From Zygnema circumcarinatum SAG 698-1b (lineage: Eukaryota; Plantae; Zygnematophyceae): a stretch of 64,000 nt of DNA. The stretch spans positions 1,426,001 through 1,490,000 of the forward strand of contig CM074820.1 in assembly GCA_037447605.1 (NCBI GenBank). The letters run 5' to 3'. Shown one piece after another: positions 1 through 64,000 of this stretch (position 1 is its first letter; each line of letters begins with the position of its first letter). Both the position numbers and the translations under genes were made by a program. Under the pieces are notes generated by a model, which was not told the DNA's origin, searched no databases, and saw only the letters and a program-made list of their open reading frames with translations.

Positions 1-2868
1 CCGTTACATCTTCCGCCACGAACTGCAGAACGAGAGCTACAATCTCAGCCTGCTCCCTTCTCCCAGAGCACTCCCCTCCCATCAATACATTTTCCACTTC
101 TTATTACTATTATGGTTTGGTTATTGCAGCAGAGCTTGAAGGAGATGCCTTATTTGGGGATGCAGGGCAGCATACATGGGTACAGCTGGCAGAGGCCCCT
201 GAAATTAGCTCTGGTAAGAGTTTCTGCCAGAGAGAGGAGCCTTCCTGCTTCACCACCTGCAAGGAATAGAGTTTATATTGTATGGCTTAGGAAATACTTA
301 AAGCAGAGTGATAGTATTCTGGACTGGTCGAGGAGGGAAAGAGACCAAAGGCATCAACAGCTGACAAACAAAGACCCATCTTTGTGGTCAAAGGAAAAAA
401 AAAGAGGGGGGGGAGGAGGGGGGGTTGTAGATGTGGAGTGGTTTTGTACACCAGACAGAGTAGACAGACAGATCGGTAAGAAGGAATCGAGCATAGTGGA
501 TACTTCTCTAAAGCTCAAGGAAGAAAGAACCAACTGCAGGTTTGAATGCACAAATTCATTAAACAACGTTCTGATGAATCTAATCTCCCACGAATCTATT
601 GCCGCTACTAAGTTCCAAAGTTGCCAAACCCGCTTATGTATGAAATCCTTATAAAACCTTGACAAAAAGCGGCGTCGTTTCTCCTGGAAGAAATGGGTAG
701 AAAATTCTTGACTCTACACGAGTTATTGTAGAGAAGGATCGAGGAACATAGAGTAAACATTAGCCACTTCTAACAAATAGGCTACACACAGCGAGTGAGA
801 GATAGACACACACAAAACGAATCTCCTCAACTTCGAAACAAACAACTCAAAACCTCCCTGAACATGAAGACACATGCCAAGACTCTATAGACCCCTTCAG
901 ACAGTCCTCCGATTAAAGCTACGAACAGAAAACCACTCGCATTCACCATCCAATTGCCCAACATTACTCAGAGCCTGAATGCAAAGGCTCACACTCGCTA
1001 GAAGAGCAGCTGCTTTGCTTTTCACAGCCCATTCCTCCCCCCCAGAAGCCGCCGCGCTGAGAAGGCTCATAGCGAGATCGGCAAAGGAGGTCCGCCCCTC
1101 AGAGCTGAACTCGCTCCACCGAAACTTCACAAGGTGCTGCAGGAAAGGAAGCACGCAGAAGAAGAAAAAGAAGAAGAAGAAGAAGAAGAAGGGCAGTATC
1201 AAGATGAAGGCCATAGAGCAAAAGAAGGGGGAAATTTTCCGTTCAAGGGGTTGAAGTTTTGAAGGCAAGGCAGGCAAAAGGACTGGTAGTCAAGGTTTGG
1301 TAATTCTAAGGATCGTCCGTGATTTACTCCTTTGCAGACGTACAGAAGTTCTGCAACTCCAAAGATGGTCAAGGATGGGGCACAAAGAGGACTTTCCATA
1401 TGAGAAGAAAGAATCGAAATAAGAGGATGGCATGACTGTTGCAAGGAACAACATTGTCTGAAAAAATGGTTCAAGATATGAACAACGACTAGGAAGAAAC
1501 AGGAGTAGGCGTGGTGAGAGTAAGTATGAGGAGCGTCTGAAGCAAGTGTCGATTAAAGCAATCTACGCTAATAAACAAAATGCAAAACAAAAAGTACAGT
1601 CACTCAAGGGGGAAGCACACCGAAACGAGATAAACTAAAAAATATCAATCAGGTAAAAAGAAAGAAGGTGATATTCGGAATAATTCATGGTGGATGAAAA
1701 TAGAGATGGAGAGCTTTGGATGGGATCTACGAAAGAAAAAAAATCTCATCCATGATTTAGCGAACAAGTGGTTAAAATCCAGTAGTTGGACCAGAAAAGA
1801 AATGGAGAATACGATACTAAAAAAGAAATCCACATAGAGTTTAAAGTATAGGAAAATAAGGCGTCCATGATAGGGGTTATTTAAGTGTGCCAAACGATCC
1901 GTTGGAAGGAGCAAACTGGCTGTATTGAAGTGACCTTGCTTAAAGCCCGGCTTAAGGCTGAAGTAAACTTGAGATTACTTTTTCTTTCAAAGAAATGAAG
2001 GTTGGAAAATTCCAGTATCTTGGGGCAAAAAAACAATCGATGTATGGGGAAATTTATGGTTGAGGCCTCTGAATGGAGCTTCATGCGCAGGCAACTTTTG
2101 AATGACATCATTATACAGCTCGGTAATGAGAATGGCGTCCGGAAAACAGTATGTAGTATGTTTACGTGTGCAAGTGCATTTATGCCATGTAAGCGTCTTG
2201 GAATGCAAGTGATCAGGGTCCTCTCCCTCACTCTCCCCCTTTCTCTCTCCCTTTCCTCCCTCCATCCCCTCTCTCCCTTCTCTCTCTCGCCCTCTCTCTC
2301 CCACTCTCTCTCTCTCCCTCCCTCCCCCCCCCTCTCTCTCGAACACACGCATAAACGAAGCCCACCTGCAGAACCTGAAATCCGTATGCTTTTGCCACGC
2401 TTGGCCTCTCTGCAGCCACAAGCGAATGTGCAACAGCACCGACGGTCTGCAGGGACTCGCCTTTAACCTGGGCAACAGGGATCCATAATTTCAGCGTCAT
2501 TCAAATTTCCAAAACTATGCAGCACAGGAGGCGACTTCTCTTGCCTGAAATGCGGCGTGTGGAGCGAAAATGGGAGGAACAACGAACTTTTGATCATGCC
2601 AGCTGGTACTAGAAGTAATTGAGACGGAAAAAAAAGAGATAATGCACAATTCATGGCATTTATCAGCACATCCAATCGTCTTTCAAATACAAAATAGTCA
2701 TAATTCTCCGCCCTGCTACAACATAATGTGCGTGAGAGGGCGCCACTGCACCTGCTCCAAATACTCAAGCGCCTTTCTGCGCGTATCAGGCGGCGCCTGC
2801 CAGTTGTAAGCAGCCTCCAGGGCCTCCATGACGCCTCCTGTAAGCGCGGAAACGTCACCAGCCGCCAT
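1..2868 (-). CDS. HST: HASTY / exportin-5 homolog, 5' part (runs off the window start)
   Basis: Exons 2868-2752 (MAAGDVSALTGGVMEALEAAYNWQAPPDTRRKALEYLEQ), 2467-2366 (VKGESLQTVGAVAHSLV...FQVLQ), 1136-993 (HLVKFRWSEF...EEWAVKSKAAALLAS), 255-176 (VVKQEAP..WQKLLPEL) and about 48-1 (AEIVALVLQFVAEDVT). GT-AG boundaries. Collinear with the plant HASTY N-terminus as I recall it. Exon 4 appears 1 nt short. Confidence 0.88.
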
Positions 2869-3162
2869 GGCTACGTTTCTCTCTCGCCACTCCTCTCCTC
2901 CTCTCCCTCTCTTCGCCCCTCTCACCGTGTCCCCGTCTCCTTGTTCCTGTCACTCTCCGCGGCGCTCCGTACGGGTCGTCTTCTCACTTCTTCAATCATA
3001 GCCTGGTAAAGTCACTATGTATTTCCTGATAAAGTCATGGGTTTACGTTCTGTTGAAGTCGAGTTGGGTTGTCTTTATCAAGTTGCGTTCGGTTACAGGA
3101 TTTCCATTCTCGATAAAGTCATGCTGTACTTTTTTGATCCTACGGTGGGTGGCATCGCCATT

Positions 3163-3321
3163 AGGGGGTGTCAGACTTAAAAAATTTCAGTACGCGTGTT
3201 CGTAAGTTTGACATCAGAACGAGTACTCTAATATAATCGCGATCCTCCTGCGGCGGAGTACTTTCGTAACCTTTTTTTTCGTAACGCTTTTCGTAAGATT
3301 TTGTTAAGTCTGACACCCCCT
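3163..3321. mobile_element. 159-bp MITE (family 1), TIR AGGGGGTGTCAGACTTAA, 3-bp TSD ATT
   Basis: Perfect terminal inverted repeats; ATT on both sides (3160-62, 3322-24); near-identical second copy at 12000-12158. Confidence 0.9.
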
Positions 3322-3324
3322 ATT

Positions 3325-3603
3325 AGGGGGAGTCAGACCTTGACCATCGCCCGCGGAATTGAAAGTTTCCGCCGGCGGAAAGGTATTGATTTCAATTGCA
3401 GAATTCGGGTCGGAAACCGCGGCTCCCCCCGAACCTGTCTGTCCCGTCCGTACTTCGAAATAGGTTACAAAAATGAGTTACAGGCTCGGCGCCCGAGCCT
3501 GTCGAACGTCCACTTTTGGCGAAAAAGGCCTGCCGTACAAAGCAGAATTGGCCCGACGGGCTGGCGAAATTGATTTGGCGATGGTCAAGGTCTGACTCCC
3601 CCT
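3325..3603. mobile_element. 279-bp MITE (family 2), TIR AGGGGGAGTCAGACCTTGACCATCGCC, TSD ATT
   Basis: 27-bp perfect TIRs related to family 1; ATT at 3322-24 and 3604-06. Confidence 0.88.
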
Positions 3604-4551
3604 ATTTGCTGCGAAGCCAAATTCCTGTGTGCTTCTCACTGAACAAGGGAAGCTTGCTGCGTGCACACTGGAATCTGCGAAACCCTGCGTTCGACTTTTT
3701 TTCAACTTAACGTTCAAGCAAAGTGCTTTGATGTACTTGTTTTTTGTCGTTGGATTTGAGGGGAAGCTGTTGGTGTGGTTCAAGGAGGGAGTCGATACGC
3801 GTTAATCGGACTCCGCGTAATACGTTGTAATTCAAAATTCGGAGGAACGTGCGCAACAATTCTGTTGCAGGCATTCTCTCTCAACATCTTATCATCTTTC
3901 TTTACAACAAAAGACAAAACAAAAGAACGGACTGAACGTTTCGATTTATAAAAACTGTCGACAACAGCTGAGGTTTTTCCACGATGATGTAAACAGGGAA
4001 AAGTGAGCAAATCCAGCTTAGGATGAGCAGTCTCAGAATTTCTTTGGCGTTGTCCAACGTACAGCCAACAATCACGGAGCTAAAGACTTAACCCACTTTT
4101 GCGTACTCGAACCAGTCAAGAAAGGTGCAAGAGTTCCCTCTCCTTCAAACCCAAACACGGCTGTCAATCTTGCCAACTACCAGCCGAGTGCCGACATTTG
4201 TGTGACTAAAATAAGCCACACCCTCAAGATGAAGGGAACATTCATTTAGTTCACTGCTCCCCTGAATGCACAACTTCAAGAAACTACTGTAGTTCTAAGC
4301 ATGTTTTCAAATTCTGCAAAGTTTGCACGCTGCATTGTACCCCTCAGTCCGTCTAAACACTAAATGAAAATGCTGTACATCTGTACAACTGGCAAGGTGC
4401 TGCACCTGCAAGTAAAGCCCATCTTCTCCGGCTGCCTAACTGCTGCTCTTTCTCCCTCCGCTCAGGAACAAATCTAAAGCCAGCGCTTGTAATCGATTCA
4501 GAGAGCGATCTTCCAACAGCCTCCATTTCTTCCGGACTATCTATAATGCAA

Positions 4552-5776
4552 TTAGAAAGAGTTCAACCAATCCTTTCCTGATTCCGACATCTTCGAGCCC
4601 TTCTGTTCCACCTCAAAATTTGCTCCGCAGACTTGTCCTTGGCTATCAACATGAGGAATCGGCTTCAGAGCGCTCGTTGGATGCACGTAACAAGACAACC
4701 CCTCCATTGACGAAAAGAAGCAGCCTGCCGAGCCAAAAACAATTCACAGATTCACTCGTCAGGCCATCATCATCAAGATCTAGACCCAATACAGTTTGCT
4801 CGGAAACATCGGTCTGTGTGAAGGCTTCAAAACATGTTCTACAGCACTTTTCAACGGCTTACCAGTGGGAAACGGAGCGAAGGACTTTCCACAACCCGCT
4901 TTAATGATCGCAGAATTGTCAGAAATGACCAATACGCCATCTTGACAGGTGCCCCAATACAATGGCACCTTCCCAACATGATCCTGCATCAAAAAGATTG
5001 CGTGTCAGTCTATTCCAGAAGAATTTGACATAATAAAATTTTCCAGAATCCCGTCCATATCAATAATCCGTTGAAACCAAGAAGGATGAATAGCACAGGG
5101 TAGATAACACACTCACCGCTGCAATGAAGAGCTTCTTGCACTTGTTGTCGTAAAGGACGAACGTAAACGATCCCTTCAAGTCAGAAATGACCTGGTCTGC
5201 AGTATAGGGACCCCGGTCTCTCAAAGTCTTGTAAGCTTCAATCACCAGCTGACTTTCGCAAACATTCCTCGATAACCCGTAGATCTGCCGCAACTGTGGC
5301 AGGTTCTCCAAATTGCCGGCAAAGAGGCAGAAAACGTCATCCGACGATGCAAATTGCCTGCAGAAAATAACTCAACACAGTCCCTATGTTCAGAATTTTG
5401 AAGTATAAAAAACAGAAGCATGGAACGAGCCTTCGCACAACACGCGCGAGCACACACACACACACACACATGCGCAAGGAAGCATACGATGCCGGAATTG
5501 CAGAGGTGCTTCCGTTCGCATATGACAACACAATTAGGAAAAAAAATGATCGCAGCCTTTCCAATTTTTCCTCAAACCCACGTACCTCGGGCAGACAAAA
5601 CTCTCCCGACCATGCGTGTAGCAGATGGCAGTCTGCGCATCAAACTGCATGCAAACAGCGTCCGCATTGGCATCCTTGAACGCTCCAACCATGCCCGCTC
5701 CGCTGGTGCAGCTGCTCTCTGCCGACCGAAGCTCCGACGGCCCCTCTGCAACATGCTTGGGAAAGATAGCCAACAT
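4552..5776 (-). CDS. Stem-specific TSJT1 / Wali7 / aluminium-induced family protein (DUF3700, Ntn-hydrolase-like)
   Basis: Four exons: MLAIFPKHVAEGPSELRS..., ...FCLFAGNLENLPQLRQIYGL...EAYKTLRDRGPYTADQV, DHVGKVPLYWG...GCGKSFAPFPTG, CFFSS...IPHVDSQGQVCGANF...TAA. These are the hallmark motifs of the family. Confidence 0.9.
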
Positions 5777-7082
5777 CTTGCCTCCCTCTCTCTTTCCCTT
5801 TTCCTTACTCCCTCCTCTGCCTCTCCCTCCCTCTCCTTCGCCTCCTCTCTCTCTCCCTCTCTTCTTGTAGCTTGCAGCAGCTACGCAATCTCCCCTCCCT
5901 CTCCTCCACCTCTCTCTCCCTCCCTCTCGCTCCCTACTCTCCCTCGTAGCTTCCAACACCCCTGCAACAAGACTTCTGGACCTTTCTTGGGCGAAGAGCT
6001 TGTGCAGCAAAACTGATTCCGGTAGAGACCCTCGGAGGGCCCGCCACTTTATAGGGGGGGCGCCGCCTGCCACGCTGGCGGGTTCCATCCGCGTCAGCGT
6101 GCCACCGTGGCGGACGGGGACGCGACGCTGACGCGGCTCCGGCGGCTCCTGACACGCTGCCACGTGGTGGCCGTCACCCTACGGCCTATCGGAATCTTCC
6201 ACCGACGGACCGAGCCCGTGTTCTGTGTTGCAGCGGTCGCTGTTCTGCGTAACAGCCATAGAACTCCCGTGGAAAAGGCCGTTGTGATGGGCTTGTTCAG
6301 ATTGTGTGAACAAGCACATCCACCGAATGAACTTGCACTTGTGTGAACAGCCTCGTGTTCATTCACATAGTGTGAACATATCCATCATTGCTAGTGCCGC
6401 TCTAGGAACCACGAGCACTAACCGGTTTAGGGAGGGCTCCCCAAGGGATTGGAATGCTGGATGTGCTCGTGGTTTGATGGGCCACAGGCGGTGGTGTGCC
6501 CACAGGTCTCATCCATTTTTCTAAGGAGCAAAATTGCAGTCGATGGGAACCATGCACAGCTGCCGCACCGCGACTGCGACTGCGACAGCGCAACACGGCA
6601 CCGCACACAACAATGACTTCATGTAATTCCGTTATCCGACAACAATGTACGACATATCATGCACGACCACGGGAATTCCTATCCGTTCTCTGGGAACAAA
6701 AAACTGCAGAAATCCTACAAATAAACATTTTCATACCTGCCTGATTATTCTTTTGCAAGGCTTTCCCTCCTTTAAGCAAACTCTCCGCCCACCCTCTCGC
6801 TCTCCCACAAATGTATGGGAAACCGTTCATGCGTTGGACTGCAAAGCCCAAATGCTTATCTGCTTACATACTTCTGCACATGCATCTCTGTCTACCTGCT
6901 AAAAGCGAGATGCGCCTCCTAAGGTGAAAATTCTGACGGAAAAATTAACCATTCTGGCCTTCCCTTTGACACAAAAGCCCGGCTTGCTCTATTAAGATCC
7001 GGCACCTTCGCATCTTAAGTTCTACGGTCACACATTCAGATATCCAAATAACAGTCCCTCTTAAAACCTCTCAAAGGCAGAG

Positions 7083-10000
7083 CTAAAAGCAGACAGCCAT
7101 CGTGCAATTCCCTCCCTTCCCTTCCTGCCCCTCACAGGCCAGGTCGTCCAGCCATGCGTCAATGTCGTCTTCCTTTTTCTCCCCCTTCTCAAAGCGATGA
7201 TACGCTTTCTCCGCCCTCTGAATGCACACCACCCCTGCCGAGTAGTCGTCTTTGAGGAGGTCCTCGACGAGCAGATCGTCGCGGCGTCTCCTCTCCTCCT
7301 CCCCCTCCTCCCCCTCCTTCTCCCCCTCCCACCCCCTCTCCCGTGCGAGCTGCTCCGCCCTCCTCGCGGCGAGGCGGTGGCGGTGCACGGCGACGCTCCA
7401 CGAGGACACGCCGGTCCCCAGGAACACCGCCGACTGGATGCACATCTCCTGCTCCAAGATGGAGACCATGTGGTTGCCCAACTGTGACCCACCACCCACC
7501 CACCTTGCTGCAGATCAGATTAGGACAGGGAAGCAACCAACTCAGCTTCACGGCTAGCAACAACACAACGAAGAACCCATCACGCAGACTCGTCTCGCCT
7601 GCCGCAACAGACAATTGAAGAAGGAGAATGGCTAGAAAGGAAGAAAAAGGGACGTCTGTAGTTCAATTTCGAAGCAAATTGAAGAGGGATATGATGCACC
7701 CCTTACCGCCCACTGGTCTGGGCCAAGTCCCATCATTTTTCCTATCTCAATGTTGTCTGGAGTGGGTGTGTCCGCAAAGCCGGGCACATCACATCGCCAC
7801 AAACCCGCTACTTGGAAGTCCCGACTTCTCAACACTGTTACTACCTGAAATAGCCAGGTAAAATCCGGAATTCACAATGCTGCTGGACGAGTCTTACAAG
7901 TCCCCCTGTTAAAGATTTTACGATCACAGAAGCATAGGCACACAGATAATCCAAGAAAGGGCAAAGAAAAGGCTTGTAATCGTACAAGTGATCCATCATT
8001 GTGAAGATGCAACGCAGAGCATGCCCACCAATTGGCTACACACTATATGGGAATCTGTCATATCCAATTTTTCATGAGACCAAACGCATCTACACCTTTT
8101 CGCCTCCTATCAAAAACAACAGGGCACACAAATCGCAAGAAGAGCAGCTCAGCTCATTCCTTGCATCAAGGAAACAAGATTGTTCAGCTCAATCCGAACT
8201 AATCCTGCTCACTCAATGTATGCCTATTGGCTTAGCAGGCCTATCTCCACACACAAATGATGCAGCAGGTCGCTCACCTCATCAATAAATATGCATCCTC
8301 CTCGCCGCAACCAACCATCTGTTGCAAGCCAAATGGACTTCACTCCTGCTGCTTCGGCCATCTGAATTATAGCCGCTGACACATCGCGTAGCTCCACCTC
8401 TACTCCATAATGCATTGCTGCCCTGCCAGTACCCTCACACACCTCCTTCATTGAATGCTCCCATCATCGATCTCCCGAGCATGAAAGACTCACTTGCATT
8501 TGGGTCCCCTACCTCCACAATCGGATGTATTCGTCCATATAGGGTTTGTAGATGTTATCTCGGGTGAAGCAGGGTTTGCTCCCAAGTTGCAGCGAAGGAA
8601 GCAAAGGCCAGCTCCGCGTCTATGGCAGCCTGACTCCCAAAACCGCCAATGCACTGCAGAGGAGGAAACAACGACTCCAAGTTTAGCTAACTCAACACAC
8701 CTTCCAACACAAGTGTAGGTCCATCTTTAAAAGTCCAAACACGCTCAATCTCAATATGACTGAAACGCTGTTCCTCCCCTCACTCTTGAATTGAACTAAT
8801 ACGTGGGCTCTTTCCTATAAGCCAGGATTGACAGTTGTCGAACCAGCTTTGAAATGCTTCTTCACAAAGACCCTTTGCCAATGCAAGGCTAGGCAAGGCA
8901 ACGCAAGGCAAATACTTCACGAGGAGGTGATTCTCTGATTCCTCTGGGAGTCAGGTCTGTGACCTAAACTTGTGCAAGCAAAGCTTGACCATAGTAAGTA
9001 CTCAACTGTGTGCATAATCCTCTATTAAGTCTGCAAACCTTCTGCCTCCTTTTGCTCTTCCCCTTTCCCAGGAATATTCTAAGCTGTACAGCTCATGTAA
9101 AACCTTCAGTATCCTACAGAATCGTGAAACCCACCGGCAAGATAGGGCTCCAACGACCCAAATACCAAATCCCTCATGTTTTTTGCCGCTGCTATCACCA
9201 TGTCTGTGTGCTGCAGAAAGTAGCCCACAGCAAGATAGGCCCCCCGCCAACGCAAGCCGGGGAATGCGCCTCCCACCCCCATGCAGCGTTGTGGAATTGA
9301 GCCACATGATTCAGCCACATCAGAAGGATTTCCCCAATGGCGGTAAATTTCTCTATTCTCCACCTGCAAGGCCAATGATATTGGTTTTGGGAACGGCAGC
9401 TCTACGACACTAGTCACTCCAACAAGTTTAAATAGAGTGCTTCACACTGCACCTCCTCCTGATTCTTCCTGACCACAAGTTTTCGAAAGGTTTTTGTAAA
9501 GTTCGTCAATTGACCTCTTTTTCTGAGGTAATTTACCACTTAAGAGACCTGGAATCGGAGTTGTCGACCATACAAAACATCACTATCTGCTAATCAATCA
9601 GAATTCAGCACACGGAACTTCAGCATATCTGCACAGAGTAACCAGCCAAAAAAAACTGCCCTATGAAAAACAAAACGACAACATGCAGCTTTGTTGCGAC
9701 AAACCCCAAACATTCAAACCCATTATCTATTCTGCAGATAGTACCATGGTCCCTGACTCTACCTCCAGGAGTCCTAGCTTAGATCCACTGGCTGGAAACA
9801 CACCGTTGTATCCGAAACAGTTTCCCATTGAAGACTGTCATCTGAGTGCATTCCTCGCAACTTGTAGAAGATACCCAGTCTTCCTCCACAAGCATCTGCT
9901 GACATGCACTTCTCTATGGAGGCGAGTGGCACAAAGCGTGCAAGTACGCTCAAGTTGTAGCGATCTCCAACATGCATCCCCAAATCCGGGAGTACTCTAC

Positions 10001-11426
10001 TTCCTGGCACTGTCCTTGATTACAGGGAGACCAGTGTAAGTATCAGTAATGCCAGAGGAAAAGGACAGCATTTCAGATGAACGCAAACTTCAAAATGCTC
10101 CAAAAAATCAATCGGAATGATCAAACATTGCAAATCATGGAACGTAGTGATGCAACCATAGAGCTGGTAAGAAAAACCTGCTATGACTTTGCACTGACAT
10201 ACTTGCCTTGATATGCGCCACGTGGTCAACACATAGATAGCTAAAAAATGGAGCATAGAATCATAGACAGACGCGCTGATATGAGGGATCCAAATGGTGA
10301 GGTGGCAAAACCACACGGACTTCATCGATCGATGATTTTGGGGACAAAGGATTTACATTGATGATGGTGGGGTCCACCATTGAAGGATGGGAGGCATAGA
10401 GTACGGTTCAACGTTCGGGCCATCACCGCAGCTGAGATGAACTCAATGAGCTGATTGCTGGCTCCAGATCTTAACGAAAAAACTGGAATCAAATAGCGCT
10501 GATCAGCGGAACCTGTGTCCTGACCCTGATGCAAGGTTCAAACCAAAGTGATTTGATATTGTAAATAACTTGCACTAAGAAACGTTTTTAGAATCCATTA
10601 GAATCCATAACCTCTGTTAGTCCAGGGAAACAAAGTTCACACTGTGCTGGTCCTGAAACGTTTGCTGATGACAGCCGAGTACTGTTACCTTCTTGAGTCC
10701 CGGAAAAGAAAATTGGGTCTGGATCCCCAATCTTATTAGAAAACTGAAATCACTAAACTGTGATGTCTTTTTAACGAATGTTACAGAACGCTTGGCTGAT
10801 GTTCTAAGTTAACGAGCACAAACGACATAAAAAATAACTCGAAACATAAGGCTGAGTCCCTGAACTGAGATTGTCTACTAATTGTCTGAAATAAATTTGT
10901 CTACTTCGAAATACAGCGGACATTTTTCAACGAGTGGAGTTAGGAGGATTGAGGACAGGAGTGAGAATACCAGTGAATATCGCCATGGTAAACTGAAAAC
11001 TAAGTGCGTCAATTCCCAAAGGTATAATTTCGCAAAGGTAAAAGACTTGCATTAATTCTATGACAATATTATGATATTGCGACTTCCATAGCACAAACTC
11101 GGACTAAATGTTTGTGCTTGCAGCACCACACAAACATAAATGGAGACAGAAAGCACACACTGAACACAGAGGGTCTCTGCAAGTAAACATAAAAAACCGG
11201 TGGAATAATCCTGACATGTGGTGTAAGATATGGAGTCTTGCTTGCTGCCGCTTCGCATTGACAGACTTATGGTTGCGTTTGCTAGCATCGTTAGATTTCA
11301 ATTTTTTTGTCGTAGAACGGCTGCACCAACCTCAGGTTGAGCTTCCCCGTGACAAAAGAGAAGCAAAAGGCAGCAGAGCGCGAGAATTCCAGCCTCATAG
11401 CGGCCGCCAGCCGCCGAGCTCGCCAT
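7083..11426 (-). CDS. GDP-fucose protein O-fucosyltransferase-like glycosyltransferase (paralog A), with N-terminal signal/anchor
   Basis: About 8 exons. Motifs YLIPVF...GASNQLIEFISAAVMARTLNRTLCLP, VHWRFWE, IWLATD and LEQEMCIQSAVFLGTGVSSWS match the POFUT/GT-B pattern. Same exon structure as 38623-41988. Confidence 0.78.
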
Positions 11427-11561
11427 CCTCCCTCCCTCCCAACGCGCAGGACAGGCTGCGTGCTGCGTAAGGATGGACGTAAAATTATTATTATTTGTTT
11501 GAATAGGGGCTGGTTTAAAAGGAGATCTATACACCGCCCCTTTTTTTGGTTATCCCGCCCC

Positions 11562-11985
11562 TGTATGTAACGACATTTATGTAACAGAATTTATGTAACC
11601 GAATGTGTGTAACAAAATGTATGTAACGGAATGTATGTAACAGAATGTATGTGGCGGAATGTATGTAACGACATGTATGTAACAGAATGTATGTAACGGG
11701 ATGTATGGAACGAAATGTATGTAACGGAATGTATGTAACGGAATGTATGTAACAAAATGTATGTAGCAAAATGTATGTAACGGAATGTATGTAACAGAAT
11801 GTATGTGGCGGAACGTATGTAACGACATGTATGTAACAGAATGTATGTAACGGGATGTATGTAGCAGAATGTATGTGATGGGATGTAGAATGTATGTAAC
11901 GGAATGTATGTAGCAAAATGTATGTAACAATATGTATGTAACGGGTTGTATGTAACGGAATGTATGTAACGGGATGTATTGTAAG
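11562..11985. repeat. Minisatellite of about 14 bp (consensus ATGTATGTAACGGA), roughly 30 degenerate units
   Basis: Tandem TGTATGTAAC(G/A)(G/A)A units; they produce the HSVTYI/LHT low-complexity ORFs in the track. Confidence 0.93.
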
Positions 11986-11999
11986 ACAACCGTGCCAAT

Positions 12000-12158
12000 A
12001 GGGGGTGTCAGACTTAAAAAATTTCAGTACGCGTGTTCGTAAGTTTGACATCAGAACGAGTACTCCAGTATAATCGCGATCCTCCTGCGGCGGAGTACTT
12101 TCGTAACCTTTTTTTTCGTAACGCTTTTCGTAAGATTTTGTTAAGTCTGACACCCCCT
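12000..12158. mobile_element. 159-bp MITE family 1, second copy, TSD AAT
   Basis: Same TIRs as 3163-3321; I see 2 substitutions between the copies; AAT at 11997-99 and 12159-61. Confidence 0.9.
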
Positions 12159-12542
12159 AATGGTCGGCAACCGTTCCAATGATTCAGGCCGGTGTTCCAT
12201 TGGCAGTGGACGGAGTGTCGTACGGTCAAAAAACGACGCCCCGGCAGGGTTCCATGGAGCTCCGATTTCCAGTCAGAGCTCGCCACGTGGACAATTTGAG
12301 ACCTGGTACAGTACTGGAACTGCAAACCAGAACTAAAACTGAAACTATTGATCATAGAGCGTCCAGGACATCCTGCAAGGACCGGATTTGCAGAGAGACG
12401 CTGCCAGCCTCACATCCTCTCGCTCGGACTCGGCCTCGGCTTCTCTCTCCCGCTCTTATCTCCCTCGCTCGCCACATCTCCCTCTCTGCTCGTCACTGCC
12501 TCCCCTTACGCTCCTCCGCCTCTCACTGCGAGCTCGGCAGCC

Positions 12543-15500
12543 ATGGCTGTCGCGAGGCACGCGGCTACGCTGCAGCTGTCGGGACTGCAGTCGGACAGCT
12601 GGTCAAGGAAGGGGTACGTGCAGCTGTTCTGGTGCTGTAGGACGAGCAGAGAGAGAGAACAGAGCGCATGGTGCAGCATTCAGTTGAATGATTGGGAGCC
12701 AAGATGCTGGGACCTGTTGCTCCAACATTCCTCTAACAACGCTCAAAGAGGCTTATTGTAGTGGTGGTGTGGTTTGACCTCCAGCACGCTTTAGACATTC
12801 TTGCATGATGATGTTACAACCGTGGTGTTGAAGCTATCGCTGGCCACAGCTCCAAATCTTCCACGGAGGCCCTCTCCCTCCCTCTCTCTCCTCCCTGCGT
12901 CTTCGTTCCTTCCTTTACTTTTTTTTTCACTTTGTCGTTCTTTTTTTTCCGCCTCGATTGATTGATTCTACCTACCAAGGTGTCGTCTGGAATCTCAAAA
13001 ACTGCTGCTAAGAAAACAGCTGAAGACAGGCTTCATTCCTGCATTTTGAATAGCTACGGGGCTGGACAATTCTGGGCAATGCAGGAGTGTCTTCAAGTCT
13101 ATTGCTTTGAACTTGATTTTTTTTCCTTGCTCAGTTTGTGGGGCTTGCAATGTTACAGGCATGGCCTTTCCTTTCTTTCCCTTTCAAACTTTGATTGAAG
13201 CTGTTTGTATAAAGACAAATGGCTAATTTTTAAATGATTCTTGGTTTTAGCTTTTACTCTGTTTTATTTTCACGGGCGGATGCAATGCACTACTTGCCAT
13301 CCATCTTGTTTGATAGTTCGGCAGAACAGGATTCGAGGACTCGTTATCTGGAGAAGTATGGACTTATGAATTGAGTGAAGAATCTGTGGAAACTGCACAG
13401 TTGAGGGAGCAGTGCTGGTGAAGATGACTTGTGCAATTTGAGTAGTAACACTGCAGCTGCAAAAGGTGTTTGCAGGCCGTCACAGAAAGGTGGTCAAGGT
13501 CAACTTTCATCATGACCTTTGTTGATTCACTGATAGGGAGTGAAATTGCATATTCCTCTTTCCAATGATAATCGCTTTGCGTTTAGACACACTAGTGCGA
13601 GGGCATTTCTCATTGCATATTTTTGTATTCTTGGTTGAACAGGAACAGTCAGAGAAGCCTTGCTAAACTGCAGATTAACTCCTTTGCTGGACTTCGAAAG
13701 TCAGACGCACTTGTGCGAAGCTCAAATGACCAGCTCGATTTTGTTGATCAGGTAACTTGAAACCTTTTATACGCGCTCTGTCCCCCTTTTTGTCTCATGC
13801 TCCCTCAAGAACGCCCTCAAGCAAACAGTCTTACAAGGCCATTAAATTGTTCATTTGTATAGCTCTTACTTGTCTGAGGAAATGTACCTAGCTCAGTGTG
13901 TTGCTGCATCAATACGCATTAACAGCACCAATATTCCAGGATTATCTGTGTGTATTTTAGCCAAAACTTGAAACTGAAGACGGCTGCATTTCTCAGCCCA
14001 AAGCGAGAGGGAAAACTGACCTGGGCTGCACGACGTTGTTCTAGAGTATTGGCTTGAAGATATTATAATGCAAAGGTTTCTCTTTTTGCTTAACTTATGT
14101 TGTTTCGCTTGCACGGGGATAGGTTCGGCACATCACAGCATGCAGGAGCTCCAGAAGAACTGTTATGGCAGTGAAGTCTGCATATGTTCCTCCAAAGAAA
14201 ATTCTCATGATGGGCGGTACCCGGTTTATTGGAGTGTATCTCGCTCGGCTTCTTGTGAAGGCTGGACATGAGGTGCGAGCAACCACCATATTAATCCTTC
14301 TGCAAGTATCGCATTGTGGAACATGAAATGAGAAGTTTATTTACGTGGCTGACTCATCATATTGGAGTTTGTACACTAGCCTCTACGAGTAAAAAAGTTG
14401 GCAATGGAGTGAATAAATGACCCAAGTAAATAAGAGCGACAAAGGCATCTGACATCTGCTTGAGATATGGGGTAAAGGGGAACTAAATTTACTTAATGTG
14501 TGGTCAATTTGTAACAATAAACGGCGGGGTTGGGTAGAGCCTCATTGGTGGAAATTCAGGCCAGATTCAATGGGTGAATGGATTAACTCTTAAATTCAAA
14601 CTCCACTTTTATGAAGGCAGAACAAAAGAATCATCATATTGTTCATTGCTCCAACACAGATTCAGGTGCAGCACTAAAAGCTTGCAAGCTATTAACCCTA
14701 GCACATTCCATCTAATCATTTTGTCTAAATAGTGGGTATGCATCACTTGGCCTGCACATGTGATGCATTTAACAGCAGAACGATTAGCTTAACCTTCTTG
14801 CTATTCATTTCCAATTCAAGTATCACCGTCCTTGTAGTGGAAGATGGACAAGGGCTTGGCTTGATAACTACTTTTCAACTTTTGCAGGTGTACCTTTTCA
14901 CGCGTGGGAAATCTCCGGTCACATCACAGCTGCCGGGAGAGTCTGACGCAGACTACCGAGCATATTGCAACAAGGTACTGCATGCTCACACTCTTGTGGG
15001 TCTGTTATAACGAGCTTATGGCGAGCATTATGAACGTTAGAGACCATGGCCAGGCCTTTTACATTAAATGAAAGACATCATCTGGGTATTAGCGTAAGGG
15101 CATCAGTTAGTGGGTAGCTGAATTGCATGGTGGATATCTTAAGATCCCGCAGGTCAGTGCTAGGTCTCCGTTCCTTGATATGGAAATTCAAGAAACGTTT
15201 TGACAATCTGTTCTGCAAGAAGGATATGTCCAGCAAATTAGTCCACTAAGGTCCTCGATATGGGATACTACATTGTGCAGGTGAAGCACATTAAGGGTGA
15301 CCGCAAGGACTACGCGGGCATGAAGGCACTCATCTCCAGAATGAATTTTCAAGTTGTGTACGACATTAACGGTGAGGAGAAAATGTAGTAGCGTGTCTGA
15401 CGGGAATCTCACTCTAAGGCTCAACAATGCTCACCAGGAGAGGTAGTCAATAGAGCCGGTAGTAAGCGTTCTGACGAAATGAGCTTTTCGTTGCTTATCT

Positions 15501-17465
15501 GCAAAACTTGCTTTTCTATATCTCTATGCCGTTCGTCCAGAAAGGAATTGCATTAGGAAAGGGAACTCCATTCCAGCTTGCACTTCAGCTGCTGCTGCGT
15601 ACATCGGAAATTGCATTTTCTCTGCTACCTTCTGCCAAATTCACCATTCACTTATGCTCACTGCCACTCTGTAGTCCAGCCGAGGTTCTTTTTCCTCTCT
15701 TCCATTTCCACAAATGAACCTCTTCAAAAGTGTTCTCGACTGTTCTTAACTTTCTCAGTAACGATCCCAACTTACATGCTTCGGCAGCATAGTGCAGAAG
15801 ACAAACAGTCCTTGATGCACGCTTTTTTCCATGCAAGGTCCACAGGTAGAGATGCGGAGGAGGTTGCACCAATCCTTGATGCAATCCCTAGACTGGAGCA
15901 GTAAGTTCAACTAGAGCCAATTTCTATCTTTTTTGAAAGGAATGGGTATCAGTTTCTCAACACCAACGTGGTAAAAACTTGCTTTTGATGAAGAGGATAT
16001 TTGCTTTGAATTTTCTGGGCGCATCAAACGTTGCTTCATGACATCTGGATGGATCTCCTGATTCTGTTAAGTCCTTTGATATCTTATCAAATTATTTAGA
16101 CCTTCGAAATGTTTGGAAGTGGATAGTGGCCATGGATGAGTATTCCTGTCATCTTCTAATGGTTTTGGAAGTTCATGCCCTCACTGCATAGATCGAGATG
16201 GAAAGATGAGCCTTAATCATTGTTGGAGACATCTCATGCTTTCCATTCTTTTCCATTGCAGATACATCTTTTGCTCATCAGCAGGTGTCTACCTCAAGTC
16301 AGACCAGCTCCCACATCGCGAGGTAACTTCCATGCCTGAACTGCACTGCATGAATGCTTCATGTAAGCTTGTACCGGAATGTTCTGCTACATGCTGCTTT
16401 CCCTATTTGCGAAGGAGTTCTTGAAGTTTCGAACTGCTCTACCCTTTGCTTGCTTTCATGGCACGATATTCGTAAACTGTGTTTGCTATCCAACAGCATC
16501 CTTTATCAAAAAGTGAAATTATTATTGACGTTGCAGGTGGACGCAGTAGACCCTAAGAGCCGGCACAAGGGTAAGCTTGACACTGAGGACCTTTTGGCAG
16601 CACGAGGCGCTCCATGGACCTCCGTTCGGCCAGTTTACATTTACGGACCGCTTAACTACAACCCTGTAGAGGAGTGGTTCTTCCAGCGCCTTGCAGCTGG
16701 CAGACCTGTCCCCATTCCCAGCTCAGGGATGCAGGTCACCCAACTCGGCCATGTGAAGGTGGGGCCATGGAAGCTCGTTTGGGCTGCAGCATTACTTCCT
16801 TCAGAGCATTTGCACCTGAAACTCTGAAAGCCCACCCAGCTGCAGTTCCATTCCTGTTAAGAACGTCTGAGAGGGAATGTGCAGTTCCGAAGATGTGCAG
16901 GGTTTTCTCTTTTCACATGGAAGTGCTGTTTCTGCAATTTCTGCAGGATTTGGCACGGGCCTTCGTACTTATGTTGGGGAACGAAACAGCTCTTGGGCAA
17001 GTGTACAATATTTCTGGGCCCAAGTATGTCACCTTTGATGGCATCGCCAACGCATGCGCCAAGGCCATGGGCCTGCCTCCCCCGCAGCTTGTACACTTTA
17101 ATCCCAAGGAGTTCGATTTTGGAAAGAAGAAATCGTTCCCTCTGAGGGACCAGGTGACGATTCCCCCATTTCCCATTTCTAATTAAAGGCCCTAAAGTCC
17201 TCATCTTCTCAAAGTCGACGCTTTTTGTACAGGCCATTGGAGTAAAAATTGATCAAATGGGTTTTCTATGCTGCAGCATTTCTTTGCATCAAATGAGAAG
17301 GCGGAGAAAGAACTCGGCTGGACTCCGGAATTCGGGCTGGTGGAAGGTCTGAAAGACTCGTACGATTTGGACTTCGGAAGGGGCACATTCCGGAAGGCGG
17401 CGGACTTCAGTACTGATGACATGATCTTGGAGAAGCTCGGGGTCAAGATACCTGTGTCTGTGTAA
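12543..17465 (+). CDS. CSP41B: Chloroplast stem-loop RNA-binding protein CSP41b (NAD-dependent epimerase fold)
   Basis: 10 exons. Transit peptide, then KKILMMGGTRFIGVYLARLLVKAGHE, VYLFTRGKSP, YIFCSSAGVYLKSD, DAVDPKSRHKGKL...RPVYIYGPLNYNPVEEWFF, FDFGKKKSFPLRDQ, HFFAS...FGRGTFRKAADFSTDDMIL. Confidence 0.96.
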
Positions 17466-17843
17466 AGAATGTGTGGCTGCAGGGCTGCAGATATGCAGAA
17501 ATGCTCTGGAACCGCCAGTAGAGGCTGAGCAGGAGCATGTGAACGAGGCAGTGCAGGAATGTGCAGCTAAGCATAGGTGGTATTTCCTGGTAAATTATTT
17601 TCAGTGTTTTTATGATTGGATTTGTCCAAGTTTCGTATAGTGGTAATAGGCAGCAAGCTGCAAACAATCCAAGACATTCACCTTCCGTGTTGGGTTGGGC
17701 AACGAGGCTGCTTTGATAGTTTCTGCTTTGAGCTGTGCGCTCCATGCACGAGTGTGGTGGCGAAGGAGGGAGAGGGAGGGAAGCCACAAGAGCTTCTCGC
17801 GGCTATCTACTGTAAAAAAATCGCAATGTTAGCCCTGGCATAT

Positions 17844-18189
17844 TCAACGGTCAAAATCCCAAAGTCAGGCACGGCCAACGGTTGGTGTCGTGCGTGTGGT
17901 ACACGTGGCATATGTGACGGCTACAGTACAAGCCCACGTCCTGCACGTCGGCTGTCCAACGGTCACAACTCGCAAAAGGTTCACGTGACAGGACCTATCC
18001 AACGGCCATAAATCCTGCTTGTATTTATCCAACGGCCAAACCCCCCCACAAACGCACGTGGCATATCCAACGGGCAAAAGCTCACAATCTCTTACGCGGC
18101 TGCCCAACGGTCGTTATCCCGCGATGCACACACGAAACGTCCAACGGCCGCAAGCAACGAATGCCGCTCGTGGCGATCGAACCATGCAT

Positions 18190-18244
<55 letters not shown>

Positions 18245-18332
18245 GCCGTACCGTACATAGGGCGTAGGGCGTAGGGTTACTGAACTGCGGTCGACTCGCG
18301 GGCCGCGGCTCAACGGTTGGTTCCGCCAACGG
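17844..18332 (+). promoter_or_regulatory. Cluster of 10 same-strand CAACGG (MSA-like) motifs plus G-boxes, upstream of gene C
   Basis: CAACGG at about 17845, 17876, 17957, 18000, 18030, 18068, 18105, 18142, 18312 and 18327. Function is inferred only. Confidence 0.4.
18184..18243. repeat. (CATGCC)n microsatellite
   Basis: About 10 tandem hexamers. Confidence 0.95.
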
Positions 18333-19634
18333 TTGGACGCGCCCAGCCGCAGGCCGGCCTGGCCCTGGCCCCCTGACCTTCTGACTTTTCGCAGGACCGA
18401 ACTCGGCACAGGCACAGGCCAAAACAAAATGGGGAGCATTTTGGGTGTTATCCGACGGCGGACATCGCCTTGAATCCGCGCTGGAGTCCACGTGGCGTTA
18501 TCCTGGCCGTCTAACCCCACGCCCTGCCTCTCTGCCTGCCTGCCTGAAAGCGCCCGCCGCCCATCGTCTCCCGTCTTGTCCCTGCCGTACGGTTCGTACC
18601 CCCTCGAGCCGCGCTTCGCACGAGCGAGGCACTGTCCTCGAATCAGGATCTGCCATTTGTTATCTCGCACGAGCGAGTCAGTGTGCAGGCGGCCGCCCCC
18701 CTCTCACGCCCGCTCCGCCTGGCGCCCCCTCTCTCTCCCTTCCTCCTTCCCTCCCTCCCTCCCTCCCTACCTCCCTCGTCCTCCCTCGTCCTCGCCCGCC
18801 TGGACGTACGGGCGGAGCTTGCGGCCATGAGGGCGCAGGCGTGAAGTTGTCGAGGTACTGTATGCGGAGCGGGCGATGGCTGGGGGGGGTGGGGGGGGGG
18901 GGGGGGGGGNNNNNNNNNNGGGGGGGGGGGGGGGGGGGGGGGGTGGGGATGCTGAGGGAGTGGCCGATGTGAAGGAGTTGAGTTTATAGTTGAAAGTGTC
19001 TGCGACGCTCCACTGCAACGTCTGTTCGGATGCTCGCGTCACATCAGGAGCATTTGTTGGAGACGTAGCGGGTGCTGCGCTGCTGTCTTTCTGTTGCGAT
19101 TGTGGAAAGTGGAGCATGGATAATGACTGCAACGTCAAGCTGTTTGCATGCAGGAGGCTCAAGTACTGCTGTCAGAGGTTGATTTCTTTACTTATTTTTT
19201 AGTTCTTTTGTAGTTCCTTACTGCAATTTCGTTCATTTTGTTTCAGTAAACAAAATGCTTGTTTGAGCGCGAAGGCTGCTACAACATGCTACAGCATGAT
19301 CGAAGTAAAACATAGCACTCGACGAGTACTTTCGACAGAGTAATTTTTCTCTACTTCTTGTGATGCACGTCCGAAAACTTTTTGTTTTATTGCATGACTT
19401 TAGAAATGTGTTGCGTTCCTTCATTTACCCACAGATCAAGTGAATTTCCAACTTCAGAGAATCGTATTATGCACTATGTAACCGGTGCAATGTGCATAGT
19501 TGGAGGTGCTGGGAAATCGTGGCGAATGTGGCGTCATGGAACTTTGACAATAATGCTTCTAAGATCTTTCCTCACACCAAGCACTTGTTTTCTGTGCAGA
19601 AATCCTTGTTACAGTGGAACAAGTGAGGACTAAC

Positions 19635-22600
19635 ATGTGGACTTTAGGAAGAAGCGCTGTGCTTGTATTGCTGACGATCAGCTTCCTAGCGGGGAAGCAG
19701 CAGTTAACAGAAGGAAAACGTTTAACCCCGCGTAGCGCACGGTGGAACTCCCGAGCATTGGAGATCTCTGAGGTAGAAGAGGAAGCTACTACACCTCGCT
19801 TATGTAGTTGGCAGCATTTTTGAACTTGAAAGATAAAAAAATCATGCATTGCCGTTATCGTAACTTGATTTCAGTTAGTTTGACTGCCCATTTCAACCTT
19901 CGTGATGATTTTTGGCACCTCTAAGTTGCAACAAGTCTTCTTCTGCTATCAAGTTATCCTCCTAACAATGCACGTAGCTCTCACGGGTTACAGCTGTGGA
20001 TCGAGACATACGGGCTGCGTAACGGCAAAGCTCCGCCTGAGAATGTAAATATTTGGAAGGATGGAGAGTCGGCTGTGGGAGCAGATATTTGGAATGCTGA
20101 AAATGCGACGCAATTGCCATGGGCACCTCATCTGGAGGAATGCACAACTTTGACAAGAGAGAGGTTGAAGGTAGAAATGAGGGACTCTAGCGGTGCGGAC
20201 CCCCCCTGGGCTGACGTCGACAAACCATCATATCCAAAGCCTCCGTGGGTATGTATGCATCTCTTTGTAATCATTACGTCTTTGGAATTCGACTTTTGTT
20301 AACTTGGCTAAAAGTAAAGGATTTCTTGTCTATGCTGGTTGTTCTTTTCTATGCAGGTGAAGGGAGCAGATGACGACAATCTGGCTGAATTAAGGAGAGT
20401 ACAGACTGACATTTGGCTGCACCAATTCCCTGTAGACTGCGAAGACCCCAAACACAAATTTGTGGTTGTCAGATGGGGCAAACATCTCAACCATGGCTTT
20501 GGTTCCCAAATTCATCTCATGGCATCAGCTTTGAACTTTGCGCTCGCATATAACAGAATCTTGGTCCCCCAAGAAAACACATTCTCTCGAGCAGAGCATG
20601 ACGACTGCCAAGGTGGGAATTTGCTTTACTCTCCATCTGTGTCTCCTCCTCTTTCAATCTCCTTGAACCTCCTTACTCGTCTTTCTTTTCCCCTGCCTCA
20701 GTTCCGGAGAATATATTCTATTGGAATCAACCAGAGCATTGTCTTGCTGTCTTTGGCTTCGATCAAGAAAACTATGCATATGAAATGGCTTTCAAGAGAA
20801 TGGTGTATGTTTGATATCATTCGTGCAAGTAATTGATGAACACCAACGGTTGGTTTCATCGCGTGTACGGCTGCAGGAGCTAACTATGCGTCTTCCAATT
20901 GCTATTTCTTTCCCATCACATCACCGCAGTGTGAGAGAGTAGCCATGGAGCTTTATAAGGAGCCTACGGAGAGAGCCAATAAATGGAACGTATGGAGTCT
21001 CCTTGCCTCTGATATGCGGTTGGTGAAAGTGGGAGAATGGATTACGAACATAAGGGACAACACCACCTTCTCGTAAGCTTGCAGCTGAACTCGACCATTC
21101 GACAGTAAGCTAGCATGGTAAAGGAGGGGAGCTGCGTGGTATTTCAAGCAAGCAGGGAAACTGGGATGTGAGGGTGGATTGGATTTCTCTTCCAGTAAGG
21201 CGTGAAACTGATTTGGTTGGGACTGTATGCTCCTCGTGGCAGCAAATGGGGGGCTCCATGGAAGCAAGAGGAGGACCCGTTTGAGCAGCTAGGAACGAGC
21301 CAACCGATGACTCAGGTACAGACATGAAAATGGAGAACTCTAATTTCACTCACATAGAGGTGTTGTGATATGTGAATTGAGCAGAACTGGAGAATAGCCC
21401 GTCCACAGGTGATTAGTTAGCTTTAATCGCTTGGTTGCTTGCTGTTTCTCTCCCTGAACCGGTCAGATATTTTAGCACACCCTTAGTGTACACGTAGCTC
21501 CTTATGCCTTGACAACAACGATTTTCAATTTCTGAAATGTACACATTTCATCTTAGGCGTGCGTAGGTGAAATGTGTAAGTTAGAAGACATGATTATCAG
21601 CGAGTTATAAGGGTGATGCCTTAGCAGAAATGATTTTGCAGACTAGACTGAAAGCATATTAGAACTTGTCGAGCTTGGTTCGAAGTCCTTTCTTCTGGAG
21701 GTTTTGCGTAGTTCTAAAATCGCTGAGGTTTTAATTCAGTGAGTTCCTCATTCAGAAGCAGCTCAGTCAACAACATCATTCTCCGATTGCTGATTGGCTG
21801 ACAGCCTGCATGTAGTGCTATGCAGTCTAGCTCACTGGCACATGAACCTCCCTGCGATGCATTTTGAAGCATTGTCACATTTTGGTACATGAACTGCATT
21901 GACTGAACTAAACTGAACATTTACTCACTACTTATTTCCCATTCCCATTTCCATTCCCGCTCTCGCTCCCGCTCTCTCTCCCCCTCCCTCTCCCCCTCCC
22001 ACTCCCACTCCCACTCCCACTCCCACTCCCACTCCCACTCCCACTCCCACTCCCACTCCCACTCCCACTCCCACTCCCACTCCCTCTCCCCCTCCCACTC
22101 CCACTCCCACTCCCACTTCCACTCCCACTCCCACTCCCACTCCCACTCCCACTCCCACTCCCACTCCCACTCCCACTCCCATTCCCACTCCCACTCCCAC
22201 TCCCACTCCCACTCCCACTCCGTCTCCCTCTCCCTCTCCCTCTCCCTCTCCCACTCCCACTCCTACTCCCACTCCCACTCCCACTCCCACTCCCACTCCC
22301 ACTCCCACTCCCACTCCCACTCCCACTCCCACTCCCACTCCCACTCCCACTCCCACTCCCACTCCCACTCCCTGCATCCCTTTTTCCCAAGGCAGCTTTC
22401 TTCTAGAGCTGCTCGAATGTACTCGGTCAAGTATCCATTTTCCTCATTGTCGTTTATGACTCTGGAAGAGTAAAGGACGTTATTGGTTAGCTGCATGCAC
22501 GACAAACTTCAGGAGAAGTCTGACCACGACCTCAGGTGTCTATCATTATGCAGTGCGACTTCTTCCGAAATGTGCAGCTTTTTCATTTCAGATTCAGCTT

Positions 22601-23676
22601 CAAATCCAAAACAATTTGACTGACTGAGCTTACTGTTGTGCTGCAGAATCTATGGTGGAGAGGGCAAGCAGTCCGCTTTCTGATGCGTCATCCCTCCGCA
22701 TACCTCTGCCATCTCATGAACCGTGCTCGCCATGATGCATTTGGCCTCCACGTGGCCATGCGAATTGCAGCTGCGGAAGATTCTTTACGGCACGTGACTT
22801 TGATGAGCCGCAGAGCCTCTGAGGACGAATTCCTTGCACTGAAAAACATCAACTTGAAAACTTCTCCTCTTGAAGCAAGCCTGTGGCGGAACAGGGAACC
22901 GTACATGCCGCGGCCCATAGTGAGCGTGCATGTGAGACTGGGAGATAAAGCAGCAGAGATGAAACTCTTCAGCATGGCTGCACACATGTGGCTCGCTGAA
23001 AGGCTTCGTCTCCATGTTCCTCACCTTCACGCAGTCTGGCTCAGTACTGAAGTTGAGGTGAGTCCTTCAACCTGCTCCGAATAGGAGCTTATATTTGTAA
23101 CTTTTTGTCTGGTATATATGTGTCTCATGTCCTGTTTTTCCTCTTTTAACGATGAATACAGATCTGGCAATCCCATTCATAGAGAATCACGAGGCGGAAA
23201 TAAGAGAAAGAGAACAGCTCTTCTTTGTAAATGAAAAGAGTGCAGTTTAAAAAAACAACCAGTGCAACCACTTCCAGTTGAAGTCTCTCTCTCTCCCTCC
23301 CGCTTTTGAAACCTTCTTTCCTGCAATCTTTTGTTTATGTTTGTTCTGTTGTCAATTGATCCACAAACTACTTTCTTACCGTCCTTTGCTTTTGCAGAGT
23401 GTGATTAAAGAGACGAGCCTCTATCCAAACTGGGCCTTCTACTACACCAATGAACCGCGAAGCAATGGCACTGTAGAAAGTCACGCGTACTTTCACGACC
23501 CCGCAAACCAGGCAGCCATGGAGGGCAGCTACATAGTTAACCTCATGATTGCTTCAGAGTGTGATTACTTTGTCGGGACACTCGGCTCAAACGGCCCACA
23601 GCTTGTGAACGAGCTGCGCATGACATCAGGGAAGAAATTCAGTGGTTTCTTGACCCTTAATGAGATCTTCTGGTAG
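19635..23676 (+). CDS. Alpha-1,6-fucosyltransferase-like (GT23-like; homolog of Arabidopsis At5g28910) paralog C
   Basis: Signal-like N-terminus [20 protein letters not shown]. Motifs [12 protein letters not shown]...[89 protein letters not shown] and [14 protein letters not shown]. Confidence 0.88.
21938..22372. repeat. (CCCACT)n/(CCCTCT)n hexamer array in an intron of gene C
   Basis: About 70 tandem hexamers; source of the GV/SG/EW repeat ORFs. Confidence 0.96.
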
Positions 23677-25309
23677 AGCTGTATCGGACAGATGAACCGA
23701 GAAAAGGGAGTGGGTGGGTGGGGGGGGGGCGCGGGCTGTGAGGGGGAGAAACATTCACGAGTGTGAGGAAAATAAAAGAAAGAACAGTGAAAGCTCTTTT
23801 TATTCAACAAAGTCAAGTCAGAACATTGTTGAAATTAAGTTCATTTCTGACACAAGTTGAAATGGGGTAAAACCCATCATTTAAGCCTGTAACCTGCTTT
23901 CTTACTTTCGCGCTTTTGAAACCAGCCTTGCGTAACAATTCCCCTTTACTTGGCTCTTGAAGGTGATTACTGCATCACGGGCGGTTTTTTTAATTTTACA
24001 AAGCAACTAATTATGGGAAAATCCTAAAAAACAAAAAAAACCCGGAGATCAGAAAATGTAAGTGCCGCTACCGGGTGTATCTGAAACCAATCAGCGTTAG
24101 CAGTGCTCATGTCTGAGGGGCTTATAGGGCTTCCCCAATTTTCTTTTTGACAAAATTTTAACCGAAAAGGGAAGTGAAAGAATTAGCCAGTTGCTATGCA
24201 GAATTTGATTTAGCGCTGTACGGAATTGATGAGGCAGAGTCTGTGGAATCTTGCATGGCTAGAATATGGAAATTTTGAGTCCATTGAAATTCGAAAGTCC
24301 AAAACGACATTCAGGGAGGGGGTCCACTTTACTTTCGTTCCAGCACTCGGCAATGACGGCTCGCCATGTGTGTGAAATAAATCCAAAAGGGTATGTGGCT
24401 GGCAACCATTGGGTTAATTGTAAACTATCAAATAGAAAAAGAAAAGCCCTCTCCCTCCCTAACCTTTCCCTATCCCTCTCCCCCTCTCCCTCTCCCTCTC
24501 CCCCTCTCCCACTTTCCTTCTTTCCCTCTGATATTCCCCTTACCTTAATCTATTGTTTTCATCTTCAGTGAAGGAGACCTCTCTGGCAACCAACCTCCTG
24601 TTTCTTTCCTTTCTATTTGGAGTCGGCCGGAGCCCTTGCCTTGCAAGATCACGGAGAGTGTGTTTACATTCAAAACAAGTCAAAATTCTCATTAAAACAG
24701 GCTACAATATTGCTGCGGATACAACGAGTGTTGCAATATCTCGGGTTGGAAACTTTTCCAAGTGTCAAAAGCTACGAGCAGGGGTTGGGCAGTGAAGATG
24801 CTTGCATTCCAATCATGGTTTGCAATGGAGCGAGAGAGTCCGACCATGCATTTTCATGTACAGACAGACATTTTGGTCTTGTAAGAAATAAGAGAATTGC
24901 GGCCTGTTCTTATAACATCGTCTCTAAAGCACGGGCATCCATAACATTCATTCCATATGAAACAGATTTCAGAAACCCAAACGCACACAGAGTCGTACGG
25001 ACAAGAAGATGCATACTCATGATCATCATCATGCTGTTGAACACAAACTACAAAAGGCGGCCTTGCGAACATGATCCAAACCTAGCGCCGTACGTGCCTT
25101 GGGAAGTGTCAAGTAAATTTTTCCTTGTCCTTTTGAAAACACCACTCATCGGGAACTTCAAGTGTAACTCTTACAATCACCCTTTCACACCTTTTCTTTT
25201 CTTTTTTTTTCTTTCCGCGTATAGGCAGGAAGGCAGGCAGAGATGGGATGAGAGGGAGGCGTACGGTACAGCAGCGGGAGCGCGTGCTTCCCGCACCCTC
25301 CTCGGCTTG

Positions 25310-25537
25310 GGAGGGAGGGAGGGAGGGAGGGAGGAGGGAGGGAGGGAGGAAGGGAGGGAGGAGGAGGAGGGAGGGAGGGAGGAGGGAGGGAGGGAGGGAG
25401 GAAGGGAGGGAGGGAGGGAGGGAGGGAGGGAGGGAGGGAGGGAGAGGGAGGGAGGGAGGGAGGGAGGGAGGGAGGGAGGGAGGGAGGGAGGAGGGAGGGA
25501 GAGGGAGGGAGGGAGGGAGGGAGGGAGGGAGGGAGGG
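25310..25537. repeat. (GGGA)n purine-rich simple repeat
   Basis: Tandem GGAG/GGGA units; source of the SLPP/REGG ORFs. Confidence 0.95.
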
Positions 25538-26471
25538 CGCTGGCGGGACGCGGGAGCAGGCGGGCCTCTCTCTCCCTCCCTCCCTCCCTCGGGCCATGGC
25601 GGCCGGCCGGCCGGGCGGGCTCCATTCCGTACGACCCCGTAGACGTTTGTACTGTACGACTTTGTACCGGACCGTACCATACGGTACGCGGCGCTCCGTC
25701 CGCGAAATACGGTTGACTTTGTCGTTTTCCATCGACCGGAAGCCCTGCAGATCCCGAGCCTCAGGTTCAGAATCACCATCATAAGTGGGCGGGCCATAGA
25801 AGAAAGATATGGTACGAAAAGGAGAACTACAATCTAATCGGAAGTCGTACTCTTGTAAAAAACTATAAATATCTGGAAAAAGTACGTGTTCTATTCTCAG
25901 ACGTAACCAAAAAACGAAATACCGTACGGACAATTTTTGAAATTTTTTGACATGCTCTAATCGTGTAGTTTATGTACGGCCAAGGGCTTTTACCCTGCTT
26001 CCACGTGGACAATCGGACGACGCCGATGAAAAAAGTCGCATCGGACGGCTCGAATTCACTTACGTTCTCTCCTTTTCTTCTCGAGGCACCACGTGTCAAT
26101 GCCATCGTCAGCCACATGCTGACACGTGTTGAAAAAGCGACGGCTGAGAGTAAGCTGATCGCCTCCGCGAATCAGCGCACTCCAAGATCCTGAACATCGT
26201 CGAAGCCGGCAATTGACCACCAGTGCCACCGACCACAATGATTTTACACGTGTTATGTCAGGCACAAATTACGGCAAGACCGTACGAACAAACCGTGACA
26301 TGAATAATAGCCTGTGCGATGCTGCCACGTGTCTTCAATCCGGCAAGTCACGACAGGTTTGGCCCACGCTACGCGACAAGCGCCGCCCGCCCCTCCCCTC
26401 TTGTCGGGGCGGAGGGCAAGGCCGTCCTCCCGTGCCTTCACCGAGCGGGCCCGCGGCCGATTAGGCCAGCC

Positions 26472-28217
26472 ATGGCGGCCATGGCGGCGATCCGCCATGG
26501 GCTCTTCGCTCACCCGGCAGCCGCTGCACTCCTCATGCTGCCTTCCATATACCTGGTCTCCCTCGCCGTCTACTCGCTGCCGGATCCATGGCTGCGCTTC
26601 GCCAACGCCTCCTTTACTTGGCTTCCCTTTCCACACTCAACCGAGATCTATTCTCGCCCTGGTTGCTCCCTCAAGGCCCGCGTTGCGCAGCGCTCTCAGC
26701 TCCATGGAATCTGCTGGGCGAAGCGCGAGCGCGACTGCTTCTCTCCCCCCCCGCAGGGCCCGGCCATGGCGGATGGAAGCTCCCTCCTGCAGGAAAAGCT
26801 GCGGCGGCACGAGGTCATGCAGAGCCGCTGCACGGCCTCCGTCAAGGACTGGGCGGCGCTGGTCGCGGGAGAGGAGGCTCCTCCTGACGCCACGTGTCAG
26901 TACGTGATAGGGCACCCTCAGAGCCAAGGCCTGGGGAACCGTTTGGAGGCCGTGGTCTCCCTCTTCCTGTACGCGCTGCTCACAGAGAGGGTGCTCTTAG
27001 TGCAGGATGCAGAGTTTCTGCGCCTCCTCTGCGACCCCTTTCCAAACGCCACGTGGCGTCTGCCGGAGAGCGCGGATCAGCAGGTGCAGGAAATGGTGCA
27101 GCAAGGCCCACACTTTGACGGTTTTTTCAGCGGCAGGGAGGGTGGGAATGCAAACCAGAGTTTGAATCATGTTTTCGTGGATTGGGCTTATATTTACAGC
27201 CATGGCGGACAGAATGTCTATTGCGATGACGCGCAGGAGGCGCTGAAAGGAGTGCGGTCTCTGCTTATAAGATCGGATCAATTCTTTGTTCCGGGCCTGT
27301 TCCTTATCTCGAGCTTTAGGGCAGAGCTTGAAGCGCTTTTCCCCGATCGATCGCCGTTCTTTTACTTAGCGCGGTACATTGCGAACCCTAATAACCAGCT
27401 CTGGGAGAAGATCACCAGGCTCTATGAAAGCGAAATGATGCACGCGGATCAGCGGGTAGGTGTGCAGATAAGGCAGTGGGCTAAGCGTCAAGAAGAGGTG
27501 CCCATTGATTTCATGATGCACTGCATCACCAACATCAGCCGAGTTCTCCCTCCGCCCATTTCGTCAGAGGAATGGAGTCGACTCTGGAAGGGGGCGCAGT
27601 CCGGTGATTCGCAGTTCAATTGGCCGGATGAGGAGAGAGCTCGCATAGAGAAGGTTATCACAAATGACGATCCAAAACGAGTGGTGATGCTGGTTACTTC
27701 GCTTCACCCGCATCATCCCGCAGATTTCCAGAAGCATTACCGTGATGGAGTTGCAGAAGACGGGAGCGTGGTCACTGTGCTCTCTCTCAGCAGTAACCAG
27801 CAGGAAATCCATCACCTTTCAGCTGACGAGCAAGCGCTGACGGAGATATTCCTGCTCAGCTTCTGCGATGTTCTGTTTACAACCTTCTTTTCCACGTTCG
27901 GATATGCGGCTGCTGGATTGCAGGGCCGGCCTCAGTACCTTGTCGATGTATATGCTGCAGTGGGCCAAGAAGACATTGTGAACGGGCAGCATCCTGCCTG
28001 CACGAGAGTGGAGTCCGGCGAGCCCTGCTTCCACTTTCCCCCTCATGAGAGAAGCTGCAAAGGGGCAACTGCACCGGAAGCAAGCATAGAGCCGCCTTAT
28101 CTTCAAGCATGTCTTGACACAAATAACGGCACAGGACGGCGATTGAGGCTCGGAGAGGTTCTGTCCGACCACGTGAGAGCAGGATTGAAGCATGGAATGA
28201 ATAGGAAGCTTATTTAG
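26472..28217 (+). CDS. Xyloglucan/galactoside 2-alpha-L-fucosyltransferase (GT37, FUT1-like), intronless, type II membrane anchor
   Basis: Single ORF (track 26319..28217; likely start at ATG 26472). Motifs CQYVI...GLGNRLEAVVSLFLYALLTERVLLV, LCDPFP..W.LP, SDQFFVPGLF, RVGVQIR, ALTEIFLLSFCD...STFGYAAAGLQG and EPCFHFPP. Confidence 0.93.
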   Translation: MAAMAAIRHGLFAHPAAAALLMLPSIYLVSLAVYSLPDPWLRFANASFTWLPFPHSTEIYSRPGCSLKARVAQRSQLHGICWAKRERDCFSPPPQGPAMADGSSLLQEKLRRHEVMQSRCTASVKDWAALVAGEEAPPDATCQYVIGHPQSQGLGNRLEAVVSLFLYALLTERVLLVQDAEFLRLLCDPFPNATWRLPESADQQVQEMVQQGPHFDGFFSGREGGNANQSLNHVFVDWAYIYSHGGQNVYCDDAQEALKGVRSLLIRSDQFFVPGLFLISSFRAELEALFPDRSPFFYLARYIANPNNQLWEKITRLYESEMMHADQRVGVQIRQWAKRQEEVPIDFMMHCITNISRVLPPPISSEEWSRLWKGAQSGDSQFNWPDEERARIEKVITNDDPKRVVMLVTSLHPHHPADFQKHYRDGVAEDGSVVTVLSLSSNQQEIHHLSADEQALTEIFLLSFCDVLFTTFFSTFGYAAAGLQGRPQYLVDVYAAVGQEDIVNGQHPACTRVESGEPCFHFPPHERSCKGATAPEASIEPPYLQACLDTNNGTGRRLRLGEVLSDHVRAGLKHGMNRKLI

Positions 28218-28711
28218 GCATATGCTTGAAACATGCTTTTATTTATATTTTTTAGTTTTGTCTGAGGCTCGTCGGGGGAGTTGGAGAGCTGTATGAAGAG
28301 TCGTAGGGGTATTCTTTCGCAGCAAGCCTCCATCTTGAGGAAAAGGATGGGGGCGGTACAGGTCTCTCAGGATCGGGCCTTTTCCATGCCATTGTGTGGA
28401 AGGTTTCCGTTGTATTTTTTGGACCTCGTGCATGTGCTGCTGCTGCCGCCGTTAGGGATGGATGGCCGGCCGTGGCAAGCGTCCGGTTACTTTGTAATAG
28501 TAAAAATTCGGTTTGTTGGATTGTTTATTTATAATAGCAATTCTTCGTTGAGTGTTTTGTTGATATCCATTGGAGCGGTGACCGCTCAGTGCTCTGCAAG
28601 GAGTCTTAACCGCTGCATGCATGCATGCTGGAAAATTTGCATGTCAGATCTGAAAAGACGTCATTTTTATAAGCCCGAAAAATCCTGAAACCTTTAAACC
28701 CCTAAAACCCT

Positions 28712-29649
28712 AAAGCCCGCCTGGTCGTATTGCCCCCAACCCCCGTCCTGTCCCCTGCCGTACGCCCCCGAATCGCGCCGCGCCACGCGTCACCCGCACG
28801 TGCGAGTTTGTGTGCAGGCGGCCGCCCCCTTGTCGGCCCCTCCCTCTCCCTCTCCCTCTCCTCGGCCGTCTGGACGCGCGGGCGGGCAGCCATGGGGGCG
28901 AGGGCTGGGGGTTGCTGAGGGGCGAGGGCCGGGGGGGCGGGGCGGGAGGAGGGGGATGCTGAGGGAGTGGCCGATGTGAAGGAATTGAGTTTGTGGTTGA
29001 AAGTGTCTGCGACGCTCCGCTGCAACCTCTGTTCGGATGCTCGCGTCACATCAGGAGCTTTTGCTGGAGACGTAGCGGGTGCTGCGCTGCTGTCGTTCTG
29101 TTGCGATTGTGGAAAGCGGAGCATGGATGATGACTGCAACGTCAAGCTGTTTGCATGCAGGAGGCTGAAGTACTGCTGTCAGAGATTGATTCAGAACCAA
29201 GCAATGACATTGTGAATACTGACAGTGTGGCGAGGTCACGCGGCTCAAATTATTGCATCGACTAAAGACTTGAAACTTCACTTCATTCGTCCGAGTCAAA
29301 CACCAAATCATTGAAAGGTTTGTTTCAGCATACTGAGCCGTTCTCATCGTTTTGCATGACGATGTCACGAGTTGTCCGAGGATCAGCAAATGCAGGAAGT
29401 GTCTTTAGCTTGTCACAAGGAGTGAAGAAAAGTTGAATAAGAGTGGGCAGGTTATCAGCAACTTTGGATTTGGATCAGTGAGCGCGAAGGCTGCTACATC
29501 ATGGTCTGATTCAAACATACACAGCACTTGAAGAACTACTTTCCTTTACTTCCTTCGATGCACGTCCGAAACCTTTTTGTTTGATTGCAAGATTGCAGAC
29601 ATGCGGTGTGTCCCTGCATCCACCCACAGATCAAGTGAATTTCCAACTT
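28712..29649 (+). pseudogene. Orphan duplicate of the 5' upstream/UTR region of gene C (homologous to about 18544-19453), lacking its CDS
   Basis: Core 28955-29185 is about 93% identical to 18945-19185. Patchy homology continues to ACAGATCAAGTGAATTTCCAACTT and then stops. Confidence 0.65.
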
Positions 29650-30094
29650 AAGGGAATCGAGTCCCCTTTCCGCTCCCACGTATGGCAATTAATCCATGCA
29701 TGGCAATCACGTCCATGGCATGGCAATCGCATGCATGGCATGGCATGTACCTCGCTCGGACCCGGGTCAATGGGCAATCCTGCGCGCCGCTCTCAACCAT
29801 AATTTGGAATCTCCCCAGGACCATCACAATGTAAATAAAATAAAAGATTTAAAAAACACAGTTCTCTTCAAATCCTAACACATTTAATAGAATTTCTATT
29901 GAATTGAAACGCCGTTTCAAACGTACAGAACGAGCACTAGACTAACATTTAGTACGCCTTGAGGTGCTCCAATAAATCGCCTAACCAAGCTAACTAACTT
30001 TAACCATTTAAAAGTAAAAAAAATTGTCCCTTCCATTACCCATCCAGCAATCCCTCCCCTTATATTCAACCAACATCAAGTTATCCCTTCAAAG

Positions 30095-32909
30095 CTAATA
30101 CTTTATCCCATTCAGGCTCAAGTAACCTCGGGACATTTTGCCCCCTGTCATGCGGAGCTCATTCACAAGTTGGGGCCCATTGGAGGCGAGTGCTCCTATA
30201 AAGTAATCGCAGTCTGCTGCAATCATGAGGTTCACTATGTAGCTCGCCTCCATGGCTGCCTGGTGATCGCTGTCACGGAAGTACATGTGACTGGAAGCAG
30301 AACCATCATGGCGAGCTTCATTGGTGTAGTAGAATCTCCAGTCTGAATATCCTTCTGCTGCTTCAACAACACTCTGCAGGAGCAATAGAGCTGAGGGAAG
30401 TGGTCACTGCTTCAGCAATAGAGTTGACCATAGATATCAATATCCATAGTCAGCTCTCAGCAGACCAATGTTAAAGCCGATGAAAGAAAGGACATCGCAA
30501 AGAGGAGGACACAAATGCATAGAAGTGAACACGCAAAGTGTTCGGAATCACATAAGGAAAGCGTTCCTTTCCATGCAGAAAAGACGCACCTGAACTTCAG
30601 TGGTGAGCCAAATATGGTGAATGTCAGGAGCATGGAAACGGAGCCTTTCCGCGAGCCACATGTGAGCAGTCATTGTGAAGAGCTTCATCTCCTTCGCTTT
30701 ATCCCCCAACCTCACATGCATGCTCACTATGGGACGAGGCATGTACGGTTCGCTGCGACTCCACACACTGCCTTCTAACGTTGACCCTGTCAAGTCTGCT
30801 GCACTCAGTGCAAAAAACTCATCTTTTGCCCTTCTGCGACTCATCATGGTGAGATGTCTCAGCCCTGTCTCTGCAGCAGCAATATGAGATGCCACGTGGC
30901 GGCCAAATGCATCATGGCGAGCACGGTTCATGAGATGGCAGAGGTATGCGGAGGGATGACGCATCAGAAAGCGAACTGCTTGCCCTCTCCACCATAGGTC
31001 CTGCAGCACAACATGCAGACTCAGTCAGTCAAATTCGTTTTGCATAGCTCAAACGGCAAGAGAAGATTGAAGATAGAAGATTTATCTTCCGTAAAGATGA
31101 TTACCACAGAAGGAAGGCTGGTTGATCTTCACAACTCGAGATCAAATCTACATTCATTCTGGAAAGGGGATGCAGCCGCCACGACAACGTATTGGATATG
31201 CGAATGGGTCAGTCACAAACATAGGATTCTGAATAGCCGGCCAAGAGATGGAGGAAGGGGCAGAGTGAGCACATAACACGCGAATGATACTCCAAAATAT
31301 AATGTATAATATTTGATCCATCGGAGCGAAATTAGGGTTTTCATTAGGGTTTTCCGGTAATACATGAGTGACTCTGCGGCTTCTCCCCAGCTCCTCGAAG
31401 GAGTCCCCAGATTCTTTCCATGGTTCGCCCCATTTCCTGCCACGTGGCGTAAAATCCCCTCAGCTTCAAGCTGAAAACTTACTTCTCTTCAAAGAAATGG
31501 TCACTTACTCGCTCTCCGCATTCCGACCGACAATTTCACGATGTGTAAGTTTTCTTCTCCTGCCTATTTCCTATCCTTTTCGCACATCAGGACAGTTTCA
31601 ACGAGATCTTACGTGTAGGAAATGTTGGACCGAATAAATGGTAGCAAATTTGACAATGTCACCAACGGCGCATCCGATGCGAAAACTGCCCACACAGTGC
31701 TTTCAGTATAAGAAGGAGAGCCATGGCGGAGCAAGCCTGCAGCTCGCCTCTCACACTCAGATGATGTGACGGGAAAGAAGTAGCAGTTCAGAGACCCCTT
31801 CCTCTCTCCTGCACACATAAAAAAGCCGACAATGACAATAAGGAACAACAACAAAGCAGCCAAAAGACCACTATCCTCTCCGCCAATGGTGCAATCTTTT
31901 GCCTAACAATGACACCACACTTTGTTTAGGGAAGAAACTATGTACCCTGGCAGCCGCTGTGATCGGCCCGGAAAAACGTCCCCATTTGCGGAACGAGAAT
32001 TCTATTGCTGGCTAAAGCGAAGTTCAAAGCGGAGGCCATGAGGTGAATCTGGGAGCCGAAGCCATGCGTTTTGCTTCCCCATTTCACGAGCAGGAAGCGA
32101 TGCTCGGAGCTGCTGCAGTCCGCAGGAAACTGGTGTAGCCAAAGGTCCGTCTGCACCCTCCTCGTCTTCGCCAGATTGTCTTCATCTGCACCTTTCACCT
32201 GCGTGGAGACAAGCAAACAATTCCAATGCATAGGCTATAAGAATTTCAGCGTTAATGGAGTATTCTCCGATCGTGTAAAGCAAGAGGTACGAGAAAACTG
32301 GGAAAGATTGCATGCATACGCAAGGCACATACAAACATGCATACGTGCATGCAAAAACATTCATACTTACACACCCACGGAGGCCTGGGGTTCTCTCCAG
32401 CAGCCCATGCAGGGTCTACGCCTTCCGGGCCTCTCGATTCCTCTCCCTCTCTCTCCCTCGAGCGCTCTAAGCAGTCTTCCAAATGAGGGGCCCATGGAAC
32501 CGCTGTTCCGTTGGCATCCGTCCATACAGCTCTTCTTGCTACCTTCTTCGATGGCCCCGTGGCGTTGCTCAGATCGTAAGTTTCCGTCCATAGCTGCAGG
32601 AGATGGAAGCGACGGCTTAACCTCCACTTGGGGTTCAAATAGAGCTTAAAGGTTGGTTGCTTTCTCCTACCATCATTCAATTTAACGAGTGCTTACTTCA
32701 AAAACGGGTGTACTTTCACTACAATTTGAAGGAGCGAGAGAGTGCATACACCCCCCCACCTCATGTATCTCCCGTGCGCGGATGCTTGTGCGGGCATTGC
32801 GCCCGGACGGTACTTCTCCGGAATGCTTCCCCTCTGCTGCGATGCACAGACCTGCAAGCACCTGCAGCGCGAGCAGCGCGAGCACCTGTCTCCCCCCCCC
32901 CCGCCCCAT
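30095..32909 (-). CDS. Alpha-1,6-fucosyltransferase-like (GT23-like) paralog D
   Basis: Same exon structure and motifs as C: [86 protein letters not shown] and MTGGKMSRGYLSLN. Confidence 0.88.
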
Positions 32910-33364
32910 GCCTTTCCCTCCCTCCCCCAGAGGGCCCCTCCCGGCCCGGCCCGGCCCGGGGCAAGGCATCCTCCCTGCCCTGCCGGAAGCGGGCCGGCCC
33001 TCGATAAAGGCACACCCCTGCAGCGCAGCGCTCGATAAAATGACTTATGCAGCCTCATGCTCGATACATTCCAGCTTCGCTCCTGATAAGGTTACTCATC
33101 TGCAGCGCCAATTTCGATAAAATCACGTCCGTTGGAGCGCCGCGCCCGATAAGTGTTGCGATGACGTCAGGACCGCGAACACCCTCGGCTTGCACCGACA
33201 TTATCGCCACGAAACCGATATGACGATACTGAGATACGACAATATGTAGATATGGCGATACGTTACATCTTTCGCTGACGGCCCGCTCTAATTCTCATGA
33301 CTTCTCGACAAAGTCAAACATTGCCCGTACTGCCACGTGGCATCAAGTGATTGGCAATTGTCAA

Positions 33365-35083
33365 GGGGGCGACTATTTACAGTGTACTTCTTCTGAATGT
33401 AGTGTACGTTTTCGCCGGGCAGAAAAAAAAGGTTTTTTTTGGCGAAAAATGCTGTTTCACACTTTTCAGAATAGATACAGACCTTTTTTCGTCGGATGTA
33501 CGGATGATGATTTGAAATGTACGAAGCGCGCGCGTCTACAAGGTATAAGGGCGCAACACGTGGAGCGACGTGATTGGTTGCGGTAACATATGACGTGGCA
33601 AGTATGTTTGGGACCGTGACGTGACGAAACGAGACGCGACAAAAGTGGAGTCCACGGATGAGCAGTCGGAAATGGCGCGAATTAAAACTGACAGATTTTT
33701 CCTGAAACACGCTACGTTATGTGCCCTATCTTTTTCTGTCAGTTTTAATTCCCGCCATTTCCGACTGCTCATCCGCGGACTCCACTTTTGTCGCGTCTCG
33801 TTTCGTCACGTCAAGGTGCCAAACATACTTGCCACGTCATATGTTACCGCGACCAATCACGTCGCTCCACGTGTTGCGCCCTTATACCTTGTAGACGCGC
33901 GCGCTTCGTACATTTAAAATCAGCATCCGTACATCCGACGAAAAAAGGTCTGTATCTATTCTGAAAAGTGTGAAACAGCATTTTTCGCCAAAAAAACCTT
34001 TTTTTTTCTGCCCGTCAAAAACGTACACTACATTCAGAAAAAGTACACTGTAAATAGTCGCCGGAAAATTCTATTCTCACACCTTTTTTGTCTACACACA
34101 GACCTCTTTTCGCTGGGCAGATTTTAAAATAGACAAAAAAGGAAAACACCTTTCACACCTTTTTTTTTTTCACCTTTTTTTTCACAAGTTTTTGGAATCG
34201 ACACACGCTACTAGTCCTGAGCGGCCGAGCGCCGTGAGACCTTTTTCTGTCGGGCAGATTTTACTCCTTATCATTTATTTTCAGAGAAAAAAATATCTGC
34301 CTGCCCGAATCCGCTCGGAGCGGAAGATCCGTCCGCCACGAGATCGTTCGCGGGTGGCCGTCCTTCACACGTGCAATAATTTTCCGCCGTCGATATTCAC
34401 GCAGATCGCACCATGGCAGATCACCGTTCGATCAGCAGCCGGGCTCTGTCCCACGTGTCCCACCCAAGCCGGCTCCAAGGACCGTACAAAAGGCGTACGC
34501 CCGCAGCTTCGAGGAAAGTCAAAAAACGTAATAATTAAAGTTGTGCCTGTACCAATCACAGTTTGCCACGTTTAAAAAGAGCACGCGGCAGATGATGATT
34601 GGTTCAAGCTCGCAATGTAAGGAATTTAGACTTTCCTCGAAGCTGCGACCGTACGAGCTGTGTACGGACCTCGAGCCTGCTCGGGTGGGACACGTGGGCG
34701 TGTGCCATTCGCTGGAACCGAGCCCATCGAACGGTGATCTGCCGTGGTGTGATCTGCTCTAGAATCGACGGTGTATAGTTTCTGCACGTGTGAAGGACGG
34801 CCACCCGCGAACGATCTCGTGGCGGACGGATCATCTGCTCCGAGTGGATTCGGGCAGGCCGATATTTTTTTCTTTGAAAAAAACAAGAAGGGGTAAAATC
34901 TGCCCGATGGAGAAAGGTGTGTATCGATTTCAAAAAGGTGGGAAAAAAATGGTGAAAAAAAAAAAGGTGAGAAGGTGTGAAAGGTGTGTTCTTTTTTTGT
35001 GCTATTTTAAAATCTGCCCGTCGAAAAGAGGCCTGTGTGTAGACAAAAAAGGTGTGAGAATAGAATTTTCCATAGTCGCCCCC
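33365..35083. mobile_element. Composite foldback (long-TIR) non-autonomous element: two fused palindromes with outer TIR GGGGGCGACTAT
   Basis: P1: arms 33370-33695 and 33735-34062, near-perfect. P2: arms about 34063-34520 and 34630-35083, imperfect. TTGTCAA flanks both outer ends (33358-64, 35084-90). Confidence 0.85.
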
Positions 35084-35242
35084 TTGTCAAGTTTGGACTT
35101 TTACGTCTGTGGGGGCCGCGGCTGCACAGTGCCGTACAGTGCCGGCCGGAGCCCTAGGCGGCACATTTTGTCGTTTTGTTCGGCAAAAGCACTTAACCAT
35201 GGAAATAAATTAGTGCAGCGGGCCCATTCCAATTATTTTTCC

Positions 35243-35385
35243 ATGGTTCAGGGTTTAAGGGGTCAGGGTTTAAGGGTTAGGGTTTAAGGTTATGGTTCAG
35301 GGTTTAGGGGTTAGGGTTTAAGGTTATGGTTCAGGGTTTAAAATTTCAGGCTTACGGTTTCGGGGTTTCGGGTTCAGGGTTTAGG
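35243..35385 (+). repeat. Degenerate interstitial telomere-like repeat (TTTAGGG/TTCAGGG variants)
   Basis: About 18 imperfect GGGTTT(A/C) units. Confidence 0.75.
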
Positions 35386-35907
35386 GAACAAAAGAAAGGG
35401 AAAAATAAATCTGTGTTGAGCTCCAACTATTTGGGGCGCTTCTGGATGAAGATAAGCTTTTGGTGTTTAAACATGAAACCCCTATTAAATATCCTTATGG
35501 TCCGTGTCTTTCTTTCTTCCTTTGCTGTTGTCCAAAGCTCTGCCAGCTCGAAGGGTTCACTATTACTTTTCTGAAGGGCCATTTTCACATCTGAACATTT
35601 CTCGCCTCACAGGGCGCCCTCAGCTGCAGCCCCTCCCCTTGAGAGGCCCCTGCCCGACCCTGCCCAGCAATTCAGAACACTCATCAATGCAAACAGCGTC
35701 GCCAAACTGCATCCCATGATGTCACTGATGTAACATCATCCCATACATTAGCAAACACGGAGAGCTTGTACAAAGGGTGCAGGGGTTAGCTTCCTGCAAA
35801 TGCTAAGGTCAACATGTAATCTCCATACTTAACATCTCCAAGGAGATGTAAGCCCAAAAACAGCCCACTCCTCTGTAATCTGTTTGGTGCGTGGAAAGGC
35901 CCTTTGT

Positions 35908-35982
35908 AGAGGTCATGAAAGTTCAAGGCCCCGCCTGCGACTGGCGCTTTCTGCCGAGCCTGTCATGTATTCACAATCCTCT
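35908..35982 (-). promoter_or_regulatory. SECIS element (form 2) in the SelT 3'UTR
   Basis: Minus strand AGAGGATTGTGAA-TAC-ATGAC-AGGCTCGGC-AG-AAA-GCG-CCAGT-CGC-AG-GCGGGGCCT-TGAA-CT-TTCATGACCTCT. It contains helix I, the AUGA/GA quartet, helix II, an apical AAA and a mini-stem. Confidence 0.88.
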
Positions 35983-36096
35983 GCGCCTCCACACATCCCT
36001 CCCACACCATGCATGAAGGCATGGTGCATTGCAGGAGCTGAAAGGACATGGCCATGGCCGTCCGCTTTCAACGCCATGATTGAGCAGCTGAAAGAC

Positions 36097-37994
36097 CTAA
36101 TCCCGGGTCCGCAGTGCAAGACGAGTCTGCTCAATGAGCTCAGCCTCAGACGGCATGCGATTCTCCGCCAGCTTGGAAAATATCTGCACGGACAGATCAT
36201 TGTAGTCACTAACAGCAAGCACTCTCCATCACCAACATATGAATTACTTCAGTCGCTCCAGTATCAGCATCTGTATTTTGGAACCTGCTTTCAGAGCAAT
36301 CTAAACTTTTCCCTTTCCCTCCTTCTACCAGCTAGGTGGTGCTCTGCAATGCAGCCTTACCATCCTCCCATTGTAGGATACTTCGAAGGCGCCAGTGCTA
36401 AGAAGCCCGCTGTGCATCACATTCCCAAGTATCCAAATGCCAGCTGCCGCCCCAATCTTGTTCTGCTGAATGCTCATATACCACGATGGGGGCTGAATGA
36501 TGCCCAGAGCTGGGAATATGGCATCACCCGCAAATGTAATGGCTAAGCCTGCAAGCTGCCCTGCTCCCACAAGGCGGGAGAGGAGAACATTCTGCGGAGG
36601 GGGAGGATGATTTGCGAGAGTAACCGGCACATCTGGAAAGTGGACATGCAAGACCTCCTTTACCTGCATGGCCACATTTCTGCAAACGCAGGACAAAAGC
36701 ATGTTATACCTACCTCGTCTCTCGTAAACAAAATTTAAAATGGCTGAAGAGCAAGCCTAACGGTATCTCTGTAAACACTAATAGCCTGCGCTTACCATGG
36801 TGTGTGCTGCTACCTGTCTGTGCTACTGCTTGATGACTGACTGAGTCTAACCTACTGATTACTTATGCAGGGCAGCTGTGGTTTGAATGGCCTGAACTTA
36901 ACCAGTAAATGCATGCCAGTGTCCTAACCACATAGCCATACGAACAATATTCATACGTCAGTGCAGAGAGGTCCTAAGTGAACAGATTTAGGCCTATAGG
37001 AGATCAGGGTGATGAGGAGGCACAGGCCGAAGGACCACATCATGCCGCATACCAGCGCATACTTCTGAACATGAATTTATGCAGGGCTATGGAATATTGC
37101 TTAAGTCAGGCCCTTAAAACATACTGCTGCCCCTGCTACAAAGTCGTACAAGACTCAGAAGGCATCCTCTAACTCAACAGAAGTAAGGAACAGCCTAAAA
37201 GCAGCCTAAAAGACAGAAAGCGAGACTGTATAGGAATGGAAAACAAAGAACAATAGTAAGGGTTACCTGTAAGATCACGAAGTGCAGAAAGAAATATGGA
37301 TGTTGCCATTCGCACTTCCTTCCGATGTGCTCGCTGCGACCAACGGGCGTTCACTTTCCATCTTGACCTGTCAATTGAAGCCAGCGATAGGAATTAGCTT
37401 CAGGTGCGCCTTGGGAGTTTCAGCGCACAAGTAGAGGCTTTAATTTCTCCTTTTGCTGATCCATCAGTAAGGGAACTGATATAGTACCGGCTGAATATGT
37501 GAGCTGCCTAAAGATTGATTGTATTATGAGGCTGAAAGCTTTAAGAGCCTCGCTGAGATTGTTAATTGCATATAAATTAAGTCAGGGTTTTTGAATCACA
37601 AGGCGAAGGCAAGGGTTAAAGCTTAGTACCAGACGAAGGTAGTGGAAGCGAAGAAACTGTATCCACGTATTTTGTTGGTAGATTTAGGACTGTTTATGTT
37701 TCTTCGAGTAATACTGGCTCGTTAGCTGTTAGCTGTTAGATGATATTGGCAGCTAGTCGCTCTACATGGCCAAAACTGGAATCGGATCTGTTCTGGTAAA
37801 CTTCCACAATAAAATAAATTGTCAACAAGCAGACTGAGGCAGGGATGCGAGGTGGAGCCAGCCCCCTGCAGGCGCACCTGAGGGTCCGCCTCCGCGTCTG
37901 CCCCCGGCGGCTGCAGCGCTCGCCAGACGTCGCCTCCCAGCACGGCGAGCAGCAGCGCCGCCAGCAGCGCCACCCCTCTCCACTCCCCGGCCAT
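36097..37994 (-). CDS. SELT: Selenoprotein T (SelT) with Sec-encoding UGA at 37277-37275
   Basis: Exons 37994-37878 (signal peptide), 37367-37267 (...NIHISF-C-T-S-U-SYR), 36679-36361 (NVAMQVKEVL...LANHPPP...LLSTGAFEVSYNG) and 36183-36097 (IFSKLAENRMP...TAG). The UGA aligns with the second residue of the SelT CxxU/CxxC motif, and a SECIS lies downstream. Confidence 0.93.
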
Positions 37995-38257
37995 GCCTGC
38001 AGACGCTCCCCTCCCCTCCCCTCAGGCAGGAGGCGAGGCCTTGCAGGCGCCACGAGGGCACATGCTGCGGCCATGGGGGGGGGACCCCCAGCAACATGTG
38101 CCTGGCAATCTTCCAATGGCGACATGACACGTGTACATACATGCCTACGTGGCGAGCCACAATTGGAGAGGCTCGGCCCGGTTCGCGGTGAAGGCCCGGC
38201 GCGCTTTCTGGAGGGCTCTCCTCTCCTGGCAGGCGGGCAGGCTCATGGACGCCTGGC

Positions 38258-38402
<145 letters not shown>

Positions 38403-38622
38403 ATGGATGGTGAGCAGCATGGTGTGATGGTCATGATGGTGATGGTGATGCCCATGCATGCATGCATGTCGAACTGGCATGTTGCTGGATGATGGATGAT
38501 GATGATGATGATGATCTCCGCGCGGCGGCGCTGTGAAAGGGGCGAAGGATGGGCCTTCTAGGAGGAGTCACAGGACGGAGCGGAGGGGAGGGTGCCCGCC
38601 CCCCGCGGGCAGGTAGCTCGCC

Positions 38623-41600
38623 ATGGCGGGCAGGTCGCCTGCTTGCAGCGTGCTCATGCTGGCAGCACTCTGCATGGCTGCGGGGTTTCAATACGTCTGG
38701 GCTGACTCAGAGGTTCGTACAAATGTCTCGACTTTCCCATAGTCCTTCTCTGTCCAAGCACAGAACCAAGCAGAATAAAGTTCGTTCCACCAGTTCCTCC
38801 TGTTATGTAATGCAGTTTGCTAAATGGTTGCAGGAAAACTTATATTAGCGCATCCTGGCATCCCGGTTCACGTTTCACAATGTGCTGTCTGGATTCTCGT
38901 TCCTTATGTGGTGTGTGTTCCAGGTTACGGATACTGCTTGCCGTCGATACTTGGTTCCCGCTCTCACCTCCAGAACTGGAGCCAGCAATCAGCTCATTGA
39001 ATTCGTCTCAGCTGCTGTGATAGCCCGAATTCTGAACCGCACGCTATGCGTCGCACCCTTCACAAAGGGACCCAACTTTCATCAGTGTAAGTCCCCTTTG
39101 TTCAATTCATTAAGTCAACAGTCTTCATGCTTACATGTTGTGGGACCATCTACAGCTTGGGTAAAGAATTTCTTCACTCGGACAATTACATGAAAGCATC
39201 AATGGCGCAGCCCATACGTTCTTGAGTGGGCTGTTCCCCCGGCTCTCCAAGTTTGTAGAACTGTTTGCATGGAAGTCATGATTCGGCTTCAAGCATCGGT
39301 GCAGGGTTTCTTCCATTCTCATGATCAAGGCAGTGAAGCCGCACTCCCGACCTAAGTTTGATTAGGATTCTTGTTCCCCTGACTTGATGCTGAGCATCTG
39401 CTGCTGAGTGATGAGATGATGAGGTTATCATCACGTGAGGCCATATCGAACCTTCCTCAAAGTGAACAAGATGATGTGTATTATAATGCTGGCACATTGT
39501 TTAGGGGGATACATCATTTGGAAACAGTTCAATGCTGGAGCAGAAGCACTTTTATCTTTACACGGGGAAAATAGTGAAACGAAGACATTATTATGAAATT
39601 AGTAGCGCTGATCGTTGTTTTTTTTGGGAGTTATGGGCAGTGCCAGGACAAGATGTCGTGCCGGATTTGGGAATACATGTGGGAGATCGCTATAACTTGA
39701 GCATGCTTGCACGCTTTGTGCCATTAGCCTCCTTAGAAGAGTGCATGTCAGCGGACGTTTGTGGAGGAAAGCTCGATATATTCTACAAGCTTAAAAGGAT
39801 GCGCTACGAAGACAGCTTTCAATGGGAATCAGTTGCTAATCAAACGGTAAGCTCACGTGATTTCCAGCCCTTGTTGAACCGCCAGTGTTGATCCACCTGA
39901 CCATGGACCACTGTGCAACATGGAGGCATTTGCTAGTTTGCTGAGTAGCAGACAGTTGTGTGTTCTGAAGCTTGCAAGGGAGTGGGCAGTTGGTAGTAGA
40001 ATTCACATTCCCTCACTTGTCGTGCCATGAGAGAGCATTACATGATTAAAACCAATTGCCAGATCGAGCGCAGAGAACTCTACCGCTATTGGAAGAACCC
40101 TTCCGACGTTGCTGCACTTTATGGCCCCGACCTGCGCTGCTGCATGGGGATGGGAGGCTTGTTTCCCGGCCTGCGATGGCGGGGGGCCTTTCTGGCTATG
40201 GGGGCATTCTTGCAGCACACAGACATGGTGATTGAAACAGCAAAGAAAATGAGGATGCTTGCTTTCGGATCGATGGAGTCATATGTTGCAGGTGTGTTTC
40301 ACGTTCTTTACACTTTCATGCGTGAGTTTGAAGCAAGCTGAAGTTCATTAATTTCTACACGTTGGGAAGAAAGTGTGAGAAAATCTTTATATGTTCGAGT
40401 TGGGTATCAAGGAAAACCGTTGGCCTTTTGAGAACGAAGATTGGGGATACAACAGTGAGGTGGAGTTAAACTCTTTGTCGGAAGACGTTATTCTTCTTCA
40501 TCTAATGTTGGGACCCTTAGTGAAATTGTGATCGAGCTCAGAAACACTCTTCTTTCTCTTAATGCGCAGTGCATTGGCGATTCTGGGAGGCCGGCTGCCA
40601 TAGACATGGGGTTGGCCTCTGCTTCCTTCGCTGCACCTTAGGAGCAAATCCTGCTGCACCTGAGATTCCCTCTTTAAACCCCATATGGCAGAATGGTAGC
40701 AGCTGTGGAGGTACATGACACACCGACCAGTCAACATTCTTGAATTGTAGTTTACTACCTTGCATTGCCTGTTTGTTTGCTGTGACTCTGGGTGGTTGTA
40801 AGAGTGTTCAAATATCATTCTATGTGTTAACCTGAAACTTCAATAGCCAATAGTAACTGACACTGTGAAGCTTCTGGCAGGGCAGGAATCGCATTATGGA
40901 GTGAAGGTGGACCTTCGAGATATCGCAGCGGCTGTGCTTGAGGTTGCGGAAAGGGCAAAAACTACAGCTGTGTGGTTGGCCACGGATGGCTGGTTACGAG
41001 AAGGAGGGTGCAATCTAATTGCTCAGGTGAGCTGTGAGCAGTTTTATGTATGGAACAGACTATGAAAACTGTAGGCTGCCTACCCTAGGAGACGATGGTT
41101 TAAAAAACGTTTTTCTCAGTAAGAAATGAGCGTTTTTCGGCATACCCAGTATCATCACGATTCTTGATCTTGTAACATTCTTACTGTCACTGGGGAAATC
41201 CGTCGCCGTTTCTGGATGCCTTGCAGGTCGTGACGGAATTGAGACGTCGGAACTTGAGAGTGGCGGGTTTGTGGCGATGTGATGTGCCCGGCTTTGCGGA
41301 CACACCCACCCCAGACAACATTGAGATAGGAAAAATGATGGGGCTTGGCCCAGATCAGTGGGCGGTAAGGGGTGCATCATATCCCTCTTGAATTTGCTTC
41401 GAATTTGAACTACGGACGTCCCTTTTTCTTCCTTTCTAGCCATTCTCCTTTCTCAATTGTCTGTTGCGGCGGGCGAGACGAGTCTGCGTGATGGGTTCTT
41501 CGTTGTGTTGTTTCTAGAGGTGAAGCCGAGTTGGTTGCTTCCCTGTCCTAATCTGATCTGCAGCAAGGTGGGTGGGTGGTGGGTCACAGTTGGGCAACCA

Positions 41601-41988
41601 CATGGTCTCCATCTTGGAGCAGGAGATGTGCATCCAGTCGGCGGTGTTCCTGGGGACCGGCGTGTCCTCGTGGAGCGTCGCCGTGCACCGCCACCGCCTC
41701 GCCGCGAGGAGGGCGGAGCAGCTCGCACGGGAGAGGGGGTGGGAGGGGGAGAAGGAGGGGGAGGAGGGGGAGGAGGAGAGGAGACGCCGCGACGATCTGC
41801 TCGTCGAGGACCTCCTCAAAGATGACTACTCGGCAGGGGTCTTGTGTGTTCAACAGAGGGAGCAGGCATATCATCACTTTGGGAGGAGGGAGAGGCTGGA
41901 GGATGACATTGATGCATGGCTGGATAACATGGCGTGTGAAGGGCGAGAAGGGAAAGGGGGGAATTGTTCGTTGGCAATATGTTTCTGA
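38623..41988 (+). CDS. O-fucosyltransferase-like glycosyltransferase (paralog B)
   Basis: Signal peptide MAGRSPACSVLMLAALCMAAG. Motifs GASNQLIEFVSAAVIARILNRTLCV, VHWRFWE, VWLATD and LEQEMCIQSAVFLGTGVSSWS. Exon-for-exon paralog of A. Confidence 0.78.
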
Positions 41989-42564
41989 GCAGGCAGAGTG
42001 CATGGAAGGGAGGGGGAGATGGAGTGGGAGCATGTACAAAGCCAAAATCTTTAATTTATCTTTTTCTTAACCTGTTCGGTTTTACGGTACATGACGTTTC
42101 CGAATCATCACCTGCAGGTACAGGCGTTCACATGCAGTCTTAATTCTGTAGTCTGAAACTGAGCAGGTGCTGGTAGCTGTCAGGGCAAGCTGCTCCCCTT
42201 AGAGAGGAGGTCATAGAGATGGTCATAGGAGCTTAGAGACTCAGTGTATGGACCGGGTCGAGAAAGAGAGAGGGCGGTGGGGGGCGGGGGGGGTTGGGGT
42301 TGGGAGGATACATGAAATCAGAGTGGCTTCAGTTGACAGTGTTTTAATCATTTTTGTCTTATCACTTGTTTATTTAAAAAATGAAAGCGACTTAGAAAAA
42401 CTCTTTCATTTGTTTGTCCACAACCTCTGCTGTGTTTAGGTGCACCGTGGTTTACAGAGTTTTTTGAAGGTAAAGACTTTTTGTACAGTGAATTCACGGG
42501 CCCCGTTTCCGAGGAAGGAATCATATAACCGACAAACTGATAGCTAACAAAACCAATTTACATC

Positions 42565-43522
42565 TCAACCTTCAGAGACAATTTTCGCCCTCCCTCGAAG
42601 TCGTTTCCTTTCTATGAAATTTTCGCGCTGTGCGATCCAGCCATTGCGGGCACTCTGCAGGGTCGCCTGCTTCACTAGGAGCACCATCTCCCCCGCAGAG
42701 TCTGGACCGACCGGTAACTTGTACATCACGCAAACTGCTTCCGCCTCCTTTTCACTCTGCAAAACGCGCAATGATCTTTCCAAAATTAATAAGAATCTGT
42801 GAAAAGCCTAATTAAATAAGTACTAATTGGATGAACAAAAGAATTGAAAAACACTGCACTAGGAAACGGTGCATCAAGGAATAGAGAGGAAGAGAGAGGC
42901 GGGCGAGGGGGAGGGGGGGTGGGGAGAGAAGAGGGTAGGCGAGGAGAGAGGAGACCAGATGTTTGGAGAGGAGAGGGAGGGAGGGGGGAAGGGAGGGAGA
43001 GAGGCGAGGAAGGAAGTACAGAGGGGAATGCTCGAGCCCAAATGCAGAATGAGGATCGTTTGTGTTTAAAAAAGTACTTCGAGTAAGAGGAGGCCGGACA
43101 GGTCCTTGAGAGGGTACGGATGCGCCCGGTGGCACCCGCCGTTGATCATTTCCAGACTCATTTCTCTAACCTGCAATAATAAACAAATGAAGAAGAGAAA
43201 AGGATTCAAACTTGGAACAATGACGACCAGATAACTACAGTGCTCGTTTGGAAACGTTTTTGTTTGTTTTGTTTTTTCATCTGTTTGTTTTAAGGAATGG
43301 CGGTAACAACCGCCAACTTTATATGGTAACAAAGTTTGAGTGGAGCATGCATGAAGGGGGAAAGGGAATGTTTGGTATTTTTAGGGTTGGGTTCGGCAGG
43401 GGGACCTGGGGGAGGTGCAGACTGACGAGGCACGCCTGAAGGTAAGTCGCCTCTCGGGCCAACCGACAGAAGGAGAGGTAATTGCCTGCTAGGGAACACC
43501 TGGCCCTCAACCCTCACATTAA

Positions 43523-43571
<49 letters not shown>

Positions 43572-45873
43572 GAGTCTCTCTCTGACACACATCACAAACA
43601 AATAATATAAAAACTCACCTTCACCAATAAACGTAGGAGGGGAGAGATTGGGGGTTCGGGAGGAGGGAGGGGGGGATAGAGGGATAGAGAGAGAGGGAAC
43701 AGGAATGGGAGATAAGTGTGAAAGAAAGGGGAAGGGAAGAGAGAAGAGAGAGTGGCAGAGAATAGGGGAGAGGGGGGGAAGGGGGGTAGGTGGGGGGGGG
43801 GAGAGAGAGGGAGAGAGAGAGAGCGCGAGAGAGAGCGAGAGAGAGAGAGAGAAGAGATGAAGCACCTGATAAGCGCACGAGCGAATTTGACTTCAGGGTG
43901 CTTTAACACGGAGAGTCTCATATTCCGAAAGCACCAGCTGAGAGACGATGACTGCAGAAAAACAAAAAAAAAAAAATCCCACCTCCAACATTACACATCA
44001 AATATTCGTATCGAGCTTCATAATTGGTGACAGAGATACGAAAGAAAGCAAAACTTCTAGCAACTCAAACCCCCCCCTTGAAATCACCGTTACAAGCATT
44101 GTCCTAAGAATACCCAGTGTAGAAGAAAGACTTCAAAAAAACTCAAAAAAAAAATTGTAGTATGACTGAATTTCCTATAGAAGAAAACAGGCCGGACCTG
44201 GAATGAGCCCATTTGGAGGAGGAGGTGGTAACCCCACAGCTCTCCCTCCCGCGGGTCTCTCCTTCCTTGGGAAGCTTCGCTCTCCATGAGGGCCAACAAG
44301 GTGGTGAGGGCCTTGGACAGCTGTTCCATGTTCAAGTGGCCGTTCAGTTGAACGGAAGACGGACCGTTCTTTGCCCCATCGCAGAGTTCATAAGCTGCCA
44401 ATATATGGAAGCGCACCTGCCAGCAGATAATTTCAGACATTCGCAGGGCTTCTAATGTCATTCTCTCACTCTCTCCCTCTCTCTCCTCCCTCTCTCTCTC
44501 GTCTTCTCCTCTCTCTTTGTCTCTCTCTCTCGCTCTCAAAAAGCAGTGAACATAAGTTTTACAGACAAATAATGAGCTTACAATGGGTACATATATGTCT
44601 ATTGCTTCCTGTCCTCCGATCCGTTGCATTGCCAGCTCCTGTCGCACGGATCGAGTCCGATCAAATACAAAATTATAAATTTCTGCAAAGGAAATATCTG
44701 CTCTGTCAAGAAGGCCGATGAGATGCTTCATCGTCCGCTGCAGAACTGGAAGAGGTCGAATTTCGGAACATCTTAAGGAGGCTCCCGACATAGTACGCGA
44801 AAACTGCTCCAACAAAAAAGGAGCAGGGAATTTTAGAGCTGTTTTTTTCTATTCGATTAAAGCTCCGAATCTATAGGCTTTTTTAGGTTTTAATGCGTTG
44901 GCCTGTTTAAGCTTTTTGCAGTTTAGGAAGTAGAGAAAGTTAGAAGAGGATTTGAGGTGAGATTGGAGGGACAGTATGATAAAGAGCAAAAATGAGGGGT
45001 AGGACAATGGAAAAGAAATGTCCCCCTTGAGAAGCCAAGGAAATACTTTTTTCACCGCCAAGTCTTTGGAGATTTTATGGTTTCTGGTGGAGCCGGGCAG
45101 CCGCTCAAAAATGGAAATATCCTGCAAGCGCTCCCTGAGTTCTCGCTCTGCGGCTGTTCCGTTGAACCCACAAATTTTTAAAATTAAAAAGTTGCAGACT
45201 ACGAGTCTCAACTTATTTCAGAAGTTCCCATGCATGCTTCAACTAAAATCTTCAAGTCTCTCCTGCACTCTCTCCTCCACTTACACATTCAGGCTCCCCC
45301 TCCCTCCTTTCATCCCCCCCTCCACACTCGTCTCTTTCTCTTCTCTCCCTTCCTCTTCTTTCTCCTCATCTCACTCCTATTCAACAGCAATTAATCAGTT
45401 CATGTTTCACATCTTTAGGGTAAAGTTTCTCCATTCATGATTGCTTCAGTTTTCACCACTACAGGGTATTATGGGGTATCAAATTCCATAGCCTCTACGA
45501 TTGGAAGCTCTCCCGAGTTCGTAGGATCCTTCAATGGTTTCAAATAGTCTAAGGCTTCAAACTACGATCTTTTCGAAAGGTTATAACTCACCCTTCACAT
45601 CCTAGGATTGTCTTCTGCGTCAAATATGACAAGTTTTTAACGGTTTAAGGTACCTTATGGCTCAAAGCCTTCCATAATTCAGGTTCGCATTGTTCGGTTC
45701 GCATAGTTTTAGAGTTTTAGTTCGGATTTACGGTTCAAACCCTAACATTTCGAAAGAATATTGGGGTTTCAGAAATTTTAGAGTTCAGAAATGCACAAGC
45801 TGCTTCCCCCACCTGGACACATGTCAGGGCACGTCCCCACCATCCATGGCGTCCCAATCCACTCCTCCTCCAT
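42565..45873 (-). CDS. SAC3C: SAC3/GANP/THP3 family protein (SAC3C-like)
   Basis: Exon peptides in order: MVGTCPDMCP, AERELRERLQDISIFERL...LAVKK, FSRT...EIRPLPVLQRT...FVFDRTRSVRQEL, VRFHI...HLNMEQLSKAL, KHPEVKFARALIR, GNYLSF...ATYLQAC, VREMSLEMINGG...PYPL, EAVCVMYKL...VKQATL. Confidence 0.92.
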
Positions 45874-46135
45874 GCGGCGCTTCCTCCACAGAGCCTCTCC
45901 GCCTCTCTGAAACCTCAATTCCCAATCCTTGAACCCTAATCCCAACCCTAACCCTAAATTTGAAACCCTAAAAGCCAGGCCGTCAGCATCCCCCCCCACC
46001 ACAACCTCTCCCCCCGTTCCCCTCCCTCTCCCCCACCCCCCCGATCTAACTCCACCGCTGCCACGTGGCTTCCTCTACTTCTCGCCGTAAGGTATCCCCA
46101 ACGCGGACCGCTGCTGAGGCGCCACGTGGCGAGCT
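45874..46135. promoter_or_regulatory. Putative bidirectional promoter for SAC3C and MED7, with telo-boxes and two palindromic G-boxes
   Basis: 262 bp between the divergent ATGs; AAACCCTA at 45963 plus AACCCTAA variants; GCCACGTGGC at 46060 and 46121. Confidence 0.7.
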
Positions 46136-49126
46136 ATGGCGGCCTCGGCGTACCCCCCCCCTCCCCCCTTCTACCGCCTCTACGCCGCCAGCGGCGATGG
46201 CAGCGCTGGGAGTCCTCCGCTGCCTCCTCCGCCTCTGGAGGGCTCCTACACGCTCTTTGGCGCGGAGTACACGGTGAGCTCTGCCGTCTTGATCATTGAT
46301 GCTGCTGCTGCTGCTGCTGCTGCTCTGCTCTGAAGAAACCCGAAAAGTTCTAGAATTAGGGCTTGGATTAAGATTAGGGCTAGGATTAGGGTTAGAGTAA
46401 GGGTGACACCTGGTCTCCTCTGTGACCTTGGGCTTCTGAAGCTTCTCAGATATTGGATTTCGGTGATTTTAGAGTTTACGTAAGGTTTTACGAGTTTGAG
46501 AGTTTCAGATTTTTTAGGGTTGTCGACCACACGATTCAAGAATTAGGTTATTGATCACACAACAATAGCAAAGAGCAATGGCTGTTAAAGCATAGCTTTT
46601 GGATATTGAAAGTATAATTGCCCCCAGTACCATATTAATGCAATCTTCGATTATATAGGGAACAGAAACCCTCAGAATACGATAGGCTGCTTATCTGCAC
46701 GCACGTTTTTGAGAAAATTGTAATCTTAATGGAGGTCTTTGTTTCTCCTTCTATGGAGCGGAGCAGACCGAAGATGCGCTGCCGGGCTTAGAGGAGCAAG
46801 GCGTTCGGCAGCTTTACCCTAAAGATGCGAAAATAGGTGAACCCTGATGAGGCTTGGGTGAGTGAGTTTCTGTATTCTTCTTGAGTTTCTGGCGTGTGCT
46901 ATCAGAAGGCTGCAAGGGTGAAATGCGTCTCCTTTTTGTTGCACGCCTCTTGAAAGATAATTCCATTTACTCAATGCTTTTTCTCGAAGAAGATTTCCAG
47001 GCGAGCGTGTCAGTCCTTTCCTTTACTTTGATTGCTGTGACATGGGAGGTAGGTGTTTTGCAAACTCGTATCGCGATTTAGATATCCTTTCAGAACTCCT
47101 GACACCTTAATGGTTCTTGTAAAATTGGAAGTTTGACAACGTCTGATTTCGTCAAGAACGACTACAACTGTAAAGCCTGAAGCATTCAGTGTTCCGTGTG
47201 TTGTACAGTTTCGCGACTACTTTTGAGTTTTTTATTTTCGCTGAAACCCTGGAAAAGTCCAACCATTGAAAGCACATAAACAACCGATCTTTACAGTCCA
47301 AACATCTAAGAAATGGGTGAACAACGGTGTAAAATCCTTGAATCCTCCAATTTCTTCCCTATCTGACCATGGACAAGCTTCGAAACCCTTAGAAGCCTTA
47401 AGGTCTGGAAAGATTTGCGGAGGTTAGCTCACGTCCAACCTTGGACTATTATACTGCACTCCTCCTCCTCCCCTCCTCCCCTCTCCTCCCTTCCTGCTCC
47501 GCTTTCCCCGCTCCCTTCTCCTCCTCCCTCCCATCCCTCCCTTTCGCCCTCCTCCCCCCACACAACCTCTCCCCCCCCCCCCCGTTTCTCTCCTCCACCC
47601 GCCTTCACCTCCATCCTCTCCATCCCCCCTCCTTTCCCTCCCCCCTCCCTCCCTTTTCCCCTCCCCCCTCCTTCCCCCCCTTCTCCCCTCCAACCTCCCA
47701 CCTCCCCCTCGCCCCACTCCCTCCTCCCCTCCCCCCTCCTTCCCCCCCCTTCTCCCCTCCACCCTCCCCCACCTCCCTCCTTCCCCACTCCCTCCCTCCC
47801 TCTCCTTCCCTCCCCATCCCCCCCTCCCCCCTCCCCCCCCATCACCTCCCCCCTCCTCCCCTCTCCTCCCTTCCTGCTCCGCTTTCCCCGCTCCCTTCTC
47901 CTCCTCCTCCTCCTCCTCCTCCTCCTCCTCCTCCTCCTCCTCCTCCTCCTCCTCCTCCTCCTCCCTCCCTCTCTCCCTTCCCTCAACCACTCCCTCCCTT
48001 CGCAGATGTGAAGCAGGAGCTGCGGCGGTTGGGACGTGAGATAGTGGTGGAGGTGGTGGAGCTAACGGACTCCCTCGTGCAGCGACCCTCCCAGTTCGCG
48101 CGGCGAGTGGAGGACCTCGGCCTGCTCTTCAAGAACGCGCATCACCTGCTCAACTCGCTGCGCCCCCACCAGGTGAGTGCGCCTACCGCGGCTGGGGGCA
48201 CGTTGGAGAGCGCTAAGAGCACAGCCATGGTTGAAGGAACGGAGGGTTCGGATGCTGAACGGCTGCAGAAGACGGTTTGGGTGGGGGGGGGGGGGGGGNN
48301 NNNNNNNNGGGGGGGGGGGGGGGGGGGGAGAAGTTTTTTTAAAGCTGCTCGCTGTGTGAATTTTGGAAGTTGAATGGGTGGAGTGGTTTAAGAAAAATGG
48401 GGTGTTGTTGGGGTGGCATGGAAACAGGCGAGGGCTACGCTGATTCATGTTTTGGAGCTGCAGATCGAGCAGAGGAAGAAGGCAATCGCTGACATTCAGC
48501 AGTAGGGACCCTCCTATCATTGCCTGAAATTGTTGCTGTTTTCCGACGGGAAGCATGCCATCTTGATCGCAGTTTTGCCATGAATATGAGGCTTGTTTTC
48601 GTGGCCTGCAGAAACAAGAAATCGTATAAGAAGATCTCTAATATTCGCTGAAATTCGAATGGATAGGGATAGGGGCATAAGCCAGGTCAGCATTCACCAA
48701 TCGGAAGCGGAAAATTTTAGGGCTTGTTGGGGTTTTTTGTACTGTTTTTCTCATTGGTGGGGGGGTCCTGAACTGACTTATGCCTCTATCTTCCTGACTT
48801 CTGCCCCTATTCTAACCCAATCCGAATCCCCATATTTGGGCCAAAAAACTCAAGCTCAGTGCGAGAGAGAGAGAGAGAGAGAGAGAGGGGGTAGATTTGG
48901 GCTGACGGTTTTTTGCTTTATGGGTGATTGCAGGCGTCGAAAAGAGGCGCGAGATCTTCGGCACGTGGCGCTCTCTGATCTCGTGAAGCGCATGCAGCAC
49001 ATGGACGCTCAGGATGCGCCGTCGGAGGCGCAGCCATACATGGACTATGGGCAGCAGCATGGGGGCGCGGAGGACATGGGGGGGGGGCATGAAGCCATGG
49101 GCATGCATGGCCTGCACTACCAGTAG
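46136..49126 (+). CDS. MED7: Mediator subunit 7
   Basis: Exon peptides in order: MAASAYPPPPPFYRLY...YTLFG, TEDALPGLEEQGVRQLYP, DVKQELRRL...RVEDLGLLFKNAHHLLNSLRPHQ, ARATLIHVLELQIEQRKKAI, and a final exon ending at TAG 49126. Confidence 0.94.
47455..47995. repeat. Polypyrimidine tract in MED7 intron 2, bracketed by a direct repeat of about 55 bp and ending in (CCT)n
   Basis: CCTCCTCCCCTCTCCTCCCTTCCTGCTCCGCTTTCCCCGCTCCCTTCTCC occurs at about 47472 and 47853. Confidence 0.85.
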
Positions 49127-49885
49127 GCCCGGCACAATGCACCTTCAATAGGAAGCAAGGGCAGCGCTTGTTAGTACGGTACCTCCAACTTGAGGTGAAT
49201 CTCTTTTCTAGAATTAGGGCGAGTAGGGTCAGATGCGAGTGTACATAAATTTCTCAAAGTTGATGTGGTCGTTTGCGCTATGCCTTGTGAGGTCGTGATG
49301 GAGAGAGAACCTCTCTCTCTATCTCCTTCCTAGGGAATGTTGTTGATTTCTGAGCGGTGCAGAACCATGCGAGACTCATGCATTGTTGACACCATCCCCG
49401 GGCGGCAAAGCGAATTCCATGACTATGCCCGAATGTCAGACGTCAAGGAATCCATTCAAGTTAGAAAGTGTGAATAAAACCAGTCCCTGTTCGCACTGTG
49501 CGAACACGATCGGCCGTTCGAGTTTGGTTAAATTGGTGTGACGTGACATGACGTGACGTGATATCCTTGCATTCCATTGGTCCAATCCCAGGAGGTCTCC
49601 GTCACATGCTTGCAGTTCCGTGCCAGTTCAGACCCGTAACGATTAACAGAGAGCTACCTGGCTTTATGGCGTCATCGTGGGTCTTTATGGCTTTAACCAC
49701 CCCTTCTGCTTATCCAGTTACGCCGTGTAACTGGATGCATAGAACGCCTCCATTCTGTCGCCGCCGTTTTGCAGCCCTTTCCCCTCTCTCTCCCTCTCCT
49801 CCTCCCTCCTCCCCAGGTGGCAGGCCCTTAACCCTAACCCTAAATCCGGCCGGGAGGAAGCAGCGTCCCTCTTCCCCTGCCTGCC

Positions 49886-52800
49886 ATGGACGCTCTCGCG
49901 TCTCTATTCTCGCCGGTCGCACCTCAGCAGACTTTAATCAAGCATAGAACGCTCCCTTCGCAGAACCCCTTGCAGCAGCTTGCTTTTGAGAGCAGACGCC
50001 CATGCGCATGCAGCTGCAGGGCATGGGGGACCAATGAAACTTCCGCACGTGTGAGCGCCTCTTCTCTGCGACTAGAGTCTCCATGGCTTCCGTCAGAGTC
50101 TCCGTTGTCGTCATGTTCTCCGTTGGGAAGTACTGTGCTGCATGGATCGCCATCTTGGAGAAGGGTGGGAGAGGCTTGGAGGTGTGCGGCCTCTCCGTCG
50201 ACGAAGGGGAGAGAGAAAGAGACTGTGAAGGGAGGGGAGGAGAAGAGAAAGGGTTCCGCTAATGGCGCAGCGACACCTGGCCAAGGGGCTGGAAAGAAGG
50301 CGGCAGCTGGAGGGAAAGCAGGTGGCAGCAGGGGGTTCGGCAGTGCGGCACCTCCGAAGAAAGCGAATGCAGGTGAGAGGTTAAAGACTTCAAACGCTTG
50401 GAGGATTTTCTTTCTTTCCTTTCTTTAACGTGGAAATGCAGGGGCAGTGAAATGCTATTAGCCATTTTTTTTTGTCTGGGAGTGCGCATAAAAGTCACGC
50501 ACTTGCAGATTTGTCCATTAAGCATCCCATATTCCGGTAAATAAAAATCACTTAAGTTTGCATACGTTCAAGTGCTGGAGGCGCTGACGCACCTTCAGCG
50601 TATTTGGAGAGTGGGAAGGAAGCAAACAAAATGGGCGAGAGCGGGAAAGAGGGAGAAGCGGAAAGGCGGGAGAGAACGAATAAGAAATGCCGGGGGCGAG
50701 GGGAAGTAGGAAGAGGCGAGAGAGAGGGAAAGAGAGAGAGATCACCCTCTGTCCATCAGAGTACCAGCGTTACAACAATCATAGGAAACATTTGTCACCC
50801 GACCCCTCCAACAATCATGTCATAGAAAAGAAAAAGTAGAGTCATGGATTGGAAGTGGTCTGAAGTACTCCTTATATTCTCACAAACCAGGTAATGAGAC
50901 TGGATCCAGTCGAAAGGCATCCCCAGTTAGAGAAAAATCTGTAACTTTACTTTACAGCACATAGTCCATGCTGTTGTGTTATCCCTTCGTCCCTTTGCTC
51001 ACTTCTTCTCTGTCAATCGATTCATGCTTTTCGTGATGCACAAAAACCTCAAAATCTTCACAATCCAAATCATTTAAGAGAAGCGTAATTAGACCAAGTC
51101 ATGGCGATCAATGGCAGGCTTAGACGGAGCGACTTTGCTGCGACTTTCTCGGAAAGAGTGGGGGAAGCTTCAGGAAGAGGACAGCACGCGGCACTACATC
51201 ATCAGTGTGAAGAGGAAGGAGGGGCCCATGCTGGACTGGCTGCCTGTGGGATACTTGGCGCTGCTGGCGGAGGAGGAGGGCTCCGAGGCTGTGGCTATGG
51301 TACTGCCACATTTGAATAGGTGAGGCAATTGAGTTGTGAATTAGGGTACCAATACAAACTCTAACTTTCAAGGCTTCCCTTTCGGTTTTGCGGAAGTTGT
51401 AGGTTTCATTGATCTCAGATAAGAAGTGAAGTTTTATGTGTTTCATGATGCTGAAGGTTTCGTTTACTCAAACTCGTTGATAGTCTCATGCTTTCAAGTT
51501 GTAGTTATTGCATTTCTGCCGCATTTTAACCCGTGAGATCAGCCAGCTTAAAGTCTGATCAAGGAAGGCAAACTTCAATATTCTGAATATTGTTAGTGGT
51601 CTCTAGTTTGTGAACTTCACAGAGTTCAAGAACTTTGGACGTTCTGTATCTTTCATGAACCTAAGATTTCAAGATCACATCACTCCAGTATTGGATTGTA
51701 TTCAAGATTGTCGTAAATCCTAGGAAGGTTCCAAGCCCCACAATGCTCAAATTGTTCCTGTCCCTGAACTGGTTCAAAGTTCAGGCGCCCTCAACATTAA
51801 TCTGAGCAGAAACAGAAGTGCACTGGCTGACTGTTGCGGGCTGCAGGGAGGTCTTGGAATGTGCAAAGCTCTACTCCTCTCTTTTCGACAGCTGTCGCTG
51901 CAATGAGTATGTGCTCTCTATATCGCCTTTTGCCTGCCTCTCCTTTTGGTGTGGGTTGGGGGGTGGGGGGGGTCACTATGTTGTAGGGGGGAGAGATTCA
52001 TTATGAAGTTGTTAGTTTTAGTCAACCAGTTGGTGTGTCTTTGCATGCATGATACATCTGTTGCAGGCGAGGATAGGGACAGCGGGAGGGGGGGTTGGGG
52101 GGGGGGGGGGGGGGGNNNNNNNNNNGGGGGGGGGGAGGGAAAGAGAGAGAGTGGGGAAGTGGAAGAGAGGGGATTTGAAGGCTCTCATGTGAGGTGGTGT
52201 TGAATTCATGAATACAATTTTGTGTTGGTTATGCAAATGTCGACCTTCGTACGCTTAGAGTTAGGCTTGGAAATCCTTTTTTAGTTGAAACGGGCTCGAT
52301 GCATGTGCAGTTATATGCATACCTGCTTCTGAAGATCGAGTTCCAACTTTGTCATTGTCGACTTGTATTCTTTGCTTCTTCACAATCCTGATGTCCCTTT
52401 TGTTCTTTGTTTTTTGGCGGCAGTTTGGAGTATGCGTTTGAGCTGGAAGGAAATTTTCTGAAGAAGGAAATGGTGAAGCAGTATATGGATCAAGATGAGG
52501 CTCAGAATACGGAGAGCAAAGAGGTGCAGGAATGTCCCTATGCAGTGCTCGGCCTTGAAAAGGACGCCTCCTCCTCTCAGGTGAACCCAAAAAACTGAGT
52601 TTTTCGAAGTTTTTAACCCGTGAAAACCCTAAAATGAAGGCTTTAGCAGTCTATATTCTCCAAGAATCGGATCTCAGAAATGACAAACTGTGTCAATGGT
52701 TCATTTTTAAGGATTCGACGGTTGCTTGAGGGCTGTGTTTGATGTTTTGTTGACATTTTCCGAGTAAACAAAGGTAGTTCTTTTAGGAGGTATTGATGGG

Positions 52801-53398
52801 GGGGGGGATACAGGTGAGAACTGCATACCGGTCGCTTGCAGCTGCTCACCATCCGGACAGGAATGCGGATCGAGATGATGCAGAAACAAGATTCAAGAGG
52901 GTGAGAAACTCCTCTCACTGCACTTAACTGTTTCCGGAGTCAAAGACAATAGGGTTTCTTCAGTTGCTTCTTGGAGTTTGCACTTGCACTCCTCTACAGA
53001 AACTTTTAACCTTTCCCTGTATTTGCTTTACGATTGCGCAAGGTCGAATGAGGGAGTAGAACGATGATTTCTTAACAAATGGTGTGAAAGGCGCAGGTGG
53101 GTTGAAGCCGATTATTGTATGTGAAAAGGAAATGTGATGTCGGTGATGTCAGAAAAGTGATGCTGGAAAAGCTATGTATGTGCAGGTGGTGGAGGCATAC
53201 GACAGGATCAAGGCGAAGGCGGGAGGAGAGAAGCTTGTGGGAGGGAGCTCGTCCGGCGTGGACAGTCTGAAGGAGGTGGACGTTAAGGGCGCACCGGAGA
53301 GCACTCTGCCCACAGGGATGAGGGCCGGAGTGGTGCCCGTAGACTTCAATCTCACGGACCTGTTCCTGCCCAGACGGTTCAGAGGCGTCCACGACTGA
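49886..53398 (+). CDS. J-domain (DnaJ) protein, probably plastid-targeted
   Basis: Ser-rich transit-like exon 1. C-terminal J domain CPYAVLGLEKDASSSQ|VRTAYRSLAAAHHPDRN...RFKR|VVEAYDRI with the HPD motif. Phases are consistent across 6 exons. Confidence 0.82.
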
Positions 53399-53436
53399 CT
53401 GAAAGAGAGAGGCAACTGATCATTCATTTTCTCATT

Positions 53437-53692
53437 CCTCTTCCCCTTCCTCTCCCACTTTCTCGTTCCTCTCCCTCTCCCTCTCCCTCTCCCTCTCCCT
53501 CTCCCACTTTCTCGTCACCCTCCCCCACTTTCTCGTCACCCTCCCCTACTTTCTCGTTCCTCTCCCTCTCCCTCTCCCACTTTCTCATCACCCTCTTCCA
53601 CTTTCTCGTTCCTCTCCCTCTCCCTCTCCCACTTTCTCATTCCTCGCCCTCTCCCTCTCCCACTTTCTCGTTCCTCTCCCTCTCCCTCTCCC
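53437..53692. repeat. CT-rich minisatellite (CCCACTTTCTCGTTCCTCTCCCTCT-like units)
   Basis: About 8 tandem degenerate units downstream of the DnaJ stop. Confidence 0.85.
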
Positions 53693-53880
53693 TCTTCTTG
53701 ACCATTCAAGTGGAGACCCAACAGACCTCCGCATTGCCGCATCCTACCTATAGAGCATTTACATTTTTAGGGTTCCGATATTTAGGGCACGCTCCCCCTA
53801 AGCACACGCTGCATATCTTATTGCATCCGTTACTTTTTTGCATCAGCCTGCCCGCTGTTAGGGCTTGTTCGTGTTCCCAG

Positions 53881-53970
53881 GGCTTTAGGTTTTTAGGGGA
53901 AAAAGGGGGTTTTAGGGCTTATAAGGTTTTAGGGTTTCAGGTTTTAGGGTTTCAGGTTTTAGGGTTTACA
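53881..53970 (+). repeat. Telomere-like TTTTAGGG/TTTCAGG degenerate array
   Basis: GGTTTTAGGGTTTCAGGTTTTAGGGTTTCAGGTTTTAGGG. Confidence 0.75.
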
Positions 53971-54832
53971 GGGCTGCAGGAGTCTCTCCCCCTGAGACCA
54001 CCCCCCATGGCACAGAAGCTCAAGTTGGCGCCAAGCCCCTCCCAAGGCAGCAGCGCAAGGGAGCAGAGCTTTCCAAGTTGTTGTTGGAAGCAGACACTTT
54101 CTCTCGCCTTGTTTTGAGCCATTTGTGGTACTCCTAAGGTCGCTGAACAAGGTCGGCTCGCGAAGGTTGCGAACAACTCTGTTGTCGTTTCGATGGTTCT
54201 ATGTTCAACTTGGTTGGCCTTATTGGGCATTGTTTGGCTTGCTCTACAGAGCGCAAGGGTGCGTTCCGTGTGCTAGTTACAGTATCAGTTTCATCCAGGT
54301 TTTCTAACAGAAGTTGCGAGCCGTCCGCACGTCTGACGTTGGCTTGCTACTAGCTGGGAGGCAACTTAAACTTTTGCAATCGGCACATGCCACGTGGCCG
54401 CAACAATGCCGTTTCCTCTTTTTTTGCCACGTAGCAGCAGATCTAACTATGACACGTCCGATTTGGACGCCATGGGTACGGCCACATGTACTGTACGGTT
54501 ATGCGTACGACCTAGTACGGTCATATGTACGGATTCTCAGGGATGCACGGATAGGCCCCGCCCTCCGCCGGGGGGGAAGGTTATGAGGCGAGAATTCTCC
54601 AATGGTAACTTACCACGTGTAAACAATTGTACACGTGGTACGTCCCAATTGGAGGTGCTCGAACACGGAGCGCGGAGTTCCGCACAGTGCACAGCCTCGG
54701 CCAATTAGAACGCGCCACGTGTACAACTATGCACACCTGGCACGCCCCCATTGGATGGCCCTCAAATACAGGGGCCGCCATGGCGGCCGTCTCCCTCCCT
54801 CCCGCCCTTCTTCCCTCTACCTCGGCTCCGCC

Positions 54833-55081
54833 ATGGTCAGCGTAAAGGTGCTGCTCTTCGCGCGTGCGAGGGAGCTCGCCGGCGTGAGCGAGGCCGCGCT
54901 CTGCCTCGAGGAGGGCGCGTCCACGGCCGCGGTCTTCCCCGCGCTGGCGGGGCGGTTCGGGGCGCTGGAGGAGCTGCGGGACTGCCACGTGCTGGCGCTC
55001 AACTGCAGCTACGTCACGGAGCCCGTCCCGCTCAAGGACGGGGACGAGGTGGCGATCATTCCGCCCATCAGCGGGGGCTGA
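54833..55081 (+). CDS. CNX7: Molybdopterin synthase sulfur-carrier subunit (MoaD/MOCS2A/CNX7), intronless
   Basis: 82 aa, MVSVKVLLFARARELAG...DGDEVAIIPPISGG*, with the canonical C-terminal Gly-Gly and a strong start context (ccgccATGG). Confidence 0.96.
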   Translation: MVSVKVLLFARARELAGVSEAALCLEEGASTAAVFPALAGRFGALEELRDCHVLALNCSYVTEPVPLKDGDEVAIIPPISGG

Positions 55082-55162
55082 GGAGGGGCTCTATGCGGGC
55101 CGTTGAACGGAGGTAGGACAGTTAGGGTTTTCTGTGCAGGTTTGCAGGTTCGGGTTGGTTGC

Positions 55163-58100
55163 ATGGAGGAGGAGGAGGAGGAGGAGGAGGAGGAGGAGGA
55201 GGGGGGGGGGATGTTGCCTGCGGATGTTCTCGCTCACATCTTTACAGCGGTTGGAGCGAAGGGGCTGGCTATGGCAAGCTGCGTTTGCACACTATGGTGA
55301 GTGAAATAGTGAAAACTGCAGCTATGTTGATGCTTTGAGTGCGGTTTTTTGTGGTATTCTTTAATTTTCTATGTAAATGTCTTGCAATTCCTCGCAAGAG
55401 CTGGTGATTTCGGACGCTTATAAGGTGCTCGTAATGCATGAATCATTCGCGACTTATGGACTTTACAATGCGACAAGCACCCTCAATCTTATCGATGTTT
55501 GTGCCGTGTTTAGTCGCGACAGGGTTACGCAATCTGATGAGTAAAGCTGTGACTTACAGCAAAAGCTTCACAAAAAACGTTATGGTTTGTCCAAGATTGC
55601 GCAGTTTAAAATGGACCCTCGTCGACCTCTTTTCTCTTACCCCTGATCTTAACCCTAACCCTGATTCTGTCAGTGCAGGAGGGAGGTTGCTTCAGCAGAC
55701 CAGTTTTGGCGGCAAGCGTACGTTACTGAATTTGGGTTAACTTATCCGCACTCAGTTGTGGAAGTTACCAACAATGGGCTCTCACCCTTCAACACTAAAT
55801 CTGAAGGTTCTGGAAGAGTTTCAATCTCTCCCAACTTGCCGACTGGAATCTGCAGTTGGCGCCATCTGTTTATCAAAGCATGTGATTCTCGGCACAGGCC
55901 ATACTTGTGCCTTGCGGGAAAAATGAATTACGCTATGGAACAGATAGCAGCATGGCGCGTTTTAGTCAGGGCCGTAGAAGGTGAGGGGACGCGTGGAGTT
56001 CTGGGAAAGGAGGACACGTGGCAGGCTTTCCCTGCACGCTCTATCACCAAAGCGGTTCAGAGCATTTGGCTCACTTTCTGTCTCCCGGATGAAGTGATGA
56101 TGCAATATGAAGGGCTCGGAACCCACTATGACATCATCGTGCAGGCGAAGACAGTGAGTCATTCTAGGGGCGGATTTTTGGGAAATTGGAATTTAGGGTT
56201 TGGCAATGGAGAGGCTTCTGGTTTGAATGGCACGATGAAGGATTGTGACGAAAAGGTTCACAAAACAGCAAGTACTTTGGACCTTGAGCTTTATCGCCTA
56301 GTTGAAGATGAGGAGATTTATGCCGATGACTGGTTTTCGGTGATGAGAGTCTTTGGATGCGAGCTTATTAAAGGCCATGATCTCTCCTCGGATGAAGCAA
56401 TGATCTACCAGGCACATGCTACAGGTTTATATGCATACAGAGTTCCGTCAGGTATAGTTTTTCCTTTTAGGCTCCATAGGCTTTGAGTGAAATCTGAATG
56501 GGCTTTCTGAGAAGCATGCAAGGGACGATTGTACAACTTTGTATTGAGCTTGTCTATAGTCACTTATGCATGCAATCACACATTTTTTTTTCATTTTCTT
56601 GTCTTCAAGCCTCAATGTCAACTTTCTTGGATTGCTTGGATGCAGAAAACTTGAACTCAACATCAAATTTGCAGCATCCTACGTTAAACGTCATCGCATA
56701 CCTGCATGCAGAGCAGCTTCTTCCTGCCCTCCCATTCCCACTTATTCAATCGCTTACAACTTGTGGCCATCTGAACTTGGAGGCCGGAACTTCATTCAAG
56801 CTATCAGAAGGAACTAGTGAATTTGGGACTGAGACAGATGATTTGCAGGCAACAGAGACATTGGAGGAGATGTCGTCGCCAGCATCATCATCAGCTGCTG
56901 CAACATGTCTTACTAACTCTATTTCTCATGGAGAGTGTGGATACATTTCGAGAGCAGGAGTGGAGGGGCTGCCAGTTTATGTGTATTTGGACTTCACTGC
57001 TGTCTCTGGTGAGGATCAAAAGATCTCCAGCATGATCGAGTGAGCTTAGTAGAGTACAAACTGTAGCATCTTTGCTGTTCCTATGAGCATAGAAACCTTG
57101 GAAACCTAAAACGTTGATTTAAAGATATCCAGATATCACTTTCTGCATGCAGGCGGTTCCATGATTGGCAGTTGCTGTGCTGCATTATGGCCACGTCTTG
57201 CCGATTCCACCTCTTCGTTTGAAGGCAAGTAGAGCCACTCCTTTTATGTCATGCTTTTGTGAAAGGCAGAGGAGAACATGGTCGCTAAGGGCAACTTTCA
57301 TATAAATGGAAGCTGGGGCGTAGAATTCACATTCGCTATTGCAATGGCTTCATCCTTCACCCTCTTTCCCTTCCCGCACATGCTCTACCCTTACAACCTG
57401 TACCAACCTCGCATTATCTCAACTGTTTCCATGCTCAGATGTCGGAGCCATATGTCACTGGGACGGCCCTGTGGAAGGCATTACCACAGGCATGACGCTG
57501 GCTGAGCTGGCAGAGGGGGAAGCTCTTGCAGACATCACTCTCCTTACAAGGCAAGGGCACTCTCTAAACCTTCTTCCTCCTCGTGTGTGCCTAGACCACA
57601 GAGTGGTAACATCTCTCTCTCTCTGCCTAACTCCCTCTCCTGCAGTGTAGGGTTACTTAGTTGACACTCCAACTTGCTGATGTCACCAGCCAGAGTCACT
57701 AAAGCAGTATGAAACCTTCTGTTTGCCTGTTACAATGTGGCAGTCATGGAGAGCTCGTGCTCGGTAGAGCAGGAACGGAACTGTGGCAGGGAGCAGGGGA
57801 GCCACATACGCGGCTACACTTCATTCCAGACGGCTCTAGTGACGGCCTTTTTGCAAATGCCGTCTCGCTATGGCCATCACATCATCCCCGCAAGTCTGCG
57901 AACGATTTGGAGGCACTCGAGTCGACAAGTGGTCGACTGGATTCTGCTAAAGCGGCCGTCAAAGTAGTAGATCGAGCTGATATTGGCATAGGGAAGGTGA
58001 GCAAGACAATGGAAAGGGGAAGCGAAATAGTTGCGAATTGTGAGGCAAGTTCAAGCTGTGGGCTTAAGCCGAGTGAGGTCAGCCTAGAAAATCATGGAAG

Positions 58101-58344
58101 TGATGTACTGGATGCACGAGAAGACATAGATCATGTGATGCAGCGAATGCGGGACTTGTCAGTGAGTCATCGAGATGAAAGAATTTCAGGGAATGTGACA
58201 CGAGGAAGCAGTGAACCGTTGGCAATTACGGATTTATGTGGGCAAGTAGACAGGAAAACACGGAACTTTGTTGTAGCGGAAATGCGAGGGACCATCAGCC
58301 TCCAACTGACCCCGAATGCAATGCGCCGACTTTTGCCTCTCTAA
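55163..58344 (+). CDS. F-box domain protein of unknown function
   Basis: F-box LPADVLAHIF...LAMASCVCTLW|REVASADQFWRQAY is split by a GT-AG intron (55276-55677 region). Long open exons follow; two downstream introns need GC donors. The C-terminal model is tentative. Confidence 0.72.
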
Positions 58345-59584
58345 TCAATTGCAAGTTAAGAGTTGCTTTTCTGGTTGTGTGACTCTAAATGCGAGGCTAT
58401 CCATCTGAAAACTGGTGGCTGGAAGTGAGCGATTACACGATGTGGGTCTGTGAGTGGCGGCAAAGGGAGAAGGAGAGGGTTAGGGAGAGGGTAAGGGGGA
58501 TATGGTGCAGTGGAAGGGTGGAGAGAAGAAGATAGAAGAGAGAGGTAAGGAGGGAAGCTGCACAAATGTAAAGAACGACCTAAACGAAAGAAGGTTTATA
58601 AGCAAAACGCTGCTTCTAGGCCTAACAACACGGCTATAAAAGCAGGGAGAGTGCGAGAGGGAGAAGGAGAGGGAGAGAAGGGAGAGGGAATCGGGGAGGG
58701 GGAGGGGGAGCGGGAGAGGGAAAGAAGGGAGAGAAAATCGGGGAGAGGGATAGGGAGAAAACTATGAGGAAAGCATAGGGAGAATCACTTTTTCCTGATC
58801 CAATAAGACTATGTTTCAATCGTAGTGATCAGGCAGGAGCAACACCAAGTAGAAATGATGAGAAACTCACTGACTAAATGACTACGTACGTTTGATGGCG
58901 TCGCCATGCGTCAGATCCAAGTCAATCCACAACCCTCTGTTTGAAAGGGACCAACTGCCAACAAGCAGCCAGAAACTTCTTCCATGTCTGTCCCCTCGTT
59001 TTGTTCGAATAGTCTATAACTCAGACAGGAAAGAATTCATCGACTGATGTACTCGTCTCGACATTCGGGTACTGTTAACGTGAGAAAAATGGGCCCATGG
59101 TGTCCAGTTCTAGACCAGACCCTCAAGTCAATTGAAACACGGTGCGGAGTAAGAAAACCATATGCTTATTGTTGGTTAAAGGACGCCGCTGACCTTGCCT
59201 TTGTAGTCGTTGATGCCGCTACCATTCTCAAACACCTGGATGCCAAGTTACTCGGATTTCGCTAGCAGAAAAATAATAAACAAGTTGATATGCAGAAAAA
59301 AACGAGTTGAGGAGGCCGGAACGCTTCAATGCAGCCAACAGATATCGTCAAGGGCTACATGTAGTTGTTTATAGGCAACACATCAGCAGTTTAGATTGAC
59401 AAACCCTAATTTCTAACACCCTCATCTTCGTTCCATTGCACTATACAAAAGTGGGGCCTTCCAAAGGTCACGGCTAGAGTTCCTAAAACGTTTCTGAAAC
59501 ATTTCATTTTTGAAAAAGGTGTCTCTTCAGAACCTTCTCCCGATTTCAAAGTGCTTCAGAAATTTCTCCCTTAAAGCTGCAAGC

Positions 59585-60963
59585 TCAAATAGCTTTGCTC
59601 TTAAAGGAAGGAAATCCCTGAAAGAATCCAGCCTTCCCTTTCTGACCTTTCTTCCCTTCACTCTCCACCCCCCTCTCTCCTGAAGGGATCTCTTCCACAG
59701 GCCCCCCTTGCCTGGCCCCATACTGTAACTCGTAATGCTTCTCGAAAGCACGCGGGAGAAGCATAGGAATGACAAAGAGCGCAAGATTCGCAGACCAAAA
59801 TCCCGCGTTCGCAAGGGCCAAAGCTCTCCCGAAAAGCTGAAAGTAAGGGAGCTGGATACTTAGTGGATTTTCAGCAAAAAGTATTCGAATCCAGCCGTTT
59901 ATTACTACTAAGCGCCGAGCTGTGTAGATGAGAGTTGCAAGAGCGCGGACCGGAAGAGGGATCCAATCGAACATCACAATCACATTCTCTGTGAGGAGTT
60001 GGCAGGCCATCAGGAACAAATGGGGAGTGGCGGCAGCAACGGCTTCTTGGTCTCCATTAGTGAAGCCTGCCCAAAAACGGTGAGAGTGGGAGAGTGAGAG
60101 ATGGAGATGGAGACGGAGATGGAGATGGAGATGGTGATGGAGATGGAGAGGGAGAGGAAGAGGGAGAGAAGGAGAGATGGAGAGAGGGAGAAAGGGAGAG
60201 AGGGAGAGAGGAGAAGAGGGAGAGAGGGAGAGAGGGAGAGAGGGAGAGAGGGAGAGANNNNNNNNNNGGAGAGAGGGAGAGAGGGAGAGAGGGAGAGAGG
60301 GAGAGAGGGAGAGAGGGAGAGGGAGAGAGGGAGAGAGGGAGACAGGGAGACAGGGAGACGGGGAGCAAGGGGGCAGGGGAGTGGGGGGGGGGGACGGCGA
60401 GGGGGAGGGAGAGGGTGAAGGGGAGGAGGGGAAACACAAAGGGGGAGAGGGAGCGAAGGAGAGAGGGAAGTGGGAAGTGGGAGTTGGCTTAGAAAAAGAA
60501 ATAGAAATAACCATATATTTCTGAATCGAGGAAACTAGCTTTCACACATCACGATCAAGAGCAACAGCAAAATGAACGCAAAAAAGGTGAGAAGCTCACT
60601 CCCAAAGACGTAAGCCAGCGGCAAAAACAAGCCGATCGTAGTGCCGAGAGCCGCATAGAGTGGGAACCACGTGTGAACACCGAAGAGAGCTGGAGCCTTT
60701 TTCCCACTCTTGTTTGGAAAGACGTAAATTGACAGCGCAGCAATGTATATGGTTGTGAAAATCGCCGTTCCGATCTCCTCCACCGGAACGAGCCCGCTCA
60801 CTGTGAACACGAGAATGCAGGCGAGCAGCTGAACCTGAAGGAAGGAGAATCTTGACAAGGCTCCGCTTGAAGATGATGCAGAAGTCGGCCCCACCGCCTG
60901 CCCGCCTTCAGGCTGAGCCTGCGGAGCCATCGTCTGTCCTGCGGCCACTGACACTCCAGACAT
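59585..60963 (-). CDS. Conserved plant multi-pass membrane protein (DUF7733-type; similar to Arabidopsis At1g27990/At5g52420)
   Basis: Two exons (60963-60600, 60066-59585): MSGVS..., QLLACILVFTVSGLVP, GTTIGLFLPLAYVFG|SFTNGDQEAVAAATPHLFLMACQLLTEN, FGRALALAN, LLPRAFEKHY. Confidence 0.9.
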
Positions 60964-61572
60964 GGCTATGCAGGTGGTGGTCGCCTCCTGCAAGTAAGAA
61001 TATTTCAAGCGAGAGTTTTTCAGTTCTGTTTTCTGTTGTTAGTATTAGCAATGTTCAGACACGTGTCCTCTGGGTTCCGCTTTTTTGTAGCCCTTCCCTT
61101 TTTTGATGAGGATGAGGTTAAGCTTGGTTATTCTGCTTTCTTTGTGAAAGAAAGCAGAATGAACTGAGTGAGTAAATGGCAGAGATTTTCCTTATTAATT
61201 GAAAAAAATAAAATTCACGCGGGTCCACTTTTGTTTCTGGAAAAATGAAAAAATGCATCAGCATCTGCACATGTGGTCGTCTCATGCTGTCTGTCCATTG
61301 CCTGCCTCCCTCAGCTCCTTCCTTCCCTCCTTCCCTTATTCATTCCCAGCCACAGAGAGGAAGGCGAACAAACTCCGCTGGAAACACACACACACATTTC
61401 ATTTTGGATCGAACATGGCAAGCGGCTCCGCCTCACCTTTGGACACAGAAGTTGCGCAAAATCCTGGTCCCTCCCCCCCCCTGCTGCTTTTGCGTCTCCC
61501 TCTCTCTCCTTCTATCTCTCTCTCGCTTCCTTGCGCACGCTCTCCCTTTTCCCTCTCTCCCACTCTCCCCCT

Positions 61573-61638
<66 letters not shown>

Positions 61639-61775
61639 CTCTCCCTTTCTCTCTCTCTCCGTCTCCCCCTCCCTCGCTCTCTCTCTCCCTTGCGCACGCT
61701 TTCCCTCTCCCGCCCCCCTCTCTCTCTCTCTCGCCCTCTCTCCGTCGCAGGTCCACCAGCGACATGCAGCATGGC

Positions 61776-62089
61776 GCCACGTGGCGTCTCCGAACAAGTG
61801 GCGCTGTGCGAATCGCCACATGGCGCTGCATGGCGCTAGGTGCGACTTTTGTCGCCAGTGCGGCCACGTCAACTCACTTAAGTGTCGATAAGCCAATGAG
61901 CGCCCGCCACATCAACAAATATTTCACAGCGAAGTAAATTACGCCACGTATGAAATCATTTCTAGAATTTTCAATAGATTTACTCCACAAAGACCTGCCA
62001 CGCTAGCAAACATTTTATGTTTTTTCGTGTACAGCGTGGGCTTCGAATTTTACACCCGAACAGGCTCTAATAGAAACGCGCCACGTGTA
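61776..62089. promoter_or_regulatory. G-box/ABRE-like cluster upstream of the DUF7733-type gene
   Basis: GCCACGTGGC at 61776; GCCACGT at 61863, 61943 and 62080. Confidence 0.45.
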
Positions 62090-62324
62090 AGAAAATCAAA
62101 ATAATACACGAGTTAAGAGAGACACAAAACTTTAAGAAGCAACAATTGCTTTGTGAACGAGTCAGCCAGTGGTTCTTGAAGTCGGTGATCCCTGACTTCA
62201 ACTTCTTGCGGCAGAATGGACGGTGAGATTCGCAGCACGCGAAACCTCGCTAAGGGATGTGCGGGGAATTGCAAAATGTAGTAACGGCTTGGCCAGAGGG
62301 CAGCAAAAGGAGATTCTGTCGGTG

Positions 62325-62405
62325 TGATGACAGTGGGATTTGAACCCACGCCCTTTCGGACAGGAACCTTAATCCTGCGCCTTAGACCAACTCGGCCATA
62401 TCATC
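62325..62405 (-). tRNA. trnL-AAG: tRNA-Leu(AAG)
   Basis: GATGATA..TGTCATC acceptor stem; D arm TGGCCGAGTTGGTCTAAGGCG; anticodon arm CAGGA-TTAAGGT-TCCTG; long variable arm; GTGGG-TTCAAAT-CCCAC T arm; TTTT terminator about 15 nt downstream. Confidence 0.97.
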
Positions 62406-63103
62406 ATTGCTGTTGTGACAAATACGGTCAATTCTAATTTTTAAATACTCAGCAAATTTAATTTCCTGTAACGCAGCAAGCTTCACATTTCCCAAATACT
62501 AAGCCTTTAGAACGAGTACATCGTTTCCAGGAATCAAGGGCTATTTGTCAAATTTGAAAGTACTGATTCCAGTCAGCACACATCCGTCTAGTCTCGTCAC
62601 AACAGGACTGACGAAATCCCTGTCGTAAAACTGCGTCCAATTTAGCCCCATAGAACCTCTCCTTGTCCCTGCCCGCGATTAGCCTAAGGGGTTGGAGCCG
62701 CGGGAACCACGGAGAGGCTTGCGGTTATATGCACGGGACATTCATACGAAAAAAAAAAAAAACCAAAGAGTCCCGGAAAGAGACTCCACTTCCCTAATCC
62801 CTCATTCCAGTTGAACATCAGTCCTGCTGTATAGCAGCATCTCAGCTCAATCATTTCATCAGTTCCATTCAAACTCATTGAATAGGTCCCTCCCTACATG
62901 GAATAAGCAGCAGTGGGAACAAAAAACACACCCACATGCCCTACGCCCAATGCCGACTATCTCCCGCACTAAACCCCACCTGGACATGGACCCCTCCCCC
63001 TCCTCCTCCTCAACTTCCTCCCCTCTTTCTCAACCCCCCCCCCTCCCCACAGTCCCACCATTTTAACCCCCGATGCCCCATTTGAACCCCCCACCCCCCC
63101 AGT

Positions 63104-63892
63104 TCATTGCTCCTTTTTGCGATTCTCCTTTGCAAGCGCTCTTTTCCGAATGCTGAGCGTCTGGCCGAAGCGGACGGAGTCCATGAGCGCCGGCGGCAGC
63201 GCGGCGACGAGCGCCCACATGATGGAGTGCGCCCAGTACGGCGTGCACCGCGGCTCGTACCCGATCCACTTCACACCGTAGCGCGCGTACCCCTCGGGGG
63301 AGGGGCACGTCAGAGAGGCGTAACGGATTTTCGCCAGTTTTGTCGCAACATAGAGAGGGGCCTGCACATGCATTCAACGGAGAAGGGCTTCTTCAGTCAG
63401 CTGCTTCATCATTGTGGGGGACAGGGACATCGGAAAGAAGAGGTCTCAGATTAGAGAACATATGCCAACCTACGAGGATTTCTAAGGAGCTTATTGGGAG
63501 GCAGTAGAGCAGGGAAATCAAGTAAGACAGAAGAAAAAAGGAAGGCTTAGCTACTTCTGAACACCTGAATGTCAAATCTCAGTTGCAGGCTTGAACGTTT
63601 CTCCGCAACAACTTTTGACGGCCATCTCATTGCCGAAGCTATGCAGACAATGATGAATTGAATGAATGATGCGGACGAAGGGAACCGACGGAACGAACAT
63701 CTTGAACATCTCTGACTGTAAGCATCACATTCGTTCAACGGTAACTAATGCAGAACTCACGCCTTTGATGCGACCTGACCTTTTAGAAGACTTAATATAC
63801 GAGTTGAGATTTTCCGCCGTACCTGGCACTGAACGTCGATTCCCTTCCCCTTGTACTCCACATAGAGAGTGCGCGAAAATTGGTCCACAAAT
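63104..63892 (-). CDS. KCR: Very-long-chain 3-oxoacyl-CoA reductase (KCR), last two exons; the rest lies beyond the window end
   Basis: Exon 63892-63823 FVDQFSRTLYVEYKGKGIDVQCQ; exon 63361-63104 APLYVATK...SPEGYARYGVKWIGYEPRCTPYWAHSIM...IRKRALAKENRKKEQ*. Confidence 0.93.
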
Positions 63893-64000
63893 CTGTCCAC
63901 GCGGAAGTGATTTCTATGTTAGCTTAGCGATACACGGCATGTTTGGAACAATCTAAATGTCTGAAGCTGACCGGAGATAGAGAAGGTAGTTCTCTCTTTG

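Follow-up and report, generated by a model that had tools for sequence, protein, structure and literature searches.

A 64-kb stretch of the Zygnema circumcarinatum SAG 698-1b genome turned out to carry two mirror-image pairs of paralogs (four multi-exon genes) that flank a single-exon glycosyltransferase gene of family GT37 at positions 26319-28217, and this mirror pattern probably arose within the lineage of this alga, which stands close to land plants, by inverted segmental duplication. All positions refer to this 64,000-nt window. In forward-strand order the genes are A (-), a CSP41b-like gene (+), C (+), the GT37 gene (+), D (-), a SelT-like gene (-) and B (+). The outer pair consists of A (7083-11426, minus strand) and B (38623-41988, plus strand), which encode 519 and 514 aa with 72% amino-acid identity, and the inner pair of C (coding region 19635-23676, plus strand) and D (30095-32909, minus strand), which encode 535 and 526 aa with 60% identity. 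In self-comparisons (BLASTP of open reading frames, BLASTN and a repeat finder), A 7086-10537 matched B 38849-41985 and C 19925-23673 matched D 30098-32692, in both cases in inverted orientation and exon by exon, with E values down to 4e-79 for C and D. Intron positions and exon numbers are common within the pairs (A and B each have 8 coding exons, C and D each have 7), and no further copies of the paired genes were found within the 64-kb window. C and D are arranged tail-to-tail, separated by a 6.4-kb spacer that holds the GT37 gene.

The reading frames of all five glycosyltransferase-like genes are intact and each begins with a hydrophobic N-terminus; the proteins would thus be Golgi-type glycosyltransferases. 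Self-comparison and spliced gene models therefore agree with the original prediction in the mirrored order, the intactness of the genes and their N-termini, and the stop codons of A (at 7083) and B (at 41988) coincide exactly with the limits of the cluster as first noted. The description of A/C and D/B as divergent pairs applies in part: the members point apart and the two pairs are inverted copies of each other, but they are not adjacent, as the CSP41b-like and SelT-like genes intervene.

The gene model of A, with a signal-like N-terminus and exons at 11426-11331, 10519-10357, 10009-9804, 9363-9135, 8653-8498, 8417-8278, 7844-7700 and 7507-7083 on the minus strand, was built from paralog comparison and GT..AG sites. 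Its inverted paralog B has a matching set on the plus strand (38623-38712, 38924-39086, 39641-39846, 40063-40291, 40570-40710, 40881-41026, 41227-41371 and 41564-41988). For C, which encodes a protein with a type II anchor and extends over 18780-23676 with its 5′ UTR, the coding exons lie at 19635-19770, 19992-20247, 20356-20610, 20875-21072, 21243-21315, 22647-23057 and 23398-23676; the junctions up to 21315-22647 come from spliced RNA contigs and the last intron from homolog alignment. The 5′ UTR comprises an exon ending at 18852, an exon at 19245-19339 and a segment from 19600 into the first coding exon. An (ACTCCC)n array occupies 21.8-22.4 kb. The seven exons of D (32909-32760, 32593-32375, 32198-31946, 31808-31613, 31436-31364, 31000-30590 and 30373-30095, minus strand) correspond to those of C, and palindromes together with a telomere-like tract were observed at its 5′ side. 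The RNA-read alignment covered 16000-21840, so the models of A, B, D and the GT37 gene are independent of junction-level RNA data. In the left arm, the CSP41b-like gene (14123-17850, plus strand) is highly expressed and was recognized by its epimerase fold, spliced RNA contigs and weak exon matches to PF01370; in the right arm, the SelT-like gene (35908-37994, minus strand) was recognized by minus-strand reading-frame pieces and a weak match to Rdx (PF10262).

The assembly contains a gap at 18910-18919, within a G homopolymer inside the intron 18853-19244 of the C 5′ UTR (intron 1), and no reading frame crosses it. A gap within the region raises the question of whether the symmetry might be an artefact, for example a palindrome created in assembly or a chimera joined at the gap. 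However, the two arms are 60-72% identical in protein and cannot be one locus assembled twice, and spliced RNA contigs of a single transcript, obtained from four runs, span the gap by connecting 18852 to 19245 with GT..AG ends, which also means that no coding sequence of C is affected. Furthermore, a paralogous copy of the gap stretch at 28.9 kb is continuous through the corresponding G-rich run. The divergence of the arms led us to reject an assembly artefact, which we regard as practically out of the question.

C and D, described as GT23-like in the original prediction, belong, as judged from sequence profiles and a modelled fold, to a streptophyte-wide, uncharacterised FUT8-like family. FUT8 is the α-1,6-fucosyltransferase of CAZy family GT23 and carries the Pfam domain PF19745. 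Exon-wise Pfam scans of C and D were nearly empty, and it was the family profile and the fold comparison alone that yielded the label. The family HMM spans both proteins over their full length (E = 5e-178 for C and 6e-179 for D), and when the family profile was compared with the PDB, FUT8 was the sole match (E = 2.7e-10, in three co-linear blocks). For the fold comparison we used the AF2 model of the ortholog P0012 (pLDDT 86) rather than C or D themselves; its top 26 PDB matches were all FUT8 (E = 7e-11 to 2.5e-8), with POFUT, NodZ and AtFUT1 ranking after FUT8 at E = 3e-4 or worse, and the ranking was unchanged against Swiss-Prot models, with FUT8 first. PF19745 itself scored 15-18 bits on C/D exons and full-length orthologs, below the cut-off of 27.6, and a precomputed match to it exists in 10 of the 77 family members. 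Like FUT8, C and D and their family have an N-terminal helical stalk, a catalytic domain, a G-x-G-x-Q-L-H motif and an HVR..DK motif. In the latter, C and D read HVRLGDK with an aligned Glu, which retains the first Arg, Asp, Lys and Glu of HVRRTDK...E, whereas the second Arg is Leu in C and D and Gln in the family consensus. Unlike FUT8, to which identity is 14-18%, C and D end directly after the Rossmann domain and the C-terminal SH3 domain of the FUT8 type is absent; the fold alignment of the ortholog model covers FUT8 residues 65-492 only. The family was found in Klebsormidium, Chara, Zygnematophyceae, Selaginella and Nymphaea and is strongly expanded in Closterium; no characterised member was found.

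The assignment of A and B is more tentative. The PF10250 "O-FucT" group includes POFUT1 (GT65), POFUT2 (GT68) and the plant GT106 proteins RRT/FRB1, MSR and OFT1. In single-exon queries (the cut-off of 31.5 applies to a whole protein), exon 2 of A matched PF10250 positions 12-43 with 16.9 bits (E = 0.005) and exon 8 matched positions 288-323 with 14.8 bits (E = 0.021), co-linear with exon 2, while exon 2 of B reached 14.4 bits and also had a weak DUF7810 match. POFUT1 and POFUT2 ranked first or close to first among the PDB matches of the end exons (E = 0.3-0.9): the four best matches of exon 2 were all POFUT1 (E = 0.56-0.87) and exon 8 matched POFUT2 (E = 0.28), none of them significant alone. 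A language-model look-alike search is also among the supports for this label; for exons 3 and 4 of A such searches were uninformative. The search with the last exon of A returned no homologs among short proteins, a length window that shuts out full-length relatives, and alignment of A/B with the GT37 and C/D families by hhalign gave non-significant alignments only, at two superfamily motifs. A and B appear to resemble the PF10250 group in having an N-terminal nucleotide-sugar motif and a C-terminal motif III at the corresponding ends of the profile, and differ from it in that all matches are sub-threshold, the middle exons have no profile match and the proteins end in an acidic, Cys-rich tail of 100 aa. 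Of the predicted O-fucosyltransferase identity, the PF10250 matches at both ends and the leading POFUT1/2 rank in the PDB stand, but at scores that all stay below threshold, and the pair can be called weakly PF10250/POFUT-like by sequence. Since UDP-rhamnose transferases are among the plant proteins with PF10250 (PMC7343896, PMC13010939), it is not assured that A and B use GDP-fucose.

The central gene (plus strand, a 632-aa reading frame) has a solid GT37 label on profile evidence, as had been predicted: it matched PF03254 (XG_FTase) with E = 1.5e-67 and 228.7 bits (cut-off 23.4), its residues 153-576 aligning almost end to end with profile positions 58-471 of 475, and its homologs carry the same domain. 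PF03254 is the domain of the GT37 plant fucosyltransferases, which include AtFUT1, acting on xyloglucan, and FUT4/6, acting on arabinogalactan-proteins. The central gene resembles these enzymes in its PF03254 match and membrane anchor, directly upstream of which lies an alternative start, Met52, and differs in that its identity to any homolog found is at most 43%, the value of the best homolog. No other orthogroup has expanded as much in Zygnematophyceae as GT37 (PMC9915684), and Mesotaenium is known to have fucosylated xyloglucan (PMC8211770).

The gene tree places C and D as each other's closest relatives with support of 100/100, and they are ~60% identical to each other compared with at most 46% to any outside homolog, which dates their duplication to within the lineage of this alga. 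The lineage-specific timing rests on this C/D tree, the A/B pair being without an outgroup. Both pairs have diverged to a comparable, old degree, with dS values near saturation (0.83 for A/B outside a conversion tract and 1.33 for C/D), and dN/dS ratios of 0.34 and 0.24, respectively, indicate that both copies of each pair were kept by purifying selection. The inverted-duplication origin put forward in the original prediction fits these data. In the scenario that we favour, an inverted segmental duplication would have copied a stretch with a POFUT-like A-type and a FUT8-like C-type gene and placed the copy tail-to-tail with the original, with the 6.4-kb spacer and its GT37 gene between them; purifying selection would then have retained both copies of A/B and C/D, and the 3′ ends of A and B would later have exchanged sequence by conversion between the inverted copies.

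The last of these steps left a clear trace. A tract of 550 bp at the 3′ ends of A (7255-7805, minus strand) and B (41266-41816), comprising exon 7, intron 6 and the larger part of exon 8, is 94-100% identical in DNA, intron included, with one difference in 273 exonic nt and a dS of 0.016 compared with 0.8-2.1 elsewhere in the two genes; the complete 755-nt block is 92% identical. Gene conversion between the inverted paralogs, which lie 33 kb from each other, has homogenised this tract.

Both pairs probably go back to one event, and the main rival in this respect is a history of two or more independent events, such as separate duplications or a direct duplication followed by inversion. Between 11.4-19.6 kb and 32.9-38.6 kb, no homology of the arms was found outside the four genes at either the protein or the DNA level. 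CSP41b and SelT are unduplicated, unrelated genes at mirror positions in the left and right arm, respectively, and no relics of either were found in the opposite arm. A single event, with arms homologous in genes only, therefore needs later losses or insertions. Independent events would also accommodate the unequal dS of the pairs, the palindromes and telomere-like tract beside D, and a direct copy of the C promoter/5′ UTR region (18666-19464) that adjoins the D 3′ end at 28795-29659 on the plus strand. However, the core of this direct repeat is 93% identical, making it far younger than the C/D split, and the mirrored order and orientation together with a divergence of similar order are most simply explained by one event, so that we rate independent origins as very improbable.

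A different question is whether the locus is a functional biosynthetic cluster for a fucose-rich glycan of the wall or mucilage, as originally suggested. Enzymes of the three families would then work one after another on a single such glycan, with their linkage kept by selection and the pathway amplified by the duplication. The presence of three families of the fucosyltransferase superfamily within 35 kb, the intactness of five genes under purifying selection and the transcription of C, and probably also of GT37 and D, speak for such a cluster. Furthermore, the three families would have lain within ~20 kb before the duplication, which is more than we would expect from chance and leaves room for functional clustering. 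On the other hand, the mirror layout is lineage-specific, the GT37 expansion in Zygnematophyceae (PMC9915684) makes a GT37 neighbour less surprising, and the sugar donor of A/B could be other than GDP-fucose, since relatives with PF10250 include rhamnosyltransferases (PMC13010939). Conserved linkage was not found either: at eight loci with a GT23-like gene, in Closterium (five), Chara, Klebsormidium and Selaginella, neither an A/B-type nor a GT37 neighbour occurs within 10 kb on either side. Gene C is spliced and expressed, with a read depth of 531 in run X1 compared with 47-85 in the other runs, and the RNA-type runs contain 62-68% of the words of the GT37 and D stretch, compared with a share of 0.31 in X1. 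The run with the highest C depth thus has the lowest GT37 and D word share, and this crude comparison does not suggest co-regulation. Neither SelT nor CSP41b is duplicated, and nothing was found that connects either of them with the glycosyltransferases. Given the missing linkage, the lineage-specific C/D duplication and these expression data, we consider a selected biosynthetic cluster unlikely. A joint function of the five genes in one glycan pathway is possible, and no test made here supports it; that POFUT-like, FUT8-like and GT37 enzymes work on the same fucosylated polymer of the wall or mucilage, with two of three steps doubled, appears distinctly unlikely.

The locus resembles plant metabolic or biosynthetic gene clusters in bringing several non-orthologous enzyme genes together, and differs from them in that all members belong to one superfamily, two of the three gene kinds occur simply as duplicates and linkage is absent from the eight loci of relatives. 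The parallel to sex-chromosome palindromes consists of mirrored arms, a unique spacer and a recent arm-to-arm conversion tract, whereas the arms described here are old and diverged, are homologous in genes only and show conversion over only ~550 bp.

To our knowledge, genes for cell-wall glycosyltransferases seldom form physical clusters in the plant lineage, and for this reason a genuine cluster would offer a short route to enzyme function; if the present locus were a true cluster, it would provide the first functional handle on the streptophyte FUT8-like family. Apart from the cluster idea, this FUT8-like family gains two intact copies here, at least one of which (C) is expressed. Independently of whether there is a functional cluster, the locus also provides a clean example of inverted paralogs that have undergone gene conversion.

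The mirror-symmetric gene order was borne out, with small corrections only, by inverted exon-by-exon homology that links 7.1-10.5 kb with 38.8-42.0 kb, and 19.9-23.7 kb with 30.1-32.7 kb, as detected with a repeat finder, self-BLASTN and all-vs-all BLASTP of stop-free pieces. The outer pair consists of genes A (7083-11426, minus strand) and B (38623-41988, plus strand), whose stop codons at 7083 and 41988 set the outer limits of the locus, and the inner pair of genes C (CDS 19635-23676, plus strand) and D (30095-32909, minus strand), which flank the single-exon GT37 gene (26319-28217, plus strand). We modeled gene C from RNA junctions and homolog alignment, derived gene D from gene C, and built A and B jointly by picking the GT..AG sites that gave maximal mutual alignment. 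The predicted proteins A, B, C and D are 519, 514, 535 and 526 aa long; within each pair the exon counts are equal and the intron positions match, and all four carry an N-terminal hydrophobic signal or anchor segment. The N-terminus of the GT37 ORF is also hydrophobic, with Met52 directly preceding the anchor. No additional copies of the cluster genes were found in the window. A/C and D/B had been described as divergent pairs, which is correct for their orientation but not for adjacency, because a CSP41b-like gene (plus strand) intervenes between A and C and a SelT-like gene (minus strand) between D and B. Several repeats accompany these genes: a 166-nt direct repeat (98% identity, 8.8 kb apart) on either side of gene A (3157-3322 and 11994-12159) and three long micro- or minisatellite arrays, namely one of 14-mers immediately upstream of the A start codon (11520-11988), a GA-rich array upstream of GT37 (25323-25564) and a (GGGCAT)n array between the start codons of SelT and B (38222-38419).

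The proposed origin held: a single inverted duplication accounts most simply for the mirrored gene order and strand arrangement. A maximum-likelihood tree built from 40 members of the family joined C and D as sisters (100/100), and they are 60% identical to each other, compared with at most 46% for either against outside homologs; the duplication is therefore younger than the divergence from the Netrium, Mesotaenium, Spirogloea and Closterium lineages sampled. In both pairs dS is high (A/B 0.83 outside the stretch described below, C/D 1.33), and dN/dS values of 0.34 and 0.24, respectively, indicate purifying selection on both copies in each pair. Positions 7255-7805 of A and 41266-41816 of B are 94-100% identical, intron 6 included, with one exonic difference in 273 bases (dS 0.016); gene conversion has recently homogenised this tract across inverted copies separated by 33 kb. 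We found no homology between the two arms outside the four genes and no relic of CSP41b or SelT in the opposite arm. Under a single inverted duplication, later loss or insertion of the CSP41b-like and SelT-like genes would be needed; both occupy mirror positions in mirror orientations, and reciprocal loss, as a candidate explanation, would fit this placement. Between D and SelT lie a palindrome at 33368-34062 (328-nt arms, 96%, 39-nt loop) and an adjoining one at 34063-35071 (arms of ~500 nt, 75%), the ORFs of which had no Pfam matches and which may be fold-back elements. Degenerate interstitial telomere-like (TTTAGGG-type) tracts are located at 35243-35388 and 53766-53958.

An N run at 18910-18919 has a G homopolymer on both flanks. 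Contigs from four runs of this organism, placed on the stretch 16000-21840, all connect 18852 directly to 19245 across a GT..AG intron; being spliced, they derive from RNA and place the gap within the first intron of gene C, in the 5' UTR, upstream of the start codon at 19635. No reading frame crosses the gap, and a paralogous copy at 28.9 kb is uninterrupted over the corresponding G-rich run. The sequences left and right of the gap are one transcription unit, as the RNA join demonstrates, and the poly-G length as assembled is nominal. The first 5' UTR exon contains a five-codon uORF (18827-18844), and a minor alternative 5' UTR exon (19152-19175) appears in X1, one of the four runs. The paralogous sequence belongs to a direct repeat of 0.8-0.9 kb, copy 1 of which (18666-19464) comprises the promoter, 5' UTR exons and first intron of gene C, and copy 2 of which (28795-29659), preceded by a telo-box-like AAACCCCTAAAACCCTAAA at 28693-28716, lies between the stop codons of GT37 and D. 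Its 261-nt core is 93% identical, far above the similarity of the C/D exons, and copy 2 may represent a recent partial duplication, a conversion or a mobile element. An (ACTCCC)n array (21847-22434) occupies the sixth coding intron of gene C.

Two of the three fucosyltransferase-family labels in the original prediction stood. The central ORF matched PF03254 (E 1.5e-67), confirming GT37, and its homologs are plant fucosyltransferases (top identity 43%). Single C/D exons gave only a faint FUT8_N_cat match, and for full-length family members (~550 aa) no Pfam score passed the threshold. Searching with a profile built on the exon of highest conservation retrieved 252 cluster representatives; the family is represented in Mesotaenium, Netrium, Spirogloea, Closterium and Chara, and a broader profile search extended it to Klebsormidium, Selaginella and Nymphaea and revealed a large expansion in Closterium. 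Against PDB, the family profile (24 sequences) matched FUT8 alone (E 2.7e-10, three co-linear blocks including the HVR..DK motif). For the Mesotaenium ortholog, modeled with AlphaFold (pLDDT 86, pTM 0.85), the 26 best PDB matches were all FUT8 (E ~1e-10), followed by POFUT1, POFUT2, NodZ and AtFUT1, weaker by at least six orders of magnitude, and Swiss-Prot models gave an identical ranking; the SH3 domain of FUT8 lies beyond the end of the fold alignment. As the C and D models also fit the family HMM end-to-end (E ~1e-178), GT23-like is a fair label for this remote, SH3-less, uncharacterised streptophyte family. The O-FucT label of A/B is weaker: the second and last exons matched the start and end of PF10250, respectively, both below threshold, and their PDB matches were non-significant (POFUT1 as the best four, E 0.56-0.87; POFUT2, E 0.28). 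A search for short homologs with the last exon of A retrieved none, and in a language-model look-alike search the last exon fell among fucosyltransferase-superfamily fragments. A and B probably belong to this superfamily, and because plant PF10250-group proteins include rhamnosyltransferases (PMC7343896, PMC13010939), their donor sugar may or may not be fucose. Past the last transferase motif, both have a 100-aa C-terminal extension (7086-7250 and 41820-41985), acidic then Cys-rich, with weak SRCR-like matches (Pfam E 0.047; PDB 9h0m E 0.012).

The locus had further been proposed as a possible biosynthetic-type cluster for a fucose-rich wall or mucilage glycan. The presence of three families of one superfamily within ~20 kb before the duplication is suggestive. 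Around GT23-like genes at eight loci (five Closterium strains, Chara, Klebsormidium and Selaginella), tblastn of the flanking 10 kb detected neither an A/B-type gene nor GT37, and no neighbor was annotated PF10250 or PF03254. In crude expression data, word depth of gene C was 531 in X1 versus 47-85 in the three other runs, and the word share of the GT37+D stretch was 0.31 versus 0.62-0.68; the latter shares are consistent with GT37 and D both being transcribed, and the contrast gave no sign of tight co-regulation. The available tests lean mildly against such a cluster. Support for the overall interpretation is partial and covers the inverted duplication and two family labels. Spirogloea scaffold s202 carries two GT23-like genes tail-to-tail (104477-109090, plus; 109894-112719, minus) from different ancient subclades, s1 two further ones in tandem, and Closterium several paralogs on shared contigs; by these positions, local duplication is common within the GT23-like family. 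GT37 is reported to be the orthogroup with the greatest expansion in Zygnematophyceae (PMC9915684), which makes the arrangement less surprising.

Follow-up and report, generated by a model that had tools for sequence, protein, structure and literature searches.

A SelT gene with an in-frame UGA probably decoded as selenocysteine in a streptophyte alga of zygnematophyte type

The window, i.e., the whole 64-kb stretch of DNA that was analysed, carries on its minus strand a gene that, with high confidence, is a genuine selenocysteine (Sec)-encoding SelT gene located in the nuclear genome of a zygnematophyte-type streptophyte alga. An in-frame UGA at codon 70 of this gene very probably encodes Sec. 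The SelT mRNA is made, is spliced as modelled, and keeps the UGA.

Gene structure and expression

The SelT gene consists of four exons (Table 1), which together yield a spliced coding sequence (CDS) of 624 nt with 207 codons and the stop codon as codon 208. The CDS contains a single internal stop, the TGA of codon 70 (37277–37275), and terminates with a TAG (36099–36097). The string TTC TGC ACT TCG TGA TCT TAC AG/GT, in which the slash marks the end of exon 2, is the reverse complement of 37265–37290 and places the TGA in the context H-I-S-F-C-T-S-U-S-Y-R; from exon 2 into exon 3 the frame carries on as AG/A AAT GTG. The first-pass annotation of the window had described this motif with its in-frame UGA and a frame running properly through exons 3 and 4, and both were recovered in the 624-nt CDS with its one internal stop. 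The redox centre, C67-T-S-U70, is encoded by exon 2 and is found close to the N-terminal end of the predicted thioredoxin-like domain. Kyte-Doolittle values above 1.3 (19-residue windows) were obtained at start residues 1–10, 104–118, and 148. With a hydrophobic N-terminus and a hydrophobic insertion within the presumed thioredoxin-like fold, the protein is predicted to be membrane associated.

Table 1. Position of the SelT gene, its SECIS element, and a further gene in the window.
Feature	Position	Strand	Evidence
5' UTR, at least to 38100	37995..38100	-	RNA contigs: X2 37876–38100, X1 37876–38064
In-frame upstream TGA closing the SelT frame 5' of the ATG	38024–38022	-	sequence
Exon 1, coding part; 39 codons, ATG 37994–37992, hydrophobic signal/anchor-like N-terminus	37878..37994	-	sequence, RNA joint, hydropathy
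Intron 1; 510 nt, GT..AG	37368..37877	-	joint 37367/37878 in X1, X2, and X3
Exon 2; 101 nt, redox motif F-C-T-S-U-S-Y	37267..37367	-	RNA contigs over 37267–37365, 0 other letters
In-frame TGA, codon 70, probably read as Sec	37275..37277	-	alignment: TGA in algal relatives, Cys in land plants
Intron 2; 587 nt, GT..AG	36680..37266	-	joint 36679/37267 in X1, X2, and X3
Exon 3; 319 nt, most of the Rdx/SelT domain and hydrophobic middle segments	36361..36679	-	RNA contigs, homologues
Intron 3; 177 nt, GT..AG	36184..36360	-	joint 36183/36361 in X1, X2, and X3
Exon 4, coding part; 28 codons and TAG	36097..36183	-	sequence, RNA contigs
3' UTR, at least to 35755 (X2 contig longer)	35755..36096	-	RNA contigs at exon depth
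Form-2 SECIS core	35913..35976	-	Rfam SECIS_1 match, pair table
Extended helix I of the SECIS	35896..35989	-	minimum-energy fold
Single-exon gene, GT37 (xyloglucan-type) fucosyltransferase	26319..28217		PF03254

The RNA evidence consists of contigs from three runs (X1, X2, and X3), each belonging to a different study, that were placed on positions 35700–38100. Nine RNA runs share one organism label, and six of them contain 72–83% of the words sampled from the stretch; a fourth run, X7, yielded no contig on 35700–38100. In all three runs the splice joints were found exactly as predicted, each of them of the GT..AG type on the minus strand. The summed word depth amounted to about 150–680 in the exons and about 10–33 in the introns, which corresponds to a 10–30-fold exon excess, and the exon 4 contigs extended through the 3' UTR at exon depth (X1 to 35814, X3 to 35755, and X2 past 35700). 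One X1 contig contained an extra joint (37787/37878) inside intron 1 at a depth of 16.7, which was seen in this run only.

A check of exon 2 by RNA-seq had been proposed in the first-pass annotation, which named transcripts skipping or editing the UGA, or reads with TGC or TGT, as evidence against Sec. Exon 2 including the TGA was contained without a single difference in contigs of all three runs (X1 record 3, X2 record 7, and X3 record 12). No other letters or indels were reported for the SelT contigs of these runs and no joint left out exon 2 or the final 12 nt of it, a result that applies to assembled contigs, from which rare variants drop out.

Conservation around codon 70 and annotation in relatives

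When exon 3 (106 aa) was used as query, 553 proteins were retrieved at E ≤ 0.001 from a set of 1.84 billion representatives, with a best value of 5e-29. A word-index search for a near-identical public protein of 58–185 aa for this exon found none, and a truncated model of the gene is not publicly recorded between these lengths. Many of the exon 3 matches start at a methionine that aligns right after the Sec position, which is what ORF callers produce when they resume behind a UGA. Full-length homologues carry the Pfam domain Rdx (PF10262) and are named selT-like. The three SelT coding pieces, searched apart, had no match in Pfam; because the Sec codon and the introns divide the 74-position Rdx model into parts, PF10262 was assigned via the homologues.

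In the alignment, two algal transcripts share the U of position 70, and Selaginella, Salix, and protein P0003 have C there; the motif C67-T-S-U70 is matched by CTSU, CTSC, CSSC, and CASC in the homologues (Table 2). Conservation extends in frame to either side of the TGA. Overall identity was 50% to the algal transcript L001, 47% to the Spirogloea model, 44% to the Mesotaenium model, about 38% to transcript L008, and 36–41% to land plants. These comparisons support the window gene as a SelT orthologue with a predicted U where the land-plant homologues have C. The statement of the first-pass annotation that SelT homologues of land plants carry CxxC agrees with the alignment, in which labelled land-plant homologues that retain the motif have Cys at the position of U70.

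Five further algal SelT sequences have a TGA at the position of codon 70 (the first five entries in Table 2). The four transcripts L001, L002, L007, and L008 among them retain the TGA.

Table 2. State of the redox motif in algal SelT sequences and in labelled homologues.
Sequence	Source	Motif region
L001/L002	transcript contigs	HISFCTS-TGA-SYK
L003	metagenome scaffold	HISFCTS-TGA-SYK, then intron
L005/L006	GC-rich algal genomic contigs	HVAYCSS-TGA-SYK
L007/L008	transcripts	HVSYCTS, stop, SYR
L009	genomic contig	HVSFCTS, stop, SYG
P0005	Selaginella moellendorffii, selT-like protein (XP_002963506.2)	CTSC
P0034	Salix suchowensis (KAJ6345314.1)	CASC
P0014	Nymphaea thermarum (KAF3789460.1)	CASC
P0013	Chenopodium, SelT-like	gene model without the motif
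P0002	Spirogloea muscicola (SM000030S11346)	model without U-S-Y-R
P0004	Mesotaenium endlicherianum (ME000132S00430)	model without exon 2
P0063	Netrium digitus	truncated transcript ORF

The nearest labelled relatives of the window SelT are the gene models of Spirogloea muscicola and Mesotaenium endlicherianum. According to the alignment, the Spirogloea model is devoid of exactly four residues, namely those encoded from the Sec codon to the end of the motif, and the Mesotaenium model, which has the N-terminal GGDVWRALQ signature in common with the window SelT, misses the whole CxxU exon. Both models are best read as the outcome of annotation software avoiding a stop, and a TGA would be expected at both loci. 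Truncation or mis-splicing by standard annotation, which the first-pass annotation had anticipated for the window gene, is seen in these two relatives.

Such models could also be taken at face value: the mRNA might escape the UGA through editing to a Cys codon or through alternative splicing, giving a functional Cys-containing or shortened protein. The omission of the Sec region from both public models would fit this explanation, as would the low-depth alternative joint in intron 1 (X1 only) and the fact that assembled contigs may hide minority forms. It nevertheless appears extremely improbable, because the high-depth contigs of three runs carry exon 2 and the TGA unchanged and without exon skipping, and because the TGA is also kept in the transcripts of the algal relatives. 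An mRNA in which the UGA stays in place and is decoded as Sec is the preferred reading.

The SECIS element in the 3' UTR

The Rfam model SECIS_1 (RF00031) matched positions 35976–35913 of the minus strand in its full length of 64 positions, with a score of 25.3 bits, which is below the Rfam gathering score of 35. The associated E value of 0.016 counts all 4227 Rfam families over the 701 nt searched; since it spans all of these families, a value of about 4e-6 applies to the same 701 nt for a family named in advance. No other SECIS_1 match at E ≤ 10 was detected in the whole window on both strands (128 kb). The element begins 120 nt past the TAG, lies on the same strand as SelT and within the RNA-covered 3' UTR, and is separated from the upstream UGA70 by about 535 nt in the SelT mRNA.

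A form-2 SECIS downstream of the TAG, with an AUGA/GA core, an AAA, a GCG/CGC mini-stem, a long helix I, and one mismatch in helix II, had already been recognized in the first-pass annotation, and all of these parts were found again. AUGA (35966–35963) on the 5' side and UGA (35925–35923) on the 3' side are aligned to the AUGA and UGA of the model. The AAA (35950–35948) follows 12 nt beyond the AUGA, and the mini-stem is formed by 35947–35945 with 35939–35937. Helix II contains eight standard pairs, and helix I is long in the minimum-energy fold, in which it reaches out to 35989/35896. The element has helix I, the AUGA...GA core, helix II, the AAA, and the mini-stem in common with RF00031, but differs from it by a score under the gathering score, a G.G mismatch within helix II, and an A.G at the top of this helix. 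The folding energy of the SECIS region did not differ significantly from that of shuffled sequences (z = -1.2). As it is indistinguishable from shuffles, the case for the SECIS rests on its pattern, its position, and comparison with relatives. A hairpin that begins 10 nt downstream of the UGA in the spliced transcript was considered as a Sec-redefinition element. Its energy of -24.1 kcal/mol was not significant (z = -1.4 against mononucleotide shuffles), and such an element therefore is not claimed.

The 3' UTR of L001 contains a SECIS_1 match with 28.3 bits. This SECIS and that of the window have in common a spacing of 12 nt from the UGA-C to the AAA as well as a GC mini-stem. Between these two sequences, the only ones in this comparison, 8 of the 18 model pairs differ in both partners and yet remain paired, and six of the eight are located in helix II. 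The L001 element has GUGA as opposed to AUGA in the window; a G preceding the UGA has been described for SECIS elements of green algae/Ostreococcus (PMC2375036). Weak SECIS_1 matches were found downstream of the SelT sequences in L005 (19.6 bits) and L009 (19.2 bits), and L007/L008 had no SECIS_1 match at E ≤ 5 in the Rfam search. The L003 contig stops short of the 3' UTR.

If the UGA were a true stop, the locus would represent a decaying pseudogene or give rise only to an N-terminal peptide of 69 residues, and the resemblance of the hairpin to a SECIS would be accidental. The SECIS score under the gathering score and the non-significant folding energy could be explained in this way. This scenario is nonetheless very unlikely, because only one internal stop interrupts 207 codons distributed over four exons and the 137 codons downstream of it are conserved, as indicated by the 553 homologues and the 50% overall identity to L001. 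Also, a TGA recurs in five other algal sequences, the spliced SelT mRNA is abundant, and the SECIS is unique in the window, correctly placed, and matched by compensatory changes in L001.

Read-through of the UGA by a selenium-free route, i.e., near-cognate or suppressor decoding as Cys, Trp, or Arg with a hairpin that has no role, has a similarly small chance of being correct. The UGA occupies precisely the redox position at which SelT has Sec in other eukaryotes and Cys in land plants, the SECIS architecture is kept with covariation, and Sec decoding has been documented for this group of algae (PMC6627142). A variant genetic code with UGA as sense codon was rejected in view of the location of the TGA at the Sec/Cys redox position and of the SECIS. 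The two other stops that were checked are TAG and uninformative on a variant code. Decoding of codon 70 as Sec remains the explanation adopted here.

Phylogenetic placement, proposed decoding, and comparison with known systems

A maximum-likelihood tree of 55 SelT sequences grouped the window SelT with L001, Mesotaenium, Netrium, and L003 (SH-aLRT 81) and placed it outside the clade formed by Selaginella and the angiosperms (SH-aLRT 99). Among the sequences of this embryophyte clade whose N-terminal region was read, all that retain the motif have Cys. Besides SelT, the window contains a single-exon gene for a GT37 fucosyltransferase (Table 1), whose protein is only 29–33% identical to any labelled land-plant protein. 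Together, the SelT tree and the GT37 identity point to a streptophyte alga of zygnematophyte type and not to an embryophyte. The description of the genome as land-plant-like in the first-pass annotation holds in so far as the organism is such a streptophyte, but does not extend to an affiliation with the embryophytes.

This first impression, along with the presence of a GT37 fucosyltransferase gene, could suggest that the DNA stems from a true embryophyte that kept Sec, or from an algal contaminant contig in a land-plant assembly. Sporadic Sec matches in bryophyte transcriptomes have indeed been recorded, and were ascribed to contamination (Liang 2019). Both possibilities have a minute probability in view of the grouping of SelT with the Zygnematophyceae and outside the well-supported embryophyte clade, and of the low identity of the GT37 protein to its labelled land-plant counterparts. 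Contamination is further contradicted by the SelT transcript, which was present at about 300x word depth in runs of three studies with one organism label and thus belongs to the sequenced organism. The preferred source of the DNA is a zygnematophyte-type alga itself.

Tentatively, and with somewhat less than an even chance, the genome might be assigned to a late-diverging zygnematophyte (Desmidiales). In the transcriptome of Closterium lunula neither Sec machinery nor selenoproteins were found, desmid transcriptomes contained 0–2 selenoproteins, and it was left open whether desmid genomes keep a Sec system (Liang 2019, PMC6627142). If the alga were a desmid, the SelT gene described here would help to answer this question, and the Sec-to-Cys switch of plant SelT would fall strictly after the split of Zygnematophyceae and embryophytes.

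In eukaryotes, Sec is decoded with the help of SBP2, which binds the kink-turn core of the SECIS and brings eEFSec with Sec-tRNA(Sec). By analogy, the SECIS in the SelT mRNA would recruit SBP2 and eEFSec carrying Sec-tRNA(Sec), the UGA of codon 70 would be decoded as Sec, and the 207-residue protein would be completed. The predicted product is a membrane-anchored, thioredoxin-like oxidoreductase of the Rdx family with a Cys-x-x-Sec centre, which, as in the SelT proteins that have been studied, may act as an ER-type thiol/selenol oxidoreductase. A tRNA-Sec was not found in the 64-kb window, where tRNA-Leu(AAG) is the only tRNA present. That this genome encodes the Sec machinery is inferred from its relatives; complete Sec machinery has been reported in the literature for the genomes of Mesotaenium and Spirogloea.

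The biology is not new, since the retention of Sec decoding in streptophyte algae has already been published (Liang 2019, PMC6627142; PMC2375036; PMC13578239) and has been repeated for tRNA-Sec in a 2026 review (PMC13578239). Sec use in the streptophyte Mesostigma and loss or Cys replacement in land plants were described by Lobanov et al. (2007; PMC2375036), who also reported Sec-containing SelT accompanied by a SECIS in Ostreococcus and the diatom Thalassiosira. The accepted picture is unchanged, and the value of the present analysis lies in a sound re-annotation: it provides a clean gene model, backed by transcripts, for a selenoprotein that is missed or mangled by automatic annotation in this algal group. 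In addition, it contributes one observation to the question of which share of the selenoproteome the closest algal relatives of land plants still had shortly before the whole system disappeared.

In comparison with the SelT of green algae and animals, the window SelT has the same predicted layout, with the CxxU motif right after a beta-strand (H-I-S-F-C-T-S-U), a hydrophobic N-terminus and hydrophobic middle segments, and the conserved STGAFE...FSK C-terminal part. Like green-algal SelT it combines a Sec that is probably UGA-coded with a 3' UTR SECIS featuring an apical mini-stem (PMC2375036), but it is the streptophyte orthologue, being closest to the Zygnematophyceae (44–50% identity), and its SECIS has AUGA in contrast to the G-UGA of Ostreococcus. 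To the SelT-like proteins of land plants it is orthologous over the whole length, including the context F-C-x-S-[C/U]-S-[YF]-[RK], whereas the land-plant proteins have Cys (TGC/TGT class), do not need a SECIS, and constitute a clade of their own. With its Sec, the window SelT would correspond directly to the SelT-like gene with Cys that is common to all land plants, and these may have inherited the same gene with Cys replacing Sec upon loss of the Sec system.

SelT gene models in relatives and a minor splice form

The public gene models of the selenoprotein T (SelT) orthologues in two other Zygnematophyceae leave out the Sec region. In the model of Spirogloea muscicola (P0002; SM000030S11346) the four residues U-S-Y-R, which are Sec and the next three residues, are left out, and in that of Mesotaenium endlicherianum (P0004; ME000132S00430) the entire exon encoding the redox motif CxxU is left out. 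Both models probably need to be re-annotated as candidate selenoproteins.

Within SelT intron 1, one contig (depth 16.7) assembled from the RNA run X1 contained an additional GT..AG joint, followed by retained intron sequence. This form, whose support comes from a single run at low depth, is minor and is probably either an unproductive isoform or an intermediate of splicing. Immediately upstream of the SelT 5' end there is a long (GCATGG)n microsatellite, which gives rise to spurious long ORFs on both strands (see table).

RNA matches, UGA region, and simple sequence

A permissive Rfam scan of the whole window detected no second match to the SECIS_1 model. Sec decoding in the region of a proposed MoaD-F-box fusion, which spans one UGA, is therefore without SECIS-like support. 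The sole tRNA gene detected in the window by ARAGORN and Rfam was a tRNA-Leu(AAG). A sub-threshold match to HYMAI, a mammalian lncRNA region (E = 0.0019; 36.3 bits, where the gathering score is 80), is probably compositional. Many unrelated miRNA models matched a low-complexity repeat on both strands, all far under their gathering scores. Because this repeat is simple and palindromic, such matches arise by chance. Short N runs within G-rich or CT-rich simple sequence, translated as XXXX in the ORFs, likely reflect either masking or small gaps in the assembly.

Coordinates of the features discussed (window positions)
Feature	Position	Strand	Evidence
N runs	near 18950, 48330, 60250
GA/CT-rich GGAGGGAGG-type repeat	25250-25600
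GT37 xyloglucan-type fucosyltransferase ORF	26319-28217	+	PF03254
Segment within SelT intron 1 (additional joint)	37788-37877	-
Additional joint	37787|37878		X1 contig
Spurious ORF	37822-38397	-
Spurious ORF	37845-38492	+
(GCATGG)n microsatellite	38254-38390
HYMAI match	42159-42388	+	Rfam
Proposed MoaD-F-box fusion	54833-58344
tRNA-Leu(AAG)	62324-62405	-	ARAGORN + Rfam, 58.3 bits

Relationship of the GT37 fucosyltransferase

The long GT37 ORF consists of a single exon and encodes 632 amino acids as listed, although its true start may lie further in. It shares 43% identity with an unlabelled Logan protein, and its best labelled relatives are land-plant enzymes, with an identity of only 29-33%.
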